A stretch of DNA of 64,000 nucleotides. It comes from an uncultured Smithella sp. GTDB lineage: Bacteria > Desulfobacterota > Syntrophia > Syntrophales > Smithellaceae. How positions within the stretch are numbered: position 1 is the stretch's first letter; every line of letters begins with the position of its first letter. Location of the stretch: assembly GCA_964646755.1 (NCBI GenBank), contig CAZYIE010000006.1, positions 2,266 through 66,265 of the forward strand. Direction: 5' to 3'. The position numbers were made by a program, and so were the translations under genes. Positions 1 through 64,000 of the stretch are shown here, one piece after another. The notes beneath the pieces are model-generated. The model did not search any database. It was not told the DNA's origin and saw only the letters and a program-made list of their open reading frames with translations.

Positions 1-525
1 AAAAATCGGAAAATCTACTTTTGCCTGTACTTTGCTTAAGGCAATAATGGCCTCCGCCGATGATCTGCTTTCAATGAATTCTGATTCACCCAGATGAATA
101 ATAATGCTCTTTCCCCCGGCAGCTTCCCGCTCTAAAAAAGCCAATTTCCCGGATAGCGCTTTTTGCTTTTTCCCTAATCGCCGCAGGAAAGAGGACCAGA
201 GAAACTTTATCATCATGGGCAGGGGCTGCCAGAAAGACATATTCATTCCATGACAGTAGGATGGCTTTGGTAAGTCTTTTCGCGAGGCAAGTTCATGAAT
301 TATGAGGCTGTTGAGCTTGCTTCTTTGTTTTATCGCGTAAACGACGAGACCTTCGGATGCCAGTTTTTTTATTTTTTCCACATATTCATCGGCAATCGAT
401 ACACGGGAAAGAAATGTTTTTGCCGGTCGAAATCTTAAAAAATCCTGCCGGTCATAAAGACAACCGGAATAATATTCTTCATTTTTTCCTGGCGAATCTA
501 TCTTTTTTCTTTCAGCACTATTCAA
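1..525 (-). CDS. partial ORF leaving the window (about 175 N-terminal codons), function unknown
   Basis: The minus-strand frame is open from an in-frame TGA (529-531) to position 1. It is absent from the ORF track because it is truncated. It has no ATG; the only candidate start is TTG at 525-523. Translation: ...EYVEKIKKLASEGLVVYAIKQRSKLNSLIIHELASRKDLPKPSYCHG... It faintly resembles the N-termini of PlsB-type acyltransferases, from memory only. Confidence 0.35.
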   Translation of the reverse strand, partial: MNSAERKKIDSPGKNEEYYSGCLYDRQDFLRFRPAKTFLSRVSIADEYVEKIKKLASEGLVVYAIKQRSKLNSLIIHELASRKDLPKPSYCHGMNMSFWQPLPMMIKFLWSSFLRRLGKKQKALSGKLAFLEREAAGGKSIIIHLGESEFIESRSSAEAIIALSKVQAKVDFPIF

Positions 526-593
526 TTTTCAGTTCCAATACAATTTCACCGCCCGCAGGCAGCTTATTTTACTTATTGTCCTGTAAGCAAAAA

Positions 594-2375
594 TCAATCT
601 TCTTCTTTTTGAAATTCTTTGGGAAAATGCTGTTTCATATAATTTTGCACATAAGCACGCACTTCGGAAGCAACACTAAAAGACATGGCATTCTTCAGCA
701 GCACTTTTGCGTCTTTAAGGTTTGATGCCCTTATTATTCGCTTAATGCGGGGAATTGCCAAATGGTTCATACTTAATTCATCCAGTTCCATGCCCAAAAG
801 GATCAAGCAGCACATCGGATCGCCCGCCATTTCCCCACACATTGCCACCCTAATCTTCGCTTTATGAGCTGCATCAACCACTCTTTTTAATAGTATTAAA
901 ACAGCCGGATGCAACGGTTCATATAAATACATCAAATGTTCATTAGCCCGGTCTATGGCCAGAGCATATTGAATTAGATCATTTGTCCCAATGCTGAAAA
1001 AATCAACTTCCCGCGCCAGCTTATCGGCAAGCACAACAGCAGAGGGAACTTCGATCATCGCACCTATTTCTATTTTAGGCGCCATTTTTACACCTTCAGC
1101 CACAAGTTCAGCTCTTGCTTCCTGCAGCAATTGTTTTGCTTCTCTAATTTCCTCAATTCCGGAAATCATTGGGAAAAGAATTTTGGCTTTTCCTACGGCG
1201 CTGGCACGCAAGATGGCCCTCAATTGCGTTTTGAATAAATCAACTTCTTTCAAACAAAAACGAATCGCCCGCAACCCCATTTGCGGATTTAATTCTTTAG
1301 CCGGTTTTGAATTGGAAGGAAATTTATCCCCGCCGAGATCAAAAGTTCTAATGGTTGACCAGAGCAATTCTTTAGTTTTTACAACCTGGCAATAATTATT
1401 GAAATGATCTTCTTCGGTGGGCAAATTCTCACTGTTTATATAAATAAATTCTGTCCGGTACAGTCCGATATATTCGGCGCCATGAGTAATTGCCATTGGT
1501 ATTTCTTCAACAAATTCGATATTTCCGCCAATTTGCACCCGATAATTATCCAGAGTAACGGCGGGAAGCTTTGCATGACTGAGATATTCATTTTTAGCGG
1601 CGGCATAATGTGTTTTTTTCTCTTCATACCTGGTGAGCATGTCCGGATAGGGATTAACAATAACCAATCCCGATGTGCCATCAACAATTATAATATCTGC
1701 TGTTTGCACCTGACTGGTGATATTATCCAGCCCGGCGACTGCCGGTATTTCCATGGAACGGGCAACAATCGCCGTATGCGATGTCCGACCACCGATATCA
1801 GTGGCAAATCCCCTTACTTTTTCCATTTTCAGCTGAGCGGTATCGGCGGGAGAAATATCCTGGGCAACCACAATAACATTGTCATCAAATCCCCAGACGG
1901 TTTCTCTTTTTTTCCCTGAAAGGTTACGTAATATCCTTTCGGTGACATGCTGAATATCGCTGATGCGTCCGCTGATATAAGTATCTTCAACATCGGCAAA
2001 TATTTTTTTGTACCGGTCGAGCATCATTCGTACGGCCCATTCCGCATTAATTCCCAATCGGCGGATGTATTTGACCGTACGGCTGATAAATTTCTTGTCT
2101 TTCAGAATTAAAACATGAACATCAATGACATAGAGAGGCTCGTCGATCTTTGTTTTCCTGATATTTTCCTGAATTTCTAAAAGCTGACGCTCGGATTCTT
2201 TCAGGGCATTTTTAAAACGTTGAATTTCTTTCGGAATGAGTGCTGCGTCACCAAGCTTATAAAAAGAAAGTTGAATATCCAGCGGGTCAAAAAGATAGGC
2301 TTTACCGATAACAATACCCGGGGAAATACCTATCCCCTTAAGAACCAGTGTTTTTTTCTCCTGATAGGCGCCCAT
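594..2375 (-). CDS. ptsI: phosphoenolpyruvate-protein phosphotransferase (PTS Enzyme I)
   Basis: 593 aa with full-length EI architecture. It has the phosphohistidine region GGRTSHTAIVARSMEIPAV and the C-terminal PEP-utilising motifs FFSIGTNDLIQY and MCGEMAGDP. Confidence 0.95.
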   Translation of the reverse strand: MGAYQEKKTLVLKGIGISPGIVIGKAYLFDPLDIQLSFYKLGDAALIPKEIQRFKNALKESERQLLEIQENIRKTKIDEPLYVIDVHVLILKDKKFISRTVKYIRRLGINAEWAVRMMLDRYKKIFADVEDTYISGRISDIQHVTERILRNLSGKKRETVWGFDDNVIVVAQDISPADTAQLKMEKVRGFATDIGGRTSHTAIVARSMEIPAVAGLDNITSQVQTADIIIVDGTSGLVIVNPYPDMLTRYEEKKTHYAAAKNEYLSHAKLPAVTLDNYRVQIGGNIEFVEEIPMAITHGAEYIGLYRTEFIYINSENLPTEEDHFNNYCQVVKTKELLWSTIRTFDLGGDKFPSNSKPAKELNPQMGLRAIRFCLKEVDLFKTQLRAILRASAVGKAKILFPMISGIEEIREAKQLLQEARAELVAEGVKMAPKIEIGAMIEVPSAVVLADKLAREVDFFSIGTNDLIQYALAIDRANEHLMYLYEPLHPAVLILLKRVVDAAHKAKIRVAMCGEMAGDPMCCLILLGMELDELSMNHLAIPRIKRIIRASNLKDAKVLLKNAMSFSVASEVRAYVQNYMKQHFPKEFQKEED

Positions 2376-2383
2376 ATTGTTAT

Positions 2384-2653
2384 TTAATCTTCCCCAAATT
2401 TGTTTTCGATTAAATTTTCCAATGCCTTCATTGCTGCCGGCACATCATGTCCCTCAATCCTTATTGTTAATCTTCCGTTATAAGGACAGGCTAAAGTGAG
2501 TATACCCAGAATGCTTTTACCGTTAACGGTTTGTCCGTTGCACTCTATGTAAATATCCGATTTAAATTGATGCGCAATTTTAACAAAGGCTGCTGCCGGC
2601 CGGGCATGCATTCCCAATTTATTTTTTAATTTAAATGTTTTAATTTCTATCAA
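2384..2653 (-). CDS. ptsH: phosphocarrier protein HPr
   Basis: 89 aa with the active-site His context NKLGMHARPAA. It lies directly upstream of ptsI. Confidence 0.9.
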   Translation of the reverse strand: MIEIKTFKLKNKLGMHARPAAAFVKIAHQFKSDIYIECNGQTVNGKSILGILTLACPYNGRLTIRIEGHDVPAAMKALENLIENKFGED

Positions 2654-3414
2654 TTTAAAAAATCTTTCAATGATATTATAAGAAATATTAAAGCTGAGCT
2701 GTATAAAATATAAATTTGTGAAATCCTTTTTTTAATAAGTCCAATGCAAACCAGAATAATGGCAATAGCCACCAACTTGATCGCAATGTCAGACAAATCA
2801 ATAAATGATAGATTTCCGTTACTGTTAAGCCCAAAAGCTGACCACCCGGCCAAGACAACCAAAGAAGCCCACCTAATATTAACGGCATTGCGCGGCAAAT
2901 CCAGCATCCGGATGAATTCAATGCCTTGCTTTCCTCTTCGATATCCTTCCAGAAAGCCTTTTAATCTTACCCAGATATGAGCCGGCATATATAATACCAA
3001 AAAAGCCAGCGGTGCAAGAACATAACCCATGTATGCTAAAACACAAGAAACAATTGCCGCAAAAGGCCGCAACGCTCCCCAGAAAAAAGTATCACCGATG
3101 GCCGCATAAGGCCCCTCTAAAACTTGTTTTATTGCCACAGCATCCGTTGATGGATTATTTCCCTTTTCCTTAATCTGCTCTTCTTCCAAACGAACAACCG
3201 AACCCACAACAGATGCCGAAAAATAAGGATGTGTATTAAACATCTGCAAGTGACTAGTTAAAAATTTTGCTGCATCACTCTGTGTCAAATTCCATTCACG
3301 AATTACGGGAATCATCGCCATTGCAAAACCCATGTTCTGCATTCTTCGAAAATTAAGCGTTGCTGAGATAAAAAAAGATCTGAAAAAAATCTTAGCTAAT
3401 ACTAACCTATTCAC
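2650..3414 (-). CDS. PTS mannose/fructose/sorbose-family IID component
   Basis: 254-aa membrane protein with EIID-AGA-like motifs (MFNTHPYF, GDTFFWG). It has a GTG start and overlaps the ptsH start by 4 nt. Confidence 0.8.
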   Translation of the reverse strand: MNRLVLAKIFFRSFFISATLNFRRMQNMGFAMAMIPVIREWNLTQSDAAKFLTSHLQMFNTHPYFSASVVGSVVRLEEEQIKEKGNNPSTDAVAIKQVLEGPYAAIGDTFFWGALRPFAAIVSCVLAYMGYVLAPLAFLVLYMPAHIWVRLKGFLEGYRRGKQGIEFIRMLDLPRNAVNIRWASLVVLAGWSAFGLNSNGNLSFIDLSDIAIKLVAIAIILVCIGLIKKRISQIYILYSSALIFLIISLKDFLN

Positions 3415-3666
3415 TTTTTTTACGGCCTCAAAAGCAATAAACAGTGTATTTTAATGCCTTTTCCAGTAGCATAAAACAATACCGAAGTCAATTTAATCAC
3501 AAGGAATACATGATATTTCAATTTTTCTTGACAAGTGCTTCTTTTGTTGTTAAGGACACGCCGGTTTTTATAAAAATACCACAAGCGGAGATTTTTTATT
3601 CATTTCTTCCGCGAATTTTTAATGCCGACTGATATAAAATGGAAAAAACATTAGGGGGGTAGTTGA

Positions 3667-3948
3667 ATGCTTTGTCAGACAGTTAAAACAGGAATAGAAT
3701 GCGCTTTTATGAGTAAAAAAGGCTGTGGTTTTTTTGGCGGCAGCTGTCATGTAATAGTTGATAAATGCACTGATTGCAGCAAGATATTTGAATACGAATC
3801 AGGAAAATACTGCAAGGTTTATCCGGATCCAACAAGCAAGTGGCTCAATGGCAAATGCCCGACGGCAACGCACATCAAACTGGAAGTTAAAGAAGCAGCA
3901 CAGAAAGTCAATCCACTTAAAGCTTCCAAAAGAGCAAACAAGAAATAA
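3667..3948 (+). CDS. PxxKW-family cysteine-rich small protein
   Basis: 93 aa with multiple Cys pairs and the PTSKW motif (YPDPTSKWLNGKCP). A G-rich SD precedes the ATG. Confidence 0.7.
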   Translation: MLCQTVKTGIECAFMSKKGCGFFGGSCHVIVDKCTDCSKIFEYESGKYCKVYPDPTSKWLNGKCPTATHIKLEVKEAAQKVNPLKASKRANKK

Positions 3949-4008
3949 TCTTCAGTCTCGAGAATCACTCCGAAACATGCTTCTCAGGCAAAGATGTTGC
4001 GATGAAAC

Positions 4009-4041
4009 AAAAAAGCCGACTAATTGTTAGTCGGCTTTTTT
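4009..4041. terminator. bidirectional rho-independent terminator
   Basis: Hairpin AGCCGACTAA-ttg-TTAGTCGGCT flanked by an A-run and a T-run. It sits between the convergent PxxKW and merR-like genes. Confidence 0.75.
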
Positions 4042-4042
4042 A

Positions 4043-4381
4043 TCAGCTGATCATATTTCTGATTTGCTGCAATTCGTGTTTAATCAATAGCAATTTTTCG
4101 CGATCGACAACTTTTAATTCCGGATCACCTTCTCCGCGCATTTTTGCGAGCTGCTTCTTGGCTCCGTCAATTGTAAAGCGTTGCGAATAAAGCAAATTTC
4201 GAATCGTTAATAATTCCTGAACATCTTTTTTGCGGTATAGACGTTGGGCAGATTTTGTGCGCACAGGTTTTACTGATTTGAACTCTGTCTCCCAGTAGCG
4301 AATAACGTAAGACTCAACATCAAGAATTTTACTTACTTCTCCAATACGGAAATAGGCCTTTTCGGGAATTACTGTTTCCAT
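4043..4381 (-). CDS. MerR-family transcriptional regulator
   Basis: 112 aa with an N-terminal MerR HTH (YFRIGEVSKILDVESYVIRYWETEF). Confidence 0.8.
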   Translation of the reverse strand: METVIPEKAYFRIGEVSKILDVESYVIRYWETEFKSVKPVRTKSAQRLYRKKDVQELLTIRNLLYSQRFTIDGAKKQLAKMRGEGDPELKVVDREKLLLIKHELQQIRNMIS

Positions 4382-4429
4382 AAAATTCCTAAATCCTCAC
4401 GGTGAAATTCCCCGCTACACCTTACAAAA

Positions 4430-4702
4430 CTAGTTCAAGGCTTTACGCAATACCTGAGAGGACTTAAAAGTTAGAACCCTCCGGGCGGTAATGGATATTT
4501 CCTGACCAGTCTGAGGATTACGGCCGCGACGTTCTCTTTTTTCTTTTACAACAAAATTACCGAAGCCGGAAATCTTTACTTTGTCGCCTTGGGCAAGACT
4601 GTCTTTAATAATGTCAAATACAGATTCAACGATATCAGCCGACTCTTTTTTGGAAAAACCAAGCTTCTCATAAACATTTTGAATAATATCAATCTTCGTC
4701 AT
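4430..4702 (-). CDS. ihfA: integration host factor alpha subunit (HU/IHF family)
   Basis: 90 aa with the motifs GFGNFVVKEKRERRGRNPQTGQEI. It is downstream of pheT, as is typical. Confidence 0.88.
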   Translation of the reverse strand: MTKIDIIQNVYEKLGFSKKESADIVESVFDIIKDSLAQGDKVKISGFGNFVVKEKRERRGRNPQTGQEISITARRVLTFKSSQVLRKALN

Positions 4703-4731
4703 TTCTTTTCCTCCGTTTTAGCTTCGTATGA

Positions 4732-7143
4732 CTATTCGCCTCTTACTTTCGCACCAGTTAATTCAATGGTGTTGCGCACAATTTTTTCGTGGACATTATT
4801 TACTTCAACATCGGTCAATGTTTTATCCGGTGCGCGATAAGAAAACCGCAATCCCAGACTTTTCGTTTCTTCAGCAAGACCTTTGCCTGTGTATATATCA
4901 AAAACAACAACATTTTCAAGTAAATCTTCTTTCTGACGCAAAACAATATCCAACATATGATCTGTTTCCACACCAGATCCGACAACAAAAGCTACATCCC
5001 TTGTCACTGCAGGATATTTTGATATTTCTTTATAAGTAATACCGCATGCATTATAGGCCGCCAAGGCATCCAGATCAATTTCAAATATATAGGAGTTTAT
5101 TTTTAAATCCATTTTATCCTGAACATCAGGATGCAACTCGCCTGCATAACCTATTTTTCTGTCATTTAAATAGATATTGCAGGATTTTCCCTGGTGTAAA
5201 AACGTCTCTGGATTTTCAGAGCGGTACTGGCAATTGTCTATTTTTAAATCAAAAAATATATTAGCAATGCAGCCTTTTATATCATAAAAATCGACATTTC
5301 GCTTGGAATTCCATAAATCTTCGCTAATAATCCCGGATAATAGTCCTGCCAGAATATTTCTTTCTTCAGGCAACTTCCCTTCACCACGGCTAAGAAAAGT
5401 TCTGCCCATTTCAAAAAGCTTTAAATTCACGCAGCCATTATTGGCGTTTTTTTTCAGCGTATCGATCAGACCGAAAACCATAGTTGTCCGCATAACCGAT
5501 TGATCTTCCACCAGTGGATTCTTAATATGAACCAGACGGCATCTTTCATCGTTTTCTTTCAGACATAGGTAATTGATAGACAGCGGGGTAATGAAACTGT
5601 AGTTGACAACTTCATTGTAACCGTTGCCCGTCAAAAGACAGCGAATTCTTTCTTCCAGATCCAGGCGGCCAATAGCAGTCATTTCGGCAACAGAAACATT
5701 AGGAAGAGTCACCGGCACACGATCATAACCATAAAGGCGGGCAACTTCTTCGATCAAATCAACTTCTCTCGTAATATCAACTCGATATGTCGGTGGTGTA
5801 ACAAGATACCTTCCCTCTTCCGTTTCCCTGATATCCATCCCGATGCTCTGTAAAATCTTTACCACATCTTCGCTCTTAATGGACGTGCCGATTATTGCGT
5901 TGATCCGGCTGAGCCTCAAGGGAATATCCGTGGCGACCTGAACTTTCATTGGATATTCATCAATATAATTTTTACAAATGCTGCCGCCTGAAAGACTCGC
6001 AATCAATGTGGCAGCTCGATTTAATGCTCCCAATACTCCTTCCGGATCGATTCCCCTCTCAAAACGGAAAGCCGCATCCGTGGGCATAGCCATTTTTCTT
6101 GCCGAACGGCGAATTGTGGACGGATTAAAATAAGCGCTCTCCAGAAATACGACCGAAGTATCATCCTTAACTTCCGAATTGAGTCCTCCCATAATACCGC
6201 CAATAGCAACGGGCTTTACACCATCACAAATCAGTAACGTATCAGCATCCAGTTTCCGGCTCTTACCATCAAGAGAGATAAATTCTTCATCAAGGTTAGA
6301 CTTGCGAACCACAATACGGCCTTCTTCCAGGAAACGAAAATCAAAAGAGTGCAGTGGTTGCCCCATCTCCAGCATGACAAAATTAGTTACATCTACCACA
6401 TTATTGATGGAACGCAATCCCACAGCTTCGAGCCTTGTTTTCATCCAGACAGGAGATGGGCCCACCTTAACATCCTTAATTATTCTTGCCGTATAGCGGG
6501 GGCAAAGATCGGCATTAATGATTTTAACGGAAGTCAGCGCATTAATGTCTTCAGCTGATTCCCGGATATCGCCGGCTTTTATCTTTATTGTTTTACCGGT
6601 TATTGCCGCCACTTCCCGCGCAATACCGATCATACTTAGACAATCAGCGCGATTCGGTGTTATGCCGACATCAAGAACCGTATCGCCCAGATCGAGTATT
6701 TCTTCCAGCGGCTTCCCCAACACAGTATCGGGCGGCAATTGCATTATTCCCGCAGCACCATCACCAACTTCCAGCTCCGCTTCCGAACACAACATACCAT
6801 CCGATTTTTCGCCGCGTAAAACAGATGATTTAATTGTATATCCTCCCGGTATTGTTGCTCCAATTTTTGCAAGAGGAACAATATTTCCGGCTTTAATGTT
6901 TTTTGCACCGCACACAATAGGATAGTTTTGGGAACCGTCGGTGACTTCACAAAGAGATAATTTGTCGGCAGACGGATGAGGTTTTACAGAAATAATTTGA
7001 GCAGTAACAACTCCGTCAAATGCCGGTTTTATTAGTTTTATTTCATCAACTTCCAGGCCGGCCATAGTCAACGACTCTGCCAGTTCGGAAGCTGATAAAT
7101 CAACATCTACATAATCTTTGAGCCATTTGAGGCTAACCAGCAT
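4732..7143 (-). CDS. pheT: phenylalanine--tRNA ligase beta subunit
   Basis: 803 aa with an N-terminal tRNA-binding domain, B3/4 and B5 domains and a C-terminal FDX-ACB-like end. It follows pheS. Confidence 0.95.
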   Translation of the reverse strand: MLVSLKWLKDYVDVDLSASELAESLTMAGLEVDEIKLIKPAFDGVVTAQIISVKPHPSADKLSLCEVTDGSQNYPIVCGAKNIKAGNIVPLAKIGATIPGGYTIKSSVLRGEKSDGMLCSEAELEVGDGAAGIMQLPPDTVLGKPLEEILDLGDTVLDVGITPNRADCLSMIGIAREVAAITGKTIKIKAGDIRESAEDINALTSVKIINADLCPRYTARIIKDVKVGPSPVWMKTRLEAVGLRSINNVVDVTNFVMLEMGQPLHSFDFRFLEEGRIVVRKSNLDEEFISLDGKSRKLDADTLLICDGVKPVAIGGIMGGLNSEVKDDTSVVFLESAYFNPSTIRRSARKMAMPTDAAFRFERGIDPEGVLGALNRAATLIASLSGGSICKNYIDEYPMKVQVATDIPLRLSRINAIIGTSIKSEDVVKILQSIGMDIRETEEGRYLVTPPTYRVDITREVDLIEEVARLYGYDRVPVTLPNVSVAEMTAIGRLDLEERIRCLLTGNGYNEVVNYSFITPLSINYLCLKENDERCRLVHIKNPLVEDQSVMRTTMVFGLIDTLKKNANNGCVNLKLFEMGRTFLSRGEGKLPEERNILAGLLSGIISEDLWNSKRNVDFYDIKGCIANIFFDLKIDNCQYRSENPETFLHQGKSCNIYLNDRKIGYAGELHPDVQDKMDLKINSYIFEIDLDALAAYNACGITYKEISKYPAVTRDVAFVVGSGVETDHMLDIVLRQKEDLLENVVVFDIYTGKGLAEETKSLGLRFSYRAPDKTLTDVEVNNVHEKIVRNTIELTGAKVRGE

Positions 7144-7157
7144 AACGCAAGGCTCTC

Positions 7158-8174
7158 CTAGAATTGTCTAAGGAATCGAATATCGTTTTCAAAAAATAAG
7201 CGAATATCAGAAATGCCATATTTAAGCATCGCAATACGTTCCAGACCAAGACCAAAGGCAAAGCCGGTGTATTCTTCCGGATCGTAACCAACATTTTGAA
7301 ATACTGCCGGGTCAACCATGCCGGACCCAAGTATCTCCAGCCAGCCGCTTTGTCCACATACCCGGCAACCGCGCCCATTGCACATTACACAGCGAATATC
7401 AACTTCAGCAGACGGTTCAGTGAAAGGGAAGAAACTGGGACGGAAACGCAGCGTTGTCTTGCTCCCAAATACTTTTTTGAGAAATGCAGTTAAGATACCT
7501 TTTAAATCGCCGAAACTGATACCACGATCTACCAGCAAGCCTTCCATCTGGTGAAACATTGGCGTGTGGGATATATCGGAATCGGGACGGTAAACCCTGC
7601 CGGGAGACAAAATACGTACGGGTGGTTGCACTTTTTCCATTATCCGTATCTGAACCGGCGAAGTATGTGTCCGCAAAACGATGTTTTCTTCGATATAAAA
7701 AGTATCTTGCATATCCCGCGCCGGATGATCTTTGGGAATATTCAGAGCTTCAAAGTTATAATAATCAAGCTCTATTTCCGGACCTTCGACGACAGAAAAA
7801 CCGAAAGATGCAAAGATGTCGCATATTTCACGGCGCACTTGAATTACGGGATGGATACGTCCGCAGGAAACAAAACGTCCGGGTAAAGTGACATCAATTT
7901 TTTCTTTAAGCAGGATGTCTTCTTTTTTCCGGCTGAACTGGAGTTTAAGAGCATCCTCAATCCTGGAATTAAGAATATCCTTCACTTCATTACAGCGCTT
8001 CCCGAATAAAGGTTTCTCTTCATCCGGGACTTGAGCAATGTTTCTTAACAGTCCCGTCAGAAGCCCTTTACGGCCCAGATATTTTGTCCTTACAGCCAGA
8101 AGTTGTTCTTCAGTTGTTGCCGTTGCCAGTTCGACAAGAGCATCTTTTTCCAGCTGTTGAAGCTTCCCAATCAT
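7158..8174 (-). CDS. pheS: phenylalanine--tRNA ligase alpha subunit
   Basis: 338 aa with class II aaRS motifs ([41 protein letters not shown]). Confidence 0.95.
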
Positions 8175-8530
8175 GCCGCCTTCTCGCCACTTGCCAGAAC
8201 AACAACCTGAGCAAAACCTTGAGGATCATTGACAGCAAGTTCCGCCAGTATCTTACGATCCAATTCGATACCGGATTTCTTCATACCATCGATCAAACGG
8301 CTATAAGAAATATTATTGAGACGGGCGGCCGCATTAATACGCGCAATCCATAACTGACGAAATTCCCGTTTTCTCGCACGACGGTCGCGATATGAATATT
8401 TCATCGCCTTGTTTACGGCTTCGGTAGCTGTCCTGATCAGGCGACTACGGGCTCCAAAAAAACCTTTAGCCCGCTTTAATATCTTCCTTCTTCTCTTTTG
8501 GGCATTAACGCCCCTTTTTACCCTTGACAT
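8171..8530 (-). CDS. rplT: 50S ribosomal protein L20
   Basis: 119 aa starting [24 protein letters not shown]... Confidence 0.95.
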
Positions 8531-8574
8531 TTCCTCTTCTCTCCTAGTCTTAAACGAATATGATTGTCATTATT

Positions 8575-8772
8575 TTACAGATAAGGGATAAGCCTCTTTA
8601 TTTCTTTGAAGTTGGCGGAATGAACCAGCGAAGATTTCCTTAAAGCCCTCTTCCTCTTTGTTGTTTTCTTGGTAAGGATATGACTGGCAAAAGCCTTATT
8701 GCGTTTAACTTTTCCATTCGCGGTCAACGAAAAACGTTTGGCAGCCCCCCGATGAGTTTTTAGTTTTGGCAT
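8575..8772 (-). CDS. rpmI: 50S ribosomal protein L35
   Basis: [14 protein letters not shown]... The track ORF begins one codon earlier at TTG. The ATG at 8772 is preceded by AGAGGTGA. Confidence 0.93.
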
Positions 8773-8803
8773 CAAATCACCTCTTTATTTATCATTTTTA
8801 CTA

Positions 8804-9313
8804 TTATTTTTTGGGTGAAACAATCATAACCATGTTTCGACCTTCCAGCCTAGGCTCCTGGTCAATAATACATTCATTGATTAATTCACTTTTTATCTTA
8901 TCCATAATGCGGCGGCCGATTTCGGTAAAGGCAATCTCCCTGCCCCGGAACATCATCGATATTTTCACTTTATCATGTTTGTCTAAGAATTTTTTTATAT
9001 TTTTTACCTTAACCTGTACGTCGTGTTCCTCTGTTTTCGGCCTTAATCTTATTTCTTTAACATGAATGACTGCCTGACTTTTTTTAGCATCATGTTGTTT
9101 TTTGCTTATCCGATAGCGATATTTACCGTAATCCATTATTTTGCAAACAGGCGGGTCGGCAGTAGGCGATACTTCCACTAAATCCAAACCAACCCTCTCG
9201 GCATTAGCAATTGCTTCATCGAACGTAATAACTCCCAGTTGTTTCCCTTCAGCGTCAATTACTCGAACGCTTACCGACTTTATCTCCCTGTTGATTCTTA
9301 AATCTTTAACTAT
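8804..9313 (-). CDS. infC: translation initiation factor IF-3, non-canonical ATA start
   Basis: The track ORF (8804-9187, TTG) is N-terminally truncated. The frame stays open upstream to a TGA and encodes (I)VKDLRINREIKSVSVRVIDAEGKQLGVITFDEAIANAERVGLDLVEV, a typical IF-3 N-domain. The first sense codon after the GGAGGTGA SD is ATA at 9313-9311. Confidence 0.85.
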   Translation of the reverse strand: MVKDLRINREIKSVSVRVIDAEGKQLGVITFDEAIANAERVGLDLVEVSPTADPPVCKIMDYGKYRYRISKKQHDAKKSQAVIHVKEIRLRPKTEEHDVQVKVKNIKKFLDKHDKVKISMMFRGREIAFTEIGRRIMDKIKSELINECIIDQEPRLEGRNMVMIVSPKK

Positions 9314-9340
9314 ACGTCACCTCCTGAAACAAATAAACTT

Positions 9341-11254
9341 TTATAGTTTTTTGTCGCACATTTCCTGCATAAGTGCAATAAATTCATCAACTGGCAATGA
9401 TCCCAAATTCTGGCCATCCCGAGTTCTGGGGGCAACCGCTTCAGCTTCCATTTCCTTATCACCGATTACCAGCATGTAAGGAATTTTTTGCATCTGCGCC
9501 TGGCGAATTTTATAGCCCAGCTTTTCATTTTCAAAAAATTTCTCTGCGCGGATACCAGCAGCAATCAGTTTATCGTAAACTGACTGGGCATAAGGTATCT
9601 GCTTATCCGTAACGGTCAACAACGTGCATTGTACAGGCGAAAGCCAAACGGGAAAAGCTCCGGCATGATGCTCAATGAGTACTCCCATAAACCGTTCAAC
9701 CGCACCCAAAATAACCCTGTGCAACATAACCGGCCGGTGTTTTTCTCCGTCAGCACCGATATAACTCAGATCAAATCGTTCCGGCAGCGTAAAATCACAC
9801 TGGATCGTCGCACACTGCCATTTCCGTTTTAAGGCATCTTTCAATTTGAAATCAATCTTGGGACCATAAAATGCACCATCACCGGCGTTAATTTCGTAGG
9901 ATATTTTGTTATCCTGGAGTGCATTTTCCAGCGCAGACGTGGCCAAATCCCAATCTTCATCAGATCCGATAGAATTTTCCGGACGAGTGCTTAATTCGAC
10001 CTCATATTCGAACCCGAAAATTCCCATGGCATAATTGACAAAATCAGCAATTGCCCGGATCTCGGAATTCAATTGTTCCGGCGTGCAAAGTATATGAGCA
10101 TCATCCTGGGTAAATTGCCTGGCGCGCATTAATCCATGTAAAACTCCCGTCTTTTCATGGCGATGGACTGTTCCCAGTTCAAAATAACGCAAGGGCAAAT
10201 CACGGTAGCTGCGAATCTTGGATTTATAAATCAGCATGTGGGAAAGGCAATTCATTGGTTTAATGCCATAAGACTGCTCATCCACTTCAGTAAAATACAT
10301 ATTTTCCCGATAATGGTCAAAATGACCGGACTTCTTCCAAAGGTCAACTTTGAGAATCTGTGGCCCCATGACCATATCGTAGCCGCGTTTTAAGTGCTCT
10401 TTTCGCTCCCATTCTTCAATAATATAACGCAGAAGCATTCCCTTGGGATGAAATATTATCAAACCGGGACCAGCTTCTTCATTGATTTGAAACAAATCAA
10501 GCTCGCGACCTAGACGGCGATGATCCCGCTTCTTTGCTTCTTCAAGCATGTTCAAATAATCATTGAGCGCGGCAACATCGGCAAACCCGGTGCCGTAAAT
10601 ACGCTGTAACATTTTGTTTCTTTCATCGCCCCGCCAATAAGCACCGGCGACACTCAAAAGCTTGAAAGCTTTAATCATCCCCGTTAGCGGTATGTGAGGC
10701 CCACGGCATAAATCAACATAATTCCCTTGTTTATAAAGACTGACCACTTTTACGTCCGCCGGTAAATCGGTAATCAGTTCAACTTTATAATTCTCGTCTC
10801 TTTGGGCAAAGAGCGAAACTGCATCGGCACGGGAAACATCCTGGCGCACGAAAGGATAATTCGCAGCAATAATTTCCTTCATCCGCTTTTCAATTCTGGC
10901 AAAATCTTCGGTAGTAAAAGTCTCTTTATATTCAAAATCATAGTAAAAGCCATCGTCAATGGACGGGCCGATACTGACTTTCGCCCCAGTAAAAACATCC
11001 TGAACTGCCTGAGCCATTACATGAGAAATGCTATGGCGTAAAATAGACAAACCTTCCCTGGAAGTAATGTCAATTAAAGAAAGAGTGGCATTTTCGTCAA
11101 GAGGATGGCTTAAATCCACAGCTACGCCATTGATCTTTGCTGCGACAGTTGAACCTAAAGCTTCCTTTTTCCAAGTAGCAATAGCATCTTTTACAGTAAT
11201 GCCAGCGGTCAAAGACGCTTCGGATTTATCGGTAAAAACAATTTTAATATCCAT
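9341..11254 (-). CDS. thrS: threonine--tRNA ligase
   Basis: 637 aa with a TGS domain, an editing domain, the class II core (FHPKG, HRHE..G) and an anticodon-binding domain. Confidence 0.95.
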
Positions 11255-11300
11255 AGTTTATAATAAACACCAAAATAATGTCCATCATCCAGCGGACTCA

Positions 11301-11333
11301 TTTTAAAAGGGCATCACCATTTCGCTGATGCCC
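11301..11333 (-). terminator. rho-independent terminator after tRNA-Val
   Basis: Stem GGGCATCA/TGATGCCC (11309-11316 and 11326-11333), followed on the minus strand by TTTTAAAA. Confidence 0.65.
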
Positions 11334-11380
11334 TTTATTAAAAGTTGACCTTTTTTCACAACCTTAAGTACTGCGAAAAA

Positions 11381-11455
11381 TGGTAGGCAAGCAGGGATTT
11401 GAACCCTGGACATCCACCGCGTCAGGATGGCGCTCTCCCCCTGAGCTACTTGCCT
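11381..11455 (-). tRNA. tRNA-Val (anticodon GAC), CCA encoded
   Basis: The reverse complement folds by hand into a cloverleaf. The arms are acceptor AGGCAAG/CTTGCCT, D arm GCTC/GAGC, anticodon stem CCATC/GGTGG with loop CTGACGC, T arm CAGGG-TTCAAAT-CCCTG, and 3' ACCA. Length 75 nt. Confidence 0.92.
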
Positions 11456-11520
11456 GTAAATAAACCTATTTAGAATTTTGCTCTACTAGCAACAAAACGC
11501 CGCAGTGTCAAGTTAATATC

Positions 11521-12078
11521 TCATTTTTTAGCCTCTTTCAAGGCGGCAGTGTTAATAATTTTAATCCCCCGAGTTATGTATGTTAATCCTGATGCAACTG
11601 TAAAGAGACCGGTCAACCAGCAAATAATTCTAATCCAATCGTAACTGATATCATGAGAAAATGCCTGAAATGACAAAGCTAATAAAATTGTACCAATTTG
11701 CAGAGCGGTGGTAACTTTCCCGACGAAAGCCGGGCTAATCACATAAGGAACAGATATCATTGATAATATTGCAATTCCTAAAAGTATAATGAAGTCCCGA
11801 CTGATAACGATAACTGTGAGCCAACTAGGAATGATACCTAAAATAGATAATGTTACAAAACTTGCCGTCAACAGCAATTTATCGGCAATTGGATCCAGGT
11901 AAGAACCTAGAACAGTTTGACTGCTCAACAATCTGGCCAAAGCACCATCTAAAGCATCGGTTAAGCCCGCCACAGCAAAAGTAAACAAAGCCTTACCATA
12001 CGACCCTTGAATCAGAAATATAACCACAACCGGAACAAGGATAATCCGCAGCAGAGATAAGAAGTTTGGTATATTCAT
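11521..12078 (-). CDS. pgsA: CDP-diacylglycerol--glycerol-3-phosphate 3-phosphatidyltransferase
   Basis: 185-aa membrane protein with the CDP-alcohol phosphatidyltransferase motif DALDGALAR...GSYLDPIADK. Confidence 0.88.
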   Translation of the reverse strand: MNIPNFLSLLRIILVPVVVIFLIQGSYGKALFTFAVAGLTDALDGALARLLSSQTVLGSYLDPIADKLLLTASFVTLSILGIIPSWLTVIVISRDFIILLGIAILSMISVPYVISPAFVGKVTTALQIGTILLALSFQAFSHDISYDWIRIICWLTGLFTVASGLTYITRGIKIINTAALKEAKK

Positions 12079-12105
12079 TTAGAAAATAGGATTTGGCAAT
12101 TCATT

Positions 12106-12876
12106 TTATTGTTTATTGTCTCTAGATTTATTCCAATCCACCCAAGCATCCCTGTCTTCCGCTTCCGTAAATTCTTTGGGCTCTTCGGCCTTACCATCTG
12201 ATTTGATCCTAATCTGCTGCATTGACTTCACAATGTAAACCCACTCTTCCATTGAAACAGGTTTAGGCCCCGCGACAGTCGTTGGACCAGCTACAGGCTG
12301 CGGCGGTCCGGCAACAGGAACCTTTTGATCTTTTCTGGCAGCTGACGCGGCAACACTAACTTCACCATCATAAACCTTGACCAGAGCAGATTTATCATCT
12401 TCAACATTCATCCGGTATACGGTGCCACGGACTCCGGCGACAGCATTTTCGCAGGAAATTTCAAAACCACCTTTACCGCCGATAGATTTACGCACATTTG
12501 ACCAGATTTTCCCGATGGTCACAAAGATTTTCACGTCACGCTTTCCGGCATCTCCTGCATCAACTTTCATAATTTGGAATCTCGTATTGTCGGCAAAACG
12601 GACGATACTATTATCAGGCAGCAAAAGCTCCATCCGGCTTTTATCTCCTGTAGAAACTTCACAGCCCGTCCTTAGAAAATCATTAATCTTCAGCTTCTTG
12701 GCTCCTCTTTGACCGGGACAAACAGCCTGGGCTGCACCTTCCAGGGCGGTAACTTTGGCTTCTCCCTTAGCCATTTTCACTATTACCGGCGGTTTGGCAT
12801 AAGCATAAATGGAAAAAATACATATAGCCAGGAAACTCAACATTATTGAAATACTTTTTTTCATAAGCGTCCCCAT
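12106..12876 (-). CDS. secreted FecR-domain protein
   Basis: 256 aa with a signal peptide and a central FecR-like beta region (SRMELLLPDNSIVRFADNTRF...AGVRGTVY). Confidence 0.65.
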   Translation of the reverse strand: MGTLMKKSISIMLSFLAICIFSIYAYAKPPVIVKMAKGEAKVTALEGAAQAVCPGQRGAKKLKINDFLRTGCEVSTGDKSRMELLLPDNSIVRFADNTRFQIMKVDAGDAGKRDVKIFVTIGKIWSNVRKSIGGKGGFEISCENAVAGVRGTVYRMNVEDDKSALVKVYDGEVSVAASAARKDQKVPVAGPPQPVAGPTTVAGPKPVSMEEWVYIVKSMQQIRIKSDGKAEEPKEFTEAEDRDAWVDWNKSRDNKQ

Positions 12877-12934
12877 TATTTCCTATGATATATTTTTACG
12901 GTTCTTCTAAAACACAAGAGACTTAATTTTATTA

Positions 12935-13537
12935 TTATCCTTTAAAATTCGGCCCATCAGGCAAGGTTTCCAGCACTTTATTGACAACTTCCTCAATAAC
13001 AGTTTCGAAAGCTTCGTAGGACTTCATCTCCAAGCTTTTGCCGGGTAAATCAAAATTTCTGCTGGTAGTTTTGTATTGAGCTCTCCAGAGAATTTCTCCC
13101 GTCTGCGTGCTGCGCAATTCACAATGCGCTGCAACCGTCACAGGAACATAAAATAAACTCGTTGTGCGTTTACCCTCGGCAAGTGTACAGTACATGGCAG
13201 CATCCGCACCGACCAGTTCCTTGATGACGTTAGGAGATACTACACCTGTACCGCTTTTCTTCTCACTGCTGTATATAAGCTCTAATTTCTTGTCAATTAC
13301 TTCCAGCGGAAGCTTAGAGTATCCCTTAAAATAAAGTTCATCAAGTACTTTTAACCTCAATAATTGCGGCGCCTTAATATCCGGAGTTTTATTATTCACA
13401 GGCAGTACCGCAATTACCTTAGCTGTGGCCTTCTCAGAATCTTTTTTTATTGCATTCGGTGATTTAGAAGCACACCCAATGCACAATAATATTCCCAAAA
13501 TAACCGGTAAAATCATCTGGTCTTTGTATTTTTTCAT
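12935..13537 (-). CDS. lipoprotein, DUF799/GNA1162-like
   Basis: 200 aa with the lipobox LLCIGC. The pattern VIAVLPVNNKT...GADAAMYCTL...TGEILW resembles the GNA1162 family (from memory). Confidence 0.55.
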   Translation of the reverse strand: MKKYKDQMILPVILGILLCIGCASKSPNAIKKDSEKATAKVIAVLPVNNKTPDIKAPQLLRLKVLDELYFKGYSKLPLEVIDKKLELIYSSEKKSGTGVVSPNVIKELVGADAAMYCTLAEGKRTTSLFYVPVTVAAHCELRSTQTGEILWRAQYKTTSRNFDLPGKSLEMKSYEAFETVIEEVVNKVLETLPDGPNFKG

Positions 13538-14220
13538 TATTCTCCTTCCCTTGGTAAAAGGCTAATCGCTATTTGATTTTTTTTAATCAATTCAGTATCC
13601 AGAATGTACCGACCTGTTTTGGCTAATTCTTGAGCCAATGCTTGTGCAGTTCCTGATATTTCAAGCTCCAGGTGAGCCTGCTGCCATTCGAAAGATCGCG
13701 AATTAATATTTTTGACAATCTTTGCCCGCTTTTTCAAGAACTCTTTTAAGTATGAAAAATCAGAATATTTTTTTAACCCCCCAACCTCCAGAAAAATAAT
13801 TATATTCGGTTTTGCATCACCGGATATCTGACGAACACCCATTTTGGCCAGATCAATTTTTAAATCCAGGAGCGCAACAGCAACATTTACGGTAACGAAA
13901 TAAGTATCCTCCTGCCTGCTTTCTGCTGTAATTTTATAATTATTTACATATCTATCCTGTTGATCGATTATCCCATTTTTTACCGGCAGAAATTTTTTAT
14001 CTTTAACAGGGAGCGCAAGCAAGCTCGCTGCCGCCTCAGAAATTGCTCTTTGCAGCGCGTCCCGGATTGCCGCATCCCTTGCACCGGCAACATCATTTTG
14101 ATTAATCGCGGCATTGCCTTCAATTTCCAGGATTAAAACACTCGCATTACCCTGAGCGAAAACAGGACCACACAATAAAAAAATTAAAACAAACACTAAT
14201 GCAGACTGGTAGCGTCTCAT
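13537..14220 (-). CDS. secreted hypothetical protein (FlgT_N/LPP20-like N-terminus?)
   Basis: 227 aa with a signal peptide. The N-terminal segment ARDAAIRDALQRAISEAA resembles FlgT-N/LPP20-type domains; this is weak. Confidence 0.4.
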   Translation of the reverse strand: MRRYQSALVFVLIFLLCGPVFAQGNASVLILEIEGNAAINQNDVAGARDAAIRDALQRAISEAAASLLALPVKDKKFLPVKNGIIDQQDRYVNNYKITAESRQEDTYFVTVNVAVALLDLKIDLAKMGVRQISGDAKPNIIIFLEVGGLKKYSDFSYLKEFLKKRAKIVKNINSRSFEWQQAHLELEISGTAQALAQELAKTGRYILDTELIKKNQIAISLLPREGE

Positions 14221-14223
14221 AGG

Positions 14224-14559
14224 TTAATTAACCGTTGTTGATCCGTTGCCACTTAACTTTTTTAACTTATCAATTTCTTCCCGGATAACTCTTTCTGCTA
14301 TTTCCGGAATGATCTCACGAGCAATCCTTTCGGTTATCTCGGTTACCCGCTTGATTATTTCTCCATTGAAACTATTTGCCGTCGATTGATCTTCCGCAAC
14401 ATCAACTAATTCATGGATATATTTATTATCTTTAGCTATTCTCTCATAACCACGCCCATCAACCACAATAACTTCCTGATTATTTCTACCGTTTCGTTCT
14501 TCATATATTTCTGTCAAATCATAAATTTTCTTATCGTCTATAATAGAATCTTCAGCCAT
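14224..14559 (-). CDS. acidic hypothetical protein
   Basis: 111 aa with no signal peptide and a C-terminal amphipathic helix, RIAREIIPEIAERVIREEIDKLKK. It appears co-transcribed with the lipoprotein genes. Confidence 0.5.
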   Translation of the reverse strand: MAEDSIIDDKKIYDLTEIYEERNGRNNQEVIVVDGRGYERIAKDNKYIHELVDVAEDQSTANSFNGEIIKRVTEITERIAREIIPEIAERVIREEIDKLKKLSGNGSTTVN

Positions 14560-14686
14560 AATTATTCCCCCATAAGGCAGGTTACTTTAAAAAACTTTTT
14601 CCAATATAGGTGGTGGAGTTACCATAGTGTTCTAAACAGTTCAAGCAATATATACAACGGACTTTTGCTCATAAATATCAAGTGTT

Positions 14687-15538
14687 TTATGGCCGCAATT
14701 TAACAGCCAGATCATAAATTTTTTTCTTGGATAAACCGGTTTGTTGAACAATTTCGGCAACTGCATCGCGAACCGACATTTTTTTATTTTTCCACAGTTG
14801 CATCAATTTATCTTCGATTTCATCGGCAGTTAAAACAATCGGTTCTTTTTCTTTCCCCTGCATAATGATTGTGAATTCCCCTTTTGTTTTAACAGATACA
14901 TTAACATTGAGAAAATTGGAAATTTTCCCGGATTTAACTTCTTCAAATATTTTTGTCAATTCCCGGGCAATTACAATTTCACGATCACCCAATACATCAT
15001 ACATATCCTGGAGTGCTGCCAAATACCTTGCCGGCGATTCATAAAAAACAATCGTCCTAATTTCTTCCTGGAGTTCTTTTAAATATTTTATTCTTTTATT
15101 TTCTTTTGCCGGCAGAAATCCGCAAAAGAGGAAGTTATCGGCGGGAAAGCCGGAGACACTTAAAGCTGTAATAACCGCAGATACTCCCGGGATCGGAATG
15201 ACACGAACACTTTCTGCCTGTGCCAATTTGACCAGATGATAACCTGGATCAGAAATGCAGGGAGTACCGGCATCGGTAACATAAGCCACGCTCATGCCGG
15301 ATATGATTTTCGCTATAATGACTGAACTTTTTTCTTTTTCATTATGTTCGTGCAGGCTGATCAAAGGTGTTAATATCTTATAAGCATTAAGCAGCTTTCG
15401 AGTGCGCCGTGTATCCTCAGCCGCAATTATACTTACTTCTTTGAGTACCCGCAGCGCCCGCAAAGTAATATCTTCCAGATTGCCGATAGGCGTTGCCACA
15501 ATATAGAGAATTCCGGAATTACCGTCGCTATTCATCAT
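14687..15538 (-). CDS. rsmI: 16S rRNA (cytidine1402-2'-O)-methyltransferase
   Basis: 283 aa with the motif LYIVATPIGNLEDITLRALRVLKEV. Confidence 0.9.
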   Translation of the reverse strand: MMNSDGNSGILYIVATPIGNLEDITLRALRVLKEVSIIAAEDTRRTRKLLNAYKILTPLISLHEHNEKEKSSVIIAKIISGMSVAYVTDAGTPCISDPGYHLVKLAQAESVRVIPIPGVSAVITALSVSGFPADNFLFCGFLPAKENKRIKYLKELQEEIRTIVFYESPARYLAALQDMYDVLGDREIVIARELTKIFEEVKSGKISNFLNVNVSVKTKGEFTIIMQGKEKEPIVLTADEIEDKLMQLWKNKKMSVRDAVAEIVQQTGLSKKKIYDLAVKLRP

Positions 15539-15651
15539 AGAACCTTATATTCAAGCATTTTTATAGTTGACTTCTATAGTCGGTTTCAGGTTTAATACCA
15601 GAGTATAAACGAAAATACCATAATGAACCAGTCCAGGGCCCATAAATTTAT

Positions 15652-16596
15652 ATGACAAAGCGAATACTTATTACCGGCGGCGCCGGCTTTTTAGGTTCCC
15701 ATCTTTGCGAAAGATTGCTCCATGAAGATAACGAAATTCTCTGCCTGGATAACTTTTATACCGGCAATAGGGATAACATTAGTCATCTTTTGGGAAATTC
15801 CCGTTTCGAGTTAATAGAACATGACATAATAAACCCCATCTACCCGAAAATTGATCAAATATACAATTTGGCCTGTCCCGCATCACCAGTCCACTATCAA
15901 TACAACCCGATTAAGACAATTAAAACCAATGTAATGGGAGCAATCAATGTTTTAGGGATTGCCAAAAGAACGAAAGCAACGGTTCTCCAGGCTTCCACAT
16001 CAGAAGTCTATGGCGATCCGGAGGTACATCCCCAAAACGAATCCTACTGGGGCCGCGTAAATCCTATTGGAATTCGCAGTTGTTATGATGAAGGAAAAAG
16101 GGCTGCCGAATGCCTGATGATGGACTACCGACGGCAAAACGGCGTCAATGCAAAAATTGTCCGAATTTTTAATACCTACGGCCCGCGCATGGCCATTAAC
16201 GATGGACGGGTCGTCAGTAATTTTATCGTTCAGGCCCTGCAGAGTAAAGCTATTACCATATATGGCGACGGCTCCCACACCCGCTCTTTTTGCTATGTAG
16301 ATGATTTAGTAGATGGCATGATCCGCATGATGAATTCACCCGCTGATTTTTACGGACCGGTCAATCTCGGCAATCCCGGCGAGTTTACAATTTCCGAGTT
16401 AGCGCAAGTTATCATTAAATTAACAAACAGTATCTCACAGATTGTCTTTCAACCGCTGCCTGCTGATGATCCGACACAACGCAAACCGGACATAACTCTG
16501 GCCGGCGAAAAAATTGGCTGGAGCCCAAAAGTTGAATTGGAAAAAGGATTAATTGGCACGATCCAATATTTTCGCAATCTTTTAAAGATCTCTTAA
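15652..16596 (+). CDS. UDP-glucuronate decarboxylase (UDP-xylose synthase)
   Basis: 314-aa extended SDR with the motifs GGAGFLGSH and YDEGKR. It is highly UXS-like throughout. Confidence 0.88.
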
Positions 16597-16619
16597 CCAG
16601 TGGAGGAACACCGACCAAA

Positions 16620-18011
16620 ATGAAATTTCAGAAAAAAATTCTCTGCATTGGCGCCGGTTATGTCGGCGGCCCATCTATGGCCATGATCGCTTACAAGTGC
16701 CCCGATTACCGTGTAACAGTGACAGATATCAACCATGAACGCATTGATGCCTGGAATTCTGCCGAGTTGCCTGTCTATGAGCCGGGACTGGACGAAATTG
16801 TTAAAAAAACACGTGGCAAGAATTTATTTTTCGCCAAAGATATTGAAAACCAGATCAAGGAAAATGACATTATTTTTGTCAGTGTTAACACGCCTACCAA
16901 AACATTTGGCGCAGGGGCAGGTAAGGCTGCCGATTTACAATATTTAGAAAAAACTGCCCGGCAAATTCTGCAATATTCCCAATCACCCAAAATAGTGATA
17001 GAAAAAAGCACTCTGCCGGTTAAAACAGCCTTGGCCATGGAAAGAATATTAAGTTCGGGCAAAGGCAAAATTACCTTTGAAGTTCTCTCCAACCCGGAAT
17101 TTATGGCGGAGGGAACGGCAATTAAGGACTTGGAAAATCCGGACCGGGTGCTTATTGGTTCGAGGGAAACTAAAAGCGGTCTAAAAGCCCGCGCGGAATT
17201 GGTTGATATCTATGCGCGATGGATTCCCAAGGGAAAAATTATCACGTCCAATATCTGGAGCAGCGAATTATCCAAATTGGTCGCCAATGCTTTCCTGGCC
17301 CAAAGGGTATCCTCGATCAATTCCATCTCCGCTCTGTGTGAAAAAGCTGATGCCAATGTAGCCGAAGTAGCTCGCGCTGTGGGAATGGACAGCCGCGTAG
17401 GCAGTAAATTTCTCCAGGCCGGCATTGGCTTTGGCGGTTCCTGCTTTAAAAAAGATATTTTAAATCTCGTATATCTTTGCAGCTATTATGGTTTACAGGA
17501 AGTAGCCGATTATTGGGAAAGTGTGGTAAAGATCAACGAATACCAGCAGGAACGTTTCATTGCTAACATTCTTAGCTCGATGTTCAATACTTTAGCCGGC
17601 AAGAAAATTTGCATCCTGGGTTTTGCTTTTAAAGCTGATACCGGCGACACCCGGGAAAGCCCGGCAATCTACATCACACGCCGATTACTGGCGGAACAGG
17701 CCGAAGTAATCATTTCCGATCCGAAGGCGCTGAAAAATGCAGCTCTGGATCTTGCCGATGAAGAAGGGAATATTACTTTTATCGAAGACGCTTACCGCGC
17801 CGCCGCCGGCTGCCATGCGCTCGCAATAATGACCGATTGGGATTTGTACAAGAAACTCGATTATAAAAAGATATTCAAGTCTATGGTCAAACCGGCTTTT
17901 ATTTTTGACGGCCGGAATATTCTGGACCACAAAAAATGTTTTGAAATAGGCTTTAATGTTTATCCTATCGGCAAACCGGCACTAAGTCATTTTAAACAGC
18001 AGGAATCTTAG
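16620..18011 (+). CDS. ugd: UDP-glucose 6-dehydrogenase (long, eukaryote-like form)
   Basis: 463 aa with GAGYVGG, the catalytic GFGGSCFKKD and the C-terminal UDP-binding domain. Confidence 0.92.
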   Translation: MKFQKKILCIGAGYVGGPSMAMIAYKCPDYRVTVTDINHERIDAWNSAELPVYEPGLDEIVKKTRGKNLFFAKDIENQIKENDIIFVSVNTPTKTFGAGAGKAADLQYLEKTARQILQYSQSPKIVIEKSTLPVKTALAMERILSSGKGKITFEVLSNPEFMAEGTAIKDLENPDRVLIGSRETKSGLKARAELVDIYARWIPKGKIITSNIWSSELSKLVANAFLAQRVSSINSISALCEKADANVAEVARAVGMDSRVGSKFLQAGIGFGGSCFKKDILNLVYLCSYYGLQEVADYWESVVKINEYQQERFIANILSSMFNTLAGKKICILGFAFKADTGDTRESPAIYITRRLLAEQAEVIISDPKALKNAALDLADEEGNITFIEDAYRAAAGCHALAIMTDWDLYKKLDYKKIFKSMVKPAFIFDGRNILDHKKCFEIGFNVYPIGKPALSHFKQQES

Positions 18012-18385
18012 GGGCCGACGAAATCAAAAGCATTTTTTATTAATTTGATTTCGTTTCCGCAGGGTCGAAGCGTTATCGCTATTACATCAAAGCGGGCATC
18101 GGCATCGGCCATTTTATTCTTTTGCAGATACCATAAAGCCAACTGCGAGAGCTTTTTCTGTTTTCTGTTTCCCACAGCTTGTTCAGGATAACCTAATTGA
18201 CTTGATTTTCGAGTTTTTACTTCAATAAAAACAATTTCGCTTGTTTTTTCCCGGGCAATTATATCAATTTCACCCAACGGGCAACGAAAGTTAGTTTCGC
18301 AAATACGATAGCCGTTTTTCTTCAGATAAGCTACGGCGATTTGTTCCCCTTCTCTGCCCGTGCTTATTTTCGACATGTCTTTCAT
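18008..18385 (-). CDS. yraN: YraN-family (UPF0102) endonuclease-like protein
   Basis: 125 aa with the motif GEIDIIA...FIEVKTR. Confidence 0.85.
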   Translation of the reverse strand: MKDMSKISTGREGEQIAVAYLKKNGYRICETNFRCPLGEIDIIAREKTSEIVFIEVKTRKSSQLGYPEQAVGNRKQKKLSQLALWYLQKNKMADADARFDVIAITLRPCGNEIKLIKNAFDFVGP

Positions 18386-19008
18386 TTTTCTGACAAATCC
18401 AGCACTGTCTGGTTCCTATCGATGTTTTTAAGATGAAACGACCGGCGATGTATTTTACACATGCCGAATTCCAGAATAGCTGCACGATGCTCTTTTGTTC
18501 CATAACCTTTGTTCTGAAGAAAATTATATCGGGGAAACTGGCGATGGTACATTTCCATAATGCGATCCCGTGAAACTTTCGCAATGATTGATGCGGCGGC
18601 AATGGAAATACTTAAAGAATCACCCTTTACCAGTGCATTTTGCGGAGTTTGCAGGGGTATTTTATGCAAACCGTCAATTAAGAGAAAATCGGGCGGGATG
18701 GACAACTCTAAAACTGCCTCACGCATGGACTGAAGGGAAGCTTGCAGGATATTGATGCGATCAATTATATCAGCGTCAGCAGTACCAACACCGACAGCAA
18801 TGGCATCTTGATTGATGACTTCGTAGAGTTCTTCTCTCTTGCGGGCGGAAAGCTTTTTGGAATCGTTGATTTGGCTGTTTGAATAACCAGGCGGAAAAAT
18901 TACGGCCGCAGCGACAACAGGACCTGCCAGCGGGCCTCTTCCTGCTTCATCTATGCCCGCGATGAACTTGTAACCTTTTCGGTAGGCAAGCTTCTCAAAT
19001 GTGTCCAT
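18382..19008 (-). CDS. rnhB: ribonuclease HII
   Basis: 208 aa with the motif GIDEAGRGPLAGPVVAAAV. Confidence 0.93.
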   Translation of the reverse strand: MDTFEKLAYRKGYKFIAGIDEAGRGPLAGPVVAAAVIFPPGYSNSQINDSKKLSARKREELYEVINQDAIAVGVGTADADIIDRINILQASLQSMREAVLELSIPPDFLLIDGLHKIPLQTPQNALVKGDSLSISIAAASIIAKVSRDRIMEMYHRQFPRYNFLQNKGYGTKEHRAAILEFGMCKIHRRSFHLKNIDRNQTVLDLSEK

Positions 19009-19073
19009 TGAAGACTTAAGGAAAGCAATATATTCTTCACTTTCCGGTCCTTTCCGGCAAGATATTATTCCAA

Positions 19074-19197
19074 TTCCAATTCAAGCGCTACCTTTGTTGG
19101 CGTCGTCGTCGGCTTCCTCAACGTATTTATAATACGCCTAGCTGCCTCCTCCTAGCCGCCGCGGTATCATCATTGAATTGGAAATGTAATTATAACA
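19074..19197 (-). promoter_or_regulatory. candidate promoter plus structured 5' leader of rnhB-yraN
   Basis: On the minus strand there is an extended -10, TGTTATAAT (19197-19189). An 11-bp closing stem, TTCCAATTCAA (19183-19173) / TTGAATTGGAA (19084-19074), then encloses about 88 nt containing the CGTATT/AATACG hairpin and the GGAGGAGG tract. Confidence 0.3.
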
Positions 19198-19212
19198 AAT
19201 TGCCTTCATTGA

Positions 19213-19245
19213 AAAAGCCATCGCCAGTCGAGGCGATGGCTTTTC
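19213..19245. terminator. bidirectional rho-independent terminator
   Basis: AAAGCCATCGCC-agtcga-GGCGATGGCTTTT with A/T runs on both sides. Confidence 0.8.
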
Positions 19246-19476
19246 GACACACTAAAAACATCTTAAGCAGCTTTCTTCCTTACCACTCCAGTGTCCTGAT
19301 GAACACAAATTGTTAGGGGCCTTTACGTAATAACCATTACATTTCTAACAACCCCTGCTGGTCTTGTGACCTCGCGTGACCTTCAGGTTATCAGGTTATA
19401 GCAAGTCCATTTCGTTACGGCCCCTTATGCCGTTGACGATATTACATTGTTACGGTTATTACCGAACAACGGCCTC
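19246..19476 (-). ncRNA. candidate structured RNA / 3' UTR between the rplS stop and the terminator
   Basis: About 230 nt with no ORF longer than 25 codons. Several long-range complementarities are readable by eye on the minus strand: GCCGTTG/CAACGGC, AGGGGCC/GGCCCCT, GTAATAACC/GGTTATTAC, TTGTTAG/CTAACAA and TGGaCTTG/CAAGaCCA. The class is not identified. Confidence 0.25.
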
Positions 19477-19824
19477 TTAATTATTTGTCTGTTCTTTGAT
19501 CCTTGCTTTCTTACCTCTCAAATTTCTTAAATAGTAGAGGCGGGAACGACGTACTTTTCCTCGGGTAACAACTTCAATCCGGTCGATAACCGGTGAATGT
19601 AGAGGAAAAGTTCTTTCGACACCAATACCATAAGAAACTTTTCTGACTGTAAAATTGGAGCGACTATTTCCACGTCGCTTACGGATTACAACACCTTCAA
19701 AAGCCTGAATTCTTTGCTTCTGTCCTTCGATGATACGCACATATACTTTAATCGTGTCACCGGCTTTAAAACCGGGAATATCCCCTCTCATGTGCTCTTT
19801 TTCAATCATTTCCAAGACGTTCAT
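19477..19824 (-). CDS. rplS: 50S ribosomal protein L19
   Basis: 115 aa. The track translation is L19-like throughout and the gene lies downstream of trmD, as expected. Confidence 0.95.
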
Positions 19825-19865
19825 TCTATATTTCCTCCCGTCAAACTCACATTACTTATTAAATT

Positions 19866-20417
19866 CTAATCCCGCATTATCCTGTCTATGATAATTGCTG
19901 CAGCTGACCTTACTGCCAGATGATTATAATCGCCAATTCCCTTTATCGGCTCCAAACGGTAATCAGCCCTATCAACTATTTCATCAGCAATTCCCGAACC
20001 TGTACCAAAAATTAATAGATAAGGCAAATTATCATTTCTAATCTTTTTTTTCAGATCGTCACAGGTTAAAAGATTATCCTTAAAGTTGGCTCCTGTAACA
20101 ATAACTTGCGGTAAACAACCCGTTTGTTCGGTAATTTCGGCCTGAACTTCATCCAGACTGGCTTTAACCATAACCAGTTCAAAAGCTTTCCGGCGCGACG
20201 GATTGAAAACTGCCCCATACCCCTGACGCCAATGATCAATAATTGCATAGGCCATTTCCCTTTGGGCAGACAGTGGATTAACCACAAAATAATTTTGCAC
20301 ACCGTATGTTCTGGACAATCGGGCTATATCGTGAATATCCATGTTCGCAATAGATGTGGTCACGACTTTACCATCTTTGTTTAAAACCGGATAATGTAAA
20401 AGAGCTATGTAAAGCAT
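19866..20417 (-). CDS. predicted SPOUT-type RNA methyltransferase (Methyltrn_RNA_4-like)
   Basis: 183 aa in the conserved position between trmD and rplS. The N-terminus is LHYPVLNKDGKVVTTSIANMDIHDIAR. Confidence 0.6.
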   Translation of the reverse strand: MLYIALLHYPVLNKDGKVVTTSIANMDIHDIARLSRTYGVQNYFVVNPLSAQREMAYAIIDHWRQGYGAVFNPSRRKAFELVMVKASLDEVQAEITEQTGCLPQVIVTGANFKDNLLTCDDLKKKIRNDNLPYLLIFGTGSGIADEIVDRADYRLEPIKGIGDYNHLAVRSAAAIIIDRIMRD

Positions 20418-20472
20418 TATGCCCTTAAAAAAGTTGTTTCTCTTACCTTAATCGTTTCTTAAAATCAAGCCT

Positions 20473-21210
20473 TTATGTGTCTTCTAACTTAATTTGTTCC
20501 AGCTTTTTTTTATCGTCCGCCGATAATTCCATCTTTTTTAGTAAATCCGGACGGCGCTTATGCGTTCTGCGCAGTGATTCACATTTGCGCCATAGTTCTA
20601 TTTGGGCATGATTCCCCGAAACTAATACTTCCGGCACACACCAGCCTTTATAGTCCGCCGGACGAGTATATTGCGGATATTCCAAAAGCCCATCAGAAAA
20701 TGATTCACTGCATGATGACTCGGCATTGCCTAAAACACCCGGAATAAGACGGGAGACTGCATCTATCAGAACTAAGGCGGAAAGTTCGCCGCCGGTTAAA
20801 ATAAAATCGCCGATGGATATTTCCCGATCTGCTAACTGAGTTCTTATCCTCTCGTCAACACCTTCATAGCGGCCACAAATAATAATAATATGCTTTTCGG
20901 AAGCCAAATCTGCGGCAATTTTTTGATTAAATGTTTCCCCTTGCGGGGTCATTAAAACAACCTGAGAATCTAAACCACTGCCTTTGATTTCGGCTATCGC
21001 CCTTTCCACAGGTTCCACTTTCATAACCATGCCGCAACCGCCGCCATAAGGGGCATCGTCAGTCATTTTATGCTTGTCGGAAGTCCAGTTACGGATATCA
21101 TGCAGACAAACATTTATCAGACTTTTTTCCTGAGCTTTTTTTAGCAGACTAAAATTGAGGGGAGACAAAAACATCTCCGGGAAAATGGAAAGGACATCAA
21201 ACTTGATCAC
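20473..21210 (-). CDS. trmD: tRNA (guanine37-N1)-methyltransferase
   Basis: 245 aa with a GTG start and the motifs [11 protein letters not shown] and [11 protein letters not shown]. Confidence 0.94.
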
Positions 21211-21212
21211 TT

Positions 21213-21710
21213 TTATAGCCCTTCCAGCAATCTTACAGTCATAATCTTTTTATCGACATCTATATGTTGGATCACATCGGCAATTGCCGGCAAAAGTATT
21301 TCTCTTTCACCTTTACATACATAAACATCGTTACCGCCTGTAGGGAAAATTGATTCAATTCGGCCCAAATGCTTCCCATCTTCATCATAGACATCAAGCC
21401 CGATAATATCACGCCAATAATATTCTCCCGGGGGCAAATCTTCCAGCATTTCGCCGGGTATCAGCACTTTAAACCCGACCAGCGCTTTGGCCGAATCAAT
21501 ATCATTGATATCTTTCAGTTCGAGAAAGAGCAATTTGCCGGATGCTGTAAATGCCTGGACATCATAGCTTTTTCTTTGTCCGAGGACATCTTCAAGATAA
21601 ACAAATTCCAGACCAGCAAGAATATTCTGCGTCTCCACCTGTGTCAAAACTTTCAGACAACCACGGAGACCACGAGTTTTTACGATCTCGCCAACAACAA
21701 AGAGATCCAT
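21213..21710 (-). CDS. rimM: 16S rRNA processing protein RimM
   Basis: 165 aa with the N-terminus [15 protein letters not shown] and a PRC barrel C-terminus. Confidence 0.9.
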
Positions 21711-21713
21711 TTT

Positions 21714-21944
21714 TTATTCTATTATTTCCAGGACCGCTCGTTTGTGAATCTTAGTGGAAGCAGCACTCAGTATAGTGCGAATAGCCTTTGCAGTTCTGCC
21801 CTGTTTCCCAATAACTTTTCCCAAATCTTCTTTTGCTACGCGTAATTCAATCACAGATGTTTGCTCACCCGATACTTCGGTAACTTCAACTTTATCCGGA
21901 TTATCCACTAAGGCCTGAGCTATAAACTTGATCAACTCCTTCAT
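21714..21944 (-). CDS. KH-domain RNA-binding protein (YlqC-like)
   Basis: [21 protein letters not shown]...[15 protein letters not shown]. The ATG at 21944 has a GGAGG 8 nt upstream. The track ORF starts 5 codons earlier at GTG. Confidence 0.88.
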
Positions 21945-21994
21945 CGCAACAACCTCCACAGAATTTGATTAGTTTTTTGAGGAAAATTAATATC

Positions 21995-22249
21995 TTACTT
22001 CAATTTAGCTTCGATACCTTTTGTTTTCAACAAGTTAGAAACAGTCAACGTAGGTTTGGCTCCTTTGGCCAACCAGTCGCGAACACGGTCTTCCTTCAAG
22101 TTAACTTCTGCCGGATTCTTTTTGGGATCGTAGTTGCCTAAAATCTCCAAGAACTTTCCATCACGAGGAAAATCGATATCCGCCGCCACAATACGATAAT
22201 AGGGCTTGCCTTTAGCACCCATACGAGTAAGTCTAATTTTAACCGCCAT
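21995..22249 (-). CDS. rpsP: 30S ribosomal protein S16
   Basis: 84 aa starting MAVKIRLTRMGAKGKPYYRIV. Confidence 0.95.
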   Translation of the reverse strand: MAVKIRLTRMGAKGKPYYRIVAADIDFPRDGKFLEILGNYDPKKNPAEVNLKEDRVRDWLAKGAKPTLTVSNLLKTKGIEAKLK

Positions 22250-22315
22250 TGATATTAAATAAAACCTCCTTAAAATAGTTTAACCTGAAATTTTTTTATC
22301 ACAGTTTATTTTAAT

Positions 22316-23644
22316 TTAAAAGGGAAAATTCCTCTTGAAGGATTTCATACCGTCTTTTGAACTAAATTTTTTCATCATTTTCTTGATATCGGCATATTGT
22401 TTTAGCAATCTGTTCACATCCTGAACAGATGTGCCACTACCTAGGGCAATTCTTTTGCGGCGCCGGCCATCAATAATCAGGTAATTAAAGCGTTCCTTTG
22501 GAGTCATGGAATCAATAATGGCTGTAATTCTGATTAATTCTTTTTCGTCAGGCTGCGCATCTTTAAGTGCCTTTATCTTGCCTAAACCGGGAATCATCCC
22601 CAAGACATCTTTGAGCGAACCCATTTTTTTTATCTGCGCCAATTGATTACGAAAATCTTCCAGTGAAAACTCGTTTTTGCGAATTTTCTTTTCTAATTGC
22701 AGGGCAGTTTTTTCATCAATAGTTGCCTGAGCTTTTTCGACCAAGCTCAAAATATCGCCCATGCCTAAGATTCGTGACGCCATTCTTTCCGGATGAAAAA
22801 CTTCCAGCGCATCAATCTTTTCGCCAATACCAACAAATTTTATCGGCTTGCCGACAACGGCCTGAAGAGAAAGAGCTGCCCCACCACGGGCATCACCATC
22901 CATTTTGGTTATAATAACGCCGTCAATACCAATAAGTTCGTTAAATTTACTGCCGACATTAACAGCATCCTGTCCGGTCATGGCATCGGTAACATAAATA
23001 ATCTCTGCGGGATTGACCATGGCTTTAATTTTTTTGAGCTCATCCATGAGCAAATCATCGATATGCAAACGGCCTGCTGTATCGATGATAACAACCTCAT
23101 AACCATCCCTTTTGGCATGATCAACGGCCCCGGCACATATTTCCACAGGATCTTTTAAATTACCGGCATTAAAAACACCGGCATTTATCTGCTTGCCCAG
23201 AACAGCAAGCTGCTCCATAGCTGCCGGCCGGTAAATATCTGCCGAGACTAAGTAAACTCTCTTTTCCCGCGACAGCAACCTTGCCAGTTTCGCAGCGGTT
23301 GTTGTTTTACCACAGCCCTGCAAACCAACCAGCATCAACACAGCCGGAATGCGGGCACCAAACTTGATATTGGTATTGGCTCCGCCCATGAGTGCTGCCA
23401 GCTGGTCATGAACAATTTTTACTACTTGCTGACCGGGGGTAATACTATCCAGGACTTCTTTGCCAATTGCTTTTGCACGCACATCCTCAATAAAATCCCG
23501 CACGACCTTAAAGTTAACATCAGCCTCGAGCAGGGCAATACGGATTTCCTTAAGGGCAACATTAACGCTTTCTTCATTTAATACTCCGCGCCCTTTTAGC
23601 TTCTTTAAAATACCCTCTAATTTTTCCGATAAATTTTCAAACAT
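22316..23644 (-). CDS. ffh: signal recognition particle protein
   Basis: 442 aa with the NG domain (GLQGCGKTTT, DTAGR) and a Met-rich M domain. Confidence 0.95.
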   Translation of the reverse strand: MFENLSEKLEGILKKLKGRGVLNEESVNVALKEIRIALLEADVNFKVVRDFIEDVRAKAIGKEVLDSITPGQQVVKIVHDQLAALMGGANTNIKFGARIPAVLMLVGLQGCGKTTTAAKLARLLSREKRVYLVSADIYRPAAMEQLAVLGKQINAGVFNAGNLKDPVEICAGAVDHAKRDGYEVVIIDTAGRLHIDDLLMDELKKIKAMVNPAEIIYVTDAMTGQDAVNVGSKFNELIGIDGVIITKMDGDARGGAALSLQAVVGKPIKFVGIGEKIDALEVFHPERMASRILGMGDILSLVEKAQATIDEKTALQLEKKIRKNEFSLEDFRNQLAQIKKMGSLKDVLGMIPGLGKIKALKDAQPDEKELIRITAIIDSMTPKERFNYLIIDGRRRKRIALGSGTSVQDVNRLLKQYADIKKMMKKFSSKDGMKSFKRNFPF

Positions 23645-23672
23645 ATTAAATTATATACCTGATATTATTATT

Positions 23673-24446
23673 CTAATTGCTGTTAACCGCTGTATTCATC
23701 CGCCTTACAACACAATGGGCTCCGGTTTTACCGGATATTTTTTCCGCCGCCGTCTGGGCATTAGCCCGGCTGGCAAAACCATCAACGACAACCCTAAACC
23801 ATTTTCCTTTTCCCGGAATATTGTTTTCTGCAATTCGCGGCTTATAGCCTAAAGTTAATAACTTTTTATTCAGTTGATCGGCCTTAGTTTTTTCTTTCAG
23901 AGAAGCCACCTGAACAGCAAACTTCTCCTCCTTGGCAGTCACGGCCTGCTCCGCCTCTTTTATTTTAGCCTCAATTTCATCTACTGTTTTTCCACTCGTT
24001 GCGGCTTGCTGCTTTTTCACGGCTGAATTAGGGCTAATCGAGGCAGCAGGGACCTCATTTTTGGGTTCGGTCAAAAGTGATTGTATCGCCGGAGCCTCAA
24101 TAGCAGGCTTCTTGTCGGGAATTGGCTGTTCCTTTGCCACTCCCTTTTTGCTGGTCAATGTGTTGAAAAAAGTCAGGTCCGGTTCTTCTTGTGCTTTGGG
24201 CTGATTTTGCGCCGCTTTATTCTCGGCTGCAGTTTGGGCGGCTCTTATTTTAGCCGGACGCCAGACAAGCGCCAATAATTTCTGGGGCACCGAAGCTATC
24301 TGTCCCGGATAAGTATCAATATTTTTGCCAACAGCAACGCCAAAGAGAAAAGTACCACATAATAGAGCGGTCATTCCTACTATTACGATAACCAGCGACG
24401 TTCTCCCCAGCTTTAATTCAAAATTTTTAATATTGCCGGAAGCCAT
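23673..24446 (-). CDS. SPOR-domain protein (membrane anchored)
   Basis: 257 aa with an N-terminal TM helix, a low-complexity linker and a C-terminal SPOR-like FAVQVASLKEKTKADQL...WFRVVVDGF. Confidence 0.8.
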   Translation of the reverse strand: MASGNIKNFELKLGRTSLVIVIVGMTALLCGTFLFGVAVGKNIDTYPGQIASVPQKLLALVWRPAKIRAAQTAAENKAAQNQPKAQEEPDLTFFNTLTSKKGVAKEQPIPDKKPAIEAPAIQSLLTEPKNEVPAASISPNSAVKKQQAATSGKTVDEIEAKIKEAEQAVTAKEEKFAVQVASLKEKTKADQLNKKLLTLGYKPRIAENNIPGKGKWFRVVVDGFASRANAQTAAEKISGKTGAHCVVRRMNTAVNSN

Positions 24447-24458
24447 AATTTATGTACC

Positions 24459-26123
24459 CTACATTTTCTCCGGTGCACTTACACCCAATATTTTCAATGC
24501 ATTTTGCAGAACGATACGAATAGTGCTCATCATAAATAAGCGGGCAGCAGTCAATTCTTGATCATCAGAGATAACCTTGTTCTTGTTGTAATAGCTATGA
24601 AATACCGAGGCCAGCTCATTTAAGTAAAACGGAATACGATGAGGTTCGAGAGTTTTGGTCGCACCGTAAATGGTTTCCGGATAACGCGCCATTATTTTCA
24701 TTAATTTAATTTCTTCCGGTTCCTGCAAAATGGCGGGATCAATATCATTAAAAGCAGGAAGCGCTATATTACGTTCCTCGGCCATTTTTAAAATGCTGCA
24801 GATGCGGGCATAGGCATATTGCACGTAAAAAACCGGGTTTTCATTAGACTGCTTTTTCGCAACTTCCAGATCGAAATCCAGATGGCTGTCCGACCTTCGC
24901 ATTAGAAAGTTGAAGCGGCTGGCATCTTTACCCACTTCATCAAGAACTTCCCGCAGTGTGACAAATTCGCCCGACCGTGTGGACATGGCTACCGGCTCTC
25001 CACCCCGCAGCAGATTCACCAATTGCACAAGAATTAATTTTAATGATTCTTTCTGCTGACCAAGCGCCTGAATTCCGGCCCAGAGCCTGGGCATATAACC
25101 GTGATGATCGGCGCCCCAGATATCTATAATCATTTTATAGCCGCGGGCATATTTATTTTGATGATAGGCGATATCGGCGGCAAAATATGTCGGTTCACCG
25201 TTTTTCCGGACAACTACGCGGTCTTTTTCATCGCCATAGGCGGTTGTCTTAAACCAAAGCGTTTCACCATCAGAATAAATGAATTCCTGCTTTTGCAGAC
25301 CATCGAGAAGGTTCGCCACGCCATCATTTTTATATAATTCTTTTTCGCTGAAAAAATAATCAAATGTAACGCCGAAATCCCGTAAATCGTCTTTAATTTC
25401 CGCGAGGATTACTTCACCGGCAATTGCCGTAAAATTCCGGATCGTCTCTTCTTCGTTTTGGGCAAGATATTTGTTGCCTGCTTTTTGAATAATTTCCTGC
25501 GCAACATCCTTGATATAATCGCCGCGATAGCAATTTTCGGGGAAATCGACCTTTTCACCCAGCAGTTCCCGATAACGAAAAAGCACCGACTTGCCTAAAT
25601 TGTTCATCTGATTGCCCGCATCGTTGATATAGTATTCCCTATCAACAGAGTACCCGGCGGTTTTAAGCAGATTAGCAATAACATCGCCAACTACCGCCCC
25701 GCGGGCATGGCCGATATGCAATGGCCCCGTGGGATTGGCGCTGACAAATTCCACCTGCACTTTTTGTTCTCCGCCAATATCCAGACAGCCATATTCTTCC
25801 TTTTGTTCCTCGATAATTTGCAGAGTATTTTGCCAGACACTTTCCTTGAGATAAAAATTAAGGAAACCGGGCCCCGCTATTTGAGTCTTTGCTAAAATAT
25901 TTTCCGGATCGACTAAATTTGCCTGAATAATTTCAGCAATTTTGCGCGGATTTTGTTTGACCTGAGAGGCCAAGATCATGGCAACATTGGATGCATAATC
26001 ACCATGTTCAGGATTACCGGGAACTTCCACCTCCATATATGGCAAATCAGCAGCCGGAATTAATCCCCCGGCCACACAATTTCGGAAAGTATCTTCAACT
26101 AATTTAGCAATTTTTATTTTCAT
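24459..26123 (-). CDS. argS: arginine--tRNA ligase
   Basis: 554 aa with the class I HIGH-like motif [11 protein letters not shown] and a C-terminal DALR domain. Confidence 0.95.
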
Positions 26124-26150
26124 GAAAAATTATACCTTCAATCTCGACGG

Positions 26151-26218
26151 CCTCGTAAAAAGTCCGGGAATTTCCTTCCGTAAGAGACTGTGTAGCAATC
26201 CTCGTTCGTCATTGCGAC
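26151..26218. repeat. fragment of a REP/MITE-like intergenic repeat family
   Basis: It contains CCTCGTAAAAAGTCC, the same end motif as the element at 32012-32132, and the hairpin GTAGCAAT...ATTGCGAC. Confidence 0.5.
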
Positions 26219-26274
26219 ACAGGCGAATGCGCTCTCTTTAGCAGCAAACAGTCCTGATTTCTAGTTCAGAAATC

Positions 26275-26313
26275 AAAAAAAAGTGACAAACCGCATTTTT
26301 TGCTGTTTGTCAC
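26275..26313 (-). terminator. rho-independent terminator of the small Cys-rich ORF
   Basis: Minus strand: GTGACAAAC-loop-GTTTGTCAC followed by T8. Confidence 0.7.
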
Positions 26314-26342
26314 AGTGGGTTTTACATAGAAACAATTATTTT

Positions 26343-26516
26343 CTATGAGCTTTGATCTTTCTTTACTGCCGCTTCAATATCCTGATCTTTAATGGACAAA
26401 TCACGCGAATAATCAGGGCAATGGACATTACCGGAAGCATCAGTACCCACACTAAAACGTTTCTGGCAGTTCGCCCGCCAAGCACAAATCACACAATATT
26501 TTTTTTCCATACCCAT
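26343..26516 (-). CDS. small cysteine-rich protein (57 aa), unlisted in the ORF track
   Basis: Hand translation gives MGMEKKYCVICAWRANCQKRFSVGTDASGNVHCPDYSRDLSIKDQDIEAAVKKDQSS. An AGGA lies 7-8 nt upstream of the ATG and the ORF has its own terminator. The CxxC...C...HC pattern suggests metal binding. Confidence 0.5.
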   Translation of the reverse strand: MGMEKKYCVICAWRANCQKRFSVGTDASGNVHCPDYSRDLSIKDQDIEAAVKKDQSS

Positions 26517-26598
26517 AAACAAATCCTATAATTTATTTTCGAAGAACATTATAAACATATCAGCATCATGTCAAGATTTTTCTCACTCACTGGTTTAA

Positions 26599-29500
26599 TT
26601 ACTGGATGCGCATATCCTTCCAATAAAGCATGTTCGTCCGGTTGGCCGCCCCGGCGGGAGTTATATTGACCCGCTGAGTGCTGGCCGCAGTGCCGCCTCC
26701 GCCGCTCGTCGTCACGTAAAGGTCCGGTGAACCGCTCCCCGGCGGCAGAGAGATAATTGGCGCCGTAGGGATGCCGGTGCCGATGGTCATACTGCGCGCA
26801 TCACCCGGTAGTGCTCCGCCACCGGTTGTGTACTTCAGTGCATTAAGACTTGCCGTTCCCCCCTGTTCGCAGGGATCATTACCCGAGGGAGGCGTATAGC
26901 TTGTAAAATAGACCACGCCGCCGAAAATCGTCGGATCAGCCAGGATTTTCTGCCCGCTGCCGGTCAGCAGAATACGATACCCTACCCGACCTGAGGTAGC
27001 ATCATAGGTGCCGGCGTCATTCGTAATGTTGTCAATGTCGCTTACCGCATAGGTCGATGTCCGGTCATTATCTTTAACGCCGTAAAAATGTTCCTGGGCA
27101 TTGGCGGCTGTAGGGTCTGTCTTATCACCAGTTCCCCAGAATACCCAAAGGTTGCCGCTGCCATCCTTAGTTACACCCGGCATGGTGTAAATGGGACGGA
27201 TATTTCCGGAGGAGGAGTCAAAAAACATGCCACCGCTCCAGTTAGTAGTCGCTCCCGATGTCCCACAATTGGTATCGGTGGAAAGGCAGAATTTAAATCG
27301 CCACATGTTGCCCCCCAGATCCCCAATGTAAGCCGTATCGATAAAGCCGTCGTTGTCCGTATCCACAACGGAGGGAGATGCCGCCAGGCTGTATTTCATG
27401 TCACTGTTGTCCGCCTTTGTATAACTCCAGAGCACCTGCCCGTTAGAAAGGTCGATGACGAAGAACCCCTTACCCCGCGTATCGCAGGTTCCTCCACCGG
27501 AACAGTCGGCGGCATTATAGCCGGCGCCGATGAATCCGACCCACTTTTCCTTCTCCACGCCGCTCACCTTGATCCGGACCCGGCCGACCATCATCTTGCT
27601 CCAGGGATCGCCGAGATATGCAGCTTTGGCTGCCCGGGCCGTGTCGTCGGCAAAATCGATATGCCACATGTAGGCCGGATTGAGCGAATCATTCAGATTC
27701 AAGGCATGGTAGCCGCAGTAATACTTGTAGGTCGTTGTATAGAGGCTGTTGATGCCGGAGTCGCAGGATGCAGAAGAACTCCAGGCGTAATTAACTGCGC
27801 CGCGGCCCTCGGCAATAACGAGCACTGTTTTCCAATCGGCCGTTTTGCTGGTGCCGTCACCATCGCCGAGCCAGGCGTCGACCACGGTAACCGGACCATC
27901 CACAAAGTAATTATGGGTCAGCGAGGTCACGGGCGCAGTGGCACTATGGGTGGCATGGGCTATATTTTTCAATTTTGTCATCAGGTTCGGAGGCACGAAA
28001 CTCCACGCCTCGGTGAGGTTATTGGTCTTGAATGCGTGAAACTGGCCACCATTTGCTCCGGCGACAATCAGGCGGTTGCCGCTGGCAGAAGTACGCACAT
28101 GGCTCGACCGGTGAGCCGCAAACTGATTGTTGCTGTCGCGCCCATCTTCGAAGAAGGCGGACGGAGTCCCGACGGTAATGGGTGTCGAACGGAAGACGTC
28201 GCCCAACTTCCAGCCGTAGGAAACATCAGTTGTGGCATAGCCCTTGTCACCACCGCTGATAAAATCGACGACACTTGTGCATGATGTGCCGCAGGCCGCG
28301 GTGGCGGTACCCACACCGAGGTCGGCATCAAAGATATTGGCCGTGGTGAAGGACGTAAGAGCACCGCTTTTATATGTCTTGATTGTCCGTGAGGAGGCAG
28401 CCGTCAACTGCAGAACAGCCCCCGCATCCAGGAGCAGAGAACCGACGGTACCGTCGGTGTTGATCTGGTACTTTTTGAGATGTCCCTTCCAGAAGGGATC
28501 GCCATCAATCGGCTCAAATGATCCCTCGTACAGGAAATTTTCATCCTCCGTCCGGGCAGACTGAACGGACGACTGGGAAAAAGAATAATTGGCCTGGCGG
28601 ATGATGTCAATGGCTGCTTGCAGAGCCGCGGCCACCTGATCGGCATTGGCGGCCAGAAATGCGTAGCCGGACAGAGCTGCATAACCGGGATCGTTGGTCG
28701 TGGCTTTCGTATCGCTACCTGTTCCTGCTGCCGTCGTAGAGACCGTGCATGATCCGGCCGCTTCCGGAGTATAGCCGGTTATGCTTCCCGCATTGGCCTG
28801 GTTGGGATTGTCCGTGCCGCCGTAATAGGCCATCCAGTTGAGGGTGTTTTCCAGATAGTCGGGCATGGCCGCACCGAAGCCGATGACAAAAACCTTGTAG
28901 CCGGCATCAGCCAGGGCCTTGGCCCTCGCCACAGACTCACGACGCCTTTTGTACTGGGTTGTCTGGGTTTCCGATCCGTCTCCGCTGCAAGCGTAAGTAT
29001 CGGCGCCATCGCTGATCAGAATGGCAAATTTCTTCCGGCAGGCGGCGGCCGCATCTGCCGCCTTATGGTCATCAAGATACATTTTAGCCTCATGTAAAGC
29101 AATCGCGATGGGAGTGCCGCCGTTGGCGCTGGCCCCGCCGACGGAATAGGAACCGGTAGAGGAGACAGTGCAACTGGAGTTGCTGTTGCAGTAAATCTGG
29201 CTGTACTTGGAACCGATGTACCTTCTGCTGGAACTGGAGCTGCCCGGGATCTGGTTGCAACCGCCGGTATAGCTGTAGGTTCCTGTCTGTTCGGCACTGG
29301 AATCCGAACAATCATAAAAGCGCATATAGCCCATGCGGATACCGAGACTGCCCTCGTCCTGACTGTCAATGGTGCCGTTTCCCGTATCATCGAGAATTTT
29401 GAAAATGGACCGTTTGGCGATGGCCAGGCGGCTGCAGTTGGTACTGCAGCCGGATTTACCGGAATCACCGCAGAAACCGCTGCTGCAGTCGTAGGATGAT

Positions 29501-29742
29501 CCCGTACAGTTTGTCGTATCTGCCGTGCAGGAACTGTTGCCGTAAATTCGGCTGCCCCCGGCGGGATTCCAGTCCATGCTGCCCGACAGATCGAGAACGA
29601 TCAGGGCATCGGGTGATGTGGAATTGGTAAAAAGAGCTTCTTCACCCGTTTCCGGTTGCGTTGCCGACACATTGCCGGCAAAGAAAGTTACGGCTAAAAG
29701 AACAGACAGGATCAGGACGTTTGTCTTTATTTTATTTCTCAT
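26599..29742 (-). CDS. pilY1: PilY1-like type IV pilus tip protein with an N-terminal VWA domain
   Basis: 1047 aa with a signal peptide and the MIDAS-like motif LIVLDLSGSMDW. The C-terminal PilC/PilY1 propeller carries a Ca-site-like DTDNDGFIDTAYIGDLGGNMWRF. It follows the minor pilin genes. Confidence 0.85.
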   Translation of the reverse strand: MRNKIKTNVLILSVLLAVTFFAGNVSATQPETGEEALFTNSTSPDALIVLDLSGSMDWNPAGGSRIYGNSSCTADTTNCTGSSYDCSSGFCGDSGKSGCSTNCSRLAIAKRSIFKILDDTGNGTIDSQDEGSLGIRMGYMRFYDCSDSSAEQTGTYSYTGGCNQIPGSSSSSRRYIGSKYSQIYCNSNSSCTVSSTGSYSVGGASANGGTPIAIALHEAKMYLDDHKAADAAAACRKKFAILISDGADTYACSGDGSETQTTQYKRRRESVARAKALADAGYKVFVIGFGAAMPDYLENTLNWMAYYGGTDNPNQANAGSITGYTPEAAGSCTVSTTAAGTGSDTKATTNDPGYAALSGYAFLAANADQVAAALQAAIDIIRQANYSFSQSSVQSARTEDENFLYEGSFEPIDGDPFWKGHLKKYQINTDGTVGSLLLDAGAVLQLTAASSRTIKTYKSGALTSFTTANIFDADLGVGTATAACGTSCTSVVDFISGGDKGYATTDVSYGWKLGDVFRSTPITVGTPSAFFEDGRDSNNQFAAHRSSHVRTSASGNRLIVAGANGGQFHAFKTNNLTEAWSFVPPNLMTKLKNIAHATHSATAPVTSLTHNYFVDGPVTVVDAWLGDGDGTSKTADWKTVLVIAEGRGAVNYAWSSSASCDSGINSLYTTTYKYYCGYHALNLNDSLNPAYMWHIDFADDTARAAKAAYLGDPWSKMMVGRVRIKVSGVEKEKWVGFIGAGYNAADCSGGGTCDTRGKGFFVIDLSNGQVLWSYTKADNSDMKYSLAASPSVVDTDNDGFIDTAYIGDLGGNMWRFKFCLSTDTNCGTSGATTNWSGGMFFDSSSGNIRPIYTMPGVTKDGSGNLWVFWGTGDKTDPTAANAQEHFYGVKDNDRTSTYAVSDIDNITNDAGTYDATSGRVGYRILLTGSGQKILADPTIFGGVVYFTSYTPPSGNDPCEQGGTASLNALKYTTGGGALPGDARSMTIGTGIPTAPIISLPPGSGSPDLYVTTSGGGGTAASTQRVNITPAGAANRTNMLYWKDMRIQ

Positions 29743-29752
29743 GGAATCCTCC

Positions 29753-30232
29753 CTATTGATACATGGTGGATATTTCTACAGGACCGTAGCCAACGCCGGT
29801 CTGGATGGTCATTTTGGTATTGTAGGCGGTGTTGCGCCCATCCACGTTGACCACAAAACGCCTCTGCCCCCAGGTTTGGCCACCGCCGATAGAGTATCCG
29901 GTCATGGGCAGAAAAACCGGGCCGGAGCTCGGGGTGGCCGGTGTATAAATGGTATAGACGGAATAAGGATCATTGGCAGAATCCACCTGAACATTAGTTG
30001 CGGCCGATGACGCCAGACTCTGGGGATTGAAATTCTGGATCATCCGGTGAATCCCCGTCTCCGCGGCAGTCATGGCTTTTTTGTGGCCTACGTTTTGGGA
30101 ACTGACCCGCAGATCGCCGGTCGATAAATTTATGACCAGCATGGCCAGCGCAAGAAGGATGACACAGGCCATAATTGCCGTAACCAGGATAAACCCCTTC
30201 TGGGATGATAATATTCTTTTACTGTATCGCAT
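29753..30232 (-). CDS. pilX: PilX-like minor pilin/pilus assembly protein
   Basis: Hydrophobic N-terminus QKGFILVTAIMACVILLALAMLV. The start is taken at MRYSKR (30232), which overlaps the end of pilW. Confidence 0.65.
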   Translation of the reverse strand: MRYSKRILSSQKGFILVTAIMACVILLALAMLVINLSTGDLRVSSQNVGHKKAMTAAETGIHRMIQNFNPQSLASSAATNVQVDSANDPYSVYTIYTPATPSSGPVFLPMTGYSIGGGQTWGQRRFVVNVDGRNTAYNTKMTIQTGVGYGPVEISTMYQ

Positions 30233-30926
30233 GGTTCCTCGGAATGACGCTTGTGGAATAGATGAGCCTTCTGCGTTCACCGGTATTAACATCGATATCC
30301 TCGGTTTCTACCGCCAGCACAATCTCGATCCGGCGGATATTGGGAATCCCCGCCGGCAGACCGGTACTGGCAATTTCCGCACCCGTGCCGTCAAAATACC
30401 GGAAAACAGGAATGCCCAGGGTGTTGTTGATTACCAGTACCGTCCGCGGTCTGCCGCTGGCCACCGTATCGCCCAGAAATGGCTGGCCGCCGCCGCAATT
30501 CGTCTCTCTGGTAATGTACTGATTGGCCGCATCGTAGTTGTAACGGATGACTTCATTCGGATCTCCCAACATGCCGTCACCATCGCCGCCGGCGGAGTCA
30601 CCGATATCCATTTCGGCAACAATGGAAGTGGTTGTGGCCTCCTGAATGCCGCGATAGCTCTGATTTGTTGTGGCGCCTAAACAGGAGCCGGTGGGATTAA
30701 CCCAAAGACTGGATGCCGCAGTGGGATTATAAGAAACCATGCCTATTTCCATCGCCATGAGGTCGAGGGCAGGTTTCACATCCTGCTGGGCCGTCACTTT
30801 CCGTTCAATGGAGGTGGAGTGACGCTGTGTGGAATTAACCGCCATATAGACGGCAGTAAGAAGACCCATCGCTACGCCCACAGCAATCATCAATTCCACC
30901 AGCGTGAATCCTTTGACATCTCTCAT
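30219..30926 (-). CDS. pilW: PilW-like minor pilin
   Basis: Prepilin signature MRDVKG/FTLVELMIAVGV. It has an ATGA overlap with the pilV stop. Confidence 0.75.
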   Translation of the reverse strand: MRDVKGFTLVELMIAVGVAMGLLTAVYMAVNSTQRHSTSIERKVTAQQDVKPALDLMAMEIGMVSYNPTAASSLWVNPTGSCLGATTNQSYRGIQEATTTSIVAEMDIGDSAGGDGDGMLGDPNEVIRYNYDAANQYITRETNCGGGQPFLGDTVASGRPRTVLVINNTLGIPVFRYFDGTGAEIASTGLPAGIPNIRRIEIVLAVETEDIDVNTGERRRLIYSTSVIPRNHAIQ

Positions 30927-31381
30927 TGGCAGGTACTCCCTCCTGCGGCACACCCTGAAGGATAAGTAAAACCCTCCTGCCGGGTAACGACCAGGCTCTC
31001 CGAAATCCCTGTCGCATTGCCGGCCCAGGTTACCCGCACGGTAACTCTCCAGACATTCGCAGCCAGGTTCGTGATCGTTGTATTAACATCGAACTGCGCA
31101 TCTCCCGACTGAGCCGCCGTCTGGCCACTGGCATTAACCACTGTCGCGGCTAAAGTACCTGTCGTGACGGGGCAGCAGGAATTCATGATCCTCGCTTCCT
31201 GTCGCATCAACTGTTCATACATTATCCCTGATGCTCTGCCCAGATAGTCAGAGCGGGCCGCCGTCCGCCAGGCCGGAGATACCAGCGAGAAGATCGCCAG
31301 TACGGCCACAACGGTTATAAACATGGCGATGACCACCTCGATCAGGCCCAGGCCTTTTTTATTGCATACCGAAAGTGACAT
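30923..31381 (-). CDS. pilV: PilV-like minor pilin
   Basis: Leader ...NKKG/LGLIEVVIAMFI with Glu at +5. Confidence 0.75.
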   Translation of the reverse strand: MSLSVCNKKGLGLIEVVIAMFITVVAVLAIFSLVSPAWRTAARSDYLGRASGIMYEQLMRQEARIMNSCCPVTTGTLAATVVNASGQTAAQSGDAQFDVNTTITNLAANVWRVTVRVTWAGNATGISESLVVTRQEGFTYPSGCAAGGSTCQ

Positions 31382-31823
31382 AGGTCTTTCCTGTAGTATT
31401 GAAAGTTATCCTGGCCCATGATGCCCGATTATTTCTCAACTCTATCGTACCGGCGGCAGGACTCAAGGTACCCCTGGCCAGAAAGGTTAATGTGTAGGCA
31501 GCTCCACCGCCGGGAAGACTGAAAATATAGGTGCCGCCCATTTCTTGTCCCGGGGGCGCCAGTGATTTCGTCTGTACGGTTGTTCCGGTAATTGTATAGG
31601 TATTAGCGGCACTATCAAAAACAATGGTATGGGTTGTATCCAGTTTGGAAACCGCATTTTGTCTCATGTTATTAAAATCCGTTGCCAGATCTCTGGCTGC
31701 CGTTCGCAGATTAGTATTAGATACGTATCGTTGCCAGGAAAAAGATGCAATTGTTGCCAGAATGCCGATAATGGCTATCACAATCATTAATTCTATTAAA
31801 CTAAAGCCTTTGTTTGCCTTCAT
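31359..31823 (-). CDS. fimT: GspH/FimT-like minor pilin
   Basis: MKANKG/FSLIELMIVIAIIGILA. The start is taken at the internal ATG 31823 of the track ORF. Confidence 0.75.
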   Translation of the reverse strand: MKANKGFSLIELMIVIAIIGILATIASFSWQRYVSNTNLRTAARDLATDFNNMRQNAVSKLDTTHTIVFDSAANTYTITGTTVQTKSLAPPGQEMGGTYIFSLPGGGAAYTLTFLARGTLSPAAGTIELRNNRASWARITFNTTGKTYVTFGMQ

Positions 31824-32011
31824 TTTTCCCGCCGGACTCCAGTTGTAATATAAATGCTTCATTTTGCTTCGCAAATCATATGCCATCATCAAGATATATA
31901 GTTGCTCGATAAAATCCGCCATCTTTAAACAGGTAATATCGTTTTTGATAACAACATATTACGCTTAAAAATATTTTCTGTCAATTTTCTCTGTATCCAA
32001 ATGTGGATGAA

Positions 32012-32181
32012 GTCGTAAAAAGTCGAAAACCCACTTTAATCGCCATACCGGCGAACGCCGGTATCCAGTATTATCAAGATGTTCTGGACCCCGGCCTTCG
32101 CCGGGGAGACGGCATTTGGGACTTTTCACGAGACCATCAACACTTGGATATTGGAAATTCCTTGTTGAGCATTGGATATTC
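32012..32181. repeat. REP/MITE-like nested-hairpin element plus TTGGATATT repeat
   Basis: The outer inverted repeat is GTCGTAAAAAGTC (32012-32024) / GACTTTTCACGAG (32120-32132). The inner hairpins are ATACCGGCG-aa-CGCCGGTAT (32045-32064) and CCCCGGC-cttc-GCCGGGG (32089-32106). A direct repeat TTGGATATT lies at 32144 and 32172. Confidence 0.7.
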
Positions 32182-32216
32182 AAAAAAATTCGCCGGTTAT
32201 TTTCCCCTCACGGTAA

Positions 32217-32993
32217 CTAATGCCCCCCCAGCAAAAGAAATCTCATAAAGGCATCGCCCCAGAAAAGATAAGCTACTGCTGCCACCGATAAAAAAGGTCC
32301 GAAGGGAACAGCATATTTCATATCCTGTTTTTTTATCACCATTGCGGCAATGCCGACAATTGCACCCGCAAAAGAACTAAATAACAAAACAAATATTAGC
32401 GATTTCCAGCCTAAAAATCCGCCGATCATGGCCAATAACTTAATATCCCCGCCACCCATTCCCTCACGCTTGGTTAGCAATTCATAGACATAGGCAATTG
32501 CCAAGAGAACTCCGCCACCGACCAGCAGACCAATTGCGGCCTCCAGCCAGGGCACTTTCACAACAAAAACAGCCGTGAGGAAAAAGATGGGGATGCCCGG
32601 CAGGGTTAATACATCCGGAATTATTTGATGATCAAGATCAATAAAAGTAATAACAATCAAAACCGCCGTAAAAACAAAAAATATCAGGAAATTCAGCGTG
32701 AGATAATATTTTCCAAACAACAACACAGCAAGCATGGCAGTGATAAATTCTACCAGCGGATAGCGTAAGGCAATTTTTTCACCACAGTCACGACACTTGC
32801 CTTTTAAAATCAAATAGCTGATCAGAGGAATATTGTCGTAGAAACGTATCGGATGATGACAATGCGGACATTGGGAAAGAGGTTTTACAATTGAATTATG
32901 TTCCGGAATACGGAAAATACAAACATTTAAAAAGCTGCCGATTGCTGCACCGAAAACAAAAACGAAACCGAAAGCAAAAAAACTAAGGAGCAT
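32217..32993 (-). CDS. pilD: prepilin peptidase (A24 family)
   Basis: 258-aa polytopic protein with the N-terminal Cys motif CPHCHHPI...CRDCG and the conserved GGGDIKL. Confidence 0.92.
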   Translation of the reverse strand: MLLSFFAFGFVFVFGAAIGSFLNVCIFRIPEHNSIVKPLSQCPHCHHPIRFYDNIPLISYLILKGKCRDCGEKIALRYPLVEFITAMLAVLLFGKYYLTLNFLIFFVFTAVLIVITFIDLDHQIIPDVLTLPGIPIFFLTAVFVVKVPWLEAAIGLLVGGGVLLAIAYVYELLTKREGMGGGDIKLLAMIGGFLGWKSLIFVLLFSSFAGAIVGIAAMVIKKQDMKYAVPFGPFLSVAAVAYLFWGDAFMRFLLLGGH

Positions 32994-33057
32994 GGCTTGA
33001 TTCCAATCTTAAGATATTCGTTATATATAGGTGAAATGCTAAACAGAATTGTCAATA

Positions 33058-33513
33058 TCAGCCGTCTTTTCTCTCCCAGGAATAAGGAATATCACTGCCA
33101 TGTGCCGGCACACGAAACTCATCAGGCTCCGCGTAATTGTACACTTCGGTCGGAGTATTGACAACAATGGCTTCATCCTCGGAAATACATTTAAAACCAT
33201 GATAAACAAATGGCGGAATATTCACCAGAACAGGGTTATGGATACCGGCAATAATCTCGTTAACTTCGCCGAAAGTGGCTGATTCTTTCCGGCTGTCATA
33301 AAGAACAATTTTCATCATTCCCTTAACCACAGCCATATTATCGCTTTGCTTCTTATGGTAATGCCAGCCCTTCACAACACCGGGATAAGCCGTTGTCATA
33401 TAAACCTGGCCGAATTTTTCAAAAAAGTTATCATCAGATCGCAGGATTTCCATCAAGCGACCGCGTTCATCGGCAATAACTTTCAACTTTTTAACTATTA
33501 CACCATCAATCAT
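33058..33513 (-). CDS. cupin-fold sugar-nucleotide epimerase/isomerase (dTDP-4-dehydrorhamnose 3,5-epimerase-like)
   Basis: MIDGVIVKKLKVIADERGRLMEILR...GWHYHKKQSD. The start at 33513 gives an ATGA overlap with the upstream gene. Confidence 0.7.
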   Translation of the reverse strand: MIDGVIVKKLKVIADERGRLMEILRSDDNFFEKFGQVYMTTAYPGVVKGWHYHKKQSDNMAVVKGMMKIVLYDSRKESATFGEVNEIIAGIHNPVLVNIPPFVYHGFKCISEDEAIVVNTPTEVYNYAEPDEFRVPAHGSDIPYSWERKDG

Positions 33514-34238
33514 AGCTTGTTCGCTCCTGTCTTCTCCACCATATTTCCGGCATGTTGCAATGATTCGAAAGTACCGGCATCTGTCCACCAGCCATCAATC
33601 ACATCCGATTGCATCTTTCCTTCTCGAATATAAAAATTATTAACATCGGTGATTTCCAGTTCGCCGCGTTGTGACGGCTTCAAGGAACGAATGAATTCAA
33701 ACACCCGGTAATCATACATGTAAATACCGATAACGGCAAAATTGGAAGAAGGATTTGCCGGTTTTTCTTCGACACGGATTATTTTATCTCCCGCAAAAAC
33801 AGGAACGCCAAATCGTTGCGGATCGGGAACTTCCTTGAGCAATATGCGGGCGCCGTCTTTCTGGTCACGAAATTTTCCCACCGCCGCCTTAATATTCCCT
33901 TCAATAATATTATCACCAAGAACAACAACAATCTTATCCTTATCAGCGAAAAATTCGGCCAGACTCAAAGCAGCAGCAATGCCGCCCTCACCTTGCTGAT
34001 AAGTATAGTTGATGTGCTTCAGACCGAAATCTTTACCATTTTCCAGCAGCTTCAGGAAATCACCGGCATTGTTGCCGCCGGTCACAATCAGAATTTCATC
34101 AATACCGGCATTCACCAGAATTCGGATGGGATAATAGATCATCGGCTCATTATAGACAGGAAGCAAATGCTTGTTTGTTACTTTGGTCAGAGGATAAAGC
34201 CTGCTACCCAATCCACCGGCCAGGACAACACCTTTCAT
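33510..34238 (-). CDS. sugar-1-phosphate nucleotidyltransferase (short RmlA-like)
   Basis: 242 aa starting MKGVVLAGGLGSRLYPLTKVTNKHLLPV. Confidence 0.85.
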   Translation of the reverse strand: MKGVVLAGGLGSRLYPLTKVTNKHLLPVYNEPMIYYPIRILVNAGIDEILIVTGGNNAGDFLKLLENGKDFGLKHINYTYQQGEGGIAAALSLAEFFADKDKIVVVLGDNIIEGNIKAAVGKFRDQKDGARILLKEVPDPQRFGVPVFAGDKIIRVEEKPANPSSNFAVIGIYMYDYRVFEFIRSLKPSQRGELEITDVNNFYIREGKMQSDVIDGWWTDAGTFESLQHAGNMVEKTGANKL

Positions 34239-34359
34239 GATATCTCCTTGGTTTTTCGTTTGTTATCGCAACTTATGTCTTTTTCCATATCATATCATGG
34301 AACATATCAACAATAATTTTCTTTACATCTCATTAAAATATGGAGTATTTGTTGGCACT

Positions 34360-35443
34360 ATGAATAATGATGAATACTACATGCAATCGGCGTTAAAGCT
34401 TGCCCGGAAAGGAAAGGGTCATGTCAGCCCCAATCCGCTGGTCGGTGCAATCATTGTTAAAAATGACCGGATTATCGGTCAAGGTTATCACAAAAGGAGA
34501 CGATCATGCAGAAGTCAATGCTATAAAAAATGCCTGTGAAGACGTTGCCGGGGCAACGCTCTATGTCAATCTGGAACCGTGCTGCCACGAGGGGAAAACA
34601 CCCCCTTGTGTGGTGAGTATAATCAAGCATAAAATTGCCAAAGTTGTCATCGGCTCCATTGATTCCAATCCGCTGGTCTCTTGTGGTGGTTTGAATTATT
34701 TGCAGAGTCAGGGAATTGAAGTAAAAACAGGTGTGTTAGAAAATGAATGCCGTAGTCTCAATGAAATTTTCTTTCATTACATGGAAACCGGTCTGCCTTT
34801 CGTCACAGTAAAATACGCCCAGACATTCGATGGCCGTATTGCCACAGCTAATGGCCAGTCCCAATGGATCAGCTCGAAGGCGGCACAAAAATTTGCGCAT
34901 CAATTGAGAGCACAGCATGATGCCATTCTAGTAGGGGCGCAAACAGTAATTAAAGATGATCCGGAACTGACAGTACGCCATGTCCGTGGCCGCAACCCCC
35001 TGCGAATTGTCGTGGATTACGGCCTGAGAATTCCAGCACAGGCGAAAATTCTGCAAAGCCAATCCGACGCCAAAACTTTAATTGCCACCTCCAAAACTGC
35101 AGAAGATCCGCATTTCCAGCGGATTGCTGATTCCGGCATAGAAATAATTACAATTGATGCTGATAGTCAGGGCAAAGTTGATTTAAAAATATTATTTAAA
35201 ATACTTGCTGCCAGAGGCATATCTTCCCTTTTAGTGGAAGGCGGCGCTCAAATTATCACCTCGGTATTGCAGAAAGATTTAGCCTGTCGTCTGGTCGCGA
35301 TAATTGCGCCGAAAATTATCGGCAGAGGAATTGAAGCCATCGGAGAGTTACAGATCAACGATCTTAAATATGCCAAACAACTATCCTTTCAAAAAATAAA
35401 AAGACTCGGCCCGGATATAGTAATTGACAGCCGCTTAAGTTAA
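34360..35443 (+). pseudogene. ribD: riboflavin biosynthesis protein RibD, interrupted by a 1-nt frameshift in an A-run
   Basis: The frame from 34360 encodes MNNDEYYMQSALKLARKGKGHVSPNPLVGAIIVKNDRIIGQGYHK and then runs to a stop at 34537-34539. The next frame continues GDDHAEVNAIKNA...LEPCCHEGKTPPC plus the reductase domain to 35443. The junction is CAC-AAAA-GGAGAC (A4 at 34492-34495), and removing one A restores a single ORF. Confidence 0.8.
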
Positions 35444-37033
35444 ATTGGCAATCATGTTTTCTGCGGCCTTGATTCCATCCAGGGCCGAACTGATAATTCC
35501 TCCGGCATAACCTGCACCTTCACCGCAGGGATAGAGGCCGCAAACTGTTTCACTCTGGCCGTCACTCTTCCGGCAAATGCGTACCGGTGATGATGTTCTT
35601 GTTTCCACTCCTATCAGATGGCCCTCCGCAGTAATAAATCCCGGCATTTTTCTGTTGAATTCATAAATACCGGCTCTTAGCGCATCAGCAACAAATGAAG
35701 GAAGTACATCATCGAGCGCCGCCGGCTTTGTGCCGGGACGAAAGCTTGTCGGCACGTTGTAATCCGCCACTTTCTTTTCCAGAAAATCAGTCAATCTTTG
35801 CACCGGCGCAAAATAATTGCTGCCACCTGCGGCAAAAGCTTTTTTCTCCCACCGGGCTCGAAATTCCAGTCCGGCCAGGGGTTCTCTCTGGAAAGCAAAA
35901 TCGTCAACCCGGACATTGACAACTACGGCGCTATTGGCCAGCGTGCCATCCCGCAGACTTTTACTCATCCCGTTGGTTAAAACATAACCGGGAAAAGCGC
36001 TGCAGCCGATTACTTCCCCGCCGGGACACATGCAAAAAGTATAAACCGAACGGTTTAAAGCAGGAATTGCTGCTGTCACAAAATATTCCGCCGGCGGAAG
36101 TTGAGGATGCCCGGACCATTTTCCGTATTGAAGGGAATTAATTAATTCCTGCGGATGCTCCACGCGCAGCCCCATGGCAAAAGGTTTAGCTTCCATTCTA
36201 ACACCACTTGCCAGTAGTTTTTGGTATGTATCATCGGCGCTCTGACCGATAGCCAAAACCAATTGATCAGTTTTTATTTCTTCCTTTTCGTGAACTATAA
36301 TTGCGGCAAGAGATCCCTGTCGGACAATAAAATCCGTCACCCGTGCTTCAAAGCGAATTATACAGCCCATTGCCTTAAGTTTATTGCGTAAATTGATTAC
36401 CACCTTTCTCAATCGATCTGTACCCACATGGGGTTTGGCATCGGTGAGTATGGCCGAGGGCGCGCCCATTTCCACCAGAATCTTTTTTACCCAGAAAGAG
36501 GATGGATTCTTGCTCCGGCTGGTGAGCTTGCCGTCGGAGAATGTTCCGGCGCCTCCCTCACCAAAAAGTACGTTGCTGGATGGATTCAGAATGCCTTTTC
36601 CCCAAAAGTCTTGTACATCCATTGCTCGCTTTTCTATTGCTGTACCTCTTTCCAGCAGTAACACCGGAAGCCCTCTGGCAGACAGCACATAAGCGGCAAA
36701 GAGACCGGCCGGCCCGCTGCCGACAACAACTATGGGGAGTACAGGTTTAGACGTTCTGGTAAAGAGCGGCTCCGGCAATTGATCTTCGAGTTCGTGCACT
36801 TGGATTCCTTCGGCCAGATCGCAGGGCACCGGGCAATCATCAGCAATGGTTAATTGGATTGCATAAACAAAATGAGGCGGTTTATTCCGCCGCGCATCAA
36901 TTGCTTTTTTGATAATTCTGAGATTTGCAATAACACTTGGCGATACCGCCAGAAGAGCAGCTGCTTTTTGGCTCAGCTGCTCTTCATTTTCATCCAAAGC
37001 CAGCTTAATTCCCGCGATACGCAAAAGCTTCAT
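35435..37033 (-). CDS. FAD-dependent oxidoreductase (COG2509-like)
   Basis: About 532 aa with the dinucleotide motif VVVGSGPAGLFAA. The C-terminal region is typical of this uncharacterised dehydrogenase family. Confidence 0.75.
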   Translation of the reverse strand: MKLLRIAGIKLALDENEEQLSQKAAALLAVSPSVIANLRIIKKAIDARRNKPPHFVYAIQLTIADDCPVPCDLAEGIQVHELEDQLPEPLFTRTSKPVLPIVVVGSGPAGLFAAYVLSARGLPVLLLERGTAIEKRAMDVQDFWGKGILNPSSNVLFGEGGAGTFSDGKLTSRSKNPSSFWVKKILVEMGAPSAILTDAKPHVGTDRLRKVVINLRNKLKAMGCIIRFEARVTDFIVRQGSLAAIIVHEKEEIKTDQLVLAIGQSADDTYQKLLASGVRMEAKPFAMGLRVEHPQELINSLQYGKWSGHPQLPPAEYFVTAAIPALNRSVYTFCMCPGGEVIGCSAFPGYVLTNGMSKSLRDGTLANSAVVVNVRVDDFAFQREPLAGLEFRARWEKKAFAAGGSNYFAPVQRLTDFLEKKVADYNVPTSFRPGTKPAALDDVLPSFVADALRAGIYEFNRKMPGFITAEGHLIGVETRTSSPVRICRKSDGQSETVCGLYPCGEGAGYAGGIISSALDGIKAAENMIANLT

Positions 37034-37115
37034 CAAATCACCATTGCAAAATTTTTATAGTTATTATAGGAGGGCATACATTTAATATTATCCGAATAAA
37101 TTATAGGGTGTTTTT

Positions 37116-37619
37116 ATGCCTTGGTATGCCGTAAGTACAAGAAGCCGCCATGAATATAAAGCAAATTCCGGTCTTGCGCAAAAAAATATACCGACTTTTT
37201 TACCTGAGATGGAAGTTTGGAGCAAGAGAAAAGACCGGAAAAAGAAAATATTTATCCCCCTTTTCCCCGGCTATCTTTTTGTGGAAACACCTCATCTGAA
37301 TAATGAAACAAAAATCTCCATCCTGCAAACATTTGGTGTCGTGAGAATTCTCGGCAAGAAGGAAAACACCGAACCGATAGCCGTACCGGACAGCAAGATT
37401 GAAGCAATCCAGCGTCTTTTAAATAAGAAGGTGGAAGTTTTTTCGCTGCAATATCCTCAGGCGGGTGAACCGGCAAAAATTATTGATGGCCCCTTTACTG
37501 GAATTGAAGGTATTGTAATTAGCAGCAATGCCGAAAAAGAGCTTTTTGTTATCTCCATTGAACTTCTGCAACGTTCGGTGGCCATAAAACTGGAAGGATT
37601 TCAAATTACGAAAATATAA
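37116..37619 (+). CDS. specialised NusG paralog (UpxY/RfaH-like antiterminator)
   Basis: 167 aa with an NGN-like N-terminus (WYAVSTRSRHEYKA...LFPGYLFVE) and a KOW motif (AKIIDGPFTGIEGIV). Confidence 0.75.
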   Translation: MPWYAVSTRSRHEYKANSGLAQKNIPTFLPEMEVWSKRKDRKKKIFIPLFPGYLFVETPHLNNETKISILQTFGVVRILGKKENTEPIAVPDSKIEAIQRLLNKKVEVFSLQYPQAGEPAKIIDGPFTGIEGIVISSNAEKELFVISIELLQRSVAIKLEGFQITKI

Positions 37620-37626
37620 AAAAATA

Positions 37627-37743
37627 GGCTGAGGACTGAGGGCTTAAGGATGAAGAGCTAAAATTATTTCCTTCAGCCCTCGGCCTAATCACCTTCAGCC
37701 TAGTTTATTATCCCTTCAGTCTTCAGCCTAAACACCTTCAGTC
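37627..37743. repeat. cluster of CCTTCAGYC repeats with inverted copies
   Basis: CCTTCAGCC/CCTTCAGTC occurs at 37670, 37692, 37713 and 37735, with a partial copy at 37722. The complementary GGCTGAGGACTGAGGGCTTAAGGATGAAG lies at 37627-37655. Confidence 0.7.
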
Positions 37744-37836
37744 TCATTAATTATTCCTTGACTTTATAGTCATTTTGGGTAAGAAAGCGTGCTCTGAAAT
37801 TGCGATTATTCTGCCGGATTAAAACTGTTTTGGAGA

Positions 37837-38052
37837 TTGATTTTGAAAGGTTACATTAAGATAAACAAAGAATTTTGCAAGGAATGCCACCTTTGCATTT
37901 ATGTCTGCCCGAAAGGCTGCATTATTCCCACCAAAGAATATAACTCCCGCGGCTACCACCCTGTCGCCTCTGATGAGAGTAAGGAATGCACCGGCTGTAC
38001 TTTGTGCGCAGTCATGTGCCCGGAAGTGGCTATCGAGGTCTATCGTGAATAA
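37837..38052 (+). CDS. korD: 2-oxoacid:ferredoxin oxidoreductase delta subunit (2x[4Fe-4S])
   Basis: 71 aa with two CxxCxxCxxxCP motifs. The start is non-ATG (TTG at 37837 or 37843). Confidence 0.8.
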   Translation: MILKGYIKINKEFCKECHLCIYVCPKGCIIPTKEYNSRGYHPVASDESKECTGCTLCAVMCPEVAIEVYRE

Positions 38053-39103
38053 AGTATTAATGTCCGGAAACAACATTATCGGGGAAGCGGCAATCCGTGC
38101 CGGGTGCCGTTTTTATGCCGGTTATCCGATAACTCCCCAAAACGAGCTTACTGAATATATGGCGGAACACATGCGCAATGTGGAAGGTGGCGTCTTTGTT
38201 CAGTCGGAAAGTGAAATTGCAGCCATTCACATGATCATCGGTGCCAGCGCCGCCGGTGCAAGAGTTATGACTTCGTCTTCCAGCCCCGGTATTTCGTTGA
38301 AGCAGGAAGGCATTTCTTCTATGGCCGCCTGTGAACTACCCGGTGTTATTGTCAACATTATGCGTGGCGGTCCCGGACTGGGTAATATTCGTCCGGCGCA
38401 GGGGGATTATTTCCAGGCAACTCGCGGAGGAGGACATGGTGATTACCGGACAATTGTTTATGGACCGGCTACCTGCCAGGAACTGGCTGATTTAACCATG
38501 AATGCCTTTGATCTGGCAGATATTTACCGTACTCCGGTTATGATTCTGGCCGATGGTATGATGGGACAGATGATGGAACCAGTTGTCTTCAAAAAACCAA
38601 AACCGCGGCAATACAGTGAAAAATTTATGCTCAGAGGTGCGGGTATTGGTAAAAGTAAATTCATCCGCGGCCTCATCCTCGATGCCATAGATATGGAAGA
38701 GCACAATTGGAAATTAGCACGTAAATATCAAGCTATTACCGAAAAAGAAACTCTCTATGAAGAGTATAAAACGGAAGATGCGGTGTTAGTTATTGTTGCC
38801 TATGGCACCGCTGCCCGTATCGCAAAAGGCGCCATCAAACGCCTGCGGGAAAACGGCATGAAAGTCGGACTTTTCCGGCCGATCACCCTTTGGCCTTTCC
38901 CGGAATTAAAATTACGGGCATTATCGAAAAAAGTTAAAAATTATCTGGTCTTTGAGTTAAGTACCGGTCAGATGCTAGATGATGTGCGGCTCGCTCTTCA
39001 GGGTTATGCCGCTATTGAATTTCATGGGCGGCCCGGCGGCACGGTGCCCACGCCGGCGGAACTGGCTAATGTTATTGCCAGGCACTACGAAACAATAGAT
39101 TAA
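38045..39103 (+). CDS. korA: 2-oxoacid:ferredoxin oxidoreductase alpha subunit
   Basis: VNKVLMSGNNIIGEAAIRAGCRFYAGYPITPQNE... The GTG at 38045 overlaps the korD stop. The track ORF from 37901 is an out-of-context N-terminal extension through korD. Confidence 0.88.
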   Translation: MNKVLMSGNNIIGEAAIRAGCRFYAGYPITPQNELTEYMAEHMRNVEGGVFVQSESEIAAIHMIIGASAAGARVMTSSSSPGISLKQEGISSMAACELPGVIVNIMRGGPGLGNIRPAQGDYFQATRGGGHGDYRTIVYGPATCQELADLTMNAFDLADIYRTPVMILADGMMGQMMEPVVFKKPKPRQYSEKFMLRGAGIGKSKFIRGLILDAIDMEEHNWKLARKYQAITEKETLYEEYKTEDAVLVIVAYGTAARIAKGAIKRLRENGMKVGLFRPITLWPFPELKLRALSKKVKNYLVFELSTGQMLDDVRLALQGYAAIEFHGRPGGTVPTPAELANVIARHYETID

Positions 39104-39123
39104 ACCGATTAGGAACAAAAAAT

Positions 39124-39897
39124 ATGGCAAAAAAAGTATTTGGTCGGCCGGAAAGTTTAAAAGAAGCATATTTTCATTACTGCCCCGGCTGCGGTCACAG
39201 CATTGCTCATCGGCTTGTTGCCGAAGTTATTGATGAACTGGGAATTCGCGGAATAACTATCGGTGTTCCTCCCGCCGGTTGTGCCGTATTAGCTTATAAT
39301 TATTTTGACATCGATATGCTGGAAGCACAGCACGGGCGTGGCCCGGCCACAGCTACGGGACTCAAGCGCGCACTGCCGGATCGTATCGTTTTTTCCTATC
39401 AGGGTGATGGAGATCTGGCGGCTATAGGCATGGCCGAGAGTTTTCATGCAGCGAACCGCGGTGAAAATATCACTGTAATTTTTATTAATAATGCCGTTTA
39501 TGGAATGACAGGCGGTCAAATGGCGCCGACAACGATGCTGGACCAGAAAACAACAACCTCTCCCTCCGGTCGCAATAAAATATTAGATGGCTATCCGGTT
39601 AAAGTATGCGAAATATTTTCCCAACTTCAAGGCACAACTTACGTGGAAAGAGTAACCGTCAATTCGCCGGCCAGCGTTAAAAAAACTAAAAAAGCTCTCA
39701 AAAAAGCTTTTCAATGTCAGATGGACGGATTGGGCTTTTCACTGGTCGAAATTCTCTCACCCTGCCCGACTAACTGGAAAATGACTCCCGTCGCCTCCTG
39801 CAAATGGATAGATGAAGTGATGAGCAAGGAATTTCCGCTGGGTGTTTTTAAAGATAACGTAGCTCCCGGGAAACAACCTGCGGAGGCCGCATCATGA
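39124..39897 (+). CDS. korB: 2-oxoacid:ferredoxin oxidoreductase beta subunit (TPP-binding)
   Basis: 257 aa with the motifs CPGCGH and YQGDGDLAAIG...NNAVYGMTGGQ. Confidence 0.9.
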   Translation: MAKKVFGRPESLKEAYFHYCPGCGHSIAHRLVAEVIDELGIRGITIGVPPAGCAVLAYNYFDIDMLEAQHGRGPATATGLKRALPDRIVFSYQGDGDLAAIGMAESFHAANRGENITVIFINNAVYGMTGGQMAPTTMLDQKTTTSPSGRNKILDGYPVKVCEIFSQLQGTTYVERVTVNSPASVKKTKKALKKAFQCQMDGLGFSLVEILSPCPTNWKMTPVASCKWIDEVMSKEFPLGVFKDNVAPGKQPAEAAS

Positions 39898-40433
39898 TGA
39901 TCAAAACGATTTTCTCCGGTTTCGGTGGCCAAGGAGTATTAATGATGGGTTATAGTTTAGCCCACGGGGCAATGAGCCATGGTTATCACGTTACGTATCT
40001 TCCTGCTTACGGAGCGGAAGTTCGCGGTGGAACCGCCAACTGCACGGTCGCCGTTGCCGATGAGGAAATTACTTCTCCCGTGTCGTCGGAACCGGACAAC
40101 CTGATTGTAATGAACTCTCCGTCTCTGACTACATTTCAGAATAAAGTTACGCATGGCGGAATAATATTTTTAAATTCTTCCATAGTAGAGGCCCGTCCCA
40201 GCCGCCAGGACATTAAAGTCTATGCTGTTCCCTGCGGAGACATGGCCCAGGAAGTGGGCAACATTAGGGTAGCCAATATTATTATGATGGGCGCGTTCAT
40301 TAAAAAAACAGGTGTTGTTCCGGCGGATATTTACTTAAAGAGTCTCGAAACTATTATGGGCAGCAAGAAAAAAGCGGCAGCCGAAATTAACCGTAAGGCT
40401 TTTGCCGCTGGATATGATTTTGTAAAAGATTAA
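39894..40433 (+). CDS. korC: 2-oxoacid:ferredoxin oxidoreductase gamma subunit
   Basis: 179 aa with the motif GFGGQGVLMMG. Confidence 0.88.
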   Translation: MMIKTIFSGFGGQGVLMMGYSLAHGAMSHGYHVTYLPAYGAEVRGGTANCTVAVADEEITSPVSSEPDNLIVMNSPSLTTFQNKVTHGGIIFLNSSIVEARPSRQDIKVYAVPCGDMAQEVGNIRVANIIMMGAFIKKTGVVPADIYLKSLETIMGSKKKAAAEINRKAFAAGYDFVKD

Positions 40434-40447
40434 TAAGGATATTTAAC

Positions 40448-40879
40448 ATGGCTGTTAAACAAATTTCCGTATTGTTAGGCAACGTGCCAGGTTCTTTCGC
40501 CAAACTATCTCATATTCTGGATCTGGAAGACATCAGCACAAAAGCGGTCTCCGCTGCCAGCACGACCGGGAGCAGCATGGTTCGCCTGGTAGTTAACGAT
40601 CCCGACCGCGCCGCTGCTCTTTTGTCCAGTTATAATTTTAATTTCGAAATAACACCGGTTCTGGCGGCAGAAGTGCCTCTGCATACCGGTGGCATGAATG
40701 CTATATTAAAGCCCTTGTCCAACGCTGATATCAATATCCACTATCTTTACACAACCATCAATCGCATCGGTAAGGAAACAATTTTAATTCTTGGCGTCGA
40801 TAAACTCGAAGATGCCAAAGAAGTTCTGGAACAAAACTGGATCCATTTAATCGACGGAGAAATTTATTCCATTCCTTAA
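40448..40879 (+). CDS. ACT-domain protein
   Basis: 143 aa with two ACT-like halves. It follows the kor genes. Confidence 0.6.
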   Translation: MAVKQISVLLGNVPGSFAKLSHILDLEDISTKAVSAASTTGSSMVRLVVNDPDRAAALLSSYNFNFEITPVLAAEVPLHTGGMNAILKPLSNADINIHYLYTTINRIGKETILILGVDKLEDAKEVLEQNWIHLIDGEIYSIP

Positions 40880-40903
40880 ATCAGATAAATCGTAAAGCTG
40901 AAC

Positions 40904-41311
40904 ATGCCTGTTTCTGCCGAAAAAGAAAAAGCTATTGCCCAAAGAATGCTGGAGCTCGGAGTTTCCGAAAGTGATCTGAATGAGACTTTTGTCCGCTCAT
41001 CAGGCCCTGGCGGCCAAAAAGTTAACAAAACTTCTTCCTGCGTTCACTTGTTGCACGTCCCTACCGGCCTTGCCGTAAAATGCCAGCGGGAACGATCTCA
41101 ATCTTTAAACCGCCATTTAGCCAGACGTCTATTGTTGGATAAGATTGAGACAGCACAAAAAGGATTTGTGGAAGAAGAAAAAGAAAAGATCGAAAAAATC
41201 CGCCGTCAGAAAAGAAAACGATCCCGCCGGGCCAAAGAGAAAATTCTAACGGATAAACATCATCAAACGGAAAAAAAGGTTTTGCGCGGCAAAATCCCTC
41301 TTGAAGAATAA
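40904..41311 (+). CDS. arfB: ArfB-type peptidyl-tRNA hydrolase (GGQ domain, basic tail)
   Basis: 135 aa with the motif SSGPGGQKVNKTSS and a Lys/Arg-rich C-terminal tail. Confidence 0.8.
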   Translation: MPVSAEKEKAIAQRMLELGVSESDLNETFVRSSGPGGQKVNKTSSCVHLLHVPTGLAVKCQRERSQSLNRHLARRLLLDKIETAQKGFVEEEKEKIEKIRRQKRKRSRRAKEKILTDKHHQTEKKVLRGKIPLEE

Positions 41312-41398
41312 ATAACAACAAACAAAAAATTTTAAGTTCGCTTCGTTTGTGAAAAGAAGTGATGGTACTAACCCCGCTTCACTTCGTTGCGCGGGATA

Positions 41399-41450
41399 AG
41401 ATCATCTAATAAATTTCCATACGCTTTGCTTTGGAAATTTAAGATGATCT
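41399..41450. other. long imperfect hairpin
   Basis: AGATCATCTaaTAAATTTCCA-loop-TGGAAATTTAAGATGATCT. The stem is about 19 bp with a 2-nt bulge. Confidence 0.6.
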
Positions 41451-41489
41451 AAAAAAAGGGAGAGAAAGTCGATGTACGCTCCCCCTCCC
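41451..41489 (-). terminator. rho-independent terminator of atpE
   Basis: Minus strand: GGGGGAG-loop-CTCTCCC followed by T7. Confidence 0.65.
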
Positions 41490-41513
41490 TGATTTCTATA
41501 ATAGCAGTAGTGA

Positions 41514-41888
41514 TTAGCTGATAAACTTCATAAGCGGATTAGCATAAAGCACTATTAGCGCAATAACAAGTGCATAGATCGCCAGAGATTCAATCATCGC
41601 TAAACCAACCATCATGGTTAAGAGTATTTTCCCTTGTGCTTCCGGGTTTCTACCGACGGCATTGGTAGCACCATTCAAACCGGCTCCCATACCATTTCCT
41701 GTACCAATTGTTCCGAAAGCTATGGCCAGACCTGCTGCCAGCAAAGAGCATCCGATAACAATCGCTTTTGTGTAATCAACCGTCCCCGCCGGTACCGCCT
41801 GAGCTACTTCTTTCGCTGCGAAAACAAACGGAGCAGAAACAAGCACCAATACAATCGCCATTACTGTATATATCAAACTCTTTTTCAT
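41514..41888 (-). CDS. atpE: F-type ATP synthase subunit c with a signal-peptide-like N-terminal extension
   Basis: 124 aa. The C-terminal ~80 aa form a c-subunit hairpin with the Gly-rich helix GTIGTGNGMGAG, the loop GRNPE and the carboxylate in MIESLAIY. The N-terminus is MKKSLIYTVMAIVLVLVSAPFVFA-AKE. A strong SD (AAAGGAGG) precedes the start. Confidence 0.85.
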   Translation of the reverse strand: MKKSLIYTVMAIVLVLVSAPFVFAAKEVAQAVPAGTVDYTKAIVIGCSLLAAGLAIAFGTIGTGNGMGAGLNGATNAVGRNPEAQGKILLTMMVGLAMIESLAIYALVIALIVLYANPLMKFIS

Positions 41889-42102
41889 TTAAATCCTCCT
41901 TTAATATAATATGTAGCTGATTTAAAATCGCCCGCAATCATTATCCCTTCTTTTAGAACACGCCTCACGCCTCCTCTCTTTAATTTAACACCGCGGGGAT
42001 CTATGGTCTTATTTTTAGCGACGCTAAGAACAATTGTCAAGAAATATTTCCAACCACAAGCCATAACTTGATTTTATTTTCCAGGCAGGATAAAAGCCTT
42101 CT

Positions 42103-42570
42103 ATGGGAAAATTGACTGCTGCAGAAAAAAATGTTGCCCGTCTTATTCAGAGAGACATCCCTGTAGTAAACCGCCCTTTTCAGGAAACAGGCAAGGCCTG
42201 TGGTCAAAGCGAGGAGGAAGTTTTAAATATAACCAGACGCCTCCAGCAGGAAGGTTATATCCGCAGATTTGCCGCTATACTTCGTCATCAAAAAGCCGGC
42301 TATACCAGAAATGCGCTGATTGTCTGGTCGGTTCCACCGGATCAAATTGAGGAAGCAGGAAAAATCCTCTCAACGTTCCCTTTCATCTCCCATTGCTATG
42401 AAAGGAAGCCTGCCTTTCAAAATAAATATAATCTTTTTAGTATGCTGCACACGCAAAACGAGAATATAGAATTCATCATCAATCAAATGGCCCAGTCAAT
42501 AAACAGCTACGATTATTTAATTCTGGAAAGCCTTCAGGAATACAAAAAAATATCACCGGAGTACTTTTAA
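42103..42570 (+). CDS. siroheme decarboxylase subunit (AhbA/AhbB, NirDLGH family)
   Basis: 155 aa, Lrp/AsnC-like, with RPFQETG...EGYIRRFAAILRHQKAGY...CYER. Confidence 0.8.
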   Translation: MGKLTAAEKNVARLIQRDIPVVNRPFQETGKACGQSEEEVLNITRRLQQEGYIRRFAAILRHQKAGYTRNALIVWSVPPDQIEEAGKILSTFPFISHCYERKPAFQNKYNLFSMLHTQNENIEFIINQMAQSINSYDYLILESLQEYKKISPEYF

Positions 42571-43854
42571 ATGACTGCAATCAAAACAAATTATTTTACT
42601 GACGCCAGGCTTGTTATTGCCGGTGGCGTCAACTCCCCTGTTCGCGCCTGGCAATCGGTTGGCGGCGATCCTCTTTTTATCAGCCACGCCAGCGGCAGTA
42701 AAATCTGCGATGCCGCAGGCCGGGAATATATCGATTTTGTGCTTTCCTGGGGACCGATGATCTTGGGTCATGCTCATCCGGACGTTATTGACGCTATTTG
42801 CGACACTGCCCGGAAAGGAACAAGCTTCGGTGCACCGACCGAGGCGGAAACGCAAATGGCGCAACTAATCGGCTCAGCCATACCTTCGATGGAACTTGTG
42901 CGCATGACCAGCTCCGGAACGGAAGCGGCAATGACGGCAATTCGACTGGCCCGGGGCTACACCGGACGGAATATGATTATTAAATTTGACGGCTGCTACC
43001 ATGGCCATGCCGACTCCTTGCTGGTTCAAGCCGGATCGGGAGTTGCCACCTTGGGAATACCCGGATCCCCGGGCATCCCCGCATGCCTGGCCGAGCTGAC
43101 CATCAGCCTGCCATACAACAATATTGATACAGTGCATGAAGCTGTTGAGCGTTATGGATCACAACTGGCAGCAATTATCGTTGAACCGGTGGCGGGGAAC
43201 ATGGGTGTCGTAGAACCGCAGAATGGATTTTTAGCCAAGCTCAGAGAACTGACAACACGACACGGCATCGTTTTAATATTTGATGAAGTTATCACCGGTT
43301 TCCGTTTTGCTTTTGGCGGTTATCAGAATTTAATCGGGGTTAAACCCGACCTGACCTGCCTGGGTAAAATAATTGGCGGCGGTCTGCCCATAGGGGTTTT
43401 AGGAGGGAAAAAAGAAATAATGGAGGCACTTGCTCCCATAGGAAATGTTTACCAGGCCGGAACTTTATCGGGAAATCCCCTAGCCGTAAATGCCGGCTTA
43501 GCCACCCTTAATCTGCTCCAGGCAAAAGCTGATTCCTATGCTGAGATTGACAAAAGAACAGAGCAACTCTGCAGGGATTTGGAAAAAATCTTTTCTGCCA
43601 AAGGCATTCCCGTATGCATCAACCGCTTCCATTCCATGTTTACATTATTTTTTCAGGACGGCCCCGTTAATAATTTCCTTGACGCAAAAAAATCGGAGAC
43701 GTCTTTATTCGCCAAATTTTTCCATGGCATGATCAAGGAAGGCATTTGGCTGGCGCCATCGCAATTTGAAGCAAACTTCATCTCGTTTGCCCATACAAAT
43801 GCCGATATAGCTTTTACCCTCGAGGCTTGTGCAAACACATTAGAACATCTCTAA
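42571..43854 (+). CDS. hemL: glutamate-1-semialdehyde 2,1-aminomutase
   Basis: 427-aa class III aminotransferase with the motifs SGTEA, FDEVITGFR and LGKIIGGGLP. Confidence 0.95.
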   Translation: MTAIKTNYFTDARLVIAGGVNSPVRAWQSVGGDPLFISHASGSKICDAAGREYIDFVLSWGPMILGHAHPDVIDAICDTARKGTSFGAPTEAETQMAQLIGSAIPSMELVRMTSSGTEAAMTAIRLARGYTGRNMIIKFDGCYHGHADSLLVQAGSGVATLGIPGSPGIPACLAELTISLPYNNIDTVHEAVERYGSQLAAIIVEPVAGNMGVVEPQNGFLAKLRELTTRHGIVLIFDEVITGFRFAFGGYQNLIGVKPDLTCLGKIIGGGLPIGVLGGKKEIMEALAPIGNVYQAGTLSGNPLAVNAGLATLNLLQAKADSYAEIDKRTEQLCRDLEKIFSAKGIPVCINRFHSMFTLFFQDGPVNNFLDAKKSETSLFAKFFHGMIKEGIWLAPSQFEANFISFAHTNADIAFTLEACANTLEHL

Positions 43855-44006
43855 GGAAGCCAGTGGCCTATAGTTTGTTGGGAAGGCTGTCGCACAACAT
43901 TTACATTCGGGCATCTTTCTCACAGGAGCGGCTGTACCTGAATCAAGATGGGACAGGCTCTATACGTCCAGGGATAGGTCTCCTCAATATGCTCCATTCT
44001 CCCAAA

Positions 44007-44043
44007 GGGTTATATATTGCACCGGGTGTAATATATAACCCCC
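44007..44043. promoter_or_regulatory. near-perfect palindrome, candidate enhancer (UAS) site
   Basis: GGGTTATATATTGCACC-G-GGTGTAATATATAACCC(C). Its centre is about 113 bp upstream of the GG of the -24 element. Confidence 0.6.
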
Positions 44044-44136
44044 TCAAAATAAGTTCAGCATTTTTTAGCTTGGTTATACAAATTAATCATTAATAATTAC
44101 AAACACATTGCATTTATCACTCCTGCGTTTATCCTT

Positions 44137-44152
44137 TGGTATTCAAATTGCA
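44137..44152 (+). promoter_or_regulatory. sigma-54 -24/-12 promoter
   Basis: TGGTATTCAAATTGCA against the consensus TGGCAC-N5-TTGCA. GG and GC are separated by exactly 10 nt. Confidence 0.65.
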
Positions 44153-44326
44153 ATTACGCAAGTCGGAAAAGTACCGACTCAGTGCCGGGAAAATAACAGC
44201 TATTGGGATTAGTGAAATTTTATATACAAGCTAAGACAAAGCATATTTTAAATATGCTGGAAGTTCATCGAAGGCAAGTTGGAAATACTTAATTTAAAAG
44301 ACATTCTTTATCTGGAGGATTCTATC

Positions 44327-45520
44327 ATGGGCTTACTTACACGAATAAAAATGAGCATTTTGCTGGCAGGCGGAGAATTGATGAACGTCCCAATACCGGA
44401 GACATTTATCGGAGCAGGATCGCGTTCAAAGATTGGTGATTGGTGTAAGGAGCATGGATATAAACGGGCAATTATTATCATGGATAAAGTTGTAAAAGAG
44501 CTGGGCATAGCGGATAAAATGTTAGATTCCTTAAACAAAGCGGGGGTCATTTATCATATATATGATAATGTTTTGCCTAATCCAACGTTGAGCATGGGTA
44601 AGGAAGCAGCAGCAATCGGTAAAAACAACAATATTGATGTCGTTATCGCTATCGGCGGAGGTTCGCCAATAGATTGCGCTAAACTTACATCAGCTGCAAT
44701 CACAAGCAAAAAACCCATTAATAAATTGCTCGGAATGATGAAGGTCAGGCAAATGCCCTTGCCATTGATTGCAATTCCGACAACAGCAGGAACAGGCTCA
44801 GAAGTTAGCATGGGTGCAGTTATCAGTGATGATGTCACTCACATGAAATCAATCATGGCATCGCCAAAAATTGTTCCCAAATTAGCCGTGCTTGACGGTG
44901 AAACAATGACAGGATTACCAAAACAGTTGACAGCAGGGACAGGCTTTGACGCACTTACGCATGCCGTGGAAGCTTATATAGGTTTTCACTACAACGCAGA
45001 TGCAAAGCGTAACGCTGCGGAAGCCATTGCTGCCATTCTTAAATATCTCAAACGTGCATATGATAACGGCAGTGATCTTGAAGCACGAGACGCACTTGCT
45101 CTTGCATCTTACAAAGCGGGGCTGGCCATGAACAAATGTTCATTGGGATATGCACACGCTTTTGGACATCGGCTTACCGGATTTTACGATCTGCCGCACG
45201 GTATGGCAGTAGGAATGTTCTTGCCGCATGTGATTCAGTATAATAAAAAAGCAGCCGAAAAAGAGCTTGCCGAGCTTTCTGTTGCCTGTGGCCTTGGAAA
45301 AACCACAGATTCGAAAGACAGCCTGGCGGAAAAATTTGAAAAAAGCATTTTTAAATTGTACGACCAACTAAAACTGCCAAAGAAATTCGACAAACTTAAG
45401 AAGTCTGACTATGATCAGATTATTAAAGAAGCATTTAAAGAAGCCAATAGCACTTATGGAGTTCCAAAATATATGACAAGAAAAGAAGCGGTAGCGTTGC
45501 TGGATAAAATATTACCATAA
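44327..45520 (+). CDS. iron-containing alcohol dehydrogenase
   Basis: It has the motif GGGSPIDCAK and the His cluster (HAVEAY, HAFGH, HG). The start is ambiguous between TTG 44279 (track), ATG 44327 (GGAGG 8 nt upstream) and ATG 44381 (GGAG 5 nt upstream). Confidence 0.88.
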   Translation: MGLLTRIKMSILLAGGELMNVPIPETFIGAGSRSKIGDWCKEHGYKRAIIIMDKVVKELGIADKMLDSLNKAGVIYHIYDNVLPNPTLSMGKEAAAIGKNNNIDVVIAIGGGSPIDCAKLTSAAITSKKPINKLLGMMKVRQMPLPLIAIPTTAGTGSEVSMGAVISDDVTHMKSIMASPKIVPKLAVLDGETMTGLPKQLTAGTGFDALTHAVEAYIGFHYNADAKRNAAEAIAAILKYLKRAYDNGSDLEARDALALASYKAGLAMNKCSLGYAHAFGHRLTGFYDLPHGMAVGMFLPHVIQYNKKAAEKELAELSVACGLGKTTDSKDSLAEKFEKSIFKLYDQLKLPKKFDKLKKSDYDQIIKEAFKEANSTYGVPKYMTRKEAVALLDKILP

Positions 45521-45622
45521 AACTTTATATCATTAAGGACAATCCGAAAGTGGCCAGCGTTTAAATTATTGAACGAAGTTATGCAAATGTTGCATTTATT
45601 AAACTAATTCTGGGGGCAACCT

Positions 45623-47578
45623 ATGGCACATGGATACATGGGCAGAATTTTAATGGTAGATCTACAGGAAGGCACCTGCCTGGAGGAAGTAATTCCGGAT
45701 GAGGTGTATGAAAATTATCTGTCTGGAACCGGGCTGGCGGCGCGTATCCTGTTCGACCGGATACCGGCGGGGGCTGATCCTTTAGGTCCCGATAACATTC
45801 TGGGATTTATTTCCGGACTATTGACAGGAACGGGCAGCATGTTTTCAGGTCGGTGGAGCGTTGCCGCTAAATCCCCGCTCACCGGAACCTGGGGGGATGC
45901 CAACTGCGGCGGAACATTTTCGCCCGCTCTTAAGCGTTGCGGCTATGACGGCATTTTTTTCAAGGGTATCAGTCCGAGACCAGTTTATCTTCTGGTGGGA
46001 AACCGCAAGGCGCAGCTTCTGGATGCAACAGAGCTCTGGGGTAAGGACACCATTGAGACAGAAACAATTTTGACCGAGCGCCACAGCAGCCGCAGGCAGG
46101 CAAAAGTTGCGTGCATTGGTCAGGCCGGCGAGAAGATATCTTTGATCTCGGGTGTGTCCAATGATCGGGGAAGAATGGCTGCCCGCTCCGGCCTCGGCGC
46201 CGTAATGGGGTCCAAGCGACTCAAGGCTGTTGTCTGCAACGGCGTACTTCGGATCGGGGCATTTGACCGGGAAGAAATTAGCCGGCATTCCAAGAAATGC
46301 AGCAAGTTTGTTGTCAGCCCCGTTCCATTTATTAACGGTAAGGGCGCGGCCTTGCTGGGCAAGCTCCTTGGTTCGATCCCCGTCGCCATGGCCCAGAATC
46401 CTCTTCTCATGAAGATTATCAGCCGCAAATGGGGAACCTGCGCCATGAACCAATTGTCGCCGCAGATGGGCGATTCTCCCCTTCTGAACTGGAAGGGCAG
46501 CAGCAAGGACTGGACCATCGAACGTTCAAATTCGGTTAATCCCGACCTGATCGTGAGCCGGGAGAAGGTAAAATATCATTGCTACTCCTGTCCCATGGGC
46601 TGCGGCGGGATCTGCACCATGTCGGGGAAATACAGCGAGACTCACAAACCGGAATACGAAACCACCCTGGCTCTGGGTGGACTCTGCCTCAATGAAGATT
46701 CAGAGAGTATATTCTACCTGAATGAACTTCTTAACAGGGCTGGTATGGACACCATTTCCGTCGGCGGCACCGTGGCCTTCGCTATCGAATGTTACGAGCG
46801 TGGCGTCATCACGAAGGAAGACACGGGCGGGCTGGAGCTCACCTGGGGCAACAGTAAAGCTATCATTGCCCTGATCGAGAAGATGATCGCCCGGGAGGGG
46901 ATTGGTGATCTGCTGGCCGACGGGTCGCGAAAAGCTGCGGAACGGATCGGTCATGGTTCCATCGAATGGGCCATTCAGGCCGGCGGCCAGGAACTCCCCA
47001 TGCATGACGGTCGCAACGATCCCCTTTTCAGCGTCCATTACAGTGTTGACCCCACGCCCGGTCGTCATACCACGGGGGCATTCCTCTATTATGAATTCTT
47101 CCAGCTCTGGAAGGAGGCCAAAGATCTGCCCAAAGTACCCTTGATCAGCTCCAAAAACAGACGCTACATTGTCGATGATGAAAAAGCCGCCATGAGTGCG
47201 GCCATGAGTCAGTTCAAGCGTGTCATCGACGGGGCGGGCTTGTGCATGCTCGGCAGTACTCTCGGTATCCGGGCAGTACCTCTCTTCAAATGGCTGAACG
47301 CGGCGACGGGATGGCACAAGACACCGGAAGATTATCTGGAAATCGGGAGGCGTATTCAGACCCTTCAGCAGGCATTCAATGTCAAGCACGGTATAGAGCC
47401 GAAGGGCATGAAGATCAGTGAGCGGGCCATCGGGCGCCCGGCCCTGCTGGATGGTCCGAACCGCGGTCGGACATATGATCTTGAATCTATGATGAGTAAA
47501 TACTGGGAACGGTTTGGCTGGGATTCCCGGACCGGGAAGCCAACTGAGGATACAATGAGGAAATTGGGAATCCGTTAA
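45623..47578 (+). CDS. aor: aldehyde:ferredoxin oxidoreductase family (tungstopterin)
   Basis: 651 aa with the AOR N-domain (GYMGRILMVDL...SPLTGTWGDANCGG) and the cluster motif CYSCPMGC. Confidence 0.9.
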   Translation: MAHGYMGRILMVDLQEGTCLEEVIPDEVYENYLSGTGLAARILFDRIPAGADPLGPDNILGFISGLLTGTGSMFSGRWSVAAKSPLTGTWGDANCGGTFSPALKRCGYDGIFFKGISPRPVYLLVGNRKAQLLDATELWGKDTIETETILTERHSSRRQAKVACIGQAGEKISLISGVSNDRGRMAARSGLGAVMGSKRLKAVVCNGVLRIGAFDREEISRHSKKCSKFVVSPVPFINGKGAALLGKLLGSIPVAMAQNPLLMKIISRKWGTCAMNQLSPQMGDSPLLNWKGSSKDWTIERSNSVNPDLIVSREKVKYHCYSCPMGCGGICTMSGKYSETHKPEYETTLALGGLCLNEDSESIFYLNELLNRAGMDTISVGGTVAFAIECYERGVITKEDTGGLELTWGNSKAIIALIEKMIAREGIGDLLADGSRKAAERIGHGSIEWAIQAGGQELPMHDGRNDPLFSVHYSVDPTPGRHTTGAFLYYEFFQLWKEAKDLPKVPLISSKNRRYIVDDEKAAMSAAMSQFKRVIDGAGLCMLGSTLGIRAVPLFKWLNAATGWHKTPEDYLEIGRRIQTLQQAFNVKHGIEPKGMKISERAIGRPALLDGPNRGRTYDLESMMSKYWERFGWDSRTGKPTEDTMRKLGIR

Positions 47579-47632
47579 TTGCCCACCACACCCGCGTCCC
47601 GGTCATGTACGTCCAGTTGAAGGGAGGAATCG

Positions 47633-48040
47633 ATGTCGTTTATAATCAATGAGTCATGTAAAGGCTGCAATGCCTGTGTAAAGATCTGTCCAACCAAAGC
47701 GATAGCGGGCGAAAAGAAAGAGAGACATGTCATAGATGCCGTCCTTTGTATCGAATGCGGAGCCTGCGGCAGAACTTGCCCCGAAGGAAGTATAGAAAAT
47801 GAGCTCGGTCATGCCTGCCAGATGATCAAGCGTTCAGCCTGGCCGAAGCCGACATTGGACAAGAAGAAATGCTCTTCCTGCGGTATCTGCATCGATGCCT
47901 GTCCGGTTGGCTGCCTGGCACTTACCCAAGCAGGGGAAGATGGTATTCATCCCTATCCATATCTTCGGGACGCAAAAGTCTGCATTGCCTGTGAATTCTG
48001 CATGACCAGCTGTCCCAACGAAGCCATTAGTATGGTCTGA
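47633..48040 (+). CDS. ferredoxin with four [4Fe-4S] binding motifs
   Basis: 135 aa with four CxxCxxCxxxCP motifs. Confidence 0.88.
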   Translation: MSFIINESCKGCNACVKICPTKAIAGEKKERHVIDAVLCIECGACGRTCPEGSIENELGHACQMIKRSAWPKPTLDKKKCSSCGICIDACPVGCLALTQAGEDGIHPYPYLRDAKVCIACEFCMTSCPNEAISMV

Positions 48041-48112
48041 CGCAAATTACAGGCCCTGTTACATTATAAATTATTGATACTAGGATTTGACTTATAAAAA
48101 GAGGAGGAGAAG

Positions 48113-48982
48113 ATGACAGACATCAGCGGTAAGAAAGCCATTATAACCGGAGGTGCTATGGGTTATGGTCTTGCCACCTGCAAGGAATTGCTAAAGGCGG
48201 GATGCGACGTAACTATCTGGGACATGGCCGAGAAACAAATGCAGGATGCATTGGAAGAACTGAAAAAAATGAAACTGGGCAAGGTTTATGCCTATAAGTG
48301 CGATGTTTCGGATATAAAGAGAGTCAACGAACTTGTCGAACAGGCCAAAAAGGACATGGGCAGCGTGGATATTATGATCAACAACGCGGCGTATTTGAGA
48401 GTAGCCTATCTGGTCGACATGTCGATAAGTGACATTGTGAAACACACGGAAGTGAATGTTAATGCCCACTACTACACTATAAAGGCGGTTTTGCCCGACA
48501 TGATGGCTCGCAATTCCGGTTGGATAGTAAATATCTCCTCCGCGGCAGCCTTTGTAAGTATGGTGAGAGGAGTGCCCTATACATGCTCTAAATGGGCGGT
48601 GCATGGCATGTCTGATGCGCTGCGGCTCGAGATGAAAGCTCTGGGCAAGAATGGCGTCAAGGTCATGTCCGTACATCCGGGACTGGCTGCTGGCGGAAGC
48701 ATGTTTGCAGGAGCAAAAATGTCCAGGATAACATCCCTGATATTTCCGAAGGTAGAGCAAGCCGTTCTAGGCCAGCGCATTGTCAATGGTATCCGGAAGG
48801 GCAGGACCATGGTCTGCTGCCCGCGGAGCGGTTACCTCTTTTGGATGTCGCGAGGATGGGTGCCTAATTCTGTATATGACAGTCAACAGCAGTTACTGGG
48901 AATGTCCCAGTTCGCCGACACTATTGTGGGAAGGCCGGGCATGGCTCACACCGACGTAAAGGATCCTGGAAAAAAGTCCTAG
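48113..48982 (+). CDS. short-chain dehydrogenase/reductase
   Basis: 289 aa with TGGAMGYG, NNAA and the catalytic YTCSK. Confidence 0.85.
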   Translation: MTDISGKKAIITGGAMGYGLATCKELLKAGCDVTIWDMAEKQMQDALEELKKMKLGKVYAYKCDVSDIKRVNELVEQAKKDMGSVDIMINNAAYLRVAYLVDMSISDIVKHTEVNVNAHYYTIKAVLPDMMARNSGWIVNISSAAAFVSMVRGVPYTCSKWAVHGMSDALRLEMKALGKNGVKVMSVHPGLAAGGSMFAGAKMSRITSLIFPKVEQAVLGQRIVNGIRKGRTMVCCPRSGYLFWMSRGWVPNSVYDSQQQLLGMSQFADTIVGRPGMAHTDVKDPGKKS

Positions 48983-49059
48983 AATTAAGCAGAGACTAAG
49001 GAATAAACCAGCGGGTATTTACGGTGATGTACCAGTAGTTTTTTTAGAAATTGCCTTTG

Positions 49060-49103
49060 GGCTTAGTGCGGAAACAACAGACTATATTTTTCCGCACTAA
49101 GCC
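49060..49103. terminator. hairpin terminator between the convergent operon ends
   Basis: GGCTTAGTGCGGAAA-loop-TTTCCGCACTAAGCC, a 15-bp stem. Confidence 0.7.
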
Positions 49104-49174
49104 GATAACCTCGATGCACAAATCTTTTATCAAAAACACTTTATTTCACGTGTTAATACCTCTTGCAGCAAAGG

Positions 49175-51139
49175 CTATGGTGTTACGATAGCGAACGTAG
49201 CCGGCGGTTTTTCGAGCAGAGAGAAAAAGCGTATTAGATCGATCCTGCTGCCGCTTATTTTAAAGTCATCGTTCATCAGCGTGTTTTTGACACCGGCGTT
49301 GCCGGTCATCAGCGCGATGAAGATGTCTTTGGGCATGGTCAGAGTTGCATTGGCATTGTCCTCCGGCTTTGTCTTCTTGTGATGCAACACGGCATTTTCT
49401 ATCCAAAGAACAAAAGATTCACGAGTATCGGAAATTATCAGGTTGATTTTTATATTCTTGTCCTCCGCGTCCGGGCCTTTAAGGCTTGCGGCCATAGCAT
49501 TTAGGAAAGATTCAACCGGCGTTTGCCTGAAAATGTCGGCAGCATAGCTGCTATCCATGCCTTTCTTCGGCGGACCATTGCGTAATTCAGCGGCCGCTGT
49601 AAGATAGCTGTTGCGCCAGGTGGCAGCTTCGGCCATGTAACCCATCTGGTCGTAGGTGCTTGCCAGCAAATCAACCGCCCTCTTATTGCTGGGCTGGGCA
49701 AACACAACTTGGTTCAGCAACTCAGCCGTCCAGCGGTATTCTCCCTTGTCGAAGGCAACCTGAGCCGCCGTTATGGCCTTGTCGGCGCCGATCAGCTCAA
49801 TATAGCGCCTGGCTGACTCCTCGGGCGGCAACGGATTGAGGTTAGCCGGATTGCCATCATAGAAGCCCATATAGAATTGATAGACAGCTTTGACATTGTG
49901 GCGCAGATCACCATAGTAGCCGCGGCTGGCCAGATAGTTCGAAAGCGATTGGGGGAATTTTATCATATCGGCAATTTCACGCGGTGTGTAGCCGGCGTTG
50001 ATCAGACGCAATGTCTGGTCATGGGTGTATTTATAGACATCGCGATGCTTGGTGATGAATTCGGCAATGCGTTCCCGGCCCCAGACCGGCCAGTTGTGCT
50101 GGGTGAAAACCACATTAACTTCCGCGGTTTGCTCCAGTGCCTGGTCCAGATAATTTGACCAGGCCAGGGAATTGCGCGCCTTGGCGCCGCGCACCGGAAG
50201 AAGATTGTGCATGGTCTGCTGGATAATTTCCGCACCGCAATAAGCCTTCTTATCGGGAAGCAGAAAGGTCAACTCAGCGGGAGCTTCTGACCCCGGTACG
50301 TTATAGAAGGTAAAACGAACACCGTCAACAATCAGATCTTCCTTTGGTTGTTTGATAATCCGATTCGGCGGAAGAATACCCATGCTGCCCCACGCCATTG
50401 CCTTGCCCAAACCAGTATCAACAAGGCCACTGACGGAGCGTTCAAGATTACTACCAAACTGATAGGCTGACCGGCGTCCAATTGCATTACCGACAAAGAC
50501 ATTTTCACTGATGGCTTCCTCGAGGAATCCATCCGGGGCAATTACGGGAATCTTGCGTTTTGCCACATCCTCAGGTAAAATCACGCCCAGAACACCGCCG
50601 AAGTGGTCTAGATGGCTGTGAGTGAAAATAATTGCCGAGACCGGTTTATCGCCCAGGTGCTTGCGGGCAAAGGCGATTGCAGCTGCCGCAGTTTCGCGAC
50701 AGCTCAACGGATCGACCACGATCCACCCGGCATTCCCCTCAATCAGGTTCATATTAGCGATATCAAAGCCCCGCAACTGGTAGATACCTTCCGTAACTTT
50801 GAACAGCCCGATATTAGCGTTGATAATGGAGTGTCGCCAGAGGCTGGGATTGACCGTTGCCGGGACTTTGCCTTGAACAAAATTGAATTCATCAAAATCG
50901 ATCAGCACATCGCCCTTTGCGCTGATAATTTTCCCGGTCGGTCGGGCAATAAAACCGCGGCGGGCGTCCTCAAAGTCCCGGGGATCATCGAGTTTCAGCG
51001 ACTGCGCGAACTGTTCATTGGCCTTCACAGTAACAGCCGTCGCGTCACCAGGCCTGCTATCGCCGGCGGAAGCATTGCCGTAGCCGGCAATAATTGCCGT
51101 AAATGCCAGAAAAATAGCCATTTTGATTAAATTTTTCAT
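49175..51139 (-). CDS. MBL-fold alkyl/aryl sulfatase (SdsA1/BDS1 type), secreted
   Basis: 654 aa with a signal peptide, the motif THSHLDHFGG, a dimerisation region and an SCP2-like C-terminus. Confidence 0.85.
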   Translation of the reverse strand: MKNLIKMAIFLAFTAIIAGYGNASAGDSRPGDATAVTVKANEQFAQSLKLDDPRDFEDARRGFIARPTGKIISAKGDVLIDFDEFNFVQGKVPATVNPSLWRHSIINANIGLFKVTEGIYQLRGFDIANMNLIEGNAGWIVVDPLSCRETAAAAIAFARKHLGDKPVSAIIFTHSHLDHFGGVLGVILPEDVAKRKIPVIAPDGFLEEAISENVFVGNAIGRRSAYQFGSNLERSVSGLVDTGLGKAMAWGSMGILPPNRIIKQPKEDLIVDGVRFTFYNVPGSEAPAELTFLLPDKKAYCGAEIIQQTMHNLLPVRGAKARNSLAWSNYLDQALEQTAEVNVVFTQHNWPVWGRERIAEFITKHRDVYKYTHDQTLRLINAGYTPREIADMIKFPQSLSNYLASRGYYGDLRHNVKAVYQFYMGFYDGNPANLNPLPPEESARRYIELIGADKAITAAQVAFDKGEYRWTAELLNQVVFAQPSNKRAVDLLASTYDQMGYMAEAATWRNSYLTAAAELRNGPPKKGMDSSYAADIFRQTPVESFLNAMAASLKGPDAEDKNIKINLIISDTRESFVLWIENAVLHHKKTKPEDNANATLTMPKDIFIALMTGNAGVKNTLMNDDFKISGSRIDLIRFFSLLEKPPATFAIVTP

Positions 51140-51211
51140 TAAAAAATTCTCCTTTTTGCAAAAGTCATGTCTTTACCATCGACCGTCTATTTTTTGGCAA
51201 ACTACTGCTGC

Positions 51212-51565
51212 TCAGCACTTGGAAGGCGACAAAACGGGGTCCGCATCAGGATCATAAACTACATCACCATTTTTCAGCACGGGATTGATTTTTTCAAACC
51301 ACGCATTGGTCATGCCCGGCACATTCCTTAGCTGAAGAGGATCTTTGAACGGCCCTTTCTTCGTCCGATATTCTACTATCGCTTTGGCCAAGGATTCGGG
51401 CATCTTAAATTCCTCAATACTCGTCAATTGTTTTACCGTGGCCTTATTCAAACTGAGAACCTTCTGCTGCGCCTGGGCAACCACTATCGTCCCCCCCAAA
51501 AAGGCCAATGTAAAAATGAAAATTAATGTAAAATACGCACCCGAGACTTTTTTTCTTGTTTCCAT
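51212..51565 (-). CDS. ComEA-like helix-hairpin-helix protein, exported (copy 2)
   Basis: METRKK..., a hydrophobic N-terminus, then LNKATVKQLTSI...LAKAIVEYRTKKGPFKDPLQLRNVPGM. A GGGAGG SD lies before ATG 51565. Confidence 0.7.
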   Translation of the reverse strand: METRKKVSGAYFTLIFIFTLAFLGGTIVVAQAQQKVLSLNKATVKQLTSIEEFKMPESLAKAIVEYRTKKGPFKDPLQLRNVPGMTNAWFEKINPVLKNGDVVYDPDADPVLSPSKC

Positions 51566-51675
51566 ATTTCCTCCCAATAAATATTTGATTCTGGTTTTCC
51601 CCATTTTTAAAAGCAAAGGAATAAACGGTCTTCCTTCACCCAGATTGAAATTTACTTAACTCTACATTCCTCCGG

Positions 51676-53118
51676 TTATTTTTTCGCGGAGACATCTTTG
51701 ATCCGGAACTTATTGTTATCCAGAGGAATCACCGCCTTCTCAATGGGCTTCTTCAACTGCGGGATATAATCATAGGGCACCCTGTATGCGCGATATACCA
51801 GGTTGAACTTCCCCGTATCGACAAAATAGGGGCTGATGTATTCCCAGACGATTTCCCCTTCCGCAGTCACTTCCTGAAGCTGCCCCACTGCGCCGTTGGT
51901 AATAAGCGTGTTGCCGTTGGGCAGTCGCTGTGCGGAACTGACGTAGTGACTGTAAAACTTGGATTCTTCCCTGTAACCCTGGGTCTTCCCAGAAAATTCC
52001 CAGGCGATTCTGAGCGTGGTGGGATCTATCTCGATCACCCGCGAATAATCGCGACTTGCATTATTCAAGCCGGTTGTACTGACGGGGTTCGGAGAACCGT
52101 AACCGGCGCGACCGCCGTTGTCGTAGATTAAAATATTTCCCTCGCCCGGCAGACCCTTGGGAATCATGTGGGCGTGATGTTGCCCGATAATCCATCCCAG
52201 ATTTTTATAGGCATTTCTATACTGCTTGCCGCCAAAGAACCAGATGCTGTCGGACGCGTAGTAGGGGCCTACCTGCCAAACGCGCTTCTTAGTCTTTTTG
52301 TCGATTATTTCAATGGTGTTGGTCTGACGGCCGTCTGTTATGATGTTTTCCGGATGAAACATGGAATACTTGACCGGGTCCTGATCATACCATTTATTGG
52401 GGCCAACATAAGAAGCGCTGTTGATATGGATCCAGTCCCCCCCTGCGACTCCCTTAACTCTCGTTGCTGCAAAATTCGGATGTTTGTAAATAGTGTTTTT
52501 ATCTTCTTCCTTCCAGCCCATCTCCGAGAAACCGTCGCTGAAGAGGTATTCCCATAAGATATTACCCTTGCTGTCGACTTCGACGAGATAATCGTCCTCA
52601 AGGAGCTTGTCGCTTATTTTCTTATTAGTAACCATCTTATGGCCAAGGATCAACACCTTGTCTGTCTTGAATTCCTGCGGCATGCCCGGCACCCAATAGC
52701 CGACCGGATTGCCCGGAAGCTGGAAGTCGTGATGCATCCCTGCCTTAGGCAGGCTCCAGACTATCTTGCCGTTCCAATCCATAATCGACAAATCCGTCGA
52801 TTCGGGATGCTTCCACAGCCGGCCGATATGGTCCGGTTTTCCCCGGGTGGCACCCATAATATAACCACCTTTGAGAATTTTAACCGGATGATCCAGATTG
52901 CTCATTTCTTTCCACTGTTTTACAACGTTCCCGTTCATATCGACCAAAACGGTACCTTCCCCTTCCGTCTCCGTAGCATAAACGGTATAGCCGTTCTGGC
53001 ATTTTTCAGGCTTATAGATGGTCGTCCCCGTCGGATACACGGTTGGAAAGCCAAAGACAGCTGATGGCAACATCAGCAATACGGACATCCCCCATAAGAT
53101 CAATCTAGATTTTTTCAT
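51676..53118 (-). CDS. arylsulfotransferase (ASST) family beta-propeller protein, secreted
   Basis: The signal peptide is MKKSRLILWGMSVLLMLPSAVFG. The motifs GMHHDFQ, GDWIHINS and GQHHAHMI...ILIYDNG resemble the ASST/Arylsulfotran_2 families. A GGAGG lies before ATG 53118. Confidence 0.7.
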   Translation of the reverse strand: MKKSRLILWGMSVLLMLPSAVFGFPTVYPTGTTIYKPEKCQNGYTVYATETEGEGTVLVDMNGNVVKQWKEMSNLDHPVKILKGGYIMGATRGKPDHIGRLWKHPESTDLSIMDWNGKIVWSLPKAGMHHDFQLPGNPVGYWVPGMPQEFKTDKVLILGHKMVTNKKISDKLLEDDYLVEVDSKGNILWEYLFSDGFSEMGWKEEDKNTIYKHPNFAATRVKGVAGGDWIHINSASYVGPNKWYDQDPVKYSMFHPENIITDGRQTNTIEIIDKKTKKRVWQVGPYYASDSIWFFGGKQYRNAYKNLGWIIGQHHAHMIPKGLPGEGNILIYDNGGRAGYGSPNPVSTTGLNNASRDYSRVIEIDPTTLRIAWEFSGKTQGYREESKFYSHYVSSAQRLPNGNTLITNGAVGQLQEVTAEGEIVWEYISPYFVDTGKFNLVYRAYRVPYDYIPQLKKPIEKAVIPLDNNKFRIKDVSAKK

Positions 53119-53172
53119 CAGAAACCTCCACATTTCCTCTCCATCATCACTTGTTAAAACCATCCTTCGTTG

Positions 53173-53616
53173 TCAGCACTCGATAACCCGTGCACCCGGT
53201 ATTTTACGGACTTCTGCAGCCAAGTTCTTCTTCAGTAACGGGAATATTTTCTTCTTTACTTTCTCCAGATAGATCGCCTTGTAGCCCTTTTGGGCTTCAG
53301 TAACGACAGCCAATACCAGATCATCCGTCTCTACGAAATCAATTTCAATCGGCACGCACATTCTCTGCGCCATTCCGCGGATCTCTTCTGCTACTTGGCG
53401 ACCTTTTTCCAAAACCTGCTCGCGTATGTAAAGAAGAAATCTTTGCTTATTGAGACGTGGTGCAACCAGGTCAACATGGGCATAGTGGTACAGTTCCGAA
53501 TCGAGAACCAGAAGAACCCTGATTTTTTTTGCTTCGGATTGTGCTGAACGCAATGCCTTTTCGACGGCTTTCATGCTGCCATCACTTTGATAAACTACCA
53601 GAATACTGTCTTTCAC
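53173..53616 (-). CDS. hypothetical protein, possibly USP-like alpha/beta fold
   Basis: The GTG start at 53616 has GAGGA 7 nt upstream. The pattern ILVVYQSDGS...RVLLVLD...LAVVTEA suggests a USP/ETFP-type fold; this is weak. Confidence 0.4.
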   Translation of the reverse strand: MKDSILVVYQSDGSMKAVEKALRSAQSEAKKIRVLLVLDSELYHYAHVDLVAPRLNKQRFLLYIREQVLEKGRQVAEEIRGMAQRMCVPIEIDFVETDDLVLAVVTEAQKGYKAIYLEKVKKKIFPLLKKNLAAEVRKIPGARVIEC

Positions 53617-53665
53617 AATCCCATCCTCAGATAACACAATTGGTAATATCGAACATAAACGGACC

Positions 53666-53836
53666 TCAATAGAGACCCACAAACTGCAAAAACCAGAGGA
53701 TAAATACGGCGCCGATCGCGATTACCATCGCGATGTATTCATCGACGCGATGGCGCCGCTGTTTGGCTTCAGCCGCTGCCACTACCTTCTGGAGATCATC
53801 ATCTATTGTATTCTTCTTGTCCAAATCATCAGCCAT
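53666..53836 (-). CDS. small single-TM protein
   Basis: MADDLDKK...YIAMVIAIGAVFILWFLQFVGLY, 56 aa. A GGAGGAG lies before the ATG. Confidence 0.5.
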   Translation of the reverse strand: MADDLDKKNTIDDDLQKVVAAAEAKQRRHRVDEYIAMVIAIGAVFILWFLQFVGLY

Positions 53837-53900
53837 AACAGCTCCTCCCCTTATTATCACCAGACCACGCTTCAGGCGTTTACCTCACTACAAAATCATA

Positions 53901-55067
53901 CTACTTAAAAAATCCCATCTTTATGAATATAAACAACAGCAACAGACAAAGGCCTATTCTCAGCGACCCCGCCACATACCCGATTACAATACCCTTGGTC
54001 CCTGCTTTTCGCAAATCCGACAGCTTGGTTGACATTCCCAGTCCGACAAAGCAGATGGCAAAGAACCACTCCATAACATTACCCATCGCTTCACTGGCAG
54101 GTACAGGCCAAACCTGCAGGCAGTTCAGTGTCCAGACGAAGGCAAACCCAAAAACGAAAAGGGGAAACTTTTCCTTGAGTACTTCCCAGAAGCTGATCTC
54201 TGTTGACCTTAACTCCTTGCCCAATGTCATGAAATAAATGAACAAGACACCAGCGGGAATCAACACCAATCGCCCGATGTTCGTAAATCCAGAAACCTTT
54301 CCCGCCTCGAAACTGAAATTAAAGCCGGTGGCGATCACCTGATTAGAATTGGGAACCCCGGCCGCAGCGAGCAGGCCGAATGCATCATTTGACATACCCA
54401 GAAGCTTCCCCACAAATGGAAGTGCAAACAGGCAAAAAAGGCCGAACGTGACCGAAACCGCTATCGCATAGGCCACCTCTTCGCTTTTGGCCTTCACCAT
54501 CGGGGCAATGGCGATGCATGCCGACACGCCGCACATCGAAAAGGCCGCAGCGAGGAGACCCGTCATGGCGTCACCCATCTTGAAATAACGCCCCATAAAT
54601 GTAAAAATCAGCGCTCCCCCGAAGACCATAAACGCCATGACCACGATGCTGATGGGACCAAGCTTTATAAGGTCTCGCAGCATGTATTGGGAACCGAGCA
54701 TAATGATTCCCACATTCATAAAAACTGCGCTGTAGGTTAATCCTGGTTCCCATGAATTCGGAACACCGATAACGTTGCGGATAAGGATACCCACAATGAG
54801 ACAGGTCACCACGTAATTGAAGTGCAGGAGGTCAACAAAAAAACCCTTGCCGTAGACCGGCGGCAGTACCGCATCTATGTAGCGCAATAGACTGTCCAGT
54901 GTGAATGGAAAGTCTATACCCGGAAGACCGCAGAGCACGGCCAGAACCGTCATGGCCAGAAGTCCGGGCCAACTCTTCTGAAAGCTGGGTAGTGCACTCC
55001 AGACGGAGGGCTTCCTTATCTCCGGCTGTCCACCAGCCGCCTGATCATAAGTTATATCTTGTGCCAT
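53901..55067 (-). CDS. YeiH/UPF0324 (putative sulfate exporter, PSE) family transporter
   Basis: 388-aa polytopic membrane protein. Its overall pattern is typical of the Cons_hypoth698 family (from memory). Confidence 0.65.
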   Translation of the reverse strand: MAQDITYDQAAGGQPEIRKPSVWSALPSFQKSWPGLLAMTVLAVLCGLPGIDFPFTLDSLLRYIDAVLPPVYGKGFFVDLLHFNYVVTCLIVGILIRNVIGVPNSWEPGLTYSAVFMNVGIIMLGSQYMLRDLIKLGPISIVVMAFMVFGGALIFTFMGRYFKMGDAMTGLLAAAFSMCGVSACIAIAPMVKAKSEEVAYAIAVSVTFGLFCLFALPFVGKLLGMSNDAFGLLAAAGVPNSNQVIATGFNFSFEAGKVSGFTNIGRLVLIPAGVLFIYFMTLGKELRSTEISFWEVLKEKFPLFVFGFAFVWTLNCLQVWPVPASEAMGNVMEWFFAICFVGLGMSTKLSDLRKAGTKGIVIGYVAGSLRIGLCLLLLFIFIKMGFFK

Positions 55068-55097
55068 TTTTTATATCTCCATTTCGCTTTGGTGCTG

Positions 55098-57974
55098 TTA
55101 CTTCAGTCGCCATACTTCGCGGTAGGCCAATCTTTCCAGCAGTGTCTTCCGCAGAAAATGTTCCGTTGTCCCATTTACCCCGACCATAACGTCCACGTTG
55201 TTTCTGGGCAGTTCCGCCAGGTTCGGACTCTTGCGACCATCTTTATCCTCAATGTGCCAGGCCTGTATCTTCTCACCATCGAAATCATCGATGACGATCT
55301 TGAAATATCCCTCCGGCCCAGTATAAGTCGGATGCTTGGCATCAAGAATAATAGGTTCCGGATTGTCGATAATGAACTCATTGAGCATATAGCAGTGGCC
55401 GCATACGTCAGGACGCATGGTATAACGGTGGTCCTTCGCCCATGGCTTGTCGCGCTCCAGCTTATGCGCGCCCGTCCAGGCATAAAGCGTGACATTGCCT
55501 CCCTTGAAATCGGCGGGCAAATCTAGTTCTACGTGAATATCCTTGTACTGCATCATCACCTTTTGCTGGGAGGGACTGTACTGCGGAAGCGTGTCATAAA
55601 CCGCCTGATTGACAGGTCCCAATGTTTTCTCCATGACAACCTTGCCCTTTGCGTTAAGGAGAACAAGTTTCACCACTTTACTCGCCTGATCGACGCTGAC
55701 AATCCTCAGTTTGTGCTGACCGATAGCAGCTTCTCCTCCGGCCTTCAGAACAAGCTTTTGTGGCTCCTCATAGGAAATAGTAAAAGAATCCATACCGGGA
55801 GTACCCATCTCCGCAATCTCCACAACATCGGGGCTTACCCAGTTGGGAATGGCGTAAGTCGCCCCCTCGGCATATATATCAGGCAGGCTATAGGTCTGAT
55901 TCGCAAAGGAGGATTGGGCATCCCCGTAAATCGGGTTGTAATTGCTGAGTCCGGGGCCCAGAAGCATATCCGCTCCAAAGGCGTTGCCGGAATACTTGAC
56001 AATCCGCGCTTGGGCCACGGGCCGTCCCCAGAGCATGCGCGTTCCCAGGAAGCGAATAGTCTTGGTTCCGTCCCCGAGAGGCACATCCTGCCAGAAAAGC
56101 GGGTTTCCATCACCCATCGGCAGAAGTTTCCAATAATCGATGGCCGTGTTTTTCTTGACGACAAGATAGCTTTCCGTGCTCAGGACATAGGCCTTTTTAC
56201 CGAGAATGTAAATTGATTCACCCACGAGAGGGCGTACATTTCTGCCCAGGCGGGTGGAATAATACAGGCCTGCTGGCGGAATGACGATTTTCCCGTTTCG
56301 GTAGTCCACATAACTGCCGCGGATGACGATGGCATCAGCGCTCGTGAGCTTTTCGCCTTTGCGCGATGTCACGTTTTTGCGTGTAAGCCCCTTGAGCTTG
56401 GGAACAAAAGCGCACGTCGGATCGGGGGCAAACCCCTTGGCGGACTTGATCACGCGCGGATACGACGAAAATGTGGACTTGACCACCGGCACACCGTATG
56501 TGGGATCGGCCAGCCGGGTTAAAAAAGTATCCTCCATCACCGAGACGACAAGTTCACTCATCCCGATAAAAAAATCGATGTTTTCTCTTCCCTCTTTCCA
56601 CAGAATCAGGTTATCCGTCCGACGAAACCAGGAATCTCTGGCATAGCATGTTTTGACAACATCACCTGCAATATCGTCCACAACAACTTTGAAATACCTT
56701 CTGTCCCAGAAATCGGATATACTGATCGGACCATCGTAGGAATTGTTTTCTTTGGTCAGCACAAAGGGACTATTGTTTTCGAGCACGACGCGCTTGAGCA
56801 TGCCGGTCATCTGCTCCGCCTCCAGTCCGACAGTGTAACGGTTGTCCCTCGGCCACGGGTCGCCGTTTTTGAGTTTGACCAAGTCATGATAGATCATCAG
56901 GGAAACCGTGCCGTTTTCCCAGCCAAACGGAGCATCATTGGACCAGGGGACCCAGTCCGATCCCTTAAACATACTTGGATTCACAACCAGTTCGATGTGC
57001 ATGTCCAGGTTGAAATCGGTGAGGGTCATTTTGTCGATATCCGTGACCTTGTATTCCTGCTGAGTCACCGGAAGAAGTAGCTTGGACGCCAGGATTTTTC
57101 TGCCGGTCCAGTTGCGCACCTCAACCAGAATACCGTTCTCCTTCCTGTAAGTATATATCCTCTTGTTCCTCCACCACCGGAAGCTCTCCTGCTGCACGCC
57201 GATTACGTAGGGCCGATCCAGTGAAAAAACGGCCTCCGAAATCACGGGATATGTCACCTCTGAAAAGACCGCATCTTCATGGGTCAACTTCTTGGTTTTC
57301 AGCCTGGTCGCGCCGAAGGTGTAGTTACTGGTGAGGAAGAAGGGCAACTGCTGGGGGTTAACCCCCGCTTTCAGCTTTAAAGCCCTTGCCTTCTCCGGCT
57401 CGGGGAAAGATGATGAAACGGGCATCTCCAACTGCCAACCTCCGGAGGGCGCCATAACGGCAAACTCGCCATAAGGCTTGCCATAGTGGTCAGTCGCGTA
57501 ATCGAACCAGAGACGATAACCCTTCTCATCCAAAAGTGCTTTGTCCCTCTTGTTCAAAGCCACATTTTTTTTCGTCACCTGGGCCGTTTTCAGAGAGAGA
57601 AGGTAAGAGGTCTCACCGAGAATCAGAAAAGGATCGCTTCTTAGCGGCTTGGCATCCATAGATGTGGAGGAAGCATAGAAAAAGCCGCCAGCCGGTACCG
57701 AAACCTTTCCTTCCTGAACGCGGCTACCCCGCAGAACGATACACTCGGCCAGTTCTTTCTCCTGCCCGTAATGGTTCGTCAATTTCTTATTTAAGAGCCC
57801 CGACAGCTGAGGAATGTAGGTAGCGTCGTCGGCCGGAGGAAGACCATGGGGCCTCTCCACCCCAACCGAGTAACCGGGCAACAACAGAACCATATAAAGC
57901 GCGAAGAGGCAAACGAAAAGAGATCCTCTGCGAAGCGGAAACGGTCTTATTCTGCGCAAGAGCGAATTCAGCAT
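55098..57974 (-). CDS. large exported orphan protein with a tandem ~435-aa internal duplication
   Basis: The start is taken at ATG 57974 (MLNSLLRRIRPF...hydrophobic). The halves at aa ~66-505 and ~536-966 (974-aa numbering) align by eye. Examples are YIPQLSGLLNKKLT/FVPKLKGLTRKNVT, PAGGFFYASS/PAGLYYSTR, GDPWPRDNRYT/DKPWAKDHRYT and RYFKVVVDDIAGD/GYFKIVIDDFDGE. I recognise no enzymatic motif. Confidence 0.8.
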   Translation of the reverse strand: MLNSLLRRIRPFPLRRGSLFVCLFALYMVLLLPGYSVGVERPHGLPPADDATYIPQLSGLLNKKLTNHYGQEKELAECIVLRGSRVQEGKVSVPAGGFFYASSTSMDAKPLRSDPFLILGETSYLLSLKTAQVTKKNVALNKRDKALLDEKGYRLWFDYATDHYGKPYGEFAVMAPSGGWQLEMPVSSSFPEPEKARALKLKAGVNPQQLPFFLTSNYTFGATRLKTKKLTHEDAVFSEVTYPVISEAVFSLDRPYVIGVQQESFRWWRNKRIYTYRKENGILVEVRNWTGRKILASKLLLPVTQQEYKVTDIDKMTLTDFNLDMHIELVVNPSMFKGSDWVPWSNDAPFGWENGTVSLMIYHDLVKLKNGDPWPRDNRYTVGLEAEQMTGMLKRVVLENNSPFVLTKENNSYDGPISISDFWDRRYFKVVVDDIAGDVVKTCYARDSWFRRTDNLILWKEGRENIDFFIGMSELVVSVMEDTFLTRLADPTYGVPVVKSTFSSYPRVIKSAKGFAPDPTCAFVPKLKGLTRKNVTSRKGEKLTSADAIVIRGSYVDYRNGKIVIPPAGLYYSTRLGRNVRPLVGESIYILGKKAYVLSTESYLVVKKNTAIDYWKLLPMGDGNPLFWQDVPLGDGTKTIRFLGTRMLWGRPVAQARIVKYSGNAFGADMLLGPGLSNYNPIYGDAQSSFANQTYSLPDIYAEGATYAIPNWVSPDVVEIAEMGTPGMDSFTISYEEPQKLVLKAGGEAAIGQHKLRIVSVDQASKVVKLVLLNAKGKVVMEKTLGPVNQAVYDTLPQYSPSQQKVMMQYKDIHVELDLPADFKGGNVTLYAWTGAHKLERDKPWAKDHRYTMRPDVCGHCYMLNEFIIDNPEPIILDAKHPTYTGPEGYFKIVIDDFDGEKIQAWHIEDKDGRKSPNLAELPRNNVDVMVGVNGTTEHFLRKTLLERLAYREVWRLK

Positions 57975-58291
57975 GTGCAGTCCTTGCCTCCTATTCCTTC
58001 CAGAATAAAGAATTTGTCCCATTTCTTAAGGAGTGTCCGGTTCATGCCGGGAACCTGGAGAAGCTCTTCCTTCTGCTGAAAATCTCCATTGTCCTTGCGA
58101 TATTTTACAATGTTTTTCGCCAGTTCAGGGGTCATCGCCGGAACATTCTTCACCAGTTCCTCGACTGTTGCCTTGTTGATATTGACCGATTTTCCCTTGA
58201 GCAATTCAGCAGCCGACGCCGTTCCGACCAGCAAACTGACAAAGAGCAAGGCGACCAACAAACACATACGTACAACACATTTTCTTTTCAT
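57968..58291 (-). CDS. ComEA-like helix-hairpin-helix protein, exported (copy 1)
   Basis: 107 aa with a signal peptide, then INKATVEELVKNVPAMTPELAKNIVKYRKDNGDFQQKEELLQVPGM. An AAGGAG SD precedes the start. Confidence 0.7.
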   Translation of the reverse strand: MKRKCVVRMCLLVALLFVSLLVGTASAAELLKGKSVNINKATVEELVKNVPAMTPELAKNIVKYRKDNGDFQQKEELLQVPGMNRTLLKKWDKFFILEGIGGKDCTC

Positions 58292-58309
58292 ATGATTATT
58301 TCTCCTTAT

Positions 58310-59242
58310 TCACGGCATATACGTCAGGCGATATGCCGCAGCGATAATATGCACCTGGCCCGAGTAGACCAGAACCAAACGCAATAGGAACCCTCCGGCC
58401 AGAGGTGCACCGAGGACCATCAAAACCCGAAAAAGCCCTGTCTCCCCTTTTCTGAAAGCGAGAAACAGGGGAAGCAGCAGACCAACGCCGACAACCCCCA
58501 GCCACAAGGCAAGGCCGCTGAAACCCATGATCAGAGGAATCAGCACTTTCGGCCTCATGACAGGGACAAAAAAGAGGAGAAAAAAGAAGAGTAGCGCCAG
58601 GCCATAGGCCGGCAGAAGGATGCGATAAGATCGCTCCAGCCGCTGGAATGGTCCTGCCATCAGTGCTCGCCGCTTTTGGGGAAAAAAGAGGAGGGCAAGC
58701 AGAAACCCGCCCGCAAACCCCGTATCCAGAGCGGAAAGGCAGAAAAGGACCGGCAGGGCCGAGTTTCGCCAGAGAGGAACGGCGGTGGTAGAAAGCAGCA
58801 CGCCTGTGTAGATGGCCACGAGCAAGGCCAACGGAACGCCCACCCATCCCAGGGCGTCGCAGACCCTCTTCTGCGACCAGATGGGCCACCTGCCGATCAC
58901 GGGAATGCGCTCCCGCGCCGCGGCGGGGAGCCAGCAGAGGGCATAGAACGTGGCGATTAGGAAAAACAAGGTGAGCAGCCAGACCCCTAGGGACATGGGC
59001 GAAAGTCTGTTGAAGACCGTCAAGGTAAACCAGAAGCGGGTCTTATAGCCCAGATCGGCGACCAGCATGGCCAGGCCGAAGGCAAGTGCCGGCGGCACTA
59101 GAAGCGCCGATGCCCGTGAACAGGCCGAAAAGCCTTCGCCCCCCCCTCTGCTCATCAGGACGGCAAAACAAAAGGCACCGGCCGCCACGCCGGCGGAAAA
59201 AAGATACAGGACGACAGGCATGCCCCAGGTGATCTCACTCAT
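58310..59242 (-). CDS. NrfD/PsrC-like integral membrane subunit
   Basis: MSEITWGMPVVLYLFSAGVAAGAF..., with about 8 predicted TM helices. It overlaps the Fe-S subunit stop by 8 nt. Confidence 0.8.
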   Translation of the reverse strand: MSEITWGMPVVLYLFSAGVAAGAFCFAVLMSRGGGEGFSACSRASALLVPPALAFGLAMLVADLGYKTRFWFTLTVFNRLSPMSLGVWLLTLFFLIATFYALCWLPAAARERIPVIGRWPIWSQKRVCDALGWVGVPLALLVAIYTGVLLSTTAVPLWRNSALPVLFCLSALDTGFAGGFLLALLFFPQKRRALMAGPFQRLERSYRILLPAYGLALLFFFLLFFVPVMRPKVLIPLIMGFSGLALWLGVVGVGLLLPLFLAFRKGETGLFRVLMVLGAPLAGGFLLRLVLVYSGQVHIIAAAYRLTYMP

Positions 59243-59897
59243 GCGTTTCCTCCTCACTAACCGCCTTTTTCCACAACCAGGCCAGGACAAAAGCCCCGGG
59301 CACCAAACCTCCCAGCCATTTCCATATCTGCCCGCCCGTCATCGTATTAGGCGGTACCGGGTCCGGCAGCCCGTATTCACCGGGCTGCCCCTGAAGGGCA
59401 TATACCATATGGAGGCGCTCGGCTTTGCCATACGCAATCAGCTCCGCCGGGAGCTTCCCGTTCGGGTAATAACTCAATGCTCCCGAGGGACATTTCGCCA
59501 CGCAGGCTGGTTCCTGGCCGGCATCTGTCCGCTGTGTGCAGAAGTCGCATTTGCGCATTGTGTGCTGTTCCGGACTTACCTGCGGCACATGAAACGGACA
59601 GGACTGGATGCAGTAGCCGCAGCCGATACAAAGATCCCGACGATGCACCACGACTCCGTCCGGTCTCCGGCTGAGAGCCCCTGCAGGGCAGGACGAAACA
59701 CAAGCGGGATCGTTGCAGTGAAAGCACGCCGTTGATATGAAATATTGCTCGCCAGTGGAAGACTTCCCACGGGGATGGCTTACCACGCGCCGCAACCTGA
59801 CACCCGGCGGGGCGTCGTTCTCCATCTGGCAGCCCACCTCGCAGGAGTGGCAGTGGATGCATTTTCTATCCTCGAAGAGGATCAATCGTTCATTCAT
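59235..59897 (-). CDS. 4Fe-4S electron-transfer subunit (DmsB/PsrB-like) with a C-terminal TM helix
   Basis: 220 aa with four Cys clusters (CIHCHSCEVGC, CFHCNDPACVSSCP, CIGCGYCIQSCP, CDFC...CVAKCP) and the hydrophobic tail WKWLGGLVPGAFVLAWLW. Confidence 0.88.
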   Translation of the reverse strand: MNERLILFEDRKCIHCHSCEVGCQMENDAPPGVRLRRVVSHPRGKSSTGEQYFISTACFHCNDPACVSSCPAGALSRRPDGVVVHRRDLCIGCGYCIQSCPFHVPQVSPEQHTMRKCDFCTQRTDAGQEPACVAKCPSGALSYYPNGKLPAELIAYGKAERLHMVYALQGQPGEYGLPDPVPPNTMTGGQIWKWLGGLVPGAFVLAWLWKKAVSEEETHE

Positions 59898-59929
59898 GGC
59901 TATTCACAAACCTTCCTCCCGTTTCGGCA

Positions 59930-62098
59930 TCACGCCTTCGTGAGCCGGCAACCGAAGCCATTGTGCTGCGCGCCGGCCTTGTCCCAGTAGCCTGGGATGA
60001 TCGAATTGACTGATTGACCCGAGTTGGCCGAGACCACTGTTCCCGGATCTGGATAGGAGGGGGTCCAGACAACTCCCGGCAGCACGCCGAAGGTAATCCT
60101 AACCTTGACCGGCATCGAGCCGATCTCTGTCTCCAGCATGGCCGAGTCGCCCTCCGTAAGCCGGAGCTTTTTCGCCGTTTCTGGATGTATCTGCACGAAG
60201 TTCCCATCGGAAAACTGGCCCATGTATCGGGACCAGGTCGTTACGGACTGCTGCCAGTGCTGAACAACCTTGCCCTGCGTAAATATGAACGGGAATTTCT
60301 TCGGGTTTCCTTCTTCCCCAAATGGGCTACCGGAAGGTTCCTCCCAGGCCAGCGGCCCCATCCCGGGGATCTCGAGTTCGATCTTGCCGCTCTTGGTCCA
60401 GAAACGGACACCCTTGAAGAGGGTTCCACGACCGTCCGGACCGTTGGGCGACGGGCAGGGCCAGACAATTCCGGAGGGACTCGCCTTGAGACGTTCCAGA
60501 CTCATCCCGCCCCAGGTGGGTGACATCCCCCGCATCAATTCGTAGATATCCGCCGGGCTTTGGACGGGCGGATAGGCATCGCCGTGGATGAGTTTCCCCA
60601 GATCCGAATAGAATCGCCATTCCGGAACCGTCTCGCCAAGGGGCTCGATTGCCTTATCCCGCCACACAACCTGGCGGTTCAAACCGTACTGGGAACCCTC
60701 GCTCTCGAAGTTCATGGCTCCCGGAATAATCAAATGCGACACTTTGGACTCCTCGTCCATAAAAAAGGCCCGGTGAATAACGAAATCGACCTTCTGCACG
60801 GCCTTGCGTACCCGATTCGCATCCGGATACCTTCGGTAGCTCGCATCGAGCATCAGCACCTTGAGGAATTCCCTCTCCATATTGTTAAGAATTTTGCGGT
60901 AGTGGAGCCCCTTGGGCATGCCGGCCAGCGCGTATTTCTCCTCAAAGGCTTCGCCCCCGCCCGGCTTCCCGCTCTGGAAATGAAGAACCCCTTTACCCGG
61001 ACCCGCGATGTTCCCGGTGATGGCCTGCATCGCTATAATGGCCCGCGAGGTTTGAATCGCATTCGTGTAACGCGAAATCGCCCCAGAGATCCACGCAATG
61101 GTTCGGCTGGATCTCGCCACGACGTCGTAGAGACTTTGGATCTCATCATGCCGCAGTCGGGTGATCTGCGCCACCTTGTCCAGTGTGTATGCTTTGACGG
61201 GTTCGGCAACGAGGTCAAACCCGTTGACGTGTTCCTTCACAAATTTTTTGTCGTACCGGTTTTGTGAAATCAGATCATTCAGAATTCCCATGACCAACGC
61301 GCCGTCCGTACCGGGCCTGGGGCGGAGAATCATATCGCACTGAGAGCCGGTGGGTGTTCTTCGTGGATCGATATAAACGAGTTTCGCACCCTGCTCATGC
61401 GCTTTCTGCAGCCAGCGTATGCTGGTCGGATAGAGCTCGGCGATGTTGGCCCCGAAGAGGAGGATGAGCTCGGCGTTCGGGAGTTCGTCATGGGTGGTTT
61501 CGGCAACCATGGAACCGAGACAGGCATCGAGGGTGACACCCGCATTGATAATGCAGGTGTCACCAGAGTGGCTGAAGTCGGGGTAGCCGGCCAGATGAAA
61601 GGTCATGTTGGCCGCAAGTTCCCCCTCGCGCGATTCCCACAAGGGGGCGAACAATGCCACCCGATGGTGGTAATCATCGGGGAAATCTTTCTTGACCTTC
61701 ATGATCTTTTCGGCCGCTATCTCCACCGCCTTCCGGTAAGGGATCTTCTCCCACGCATTCCCCCTGCGCAACAGGGAATGGAGAAGCCGGTCCGGATGGT
61801 AAGTCAACTCGACCATCGATTGGCCCTTGGGACACATCTTACCGCCGGTCCATTCGCCCTCCGGATTTCCGTATATATTGACCACACGGTTGTCTTTGAC
61901 TTGGACGAGTGTCGTGCAGCGTGCCTGACAAAACTGGCAGCAACTCATCACCTCCCGGTCGATGCGGTTTGGCAGGGAAGGACCAGGTACCGGCTCCCCC
62001 CCTTGCGCTAAGGAGGGCACGGCCAGGGCTCCTGTTGCCAGGGCTCCTGCTTTGAGGAAGGTTCTGCGTGAAATCTCTGTCTTGTGTTTTGTTGTCAT
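59930..62098 (-). CDS. TAT-exported molybdopterin oxidoreductase catalytic subunit (Psr/Phs/Ttr-like)
   Basis: 722 aa with the twin-arginine signal ISRRTFLKAGALATGALA and the N-terminal cluster motif CCQFCQARC...CPKG. GDTC is a candidate Cys Mo ligand. A C-terminal molybdopterin-binding domain is present. Confidence 0.88.
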   Translation of the reverse strand: MTTKHKTEISRRTFLKAGALATGALAVPSLAQGGEPVPGPSLPNRIDREVMSCCQFCQARCTTLVQVKDNRVVNIYGNPEGEWTGGKMCPKGQSMVELTYHPDRLLHSLLRRGNAWEKIPYRKAVEIAAEKIMKVKKDFPDDYHHRVALFAPLWESREGELAANMTFHLAGYPDFSHSGDTCIINAGVTLDACLGSMVAETTHDELPNAELILLFGANIAELYPTSIRWLQKAHEQGAKLVYIDPRRTPTGSQCDMILRPRPGTDGALVMGILNDLISQNRYDKKFVKEHVNGFDLVAEPVKAYTLDKVAQITRLRHDEIQSLYDVVARSSRTIAWISGAISRYTNAIQTSRAIIAMQAITGNIAGPGKGVLHFQSGKPGGGEAFEEKYALAGMPKGLHYRKILNNMEREFLKVLMLDASYRRYPDANRVRKAVQKVDFVIHRAFFMDEESKVSHLIIPGAMNFESEGSQYGLNRQVVWRDKAIEPLGETVPEWRFYSDLGKLIHGDAYPPVQSPADIYELMRGMSPTWGGMSLERLKASPSGIVWPCPSPNGPDGRGTLFKGVRFWTKSGKIELEIPGMGPLAWEEPSGSPFGEEGNPKKFPFIFTQGKVVQHWQQSVTTWSRYMGQFSDGNFVQIHPETAKKLRLTEGDSAMLETEIGSMPVKVRITFGVLPGVVWTPSYPDPGTVVSANSGQSVNSIIPGYWDKAGAQHNGFGCRLTKA

Positions 62099-62424
62099 AA
62101 TGTCTCTAAAACCAAATATTTTTCTATATAGATTAGAGCTTTGTATCTATTTCCGGGCCACTGTATGAGACCAATAAACTTGCCTGCCACGTATTCGTGC
62201 AAAAACAAATCAGAATTTTCCATGAAGGTGAAGCCCGCGTGTCGGATGTAAGATAATTACGGAAGAGTCATCTTCGAATTCACCAATTAAAATAGTTAGG
62301 AATCGAAATCGCACCTCCCGGTTTAAAATATGCTTTGTCTTTTTAGTCTGCATATACAGCTCACTAATCCCAAGAACCCTTTTTTTCTCGTCACTGAATT
62401 GTGCACTTTTCCGGATTTCGTAAA

Positions 62425-62440
62425 TGCAATTTAAATGCCA
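62425..62440 (-). promoter_or_regulatory. sigma-54 -24/-12 promoter
   Basis: The minus strand reads TGGCATTTAAATTGCA. It lies about 315 nt upstream of the molybdoenzyme ATG. Confidence 0.7.
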
Positions 62441-62533
62441 AAGGATAAGCGAAGAAACATCAATGCTATATATTTGTAATTATTAACCATTAATCTGTGT
62501 AGCCAAACAGAGAAATGGCTGAGTTTATTTTGA

Positions 62534-62571
62534 GGGGGCTATATATTGCACCGGGTGTAATATATAACCCC
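62534..62571. promoter_or_regulatory. near-perfect palindrome, candidate enhancer (UAS) site
   Basis: GGGGCTATATATTGCACC-G-GGTGTAATATATAACCCC. Its centre is about 113 bp from the -24 GG, the same spacing as in module A. Confidence 0.6.
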
Positions 62572-62865
62572 TTGGGAGAAGTCCATTTTTTCTCTGTTCA
62601 TGCACATACCATTTGCCGGGTAACGGTAAGGAAACGAAATTTTCAGCCGCAGTCTGTCCCCGTTCTTGGATATTCGTTATTTCAACAATCCGGAAGGGGA
62701 ATCATAAAATATGACTAAAATTTATCCCCAAAAAATTATTGACAACGGGCATAAATGAAGAATTTTTTCTTGACATATTTTGAAAATTGAGTACCATTCA
62801 ATAAAAATTATATATTCCATGTAAAACTCATTTAAAAGGCTTGAAGCTCGAAAAGTGGTTTAACC

Positions 62866-64000
62866 ATGAAGATACTGGTCCTGAATTGCGGCAGTTCATC
62901 GCTCAAATACAAACTCTTTGAGATGGAAGGCAACGACGTCCTGGCCCACGGGCAGGCGGACCGTATTGGCATGCCCAACGCCGTGTTTCAACATGATGGG
63001 CGGGGACAAGAAACTTTTCTCAACAAAATGCCTCTGAATAATCATTCCGAAGCAGTGCATGCACTATTGATTCATCTTGCCGACAAAAAGCGGGGCATCC
63101 TGACGAATATGAACGAAATTGGCGGTGTCGGACACCGGGTGGTTCACGGCGGCGAATATTTCCGCACCTCCGTTGTCGTCAACACTGAAATACGGAAAAT
63201 ACTTGAGTCAACCAAGAAACTAGCCCCGCTCCATAATCCGCCAAACCTGATGGGGATCGATGTCTGTACGCATCTTATGCCTGATGTGCCACAGGTGGCT
63301 GTCTTCGACACGGCCTTCCACCAGACAATGCAGGCTTTTGCTTACACCTACGCGATCCCTTATCGCTATTACGAAGAAGACCATGTCCGCCGTTACGGCT
63401 TTCACGGCACTTCTCACCGTTATGTGGCCTGCCGGACATCGGAAATACTGCAGAAGAAGATCGAGGATTTGAAGATCATTACCTGTCATCTCGGAGCGGG
63501 ATCCAGCCTATGCGCTGTGGCCGGGGGGAAATCACAAGATACATCTATGGGATTTACGCCCCTCTCCGGCATCGTAATGGGCACGCGCTCGGGCGATATC
63601 GATCCGGCCCTTGTTTCTTTCATTGCTGATAAGGAACACTGTTCTCTTGGGCAGGTTATGGAAATTCTCAATCGGCAGAGTGGCGTTTTCGGCATCTCCG
63701 GCATATCTCCCGATTTCCGCGACCTGGAAAAAGAAGCCGGCATCGGCAATGAACGGGCCCGCTTGGCGCTTATCGTCTATGCCTACAGTGTGGCCAGGGG
63801 AATTGGTTCTTTGATTCCGGCTATCGGTGGACTCGATGTACTGGCCTTTACCGCGGGAATCGGCGAACACTCGCCGCATATGCGCCGGCGAATCTGTGCA
63901 TTTCTTTCCTGGCTCGGCATCACCCTGGATGAAGCAAGAAACATCGACACAGACGGTGAAAGAGAAATTTCCCTGCGGGAATCAAAAGTCAAAGTATTAG
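62866..64000 (+). CDS. ackA: acetate kinase (3' end outside the window)
   Basis: It is absent from the ORF track because it is open-ended. Hand translation gives MKILVLNCGSSSLKYKLFE...GHRVVHGG...VAVFDTAFHQTM...YGFHGTSH...ITCHLGAGSS...GTRSGDIDP. Confidence 0.92.
   Translation, partial: MKILVLNCGSSSLKYKLFEMEGNDVLAHGQADRIGMPNAVFQHDGRGQETFLNKMPLNNHSEAVHALLIHLADKKRGILTNMNEIGGVGHRVVHGGEYFRTSVVVNTEIRKILESTKKLAPLHNPPNLMGIDVCTHLMPDVPQVAVFDTAFHQTMQAFAYTYAIPYRYYEEDHVRRYGFHGTSHRYVACRTSEILQKKIEDLKIITCHLGAGSSLCAVAGGKSQDTSMGFTPLSGIVMGTRSGDIDPALVSFIADKEHCSLGQVMEILNRQSGVFGISGISPDFRDLEKEAGIGNERARLALIVYAYSVARGIGSLIPAIGGLDVLAFTAGIGEHSPHMRRRICAFLSWLGITLDEARNIDTDGEREISLRESKVKVL

Follow-up and report, generated by a model that had tools for sequence, protein, structure and literature searches.

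The classical promoters of the UAS-IHF-sigma-54 type include Pu of the TOL plasmid, which is served by XylR, nifH, served by NifA, and glnAp2, served by NtrC. Some promoters of this type resemble one another over more than their binding sites. In Sinorhizobium meliloti, the NifA/sigma-54 promoters of nifH and fixA reportedly share long upstream homology, a finding attributed to Better et al. in 1983.

An entire regulatory region has been copied in the FixJ/fixK system of S. meliloti, according to the second-hand account of this work (Ferrieres et al. 2004, via PMC3738161). Copied before unrelated genes in S. meliloti, the region brings these under the control of the activator that served the original promoter. 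The closest characterised system to the one described here is OrpR of Desulfovibrio vulgaris Hildenborough, which combines a PAS-containing bEBP, IHF and sigma-54 (PMC8359166). OrpR activates two orp operons that both have the same imperfect palindrome in front of them and that share their cluster with the bEBP gene (PMC8359166). In D. vulgaris, bEBP genes are as a rule found next to the promoters that they target, at least in the summary given by a later paper (Kazakov et al. 2015, cited in PMC8359166).

A comparable duplication, here of a complete promoter-enhancer region, is found in an uncultured member of the Smithellaceae (Syntrophales), an affiliation that agrees with a ThrS 89-91% identical to proteins from MAGs of Smithellaceae and of 'HGW-Deltaproteobacteria-12'. 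The window, by which we mean the whole 64-kb stretch of DNA analysed, contains two non-coding segments that a preliminary description took to be reverse-complement paralogs of ~330 bp. The pairwise alignment that it called for places the paralogy far beyond chance. Cassette A (43997-44252, + strand) and cassette B (62580-62322, - strand) are 79.3% identical over 261 columns (blastn, E=5.4e-57), and the same relationship is recovered by MAFFT and by a repeat search, in which it appears as three adjoining inverted-repeat blocks (I1-I3). The length was overestimated: the aligned block covers only ~256-261 bp, and the outer 60-100 nt at the upstream end of both intervals first given remain unaligned in MAFFT. 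An nhmmer profile was built from five A/B copies, namely A and B of the window, A and B of the related contig L016, and A of the related contig L017. The profile matches the window at 43986-44249 (E=2e-77) and 62593-62325 (E=1e-79), recovers 5/5 A/B copies at E <1e-64, and detects no third cassette in the 64 kb, which holds two copies only. Read in the direction of transcription, cassette A consists of a UAS palindrome, a spacer, an AT-rich box, a -24/-12 promoter and ~90 nt of leader. Judged from these features, both segments probably function as sigma-54-dependent promoter regions and go back to a single ancestral regulatory region of ~260 bp. Since two unrelated operons stand behind diverged copies of one control region, one activator probably switches both on.

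The operons themselves were assigned with Pfam. Arm A (44327-48982, + strand) encodes an Fe-ADH (44327-45520), an aldehyde:ferredoxin oxidoreductase (AOR; 45623-47578), a 4Fe-4S ferredoxin (47633-48040) and an SDR (48113-48982). Arm B (49175-62098, - strand) is a tightly packed operon of ~13 kb. It begins with a Psr-like Mo/W bis-PGD enzyme, a molybdopterin oxidoreductase with a TAT signal (62098-59930), followed by a 4Fe-4S subunit (59897-59235), an NrfD-type membrane subunit (59290-58310), an HHH_3 protein, a 974-aa protein with no Pfam domain (58022-55098), a YeiH-like protein (55067-53901), an arylsulfotransferase-like protein (53163-51676), a second HHH_3 protein and, as the last gene, an alkyl sulfatase (51139-49175). 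Small ORFs lie between the YeiH-like and arylsulfotransferase-like genes. The two arms are convergent, and their ends are 192 nt apart. Upstream of copy A, a class-III aminotransferase gene (hemL-like) ends at 43854; upstream of copy B, a divergent acetate-kinase gene (ackA) starts at 62867, reads MKILVLNCGSSSLKY and leaves the window. The genes downstream of the cassettes, Fe-ADH in one arm and the TAT-signal molybdopterin oxidoreductase in the other, are unrelated, as proposed. The view that a regulatory module and not a gene was duplicated gains support from its position at the head of two unrelated operons and from the same arrangement in the related genome L016.

Related contigs reveal how the cassettes are distributed among genomes. 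A contig from JGI metagenome 3300020048 (L004) matches the window at 100% identity throughout copy A. L016 and L017, both from ENA sample ERZ25039503, were reached through members of the Fe-ADH 90% cluster. L017 carries one cassette, located before Fe-ADH. L016 carries two in direct orientation, one before Fe-ADH (9669-10004) and one between the SDR and Mo-enzyme genes (14811-15045), and it shares 88.6% nucleotide identity with the window across the whole of arm A. L018 is an extension of the same 190-kb contig as L016. Together, L016 and L018 present, on one strand, cassette A, the genes from ADH to SDR, cassette B, the genes from the Mo enzyme to the sulfatase, a sigma-54 activator gene, cassette C and an ASST-like operon. 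Arm B of the window is collinear with L016/L018 at 81-86% identity and inverted with respect to them. The preliminary description envisaged two convergent operons under one bEBP; the comparative data support shared control, whereas convergence is specific to the window genome. A palindrome-mediated inversion leading from the L016 layout to that of the window was considered and rejected, as the breakpoints that it requires do not fit: one of them coincides with the stop of the sulfatase gene, a position that has no palindrome.

The third copy, C, was recognised in L018 and in L019 by a TGGCAT-N5-TTGCA element that immediately follows the activator gene. It has a palindrome of 38 bp (GGGGCGATATGTCA...TGACATATCGCCCC) whose centre lies 111.5-113.5 bp upstream of the GG, with an AT-rich box in between, and it heads an operon encoding ASST-like, spermine-synthase-like (SpeE-like) and HHH_3 proteins. 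A profile made from A/B copies only matches C collinearly (nhmmer; L018, E=1.2e-7; L019, E=2.5e-5), so the cassette family has at least three paralogous members. Two loci with orthologs of the Mo enzyme add none: the 173 nt present upstream of the gene in L014 do not align with the window leader, and L015 has no cassette in its different context, which includes a LysR-type neighbour and Mo-cofactor genes. Homology of the window to L016 and L017 begins exactly at 43997; upstream of this point, each of the three genomes has different DNA, and that of L016 includes a tRNA-Asn gene ~430 bp from the island edge.

A motif search confirms the predicted sigma-54 elements at the positions first given for them. 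Element A (TGGTATTCAAATTGCA; 44137-44152, +) has its GG at 44138-39 and its GC at 44150-51, with a predicted TSS at ~44163. Element B (TGGCATTTAAATTGCA; 62440-62425, -) has its GC at 62427-26, with a predicted TSS at ~62414, and is closer to the sigma-54 consensus, TGGCAC-N5-TTGCW, than its counterpart in copy A. Both elements take the form TGGYAT-N5-TTGCA with exact GG-N10-GC spacing. The motif TGGYAYN5TTGCW has only 2 matches in 64 kb, and these are the two cassette elements. The chance mean is 0.37, and because two or more matches arise in 10/100 shuffles, the match count alone is weak evidence. The case for the -24/-12 elements instead rests on position and conservation: GG-N10-GC with TGGYAT/TTGCA is present in 8/8 related promoters (window A and B, L016 A and B, L017 A, L018 C, L019 C and L020). 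Searches for sigma-70-like promoters returned none in 43800-44400, around cassette A, and one weak 9/12 match in cassette B. The RpoN-box motif RRT[VI][ATS]KYR is absent from the window and from every retrieved locus; an rpoN gene elsewhere in the genome would be supported indirectly by the intact bEBP ortholog in the same metagenome that is described below.

Each window cassette contains one near-perfect palindrome of 35/36 bp, in agreement with the 35-37 bp first reported. Palindrome A (GGGTTATATATTGCACCGGGTGTAATATATAACCCC) lies at 44007-44042 and palindrome B (GGGGTTATATATTACACCCGGTGCAATATATAGCCCC in promoter sense) at 62536-62571, both as defined by the repeat search. Their 27-nt core has zero matches in any shuffle of the window. 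An inverted repeat that precedes the -24 element by ~80-150 bp and is common to both promoters is what a UAS would look like, and the palindromes are accordingly predicted to bind a bEBP. The distance from the palindrome centre to the first G of the GG, put at about 113 bp from inspection, measures 114 bp in window A and window B alike, and across the seven A/B/C copies it ranges from 111.5 to 116 bp. The spacers of A and B differ by two 1-nt indels that compensate for each other, so the distance of 114 bp is kept. At its centre, palindrome A carries 11 nt in the opposite orientation to that seen in the four other A/B copies. The two window palindromes share a 32-nt same-strand identity, the sole sign of intragenomic exchange. 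A search for further copies of the palindrome had been suggested, and scans of 596 Gb of genomes and of a metagenome collection with the core ATATTRCACCNGGTGYAATAT returned no genuine ones; matches outside the window's own population are chance occurrences in coding or eukaryote-like DNA.

The palindrome half-sites were also compared with those of NtrC. The resemblance holds for the half-site TGCACC, and the spacing differs, as had been noted: the halves, TTGCACC and GGTGTAA, are separated by 1-3 bp, and the TGCACC-N5-GGTGCA dyad spacing is absent. The likeness is superficial; the candidate activator described below has a PAS sensor and not a receiver domain (no Response_reg domain).

Between enhancer and promoter lies an AT-rich box, at 44084-44118 in cassette A (+; ATTAATnATnAATAATTACAAAnAnAT...) and at 62459-62494 in cassette B (-), which stands out by its conservation across copies. 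It is a candidate bending site for IHF or HU. The preliminary description had proposed an IHF bend in an AT-rich spacer and had placed an IHF gene within the window. The conserved AT box is consistent with the first proposal, but WATCAANNNNTTR, the consensus for E. coli IHF, has no match with 0-1 mismatches in 44043-44136 or 62441-62535, although the preference in Smithellaceae may differ. The second proposal agrees with an IHF/HU-family DNA-binding gene downstream of pheT at 4430-4702 (-; Pfam Bac_DNA_binding, E=6e-32), whose product is a possible supplier of the bending protein. Bending by IHF itself is a guess for which the conserved AT-rich box is the only footing.

Homology between A and B continues into the predicted leaders, as first noted, although for ~90 nt past the predicted start sites and not for the ~110 nt claimed. 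The GC is separated from the ATG by 176 nt for Fe-ADH and by 328 nt for the Mo enzyme; in cassette B, the leader from the predicted TSS to the ATG at 62098 would be 316 nt long. L016 B has no distal leader homology (+60 to +100), and its Mo-enzyme ATG follows ~75 nt after the promoter, which looks like the result of a deletion between short AAAAA..GGTT repeats. Because this part is missing from L016 B, leader homology beyond ~+60 is evidently dispensable, inherited and not required.

Conservation is unevenly distributed along the cassette. Across the five copies, invariant columns account for 76% of the promoter, 71% of the AT box and 64% of the palindrome (despite the flip in copy A), then for 39-44% of the spacers and leader and 26% of the upstream flank. 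These peaks are what a UAS, a bending site and a sigma-54 promoter would be expected to leave. Pairwise identity among the five A/B copies is 75-78%, with the exception of L016A-L017A at 84%, and the identity matrix is star-like, the copies being grouped neither by genome nor by A versus B. Concerted evolution of A and B by gene conversion within genomes was rejected because the copies do not group by genome. Ortholog cassettes (75-77% identical) have diverged no less than the four-fold degenerate sites of the adjacent Fe-ADH gene (75-87% identical), suggesting that much of the 260 bp may drift near neutrally. Part of the similarity between cassettes is mere common descent.

The window was said to lack an AAA+ bEBP gene, and a search of its six frames for the bEBP signature (GAFTGA-like loop, Walker A, ESELFGH) was likewise negative. 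The proposal to look for such a gene beside another copy of the cassette proved fruitful. In L018, a sigma-54 activator gene stands immediately after the alkyl sulfatase gene of arm B, between arm B and copy C. The gene is frameshifted, and its reconstruction gives a PAS-AAA+-HTH protein; since the AOR and Mo-enzyme genes are also split there, the frameshifts are probably long-read assembly errors. Intact orthologs of the reconstructed activator are 92% and 87% identical to it, after which identity drops to 58%. The 87% ortholog, P0142 (513 aa), is encoded on contig Ga0207193_1011213 in JGI metagenome 3300020048, the same that yielded L004, and this location on a different contig would account for the window having no bEBP gene. 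P0266, encoded on a 38.6-kb NCBI contig, is 99.6% identical to P0142. Pfam assigns to P0142 a PAS domain (71-165), Sigma54_activat (207-373, E=5.6e-71), AAA_lid_14 and HTH_8 (E=6.6e-7). Its loop reads GSFTGA, its PAS region contains no cysteine, and its best PDB match is ZraR (1ojl, E=1.6e-83). The combination of an AAA+ domain bearing a GAFTGA-type loop with a C-terminal Fis-type HTH characterises the NtrC family, and by their sequences P0142 and P0266 are bona fide bEBPs.

Whether this protein serves cassettes A and B is a narrower question. A more distant bEBP homolog, P0145, is 58-59% identical and has an identical recognition helix (NPSTLRSRMKKLGI). Downstream of P0145 lie a palindrome (GGGCGACAT...ATGTCGTCCC), an AT box and the element TGGTATGTAAATTGCT, followed by unrelated DUF1302/DUF1329 genes; given this matching layout, the architecture appears to belong to this bEBP clade. 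On balance, we lean towards P0142/P0266 as the activator of A and B specifically. The reservation comes from the C palindrome, which lies beside the activator gene and has only ~10/14 half-site positions in common with the A/B palindrome, so that a different bEBP could serve A and B.

In the mechanism that we favour, a dimer or higher oligomer of the bEBP would bind the 35/36-bp palindrome, 114 bp upstream of the -24 GG, and the AT-rich box between enhancer and promoter would be bent, either intrinsically or by an IHF/HU-type protein. The bend would let the AAA+ ring contact sigma-54 RNA polymerase at TGGYAT-N5-TTGCA, and ATP hydrolysis would open the promoter. Transcription would then proceed from ~44163 (+) into the ADH/AOR operon and from ~62414 (-) into the Mo-enzyme-to-sulfatase operon. 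The likeliest activator would be the one-component PAS-AAA+-HTH_8 protein P0142/P0266, encoded outside the window. If both operons are transcribed from such promoters, both arms should respond to one signal, which the PAS domain might sense and to which the C operon would probably answer as well.

Several other readings of the cassettes deserve consideration. A and B might be sigma-54 promoters under another bEBP encoded elsewhere, with the cluster-linked PAS-bEBP serving C only. The C palindrome (GGGGCGATATGTCA...) does differ from that of A/B (GGGGTTATATATTA...) at ~4/14 half-site positions and throughout the inner part, the bEBP homolog in L020 has a C-like and not an A/B-like site, and Desulfobacterota typically possess many bEBPs (PMC4641369). 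This division of labour is nonetheless unlikely, given that the ~38 kb read of the relative's contig (L016 + L018) contains one bEBP gene only, directly after arm B, that A/B and C are collinear paralogs with the same spacing and the same GGGG-NN-ATAT...ATAT-NN-CCCC ends, and that bEBP genes usually adjoin their targets, to judge from the part of the literature summarised in PMC8359166. A more sceptical reading sees in the similarity only what decay has left of a segmental duplication or rearrangement, and takes one or both copies to have lost their function as regulated promoters. Ortholog cassettes that diverge about as fast as synonymous sites, and an outer leader homology that is dispensable and was lost in L016 B, are what decay would produce. 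It would hardly be expected to produce a palindrome, AT box and GG-N10-GC that are intact in 5/5 A/B copies, invariant columns that cluster on these same three elements, or compensating indels that preserve the spacing. Copy B, moreover, is nearer to the sigma-54 consensus than A, and neither operon has a good alternative promoter of the sigma-70 type, all of which makes decay very improbable.

The edges and orientation of the cassettes raise the question of mobility. Between-genome homology starts exactly at 43997 with different upstream DNA in three genomes, a tRNA-Asn lies ~430 bp upstream of the L016 island edge, arm B is inverted as a block, and the centre of palindrome A is flipped; all this might suggest a mobile or miniature element (MITE-like or attC-like) with an outward promoter, whose palindrome is mainly a recombination or structural signal. 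Around the 260-bp unit, however, there are no terminal inverted repeats and no target-site duplications, and no integrase or transposase adjoins the cassettes in the window, L016, L017 or L018. The window has no extra copies, the collection scans of the palindrome core gave chance matches only, and all copies occupy a promoter position before an operon, leaving such an element extremely improbable. Homology that starts at the cassette edge, the inversion of block B and the flipped 11-nt centre could also be combined with promoter function: the ~260-bp cassette might be a portable sigma-54 'plug-in' that marks the borders of gene blocks reshuffled between Smithellaceae genomes, with the palindrome acting both as enhancer and as a recombination or inversion hotspot. 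We consider this a long shot. That the conserved part is instead a transcribed RNA element (riboswitch, attenuator or sRNA), or that the palindrome terminates transcription of the gene upstream, would fit homology reaching ~90 nt into the predicted leader and a palindrome that would form a strong hairpin. Yet in Rfam copy A has no match at E<=1 and copy B two sub-threshold chance matches, the RNAalifold consensus of four leaders reaches -2.4 kcal/mol with 0 compensatory pairs, and L016 B does without the distal leader. No T-run follows the palindrome (the next sequence is CTCAAAATAA), no terminator-like site is called at either palindrome, and the divergent ackA upstream of copy B means that there is nothing to terminate there. 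An RNA or terminator function is scarcely credible on these grounds.

Read as paired sigma-54 promoter regions, the cassettes define a testable predicted regulon for the Smithellaceae, an uncultured syntrophic lineage. Three gene blocks are predicted to fall under one PAS-type sigma-54 activator: one for alcohol/aldehyde oxidation, one with the Psr-like Mo/W enzyme and sulfatase/sulfotransferase-like proteins, and one with ASST-like and SpeE-like proteins. The locus offers a clean natural example in which a regulon would expand through a copied promoter-enhancer region and not through newly evolved binding sites. From the eight aligned promoters, a first outline emerges of the site that an uncharacterised bEBP clade would bind and of its spacing rules. 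Nothing known about sigma-54 control is overturned; the use of these results lies in the annotation of an uncultured lineage.

As in the classical promoters, a predicted inverted-repeat enhancer lies ~100-150 bp upstream of a -24 GG / -12 GC element, with an AT-rich, potentially bendable spacer in between; in contrast to them, the E. coli IHF consensus is unmatched and the palindrome is unusually long. NtrC sites (TGCACC-N5-GGTGCA) have a similar half-site, whereas the halves here stand 1-3 bp apart and the candidate activator is no response regulator. Like the OrpR system, the Smithellaceae locus places two operons each behind one type of palindrome; a candidate PAS-bEBP gene directly follows arm B in the relative L018, and its ortholog lies on a separate contig in the metagenome that yielded L004. 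OrpR recognises a palindrome of 17 bp (GGGCGYRTTTTGCGCCC), compared with 35-38 bp here, and three conserved Cys in its PAS domain bind a 4Fe-4S cluster (PMC8359166), whereas P0142 lacks cysteine in this region. The target genes of the two systems are unrelated, and what OrpR targets share is the binding site, whereas here whole promoter regions of ~260 bp are paralogous. In this last respect the locus is closer to S. meliloti, where a whole regulatory region, extending beyond the binding site, was likewise copied before unrelated genes. The organism, the member of the activator family and the target pathways differ from those of S. meliloti, and here each of three gene blocks has a diverged copy at its head, the order and orientation of the blocks being seen to vary between genomes. 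Regulon growth by promoter duplication is already documented, and the present case is a tidy but ordinary instance of it, one that would not surprise a specialist.

The upstream edge of cassette A, one of the ~260-bp palindrome-promoter regions, marks the exact start of homology among three genomes (window 43997; position 9669 of L016, part of a related 190-kb ENA contig, contig_20765; and position 9669 of L017, a second related contig). The DNA 5' of cassette A is different in each: in the window it holds a hemL-like gene, in L016 a tRNA-Asn (9164-9239) plus ~430 bp of unrelated sequence, and in L017 a gene for an AMP-binding enzyme. Together with a G+C content somewhat higher in the island (0.49-0.57) than in its flanks (0.44-0.47), this boundary suggests that the island is transferable or rearrangement-prone.

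The B block, from the edge of cassette B to the alkyl-sulfatase stop codon (window 49176-62604), is entirely inverted relative to contig_20765 (L016 14811-21194 and L018 94-11964, two parts of that contig). A single strand of the related contig carries cassettes A and B, the bEBP gene, and cassette C, a more diverged third copy; the window lacks the block comprising the bEBP gene and cassette C, and has ackA on the far side of cassette B. Frameshifts split the AOR, Mo-enzyme, and bEBP genes of contig_20765 (L016 11338-13294 and 16179-17063; L018 12192-13738). Since intact orthologs exist, the breaks probably stem from errors in long-read assembly and not from decay into pseudogenes.

The two window palindrome cores (44011-44042 and 62540-62571) are 100% identical over 32 nt when both are read on the (+) strand, yet cassettes A and B are mutually inverted. 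In promoter sense, four of the five A/B copies read TTACACCC(A/G)GTGCAA, and window copy A is the sole exception: its sequence there, TTGCACCGGGTGTAA, is exactly what window copy B gives when reverse-complemented. Copy A looks like the product of a small inversion, which turned the 11-nt centre around between the 12-nt arms, or of a short conversion from a template in the "wrong" orientation; three point mutations arising independently are less likely to explain it.

Promoter-region duplication recurs in L020, a contig encoding a 58-59%-identical bEBP homolog, where it is linked to transposition: a segment comprising the whole palindrome-promoter region plus the opening codons of the DUF1302 gene occurs twice (780-1060 and 7745-8025), and the second copy adjoins IS fragments (rve, DDE_3).

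The leader of copy B spans 316 nt in the window (compared region 62099-62375) and only ~75 nt up to the Mo-enzyme ATG in L016 (compared region 15040-15070), where it was apparently shortened by a ~250-nt deletion between short AAAAA..GGTT repeats. In L014, which carries a 92%-identical ortholog, the upstream region is different again and unalignable. A 42-aa ORF in the window leader (62095-62223, (-) strand) terminates at an ATGA, where its stop overlaps the start codon of the Mo-enzyme gene; lacking conservation in both L014 and L016, this ORF is unlikely to be a gene.

The middle of arm B encodes a 974-aa ORF without a Pfam domain (55098-58022, (-) strand), kept in the relative as a 931-aa ORF (L018 3254-6049). 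Operons B and C both encode small HHH_3 (ComEA-like helix-hairpin-helix) proteins: two in B (window 57968-58291 and 51212-51616, (-) strand) and one in C (L019 6367-6693 and L018 18167-18490). Redox and sulfatase enzymes are odd neighbours for such proteins.

Homologs of the Mo/W enzyme (59930-62098, (-) strand), which has a TAT signal, carry only generic annotation, either formate dehydrogenase or "anaerobic selenocysteine-containing dehydrogenase". On L015, a homolog 69% identical to the window enzyme stands alone, next to Mo/W-uptake and Mo-cofactor-synthesis genes. The window enzyme, with FeS and NrfD partners, has a Psr/Phs-like layout.

Follow-up and report, generated by a model that had tools for sequence, protein, structure and literature searches.

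The 18-kb gene block lying between hemL and ackA in the window (the whole 64,000-nucleotide stretch of DNA analysed, from an uncultured Smithella sp.) is an enlarged copy, in one bacterium, of a widespread and undescribed system of sulfur-respiring anaerobes. Its conserved core consists of a giant protein, HhH proteins and a redox module, the very parts left unexplained by a first-pass annotation of the sequence, and its ADH/AOR arm and MBL sulfatase are additions specific to this lineage. The best explanation of the block as a whole is a single sigma-54 regulon with two layers, the widespread envelope system and the lineage additions, a composition that matches no described system. Directly observed are the genes present and their conservation, the alternating redox modules, the terminal cysteine motifs and the common promoters; the key new observation is the terminal cysteine motifs of the HhH proteins.

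A check of open reading frames and coordinates confirmed fifteen genes in two convergent arms flanked by hemL and ackA, as first annotated (Table 1), and profile searches upheld the family assignments overall, the USP call being weak. The base composition differed from what had been claimed, 55–70% GC against a background of about 40–45%: the island measured 51.2% overall (42–60% gene by gene) versus about 42% (41.8% in the window's first 26.5 kb), with 49.5% and 52.1% in the neighbouring hemL and ackA. As evidence for horizontal transfer, the GC content is weak.

Table 1. Genes and regulatory features of the island and its flanks (positions in the window).
Feature	Position	Strand	Evidence or remark
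hemL	42571-43854	+	flanking gene
Regulatory module A	43997..44260	+	palindrome, AT-rich spacer, sigma-54 -24/-12 box, conserved early leader
Module A palindrome	44007-44042		36 bp; presumed enhancer-binding-protein site
Module A sigma-54 box	44137-44152	+	TGGTATTCAAATTGCA; GG-N10-GC
Fe-dependent alcohol dehydrogenase (Fe-ADH)	44328..45520	+	PF00465 2e-47, PF25137 1e-43
Tungsten-type aldehyde:ferredoxin oxidoreductase, AOR family	45623..47578	+	AFOR_N 3e-70, AFOR_C 8e-98
Ferredoxin, four [4Fe-4S] motifs	47633..48040	+	four Fer4 stretches
Short-chain dehydrogenase/reductase (SDR)	48113..48982	+	adh_short 3e-46
Secreted MBL-fold (type III) alkylsulfatase, SdsA1/YjcS/Pisa1 family	49175..51139	-	PF14863 1e-55, PF14864 2e-31, Lactamase_B
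Class-1 secreted HhH protein	51212..51565	-	HHH_3 9e-15; C-terminal tail ...DPDADPVLSPSKC-COOH
Secreted ASST-like six-bladed propeller	51676..53163	-	PF05935 2e-20, PF14269 3e-9
Small cytoplasmic alpha/beta protein, weakly USP-like	53173..53682	-	Usp E 2.4e-4
Small single-helix membrane ORF, downstream of YeiH	53666..53860	-	57-64 aa
YeiH/UPF0324 membrane transporter	53901..55067	-	PF03601 1e-49
Giant secreted all-beta protein, 958 aa	55098..57974	-	two ~450-aa repeats; signature gene of the system
Class-2 secreted HhH protein	57968..58291	-	HHH_3 4e-18; end ...LEGIGGKDCTC-COOH
NrfD/PsrC-type quinol-interacting membrane subunit	58310..59242	-	NrfD 9e-37
Four-cluster FeS subunit, PsrB/FdnH type	59235..59897	-	Fer4_11 2e-23; C-terminal membrane helix
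TAT-exported Mo/W-bisPGD catalytic subunit	59930..62098	-	Cys metal ligand (HSGDTCIINAG); clade without assignment
Regulatory module B	62320..62580	-	palindrome, AT-rich spacer, sigma-54 box
Module B sigma-54 box	62440-62425	-	TGGCATTTAAATTGCA; GG-N10-GC
Module B palindrome	62535-62570		36 bp
ackA	62866 onward	+	flanking gene; divergent from the Psr arm

In a comparison set of 80 related loci from 99 species, the giant gene was present at all 80 loci, YeiH at 74, HhH genes at 70 and ASST at 59. The redox module was a Psr-like molybdoenzyme at 28 loci and a tetrahaem cytochrome at 28, with both at only 2; in gut loci of Mailhella and Desulfovibrio no redox module adjoined the system. A sigma-54 response regulator was encoded at 46 loci, an SBP histidine kinase at 28 and a GntR/FCD regulator at some. 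The hosts are mainly Desulfobacterota with some Acidobacteriota, and synteny is kept across phyla. Carriers available in culture include Desulfosarcina variabilis Montpellier, Pseudodesulfovibrio karagichevae 9FUS, strain NaphS2 and Mailhella massiliensis. The ADH/AOR arm and sulfatase accompany the core at just one of the 80 related loci.

The giant protein, first described as a duplicated orphan, is indeed duplicated (its N and C halves are 23% identical, E 1e-34) but is no orphan, having homologs in at least 217 clusters and 99 species. It matched none of the Pfam or NCBIfam models. A CGHC motif at residues 858–861 was conserved in 116 of 116 full-length homologs. Its structure model was of moderate quality (pLDDT 71.6), held no thioredoxin fold and bore a weak likeness to S-layer proteins (TM 0.34; PF07752 at E 0.0015 in a relative).

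Structure comparison gave the HhH proteins a ComEA-like fold, and public annotation labels them ComEA. Their C-termini divide them into two classes, SKC closing 74 of 75 class-1 homologs and CxC closing 119 of 120 class-2 homologs. Proteins linked to ASST end in SPSKC and those linked to a redox module in CTC or CNC, the type of tail tracking the partner: C(T/S)C in 16/16 Psr-linked and CNC in 12/12 cytochrome-linked proteins. In at least 25 of 35 cases the class-1 gene directly follows ASST; no other segment of the class-1 protein is as well conserved as its tail, whose last ~7 residues are unstructured in the AF2 model. We propose class 1 as a putative carrier of sulfuryl or sulfur and class 2 as a putative dithiol shuttle or redox-module partner.

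The catalytic molybdoenzyme subunit retains its TAT signal, FS0 cysteines and Cys ligand. The name Psr-like fits its subunit architecture but not an equivalog identity: no equivalog cut-off was reached (PhsA, 218 bits versus 694 needed), and the ArrA, TtrA and YnfE models scored lowest. Across loci the enzyme is anchored by NrfD or by an FdnI-like cytochrome b, both quinone-connected. The tetrahaem cytochrome is similar to the C-terminal portion of a 'UshA-like (seleno)protein' model.

Translation of the ASST-like protein probably starts at 53118 (MKKSRL). The protein gave a profile match to PDB 9kf4 ('Sulfotransferase', 1e-11) in which His, Asn and Arg align, the residue types that make up the active site of EcAST (PMC13426309); both N248 and H329 are invariant. 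It has only one cysteine, which is not conserved, so that thiol partners would not be its disulfide makers. YeiH, directly downstream of the giant gene at 74 of the 80 loci, keeps its family assignment (TIGR00698 at 8e-29, below cut-off) but not the sulfate export first ascribed to it, as the family is genetically tied to sulfite, not sulfate, export and is required by Salmonella and B. pertussis for sulfite resistance or export (PMC12880088; bioRxiv 10.64898/2026.04.22.720190). The apparent export direction of characterised YeiH equally fits an oxidative or detoxifying role and counts against a reductive model.

Sigma-54 control proved stronger than originally claimed. Modules A and B, of ~260 bp and ~80% identical, stand one ahead of each arm, each with palindrome and box, module B falling outside the block as first delimited; the 36-bp palindrome occurs in two copies versus 0 expected by chance. 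Both modules recur in a close relative (L003), where the arms are tandem rather than convergent, and at least eight distant loci also have strict sigma-54 boxes preceding ASST, the giant gene or c9.

Beyond the island, the ADH/AOR arm with an SdsA1-type alkylsulfatase was found, among the 80 loci, only in L003, so its linkage to the core system concerns two closely related genomes. In L003 both arms are still linked despite rearrangement, and the genomic surroundings differ from those here. The Fe-ADH reading frame opens with TTG at 44279, the ATG at 44328 being preceded by GGAGG, and the protein reached no equivalog cut-off in the NCBIfam profile comparison; the closest structure match of AOR was 1aor (E 7e-95). 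The alkylsulfatase carries a signal peptide and an HSHLDH motif and aligns over its full length to SdsA1, YjcS and Pisa1 (E 1e-143 to 1e-166) and to the structures 2cfu (6.5e-161) and 4nur (1.6e-166). Recruitment of a genuine alkylsulfatase into the operon here counts in favour of a sulfate-ester model. Because the arms are co-regulated and remain linked in L003, Fe-ADH, SDR, AOR and ferredoxin may well oxidise a freed alcohol via aldehyde to acid, as first suggested, though in this lineage only.

The sulfate-ester theme of the first-pass annotation also remains plausible, given the SdsA1-family alkylsulfatase, the ASST-like protein with its His, Asn and Arg, and the YeiH family. Most likely, the system strips sulfate groups off organic sulfate esters and relays them via cysteine-tipped carriers. 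Our fuller scheme is tentative: sulfuryl would pass from sulfate esters to a carrier cysteine, be released reductively as sulfite and be moved by YeiH, the freed alcohol being oxidised in this organism. We infer what the substrate is, which way the electrons flow and each chemical step, as follows. An organic sulfate ester in the periplasm would be detected by an SBP-type histidine kinase and NtrC-type regulator, encoded presumably elsewhere in this genome and next to the system at 46 of 80 loci. The ASST-like enzyme would transfer sulfuryl onto the class-1 terminal cysteine, forming a protein S-sulfonate that the CGHC site or a CxC carrier would attack to give sulfite, in chemistry akin to thiosulfate reductase or PAPS reductase, and electrons from the molybdoenzyme or cytochrome would re-reduce the dithiols. 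YeiH would carry sulfite over the membrane to dissimilatory sulfite reductase, a route that would skip ATP-dependent sulfate activation. The alkylsulfatase would broaden the substrate range, and Fe-ADH or SDR followed by AOR and ferredoxin would turn the freed alcohols into acids. Against the carrier scheme, thiosulfonate reduction (~-400 mV) is uphill from menaquinol, so that the NrfD-type version would need electron flow driven by proton-motive force, as proposed for Phs, and we know of no report of an aryl sulfotransferase transferring sulfuryl onto a thiol acceptor. A precedent for cysteine-bound intermediates exists in the Sox carrier SoxY, which keeps them on a swinging-arm cysteine (PMC5336275). 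In sediments low in sulfate, sulfate reducers are known to draw sulfate from such esters (PMC6129605).

The first-pass proposal was purely hydrolytic scavenging, in which the sulfatase and the ASST-like protein, acting as an arylsulfatase, would yield free sulfate plus an alcohol or a phenol, with YeiH moving the sulfate, Fe-ADH, SDR and AOR oxidising the alcohol, and the redox module, HhH and giant proteins being unrelated or accessory. We consider this somewhat unlikely. The SdsA1-family sulfatase, confirmed ASST membership, the historical label of YeiH as putative sulfate exporter and the co-regulated arms all accord with it, but the parts it fails to explain are the most conserved, the sulfatase and ADH/AOR arm occur at 1 of 80 loci, and redox and thiol chemistry is needed to account for the invariant terminal cysteines, CGHC and redox modules that exclude one another. 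Sox-like oxidative handling of sulfite or thiosulfate would have YeiH export sulfite for oxidative conjugation to the carrier cysteine, with electrons passing through the cytochrome or molybdoenzyme to quinone and the ASST-like or MBL enzyme hydrolysing the sulfonate or sulfating phenols. Joining thiol and sulfite to a thiosulfonate gives low-potential electrons, Sox is a precedent for carrier-bound intermediates, the sulfite resistance and export phenotypes of YeiH are experimental, and the source of the activated sulfuryl donor of bacterial ASTs would be accounted for. However, most hosts are sulfate or sulfite reducers, which consume sulfite in the cytoplasm; the periplasmic SBP-type sensor, and GntR/FCD at some loci, look like substrate induction, not stress control; an alkylsulfatase and alcohol-oxidation arm were recruited in this lineage; and sulfuryl transfer from thiosulfonate to phenol is, by estimate, uphill, making this reading unlikely.

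A dedicated thiol-disulfide (Dsb-like) maturation system or envelope structure seems improbable. In the first, the CGHC of the giant and the CxC HhH proteins would oxidise or isomerise proteins of the periplasm, for instance the ASST-like enzyme; in the second, the S-layer-like protein would form a layer of the envelope, and electrons would reach quinone via the molybdoenzyme or cytochrome. Aryl sulfotransferase genes do adjoin Dsb genes in E. coli CFT073 (assT-dsbL-dsbI), Klebsiella (astA-dsbA) and Geobacter metallireducens, CGHC is the protein disulfide isomerase motif, and the giant carries a DUF1608/S-layer fold hint. Yet the ASST-like protein, with its single non-conserved cysteine, offers no disulfide to form, the giant lacks a thioredoxin fold, a catalytic molybdoenzyme is an odd companion for protein folding, and the tight YeiH pairing and substrate-type regulation would go unexplained. 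It is quite improbable that the system respires or detoxifies a metalloid such as arsenic, selenium or tellurium, with tails that chaperone the soft element to or from a Psr/Arr/Srr-like reductase by way of their cysteines: terminal Cys and CxC resemble metal or metalloid chaperone sites, the broad molybdoenzyme family includes ArrA, SrrA and Phs, and the cytochrome has its (seleno)protein likeness, but the conserved neighbourhood holds no ars, ter or selenium-handling genes, the ArrA, TtrA and YnfE scores are lowest, and ASST-like, YeiH and sulfatase all indicate sulfur oxyanions. Least probable, and already very unlikely, is the absence of any functional unit, with chance neighbours or a recent insertion and HhH proteins that are ordinary ComEA DNA receptors. 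The public annotation, the fold match to ComEA and the different context in L003 would suit it; cross-phylum synteny, duplicated promoters, terminal motifs that co-vary with partner genes and the lack of competence genes nearby speak against it.

The USP-like gene, present at 32 of 80 loci, has a weak family call, scoring 22.1 bits where the cut-off is 24. The small membrane ORF has homologs (cluster c29) at the same position in three loci (L001, L021 and L022), and in other clades a different 67-aa membrane ORF (c19) occupies that position.

The island (44.0-62.6 kb) consists of two convergent arms, an ADH/AOR arm on the plus strand and a Psr arm on the minus strand, with hemL on one side and ackA on the other, the latter divergent from the left-pointing Psr arm. 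Pfam, NCBIfam and PDB matches showed that the first-pass annotation had called the genes correctly. Its GC estimate of 55-70% was too high: we measured 51.2% for the island and 42-60% per gene. The flanking genes hemL and ackA are at ~50%, and the island at 51% compares with 42% for the background. No integrase or transposase was found in the island, which its GC shift makes no more than a candidate for horizontal acquisition, and a search for intrinsic terminators between the convergent arms found none.

Features of the island, its control modules and other parts of the window
Feature	Position	Strand	Remarks
tRNA gene	11384-11455	-	sole Rfam match at gathering score in whole window
Pilus-type block	26599-31922	-	GC-rich (54% GC)
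Sigma-54-like box	31871-31885		TGGCATATGATTTGC; in pilus-type block
Three consecutive ORFs	37901-40433	+	400, 257 and 179 aa
NirDL/AhbAB-like siroheme decarboxylase gene	42103-42570		directly upstream of hemL
hemL	42571-43854	+	
Palindrome before ADH/AOR arm	44007-44042		GGGTTATATATTGCACCGGGTGTAATATATAACCCC
GG-N10-GC (sigma-54) box before ADH/AOR arm	44137-44152		
Plus arm, gene 1		+	Fe-dependent alcohol dehydrogenase
Plus arm, gene 2		+	AOR-family tungsten-type aldehyde:ferredoxin oxidoreductase; best solved match 1aor, E 7e-95
Plus arm, gene 3		+	ferredoxin with four cluster motifs
Plus arm, gene 4		+	SDR
Minus arm, gene 11		-	secreted MBL-fold alkylsulfatase; full-length match to SdsA1, YjcS and Pisa1, E 1e-143 to 1e-166
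Minus arm, gene 10	51212-51565	-	second secreted HHH_3 protein (class 1)
Minus arm, gene 9		-	secreted ASST-like protein
Minus arm, gene 8		-	weakly USP-like protein, under Pfam cut-off
Minus arm, gene 7		-	membrane ORF, 57-64 aa
Minus arm, gene 6		-	YeiH/PF03601 transporter
Minus arm, gene 5		-	958-aa secreted giant protein, without Pfam or NCBIfam model
Minus arm, gene 4	57968-58291	-	107-aa secreted HHH_3 protein (class 2)
Minus arm, gene 3		-	NrfD-type anchor
Minus arm, gene 2		-	four-cluster FeS subunit
Minus arm, gene 1	59930-62098	-	TAT-exported Mo/W-bisPGD subunit
GG-N10-GC (sigma-54) box before Psr arm	62425-62440		
Palindrome before Psr arm	62535-62570		GGGTTATATATTGCACCGGGTGTAATATATAACCCC
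ackA	from 62866	+	

The 958-aa giant protein had been called an orphan, but its full-length homologs, at 55-88% identity, form at least 217 clusters and occur in 99 species representatives. Desulfobacterota account for most carriers (Syntrophales, Desulfatiglandales, Desulfobacterales, Desulfarculia and Desulfovibrionaceae, the last with gut Mailhella). Among those in culture are Desulfosarcina variabilis Montpellier, Pseudodesulfovibrio karagichevae 9FUS, strain NaphS2 and Mailhella massiliensis, and further carriers are Acidobacteriota and a few MAGs labelled Tectomicrobia or Methylomirabilota. Related genomes came from fens, peat, groundwater and animal guts. Components were counted by tblastn and ORF clustering over 80 fetched loci, all of which (80/80) contain the giant protein. 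YeiH was present in 74, always directly downstream of the giant gene, HhH proteins in 70, ASST-like proteins, usually as two paralogs, in 59, an adjacent NtrC-type sigma-54 response regulator in 46 and the USP-like protein in 32. The Mo subunit, a tetrahaem cytochrome c with a DUF1573 protein, and a histidine kinase with a periplasmic SBP_bac_3 domain were each found in 28 loci, and a secreted 165-aa protein in 24. Fe-ADH, AOR, ferredoxin, SDR and MBL sulfatase occurred together in a single locus (1/80), the soil MAG L003, with a second, weak ferredoxin match in L033. Orthologs of the core were thus syntenic across the 80 loci, whereas the ADH/AOR arm and the sulfatase were not.

Two observations concern individual neighbourhoods. 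TonB-dependent outer-membrane receptors adjoin the system in two Desulfatiglandales genomes (L001, 1-1423; L002, 1164-3740), a hint that the substrate may be taken up actively and be bulky or scarce. The locus L021, from a MAG labelled Anaerovoracaceae, has almost gene for gene the same layout as the Desulfatiglandales loci L001 and L022; erroneous binning or a recent transfer is the probable reason.

The sigma-54 wiring claimed at first pass was borne out by promoters and palindromes ahead of both arms. Each arm is preceded by a ~260-bp module, the two copies being ~80% identical, which runs from a perfect 36-bp palindrome, of which shuffles expect none, through an AT-rich spacer to a GG-N10-GC box ~115 bp downstream and a short conserved leader. 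This shared module is direct sequence evidence pointing to a single enhancer-binding protein that drives both arms. Neither a GAFTGA and Walker-type motif search nor tblastn with 44 activators found a sigma-54 activator in the window, so the regulator must be encoded elsewhere. In L003, the closest relative (86-88% nucleotide identity), which carries both modules, a sigma-54 response regulator lies directly after the island. Window positions 44000-48982 and 49176-62604 align with L003 446-5472 and 5588-18759, but the arms are convergent in the window and tandem in L003, and the flanking genes differ. Relative to the ADH arm, the Psr arm and its promoter module have opposite orientations in the two, and the modules form inverted repeats in the window and direct repeats in L003. 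The tandem arms and different flanks of L003 indicate that the unit was rearranged and moved, yet stayed together. The exact palindrome had no match in the 80 related loci, and a diverged copy was found by BLAST only in L003, so this putative binding site is lineage-specific; at least 8 distant loci have strict sigma-54 boxes upstream of the ASST, giant or 165-aa gene. The long leader of the Psr arm gave no Rfam match at gathering score to a riboswitch or Moco RNA, only chance-level matches (E up to 1). In a four-way alignment, leader conservation ends in L003 ~60 nt past the promoter, and the idea of a conserved leader RNA was dropped for that reason.

The small HhH proteins fall into two classes set by the residues before the stop codon. 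In at least 25 of 35 cases, class 1 comes directly after the ASST-like gene; it ends in an acidic, proline-rich tail, ...DPDAEPxL(S/A)PSKC, which is the best-conserved segment of the protein. Class 2 lies beside the redox module, with the tail ...GGxxC(T/S)C where the partner is the Mo enzyme (16/16) and ...GCNC where it is the cytochrome (12/12). In a large protein collection, a C-terminal SKC is shared by 74 of 75 class-1 homologs and a C-terminal CxC by 119 of 120 class-2 homologs. The class-1 AlphaFold model has a confident, ComEA-like HhH domain and an unstructured end of ~7 residues; for the HHH_3 domain with its ComEA-like fold, the top fold matches were 8dss and 2duy. Public annotation names these carriers 'ComEA' and the giant protein 'hypothetical'. 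The fold fits a ComEA DNA receptor, but no competence genes (comEC, pilus, uptake) occur in any of the 80 neighbourhoods, and the best-conserved segment of the HhH proteins is the C-terminal Cys tail, which ComEA is not known to have. The HhH proteins do share a feature of SoxY-type carriers: they are small periplasmic proteins whose flexible C-terminal arm bears a conserved Cys. They have neither the SoxY fold nor a SoxZ partner or Sox enzymes, the fold being HhH and the neighbourhoods free of Sox genes. By analogy, they may work like SoxY, but they are not SoxY members.

The Mo subunit has a TAT signal (TAT_signal), the FS0 cysteines (Molybdop_Fe4S4) and a ligand Cys, in HSGDTCIINAG, that aligns with the Cys/Sec ligand of FdhF; PGDxC(I/V)(G/A) is conserved in its orthologs, 23 of 27 of which have a TAT motif by pattern. 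Its partners are the four-cluster subunit (Fer4_11, 2e-23) and the NrfD-type anchor (NrfD, 9e-37). A formate dehydrogenase was ruled out because every ortholog has Ile or Val after the ligand Cys, where the catalytic His would stand. Orthology to PsrA or PhsA was not borne out either: the protein reached no NCBIfam equivalog cut-off (PhsA, 218 bits vs a cut-off of 694), the Fdh-alpha and NasC models scored above PhsA, and PDB matches were 1e-30 for 2vpw and 1e-52 for FdhF. Judged by sequence, the Mo subunit is Psr-like in architecture only, and its specificity is left unassigned. In PhsABC and PsrABC, too, a TAT-exported Mo-bisPGD subunit with a Cys ligand is joined by a four-cluster subunit and a quinol anchor of the NrfD type, and the S-SO3 cleavage to thiol and sulfite by Phs is, by analogy, the chemistry that we propose for the island. 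In contrast to these systems, the island Mo subunit is no closer to PhsA/PsrA than to FdhF/NasC, in one clade an FdnI-like cytochrome b takes the place of the NrfD anchor, elsewhere the whole module gives way to the tetrahaem cytochrome, and the module is always accompanied by a CxC-tailed HhH protein. Only 2 loci contain both the Mo enzyme and the cytochrome, against 54 that contain either; the two seem to be alternative electron modules. The tetrahaem cytochromes (e.g. L041, 5691-6155) match the C-terminal part, 404-519, of NF041198, 'UshA-like (seleno)protein' (E 6e-35). UshA and SoxB belong to one hydrolase family, so a related cytochrome appears to be fused to such a hydrolase elsewhere.

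The ASST-like protein is a beta-propeller (PF05935, 1.8e-20; PF14269, 3e-9). A direct PDB sequence search with it gave no match, and thus no direct alignment to EcAST (3ELQ), so a family profile was needed to reach the solved 'Sulfotransferase' 9kf4 (E 1e-11), with which a His-x-Asn, an Arg and a His align. N248 and H329 are invariant across both ASST-like paralog groups, and H144, H145 and R279 are at least 90% conserved. Under the predicted residue mapping, the aligned residue types would be those of the EcAST active site, which comprises His252, His356, Asn358, Arg374 and the sulfurylated/catalytic His436 (PMC13426309). With its lone Cys, and with no position of the alignment conserved as Cys, the mature ASST-like protein does not have the essential intramolecular disulfide of EcAST, which goes with DsbL/DsbI; making a disulfide in it is therefore not what the thiol proteins of the system are for. 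Such a disulfide has been confirmed only in EcAST (PMC13426309), so it does not define the whole AST family.

The alkylsulfatase carries the MBL domain PF00753, the dimerisation domain PF14863 (1e-55) and the SCP2-like C-terminal domain PF14864 (2e-31), an HSHLDH metal motif and a signal peptide, and matches 2cfu (6.5e-161), 4nur (1.6e-166) and 4av7 (3e-145) over residues 9-654, making it a type III (MBL-fold) alkylsulfatase of the SdsA1/Pisa1 family. Pseudomonas degrades SDS and other alkyl sulfates by SdsA1, followed by alcohol and aldehyde dehydrogenases. The lineage-specific layer of the island matches this scheme, a secreted MBL-fold alkylsulfatase and then alcohol to aldehyde to acid, but in an anaerobic version (Fe-ADH, tungsten-type AOR, ferredoxin) that is under sigma-54 control and joined to a carrier/redox core. 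The first-pass annotation had proposed, for part of the island, desulfation followed by oxidation to the acid; of this, alkyl-sulfate hydrolysis and alcohol oxidation hold up as a proposed lineage-specific addition, and the core carrier and redox parts lie outside that scheme. A TAT-signal 693-aa protein of the alkaline-phosphatase superfamily (PF01663) in ~10 Acidobacteriota loci, including L011, L027 and L068 (2213-4294), may be another ester hydrolase recruited to the system; searches of the PDB and NCBIfam gave no closer annotation.

The giant protein is internally duplicated, as had been noted (N half vs C half, 23% identity, E 1e-34), and has CGHC in the second repeat of all 116 full-length homologs (116/116). 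Pfam and NCBIfam gave no credible match, the halves searched to E 10 yielding two chance-level matches, and exact-sequence look-ups of the 974-aa and 958-aa forms returned nothing, though an identical cluster representative (P0001) exists. A profile search of 1.84 billion representatives found only two full-length 50% clusters, plus single-repeat relatives. The AlphaFold model is moderate (pLDDT 71.6, pTM 0.66) and all-beta; its top Foldseek match is the DUF1608 domain of the Methanosarcina S-layer protein MA0829 (3u2g; E 6e-6, probability 1.0), but with a TM of only 0.34. Both are secreted all-beta tandem duplications; they differ in repeat length (~450 aa in the giant protein vs ~260 aa) and give no significant sequence match, and the giant protein has an invariant CGHC and a bacterial, diderm host. 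One single-repeat relative (P0232) matches PF07752 at E 0.0015, under the cut-off, and another ends in a PGF-CTERM signal. We treat the possible S-layer relationship as a lead rather than a finding. A one-repeat subfamily of ~373-402 aa (P0230, P0236, P0245, P0257, P0265) ends in ...DPRF..RPDT (RPET in P0265), just before the CGHC position, at which other relatives have different CxxC motifs (P0214 CSSC, P0216 CAEC, P0234 CPWC).

YeiH matches PF03601 over its membrane core (residues 79-362, 9.8e-50), and its TIGR00698 score of 101 bits, under the cut-off of 233, marks it as a divergent member. Two studies of 2026 link the same family genetically to sulfite: in Salmonella, resistance to sulfite stress depends mainly on yeiH (PMC12880088), and Bordetella pertussis BP2808 acts as a sulfite exporter (bioRxiv 10.64898/2026.04.22.720190). 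The Salmonella gene is under the LysR-type regulator YeiE, in contrast to the sigma-54 two-component system of the island, and no giant, HhH or ASST partners accompany the enterobacterial genes. The USP-like protein fell short of universal stress protein membership, scoring 22.1 bits with PF00582 against a gathering score of 24 in an alignment that covers the N-terminal half only.

All conserved parts are periplasmic or membrane-bound, and a periplasmic ligand-type sensor acting through sigma-54 suggests a substrate-induced pathway. The ASST-like protein, YeiH, the recruited alkylsulfatase, the Phs/Psr-like architecture and the restriction to sulfur-respiring lineages point to sulfur oxyanions. 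Invariant terminal Cys residues on flexible tails, each paired with one enzyme, recall Sox, a periplasmic multi-enzyme pathway in which sulfur-oxyanion intermediates are carried on a Cys at the end of the swinging arm of a small carrier, SoxY (PMC5336275), and by this analogy we propose a carrier pathway. The ASST-like enzyme would transfer sulfuryl from a sulfate ester to the class-1 tail and so form an S-sulfonate, which the CGHC site or the CxC tail would resolve to sulfite; the dithiols would be re-reduced by the Mo enzyme or cytochrome, and YeiH would pass sulfite to a cytoplasmic sulfite reductase, sparing the ATP otherwise spent on activating sulfate. In this lineage, the SdsA1-type sulfatase would hydrolyse alkyl sulfates in addition, and the alcohols set free would be oxidised by the co-regulated Fe-ADH/SDR/AOR/ferredoxin arm. 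We hold this overall reading, a sulfuryl carrier system acting on sulfate esters, tentatively, as a real possibility in which we infer every chemical step. In assimilatory APS/PAPS reductase (CysH), an enzyme-Cys-S-SO3 is resolved to sulfite by the CxxC dithiol of thioredoxin. The likeness lies in the proposed chemistry only; CysH is cytoplasmic, with a nucleotide-activated donor and unrelated folds.

A dedicated periplasmic 'organosulfate reductase' in sulfate/sulfite reducers is an unlikely but consequential form for such a system to take. The sulfuryl group of aryl or alkyl sulfates would move to the Cys of a ComEA-fold carrier and leave as sulfite imported by YeiH, with electrons for the reductive cleavage supplied by a new Mo/W enzyme clade or the tetrahaem cytochrome. 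If so, organic-sulfate respiration would bypass the ATP cost of sulfate activation, constituting a new respiratory mode with a new class of protein sulfur carrier. Sulfate esters have already been discussed as a sulfate source for sulfate reducers (PMC6129605).

Other explanations account for parts of the data. A purely hydrolytic scavenging system is improbable; it does not account for the parts that are conserved best. A Sox-like pathway that oxidises sulfite or thiosulfate, with YeiH exporting, would fit the known YeiH phenotypes, but it misfits the hosts, the regulation and the recruited catabolic genes, and we consider it decidedly improbable. Sox itself resembles the proposed system in the participation of a cytochrome or molybdoenzyme partner and a sulfonate-removing hydrolase. 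It differs in that the island has no SoxAX, SoxB or SoxCD homologs, its carriers have an HhH (ComEA-like) fold with ...SPSKC and ...CxC tails where SoxY is a beta-sandwich, the hosts are sulfate/sulfite reducers, the entry enzyme is ASST-like and the direction we propose is reductive. A Dsb-like maturation or envelope-structure role has a precedent in assT-dsbL-dsbI of uropathogenic E. coli, astA-dsbA of Klebsiella and the AST-Dsb cluster of Geobacter metallireducens, the last also with a two-component system, in all of which a periplasmic PAPS-independent AST is accompanied by dedicated thiol-redox proteins. The island differs in having no DsbA, DsbB, DsbL or DsbI, in thiol partners that are HhH tails and a 958-aa beta-rich protein, and in adding a respiratory-type electron module and YeiH. 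The ASST-like protein is itself cysteine-poor and has no disulfide, and its one non-conserved Cys led us to reject a dedicated disulfide-forming system as the main explanation; a Dsb-like role is very unlikely. Metalloid handling, for which we found little support, has a slimmer chance still, and a chance association of the genes, likewise little supported, is hardly credible.

The sulfatase, ASST, YeiH, CISM, AOR and Fe-ADH families are known individually, and we found no description of the gene combination of the island in open-access full texts. Within that literature, there is no described counterpart for the system as a whole, made up of Cys-tailed HhH proteins with their enzymes, the tandem-repeat CGHC protein with YeiH, the interchangeable electron modules and the sigma-54 control, and the function given here is a proposal. 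Peat, soils, sediments and the gut contain a large pool of sulfur in the form of organic sulfate esters. If the system converts esters to sulfite independently of ATP sulfurylase, sulfidogenesis would have different energetics in low-sulfate habitats, such as those from which the related genomes came. The carrier reading, if true, would also give a role to a 958-aa family of 99 species that has no Pfam or NCBIfam model, reassign hundreds of 'ComEA' annotations to something else, add a new Mo/W enzyme clade and bear on the physiological role of bacterial PAPS-independent sulfotransferases. Should the mechanism be wrong, the Cys-tailed HhH proteins and their strict enzyme pairing would still be a clear, testable lead.

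Elsewhere in the window, the block at 26.6-31.9 kb contains genes for a PilY1-like protein of 1047 aa and for four or five minor pilins of the prepilin type, recognised by FTLIELM-like N-termini; this pilus cluster is unrelated to the island. The NirDL/AhbAB siroheme decarboxylase belongs to an alternative haem pathway typical of sulfate reducers, so the gene next to hemL fits the inferred host. From their translations, the three ORFs between the pilus block and hemL putatively encode the alpha, beta and gamma subunits of a 2-oxoacid:ferredoxin oxidoreductase.

Follow-up and report, generated by a model that had tools for sequence, protein, structure and literature searches.

Gene content of the locus

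The gene studied here lies on the minus strand of the window, by which we mean the whole 64,000-nucleotide stretch of DNA from an uncultured Smithella sp. that was analyzed, and it is flanked on both sides by genes of the same orientation. These features are listed with the matches that define them.

49175..51139 (-), MBL-type alkyl sulfatase; Pfam Alkyl_sulf_dimr (E = 1e-55), Alkyl_sulf_C and Lactamase_B
51212..51616 (-), second HhH_3 protein with an acidic linker and the end ...SPSKC-COOH, paired with the ASST gene; Pfam PF12836, E = 9e-15
51676..53163 (-), ASST-family (arylsulfotransferase-like) exported beta-propeller; Pfam PF05935, E = 1.8e-20, 73.8 bits against a cut-off of 24.2
53173..53682 (-), Usp-like protein ending ...RVIEC-COOH; weak Pfam Usp match, E = 2e-4
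53666..53860 (-), conserved 64-aa single-TM ORF behind YeiH, ending ...LQFVGLY; equivalents in other loci
53901..55067 (-), YeiH/PF03601 membrane protein (putative sulfate/sulfite exporter family); Pfam PF03601, E = 1e-49
55098..57974 (-), target ORF, a 958-aa two-module exported protein of an uncharacterized family; ORF list and translation
57968..58291 (-), small exported HhH_3 (ComEA-like) protein ending ...GIGGKDCTC-COOH; Pfam PF12836, E = 4e-18
58310..59290 (-), NrfD/PsrC-type membrane quinol-interacting subunit; Pfam PF03916, E = 8.6e-37
59235..59897 (-), four-cluster 4Fe-4S electron-transfer subunit; Pfam Fer4_11, E = 2e-23, with NCBIfam DmsB-like below cut-off
59930..62098 (-), TAT-exported Mo/W-bisPGD catalytic subunit (MoA), unclassified; Pfam TAT_signal, Molybdop_Fe4S4, Molybdopterin and Molydop_binding

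The target ORF starts at the ATG at 57974, which is preceded by AGGAGG, and its stop codon occupies 55098-55100. An alternative ATG at 58022 yields the longest ORF, of 974 aa, and it is the residue numbering of this longer ORF that the initial annotation used. The stop codon of the upstream HhH gene (TGA, 57968-57970) and the target ATG (57972-57974) fall within a 7-nt overlap, ATGCTGA, which bears out the translational coupling that had been proposed for the two genes.

Upstream, MoA and the 4Fe-4S and NrfD subunits have the three-subunit layout of the Psr/Phs type, with a TAT signal, Fe4S4 and Mo-bisPGD domains and a Cys ligand. A Cys of MoA aligns with the Mo-ligand Cys of NapA, and the His of FDH is replaced by Ile; judged by this alignment, MoA is Cys-ligated and not a formate dehydrogenase. 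Its closest PDB sequences are FDH/Nap (E = 1e-52 to 1e-40), followed by PsrA (1e-30). We rejected assignment as an FdhA, NasC, PhsA, PsrA or TtrA equivalog because all NCBIfam scores fall far below the cut-offs (PhsA, 218 bits against 694; FdhA, 289 against 666).

Downstream, the ASST and alkyl sulfatase genes give the window a sulfur context. YeiH confers sulfite resistance in Salmonella (PMC12880088). No invariant Cys is found in the YeiH proteins of the cluster. The Usp-like protein has no signal peptide and is thus probably cytoplasmic. A search with the ASST profile gave a weak match over a partial region to the PDB entry 9kf4 ('Sulfotransferase', E = 0.009), and phmmer with the ASST protein gave no match in the PDB; several His and Arg residues are invariant among the homologues. 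On its Pfam match we place the propeller as a putative remote member of the ASST family.

An exported protein of two homologous modules

57864..57974 (-), Sec-type signal peptide, about residues 1-37; a basic n-region, then a hydrophobic helix
56457..57857 (-), N-terminal module, residues 40-506; hhalign match to the C-terminal module
55101..56456 (-), C-terminal module, residues 507-958; carries the proposed reactive centre, and single-module relatives align to it

The initial annotation described an exported protein formed by a tandem duplication, and both parts of this description hold. The two halves (about residues 40-506 and 507-958) are homologous in sequence and in profile alignments: blastp of residues 1-520 against 501-958 returns a single alignment of 473 columns with 23% identity (E = 2e-34), and hhalign of the N-terminal against the C-terminal module, with profiles of both drawn from 40 homologues, aligns 414 columns at 26% identity (probability 100%, E = 8e-42). 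The matching blocks noted earlier, YIPQLSGLLNKK/FVPKLKGLTRKN, VPAGGFFY/PPAGLYY, GDPWPRDNRYT/DKPWAKDHRYT, YFKVVVDD/YFKIVIDD and FLTRLA/LLERLA, are recovered at the offset given for them, and the nucleotide ranges of the repeats (56508-57827 and 55125-56417) translate to residues 50-489 and 520-950 of the 958-aa ORF.

At the N-terminus, the hydrophobic stretch represents a Sec-type signal peptide whose layout is the same in all 40 aligned homologues, with an AxA-like site followed by a conserved (E)NPRGLPP; in the target, cleavage would occur near SVG/VERPHG. The AF2 model has a helix at residues 16-31 and then a stretch of low confidence. The full-length model is all-beta (pLDDT 80.7, pTM 0.76), as is that of the C-terminal module alone (pLDDT 82, pTM 0.81), and in these models each module (~450 aa) appears to consist of an N-terminal beta domain and a DUF1608-like double beta-sandwich. 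The C-terminus of the target is formed by two helices, and neither the sequence nor the AF2 model has a TM segment, anchor or sorting signal there. The hosts are diderm bacteria, the Sec signal peptide is the sole export feature of the target, and we predict a Sec-exported, periplasmic protein.

Family distribution and structural relatives

Homologues of the target type form 217 clusters of about 950 aa, at 55-88% identity, and contain no Pfam domain. Such a protein is carried by 77 species-level genomes, mostly of Desulfobacterota, with some Acidobacteriota and gut Mailhella/Desulfovibrio. The protein had been called an orphan, which is inaccurate with respect to homologues (more than 200 clusters) but apt with respect to an annotated family: the target has no Pfam or NCBIfam match at E ≤ 0.1 and no match among PDB sequences. 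A literature search found no publication, biochemical or genetic, on any family member. The mean column identity across phyla is 66%, a level of conservation unlike that of fast-evolving wall proteins.

A resemblance to the DUF1608 domain had been suggested; a remote one is indicated at the level of the fold, whereas sequence scores stay below the thresholds. For both AF2 models, Foldseek returned 3U2G as the only specific match, with probability 1.00, E = 1.8e-6, a target-normalized TM of 0.36 and an rmsd of 14.5 Å over 400 columns for the C-terminal module, and probability 1.00, E = 2e-5 and TM 0.31 for the full target; the rmsd to 3U2G over both models ranges from 14 to 18 Å. A sequence-profile search of the PDB with the target family did not recover 3U2G, and among 30 single-module relatives one (P0154) matched PF07752, with E = 0.0015 and 18.1 bits against a cut-off of 30. 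Membership in DUF1608/PF07752/TIGR01567 by sequence was therefore rejected, the target having no match and P0154 lying below the gathering score. An archaeal surface context with a C-terminal anchor or PGF-CTERM was likewise rejected for the target, given its bacterial hosts and the lack of a TM or sorting signal, anchors being found only in distant relatives. The DUF1608 protein of Methanosarcina acetivorans, MA0829 (PDB 3U2G/3U2H), shares with the target a tandem duplication and, as the models suggest, an all-beta double-sandwich. However, the DUF1608 domain has ~270 aa, compared to ~450 aa for the target module with its additional N-terminal beta domain, and unlike MA0829 the target is bacterial and predicted to be periplasmic, has no anchor, carries an invariant CxxC (probably with Sec in relatives) and is encoded in a redox/transport operon.

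A conserved Cys pair and in-frame TGA codons in relatives

55392..55403 (-), C858-G-H-C861 motif, proposed redox centre; translation check
55254..55259 (-), W906-H907 of the AWH(I/L/V)E motif; translation check

The earlier statement that the protein contains no catalytic or cofactor motif is contradicted by the CGHC motif, which is invariant, is present in the C-terminal copy only and is placed by the AF2 models in the turn that joins strand 848-857 to strand 864-870. In 40 homologues C858 and C861 are the only Cys residues conserved at 100%. Across the loci the motif reads CGHC in 76, CGHQ or CGHG in three, and TGA-x-[ST]-C in those of the Sec type; the first Cys stays even where the second is gone, and some lineages, as these three loci indicate, can do without the resolving Cys. 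H907 is conserved at ≥90% in the 40 homologues, and the WHxE motif is retained in single-module relatives and absent from the N-terminal module; H907 probably belongs to the reactive centre of the C-terminal copy, and W906-H907 may act together with C858. The haem-attachment motif CXXCH is absent from the target, since the motif reads C-G-H-C-Y and no His follows the second Cys. A PDI/Dsb-type oxidoreductase of the thioredoxin fold was rejected on the lack of a thioredoxin or Dsb Pfam match, the all-beta AF2 model and the position of CGHC in a strand-strand turn.

The N-terminal module has neither the Cys pair nor the WH motif, with EAEQMTGM at the positions aligned to CGHC and TCYARD at those aligned to AWHIED, but it has invariant residues of its own (for example TDHY163, H326 and MEDTF). 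Because this copy has lost the proposed reactive centre and is nevertheless strongly conserved, the target resembles two fused subunits, a pseudo-dimer whose single active site would be in the C-terminal copy.

While the target itself is a Cys form by translation check, eight loci of single-module relatives with seven distinct sequences (L080-83, L088-90 and L092) carry, in frame and precisely at the codon equivalent to C858, a TGA that is followed by x-[ST]-C and then by 95-125 conserved in-frame residues. At least 13 gene calls end early at this TGA residue. An in-frame TGA aligned with a conserved Cys and followed by conserved coding sequence is thus present in the family, and interchange of Sec and Cys at the first position of an xxC motif serves as a criterion in selenoprotein prediction (PMC12013277). 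The TGA most likely encodes selenocysteine, as judged from these alignments. RNAalifold on the 65 nt downstream of the TGA in six loci gave no consensus SECIS structure, and hairpins in single loci were weak or oddly placed. With Sec probable at the first Cys position in relatives, we interpret the centre as a site of redox chemistry or sulfur transfer.

Conservation of the gene neighborhood

The gene for YeiH lies directly 3' of the target-type gene, on the same strand, in all 69 loci with enough sequence. Of 75 loci, 70 contain an HhH gene, 58 an ASST homologue no more than 10 kb away and 30 the Usp-like gene. Equivalents of the small ORF 3' of YeiH, in L001, L032, L037, L043 and L057, have the same C-terminal TM and a QY(L/V)G(L/F)Y end. 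The alkyl sulfatase occurs in one of the 75 related loci and is lineage-local, outside the conserved cluster. A functional link to the molybdoenzyme, in whose operon the initial annotation placed the gene, is supported: the distant single-module relatives L083 and L090 show the same combination of HhH, module, MoA, FeS and cytochrome b membrane anchor, but MoA is not a constant partner, being present in 30/75 loci and missing from 60%. Loci without MoA have a set of HhH, multihaem cytochrome c and DUF1573. Many single-module relatives are solitary, with no HhH or MoA nearby, and one distant relative adjoins TusA and DsrE.

Most of the HhH proteins across the loci have a Cys tail (123/130; 72 end in C-x-C, 51 in ...PSKC and seven in neither), which sits behind Gly-rich (-GGxxCxC) or acidic linkers, and those ending in -PSKC typically adjoin a close ASST paralogue. 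A C-terminal Cys is also present in 29 of 35 Usp-like homologues. These ends suggest that the HhH and Usp-like proteins are swinging-arm carriers, and for the upstream HhH protein we propose a swinging-arm dithiol carrier.

Proposed function and alternative explanations

The target seems to lie at the heart of a previously undescribed periplasmic sulfur-handling cluster that is widespread in sulfate-reducing and related bacteria. The explanation that we tentatively prefer, while giving it somewhat less than an even chance, is a thiol/selenol relay, not described before, that handles sulfur oxyanions and has the target as its redox-active core in the periplasm; what the relay acts on, which way the reaction runs and each of the transfers are inferred. 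The partners of the target would be the YeiH transporter, the HhH_3 proteins with Cys tails, the ASST propellers and an electron-input module, which would be the NrfD, FeS and Cys-ligated Mo-bisPGD subunits in the window and a multihaem cytochrome c in other genomes. A tail Cys would carry a sulfur species, in thiosulfonate or persulfide form, and offer it to C858, the putative nucleophile, with C861 as the resolving thiol. Cutting of the S-S bond would free sulfite or a related anion, which YeiH could carry across the membrane, and the resulting disulfide would be re-reduced by quinol-derived electrons through the -CxC carrier.

The same Cys/Sec centre and -CxC tails might instead bind Se, Te or As species made or used by the molybdoenzyme and deliver them for uptake or detoxification, with no part for sulfur oxyanions. 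Dithiols of the C-x-C kind, for example the CVC motif of ArsR, bind As(III), the subfamily to which MoA belongs is unclassified, the neighbors of the cluster in L083 include a two-component system and a stress protein of the YgiW/BOF type, and the Sec-type relatives L090 and L092 are inside selenium-utilization islands (selB, selD, yedE, a tusA/yedF-like gene and Se_S_carrier). However, genes for selenoproteins are often found near sel genes irrespective of what they do, and L092 also contains a UGSC selenoprotein gene; no ars, arr or ttr markers were seen in the loci, and the constant neighbors of the two-module family are YeiH, with its link to sulfite, and genes of the ASST family, which acts on sulfate esters. 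We consider chalcogen or metalloid binding unlikely. In a passive role, the protein would belong to the envelope, serve as a scaffold, resemble an S-layer protein or cap the molybdoenzyme and bind its substrate without catalysis, and the Cys pair would be a structural disulfide. Such a role comes close to the substrate-binding, scaffold or surface component initially envisaged, and it is hard to reconcile with an invariant CxxC in which relatives have a TGA, read as Sec, in place of the first Cys; together these favor redox chemistry over a wall or scaffold role, Sec being unexpected in a structural disulfide. The large, all-beta, duplicated architecture comparable to MA0829, the fold-level likeness to the Methanosarcina S-layer domain, the C-terminal TM/RRR anchors of distant CPxGH-type relatives and the match of an archaeal PGF-CTERM surface protein to one sub-domain would agree with it, but conservation across phyla is very high, the hosts are diderm, the target has a Sec signal peptide and no anchor or sorting signal, and its operons encode redox proteins and a transporter, which makes a passive role rather improbable.

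Placed by the models in a hairpin turn of a beta-sandwich, the CxxC could instead be a metal-binding knuckle, and C858, H860, C861 and H907, which include two invariant His, might form a mononuclear Zn, Fe or Cu site, rubredoxin-knuckle- or cupredoxin-like, for electron transfer or catalysis; the CPxGH...M variants of distant relatives presumably resemble type-1 copper loops. H860 is missing in the Sec-type (U-S-T-C) and CAEC-type (C-A-E-C) relatives, and thus the putative ligand set is not conserved, no metal-binding family in Pfam or NCBIfam is matched, and we know of no natural Sec-ligated sites of this kind. A metal site is accordingly quite improbable, and still more so is a dedicated thiol-disulfide oxidoreductase maturing the neighboring ASST propellers or other exported enzymes, even though CGHC is a classic PDI/Dsb-type active-site sequence and ASST genes accompany the family so often. 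The parallel would be uropathogenic E. coli, in which the DsbL/DsbI pair specifically oxidizes AssT; a paper on Campylobacter Dsb proteins (PMC4152235) is said to mention arylsulfotransferase as well. The all-beta model has no thioredoxin fold and Pfam no thioredoxin match, ~920 aa is implausibly large for a Dsb protein, the single-module relatives go with MoA and HhH rather than ASST, and the constant partner is the YeiH transporter, not a quinone reductase like DsbB/DsbI.

Comparison with characterized systems

One system comparable to the thiol/selenol relay that we favor is SoxYZ, in which SoxY, with a swinging arm of sequence GGCGG at its C-terminus, acts together with SoxAX, SoxB and the Mo enzyme SoxCD. 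Similar to SoxY, the HhH proteins of the cluster are small, predicted to be periplasmic and end with a Cys on a tail that is Gly-rich or otherwise flexible, and they stand beside a Mo enzyme, c-type cytochromes and a putative enzyme of sulfuryl-group processing. In contrast to the Sox system, these carriers have HhH_3 (ComEA-like) folds and not that of SoxY, Sox homologues are absent, the hosts are sulfate reducers and syntrophs, and nothing in Sox corresponds to the large two-module protein with its CxxC.

With Sud/PsrABC and PhsABC the cluster shares a TAT-exported Mo-bisPGD subunit, predicted to be Cys-ligated, a 4Fe-4S subunit and an NrfD/PsrC anchor. Sud is a periplasmic Cys protein that hands substrate to Psr, and we propose a periplasmic Cys protein in the corresponding role for the Mo enzyme here. 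However, MoA scores far under the PhsA, PsrA, FdhA and NasC cut-offs and is found in 30/75 clusters, and its target-type partner is not a rhodanese. As in the AssT-DsbL-DsbI system, an ASST-family gene adjoins those for a dedicated periplasmic CxxC protein and a membrane protein, but the target lacks the thioredoxin fold, the membrane protein is a PF03601 transporter and not a DsbB homologue, and the ASSTs of the cluster are remote family members. The exchange of Sec and Cys at the first position of the xxC motif also recalls the UxxC selenoproteins (DsbA-like, Prx-like and SelW-like), although the target family consists of exported proteins with a predicted beta-sandwich rather than a thioredoxin-like fold.

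Structure of the exported protein and its conserved CxxC centre

The 958-aa exported protein is encoded on the minus strand, from an ATG at 57974 preceded by AGGAGG to a stop at 55098. Its first codons and the end of the HhH gene that precedes it have 7 nt (ATGCTGA) in common, which makes translational coupling between the two genes plausible. Starting instead from the ATG at 58022 would lengthen the protein by 16 residues, and it is this longer reading frame that the residue numbers in the initial annotation follow; the matching blocks and nucleotide ranges from which that annotation had deduced a tandem duplication are right. The duplication itself is borne out by blastp of the two halves, which gives one alignment of 473 columns with 23% identity (E = 2e-34), and by the profiles of residues 40-506 and 507-958 (40 homologues), which hhalign aligns over 414 columns with a probability of 100% (E = 8e-42). 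All homologues begin with a signal peptide of the Sec type followed by a conserved (E)NPRGLPP.

The sole cysteines fully conserved in the 40-sequence alignment are C858 and C861, which lie in the C-terminal module in the context V-C-G-H-C-Y (55392-55403), and H860 and H907 (the latter in AWHIE, 55254-55259) are likewise conserved. The initial annotation had seen no catalytic or cofactor motif in this protein, a statement that the presence of the conserved CGHC overturns. Across all fetched loci CGHC occurs 76 times and CGHQ or CGHG in 3 loci, and the first Cys is never lost, a count skewed towards the motif because one of the two patterns used to find the loci itself contained CGHC. A haem-binding CXXCH is excluded by the sequence, which reads CGHCY. 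At the positions of CGHC and AWHIE the N-terminal module carries EAEQMTGM and TCYARD; it has lost the reactive centre and kept many invariant residues of its own. Because the centre is lost in a module that is itself strongly conserved, the protein resembles a pseudo-dimer fused into one chain, with a single active site.

Probable selenocysteine in single-module relatives

Proteins with one module, which align to the C-terminal module (single-module relatives), were also recovered by exhaustive HMMER search. One group of these, annotated at 375-400 aa, all end in ...RF(L/I)ARP(D/E)T, so that the stop codon falls at the position of C858. Reading through this stop in eight loci (L080-83, L088-90 and L092), which amount to seven distinct sequences, shows a TGA every time; x-[ST]-C comes next in the same frame, and after it 95-125 residues with clear homology to the C-terminus of the two-module protein, e.g. 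NNVFVGPNGYFKIVIDDFDGTRINAWHFED. Full-length Cys forms among the single-module relatives carry CAEC, CSSC or CPWC. A TGA aligned with Cys in relatives is the standard signature of Sec/Cys exchange, and this alignment, together with the conservation of the downstream coding sequence, indicates that the TGA most likely encodes selenocysteine. A search for a consensus SECIS hairpin in the 65 nt downstream of the TGA in 6 loci found none. Selenocysteine at the head of an xxC motif is a typical feature of redox centres; in a structural disulfide it would be unexpected.

On two Mailhella-like contigs (L090, 1-7900, and L092, 5500-12540) an HhH gene paired with a TGA-containing module gene lies beside selenium-utilisation genes, namely selB or selD, a yedE-like Sulf_transp gene, tusA and Se_S_carrier, and in L092 also a UGSC selenoprotein gene.

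Predicted fold

The AlphaFold2 model of the full protein, computed with the family alignment, is all-beta (pLDDT 80.7, pTM 0.76) with a low-confidence linker (residues 490-506) between the modules, and the C-terminal module modelled alone reaches pLDDT 82 and pTM 0.81. Searched against the PDB with Foldseek, both models gave the same single specific match, namely 3U2G, the DUF1608 domain at the C-terminus of the S-layer protein from Methanosarcina acetivorans, with a probability of 1.00 (E = 2.2e-5 for the full model, 1.8e-6 for the C-terminal module) and a poor superposition (TM 0.31-0.36, rmsd 14-18 A). The two-module protein has no match to PF07752 or TIGR01567, a Pfam scan of 30 single-module relatives gave one PF07752 match, below threshold, and a profile of those relatives searched against the PDB recovered only a phage sheath protein at chance level (E = 0.04) and not 3U2G. 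The module is also about 180 aa longer than the DUF1608 domain. The likeness to DUF1608 suspected in the initial annotation is thus valid as a lead at the level of fold; we do not claim membership of the family, for which the sequence methods (Pfam, NCBIfam, PDB profile) give no confirmation.

Two further matches concern parts of the protein. Foldseek with the C-terminal module also gave the CcsBA cytochrome c synthase of Helicobacter hepaticus (7s9y; probability 0.98 but TM 0.07-0.13), to which we attach no interpretation. P0262, a surface protein of archaeal type that carries repeated Ig-like units and a PGF-CTERM signal, matches residues ~730-780, i.e. the LKAGGEAAIGQHKLRIVSVD... segment, and this match marks the segment, which had been singled out as reminiscent of the S-layer domain, as a generic Ig-like hairpin signature.

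Distribution of the family

A word-indexed search found 217 clusters of homologues, all unnamed or labelled 'hypothetical protein' and none with a Pfam domain; those listed are mostly ~950 aa, with a few shorter fragments, and 55-88% identical. The sequence itself has no match in Pfam, NCBIfam or PDB sequences. The protein had been called an orphan, which describes its lack of an annotated family and not its lack of homologues. When 1.84 billion representatives were searched exhaustively with HMMER, no more than 173 proteins reached E <= 0.001, so that the family is compact and sharply delimited.

A scan of one genome per species places the family in 77 loci, most of them in Desulfobacterota (Syntrophaceae/Syntrophales, Desulfatiglans, NaphS2, Desulfosarcina variabilis, Desulfobacter, Desulfovibrio, Pseudodesulfovibrio, Desulfomicrobium and gut Mailhella), with others in Acidobacteriota, Methylomirabilota and Tectomicrobia. 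The nearest genome (97%) is an uncultured deltaproteobacterial MAG. Cultured carriers are Desulfosarcina variabilis, Pseudodesulfovibrio karagichevae and strain NaphS2; Mailhella massiliensis, represented here by a metagenome-assembled genome only, is a possible fourth.

Genomic context

The genes around the two-module protein follow one another on the minus strand in this order:

59930-62098, minus strand, TAT-exported Mo-bisPGD subunit (Mo subunit)
minus strand, 4Fe-4S subunit
minus strand, NrfD
57968-58291, minus strand, exported HhH_3 (ComEA-like) protein with a Cys tail
55098-57974, minus strand, two-module protein
53901-55067, minus strand, YeiH/PF03601 transporter
53666-53860, minus strand, 64-aa single-TM ORF without annotation, directly after YeiH
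53173-53682, minus strand, Usp-like protein
minus strand, ASST
51212-51616, minus strand, second exported HhH_3 (ComEA-like) protein with a Cys tail
minus strand, alkyl sulfatase

Among 75 related loci a YeiH homologue lies directly downstream wherever sequence was available (69/69), and an HhH protein is present in 70, an ASST homologue in 58 and the Mo subunit in 30. Loci that lack the Mo enzyme have a set of HhH protein, multihaem cytochrome c and DUF1573 nearby. Two of the TGA-containing single-module loci (L083 and L090) repeat the order HhH, module, Mo subunit, FeS protein, cytochrome b. A metagenome scan with a narrower alignment gave 12 loci of single-module relatives, most without HhH or Mo-subunit neighbours, and with so many of these genes standing alone the link is not universal for single-module relatives.

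The Mo subunit has a Cys aligned with the Mo ligand of NapA and scores far below every named model. In the formate dehydrogenases with which it was aligned, the Sec/Cys ligand is followed by a His that is essential in such enzymes, and since the residue at this position is Ile in the Mo subunit, we reject its reading as a formate dehydrogenase. The YeiH family is annotated as a sulfate/sulfite exporter in sulfonate degraders. Inspection of YeiH for an invariant Cys that might join a relay found none. PF03601/YeiH is also the main determinant of sulfite resistance in Salmonella (PMC12880088).

One metagenome contig (L101) carries two single-module paralogues (3-1859 and 7494-9356); the first or second of these adjoins a Mo subunit gene of opposite orientation, and its paralogue comes after an HhH gene. 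In L086/L087 (6700-9600) a distant single-module relative with a signal peptide, a CPTGH motif and a C-terminal TM/RRRR anchor (P0281) follows tusA, dsrE and a 186-aa ORF, an order reminiscent of the YTD (YedE-TusA-DsrE) sulfur-trafficking cluster.

Proteins with C-terminal cysteines

The 130 HhH_3 proteins of the clusters fall into two classes by their ends, with only 7 showing neither Cys ending. In the first class (72/130) a Gly-rich stretch leads to a terminal C-x-C-COOH (e.g. GIGGKDCTC, DGCNC, AECNC), and these proteins adjoin the two-module protein, the Mo subunit or the cytochrome; in the second (51/130) an acidic linker leads to (S/A/K)PSKC-COOH, and the neighbour is the closer ASST paralogue. 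A terminal Cys is also found in the Usp-like protein (...RVIEC) and in 29 of 35 homologues in related loci. This protein lacks a signal peptide, so that it is probably cytoplasmic, and it may correspond in the cytoplasm to the Cys-tailed proteins of the periplasm. Swinging-arm sulfur carriers such as SoxY and DsrC are characterised by a reactive Cys at the tip of a flexible tail. The HhH_3 and Usp-like proteins resemble these in the Cys tail but are not homologous to them, and the HhH_3 tails look like a new type of swinging-arm Cys carrier.

Proposed function

The protein is exported, duplicated and all-beta, with one invariant CxxC at which relatives have an in-frame TGA, and it is in constant synteny with a PF03601 transporter and usually with Cys-tailed HhH proteins, ASST-family propellers and a quinol- or cytochrome-linked electron module. 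We tentatively propose, at somewhat less than even confidence, a thiol/selenol relay in the periplasm that has this protein as its redox-active core and acts on either a sulfur oxyanion or a sulfur species bound to a carrier. In this relay C858 would attack as nucleophile, with C861 as the resolving thiol; the tails of the HhH proteins would serve as carriers or electron shuttles, and YeiH would move the anion released. All functional steps are based on sequence, predicted structure and synteny.

Among the alternatives, a role in selenium or metalloid metabolism would fit the selB/selD/yedE islands beside two TGA-containing relatives, but selenoprotein genes are often found near sel genes, and we consider this role unlikely. 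A passive structural function, as an S-layer-like or cap protein, agrees with the fold and with the anchored distant relatives and poorly with the Sec/Cys centre, the conservation and the operon, which makes it a little less probable again. We give still less credence to a mononuclear metal site, against which it counts that H860 is not conserved in the Sec and CAEC forms, and least to a Dsb-like maturation factor for ASST, for which one would look for a thioredoxin fold and a DsbB-like partner, neither of which is present.

A more specific version of the proposed relay, which we regard as quite improbable, is that the cluster provides an ATP-independent route from organic sulfate esters to sulfite ('organosulfate respiration') that bypasses ATP-dependent sulfate activation. 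The ASST-family propellers would put the sulfuryl group of aryl or alkyl sulfates on the C-terminal Cys of the -PSKC HhH protein, yielding a protein thiosulfonate, which the two-module protein would cleave reductively (C858 attacking, C861 resolving) to free sulfite; the molybdoenzyme may help, in the manner of a thiosulfate reductase acting on a tethered substrate. Electrons from quinol via NrfD, the FeS protein and the Mo subunit, or from cytochrome c, would reach the two-module protein through the -CxC carrier, and YeiH would import the sulfite for DsrAB, saving the two ATP equivalents of sulfate activation by Sat/Apr.

In the literature, of which few subscription journals were covered, we found no description of this protein, the Cys-tailed HhH proteins or the cluster. 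The proposed system would be of the periplasmic Cys/Sec redox and sulfur-carrier type, with Mo-bisPGD or cytochrome electron input, and new in its fold, architecture and carriers; the pathway itself is possibly of a categorically new kind. If the proposal is true, an undescribed periplasmic relay tied to a sulfite-family transporter would be common to many sulfate reducers and syntrophs, some Acidobacteriota, and gut Mailhella and Desulfovibrio, adding a component to dissimilatory sulfur metabolism, and its core would have a fold so far known only as an archaeal wall domain. It might explain the use of sulfate esters, which are abundant in peat and gut. It would also give a function to a family without a Pfam or NCBIfam model, a new carrier type made of an HhH domain and a C-terminal Cys tail, and an added selenoprotein family of which the literature searched gave no description.

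Regulators and neighbouring genes

In Desulfosarcina variabilis (L037, 6141-9475) two divergent genes flank the cluster, one for a sigma-54 response regulator and one for a histidine kinase whose periplasmic sensor domain is SBP_bac_3; their place is taken in the Desulfatiglandales loci (L001/L002) by a GntR/FCD regulator. These flanking genes suggest that the cluster is induced by a small-molecule ligand. The 64-aa ORF has counterparts in distant loci, where small ORFs with the same C-terminal TM segment and the ending QY(L/V)G(L/F)Y follow YeiH; a further small TM ORF is present in the Desulfovibrio/Desulfosarcina group.

The alkyl sulfatase occurs in one of the 75 related loci, and we exclude it as a member of the system. 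Its neighbours in the stretch 44279-51139, which includes the sulfatase gene, are genes for an SDR, a ferredoxin, an aldehyde:ferredoxin oxidoreductase and an Fe-alcohol dehydrogenase on the opposite strand, a set that could oxidise the alcohol freed from alkyl sulfates and that is local to this lineage. The GC content of the window (1-64000) is uneven: most of the first 26 kb has ~0.38-0.45, the part at 26-32 kb has 0.50-0.55, and the part at 54-62 kb, which holds the cluster, has 0.51-0.57. This unevenness may reflect horizontal acquisition of the cluster, or of its Mo genes.
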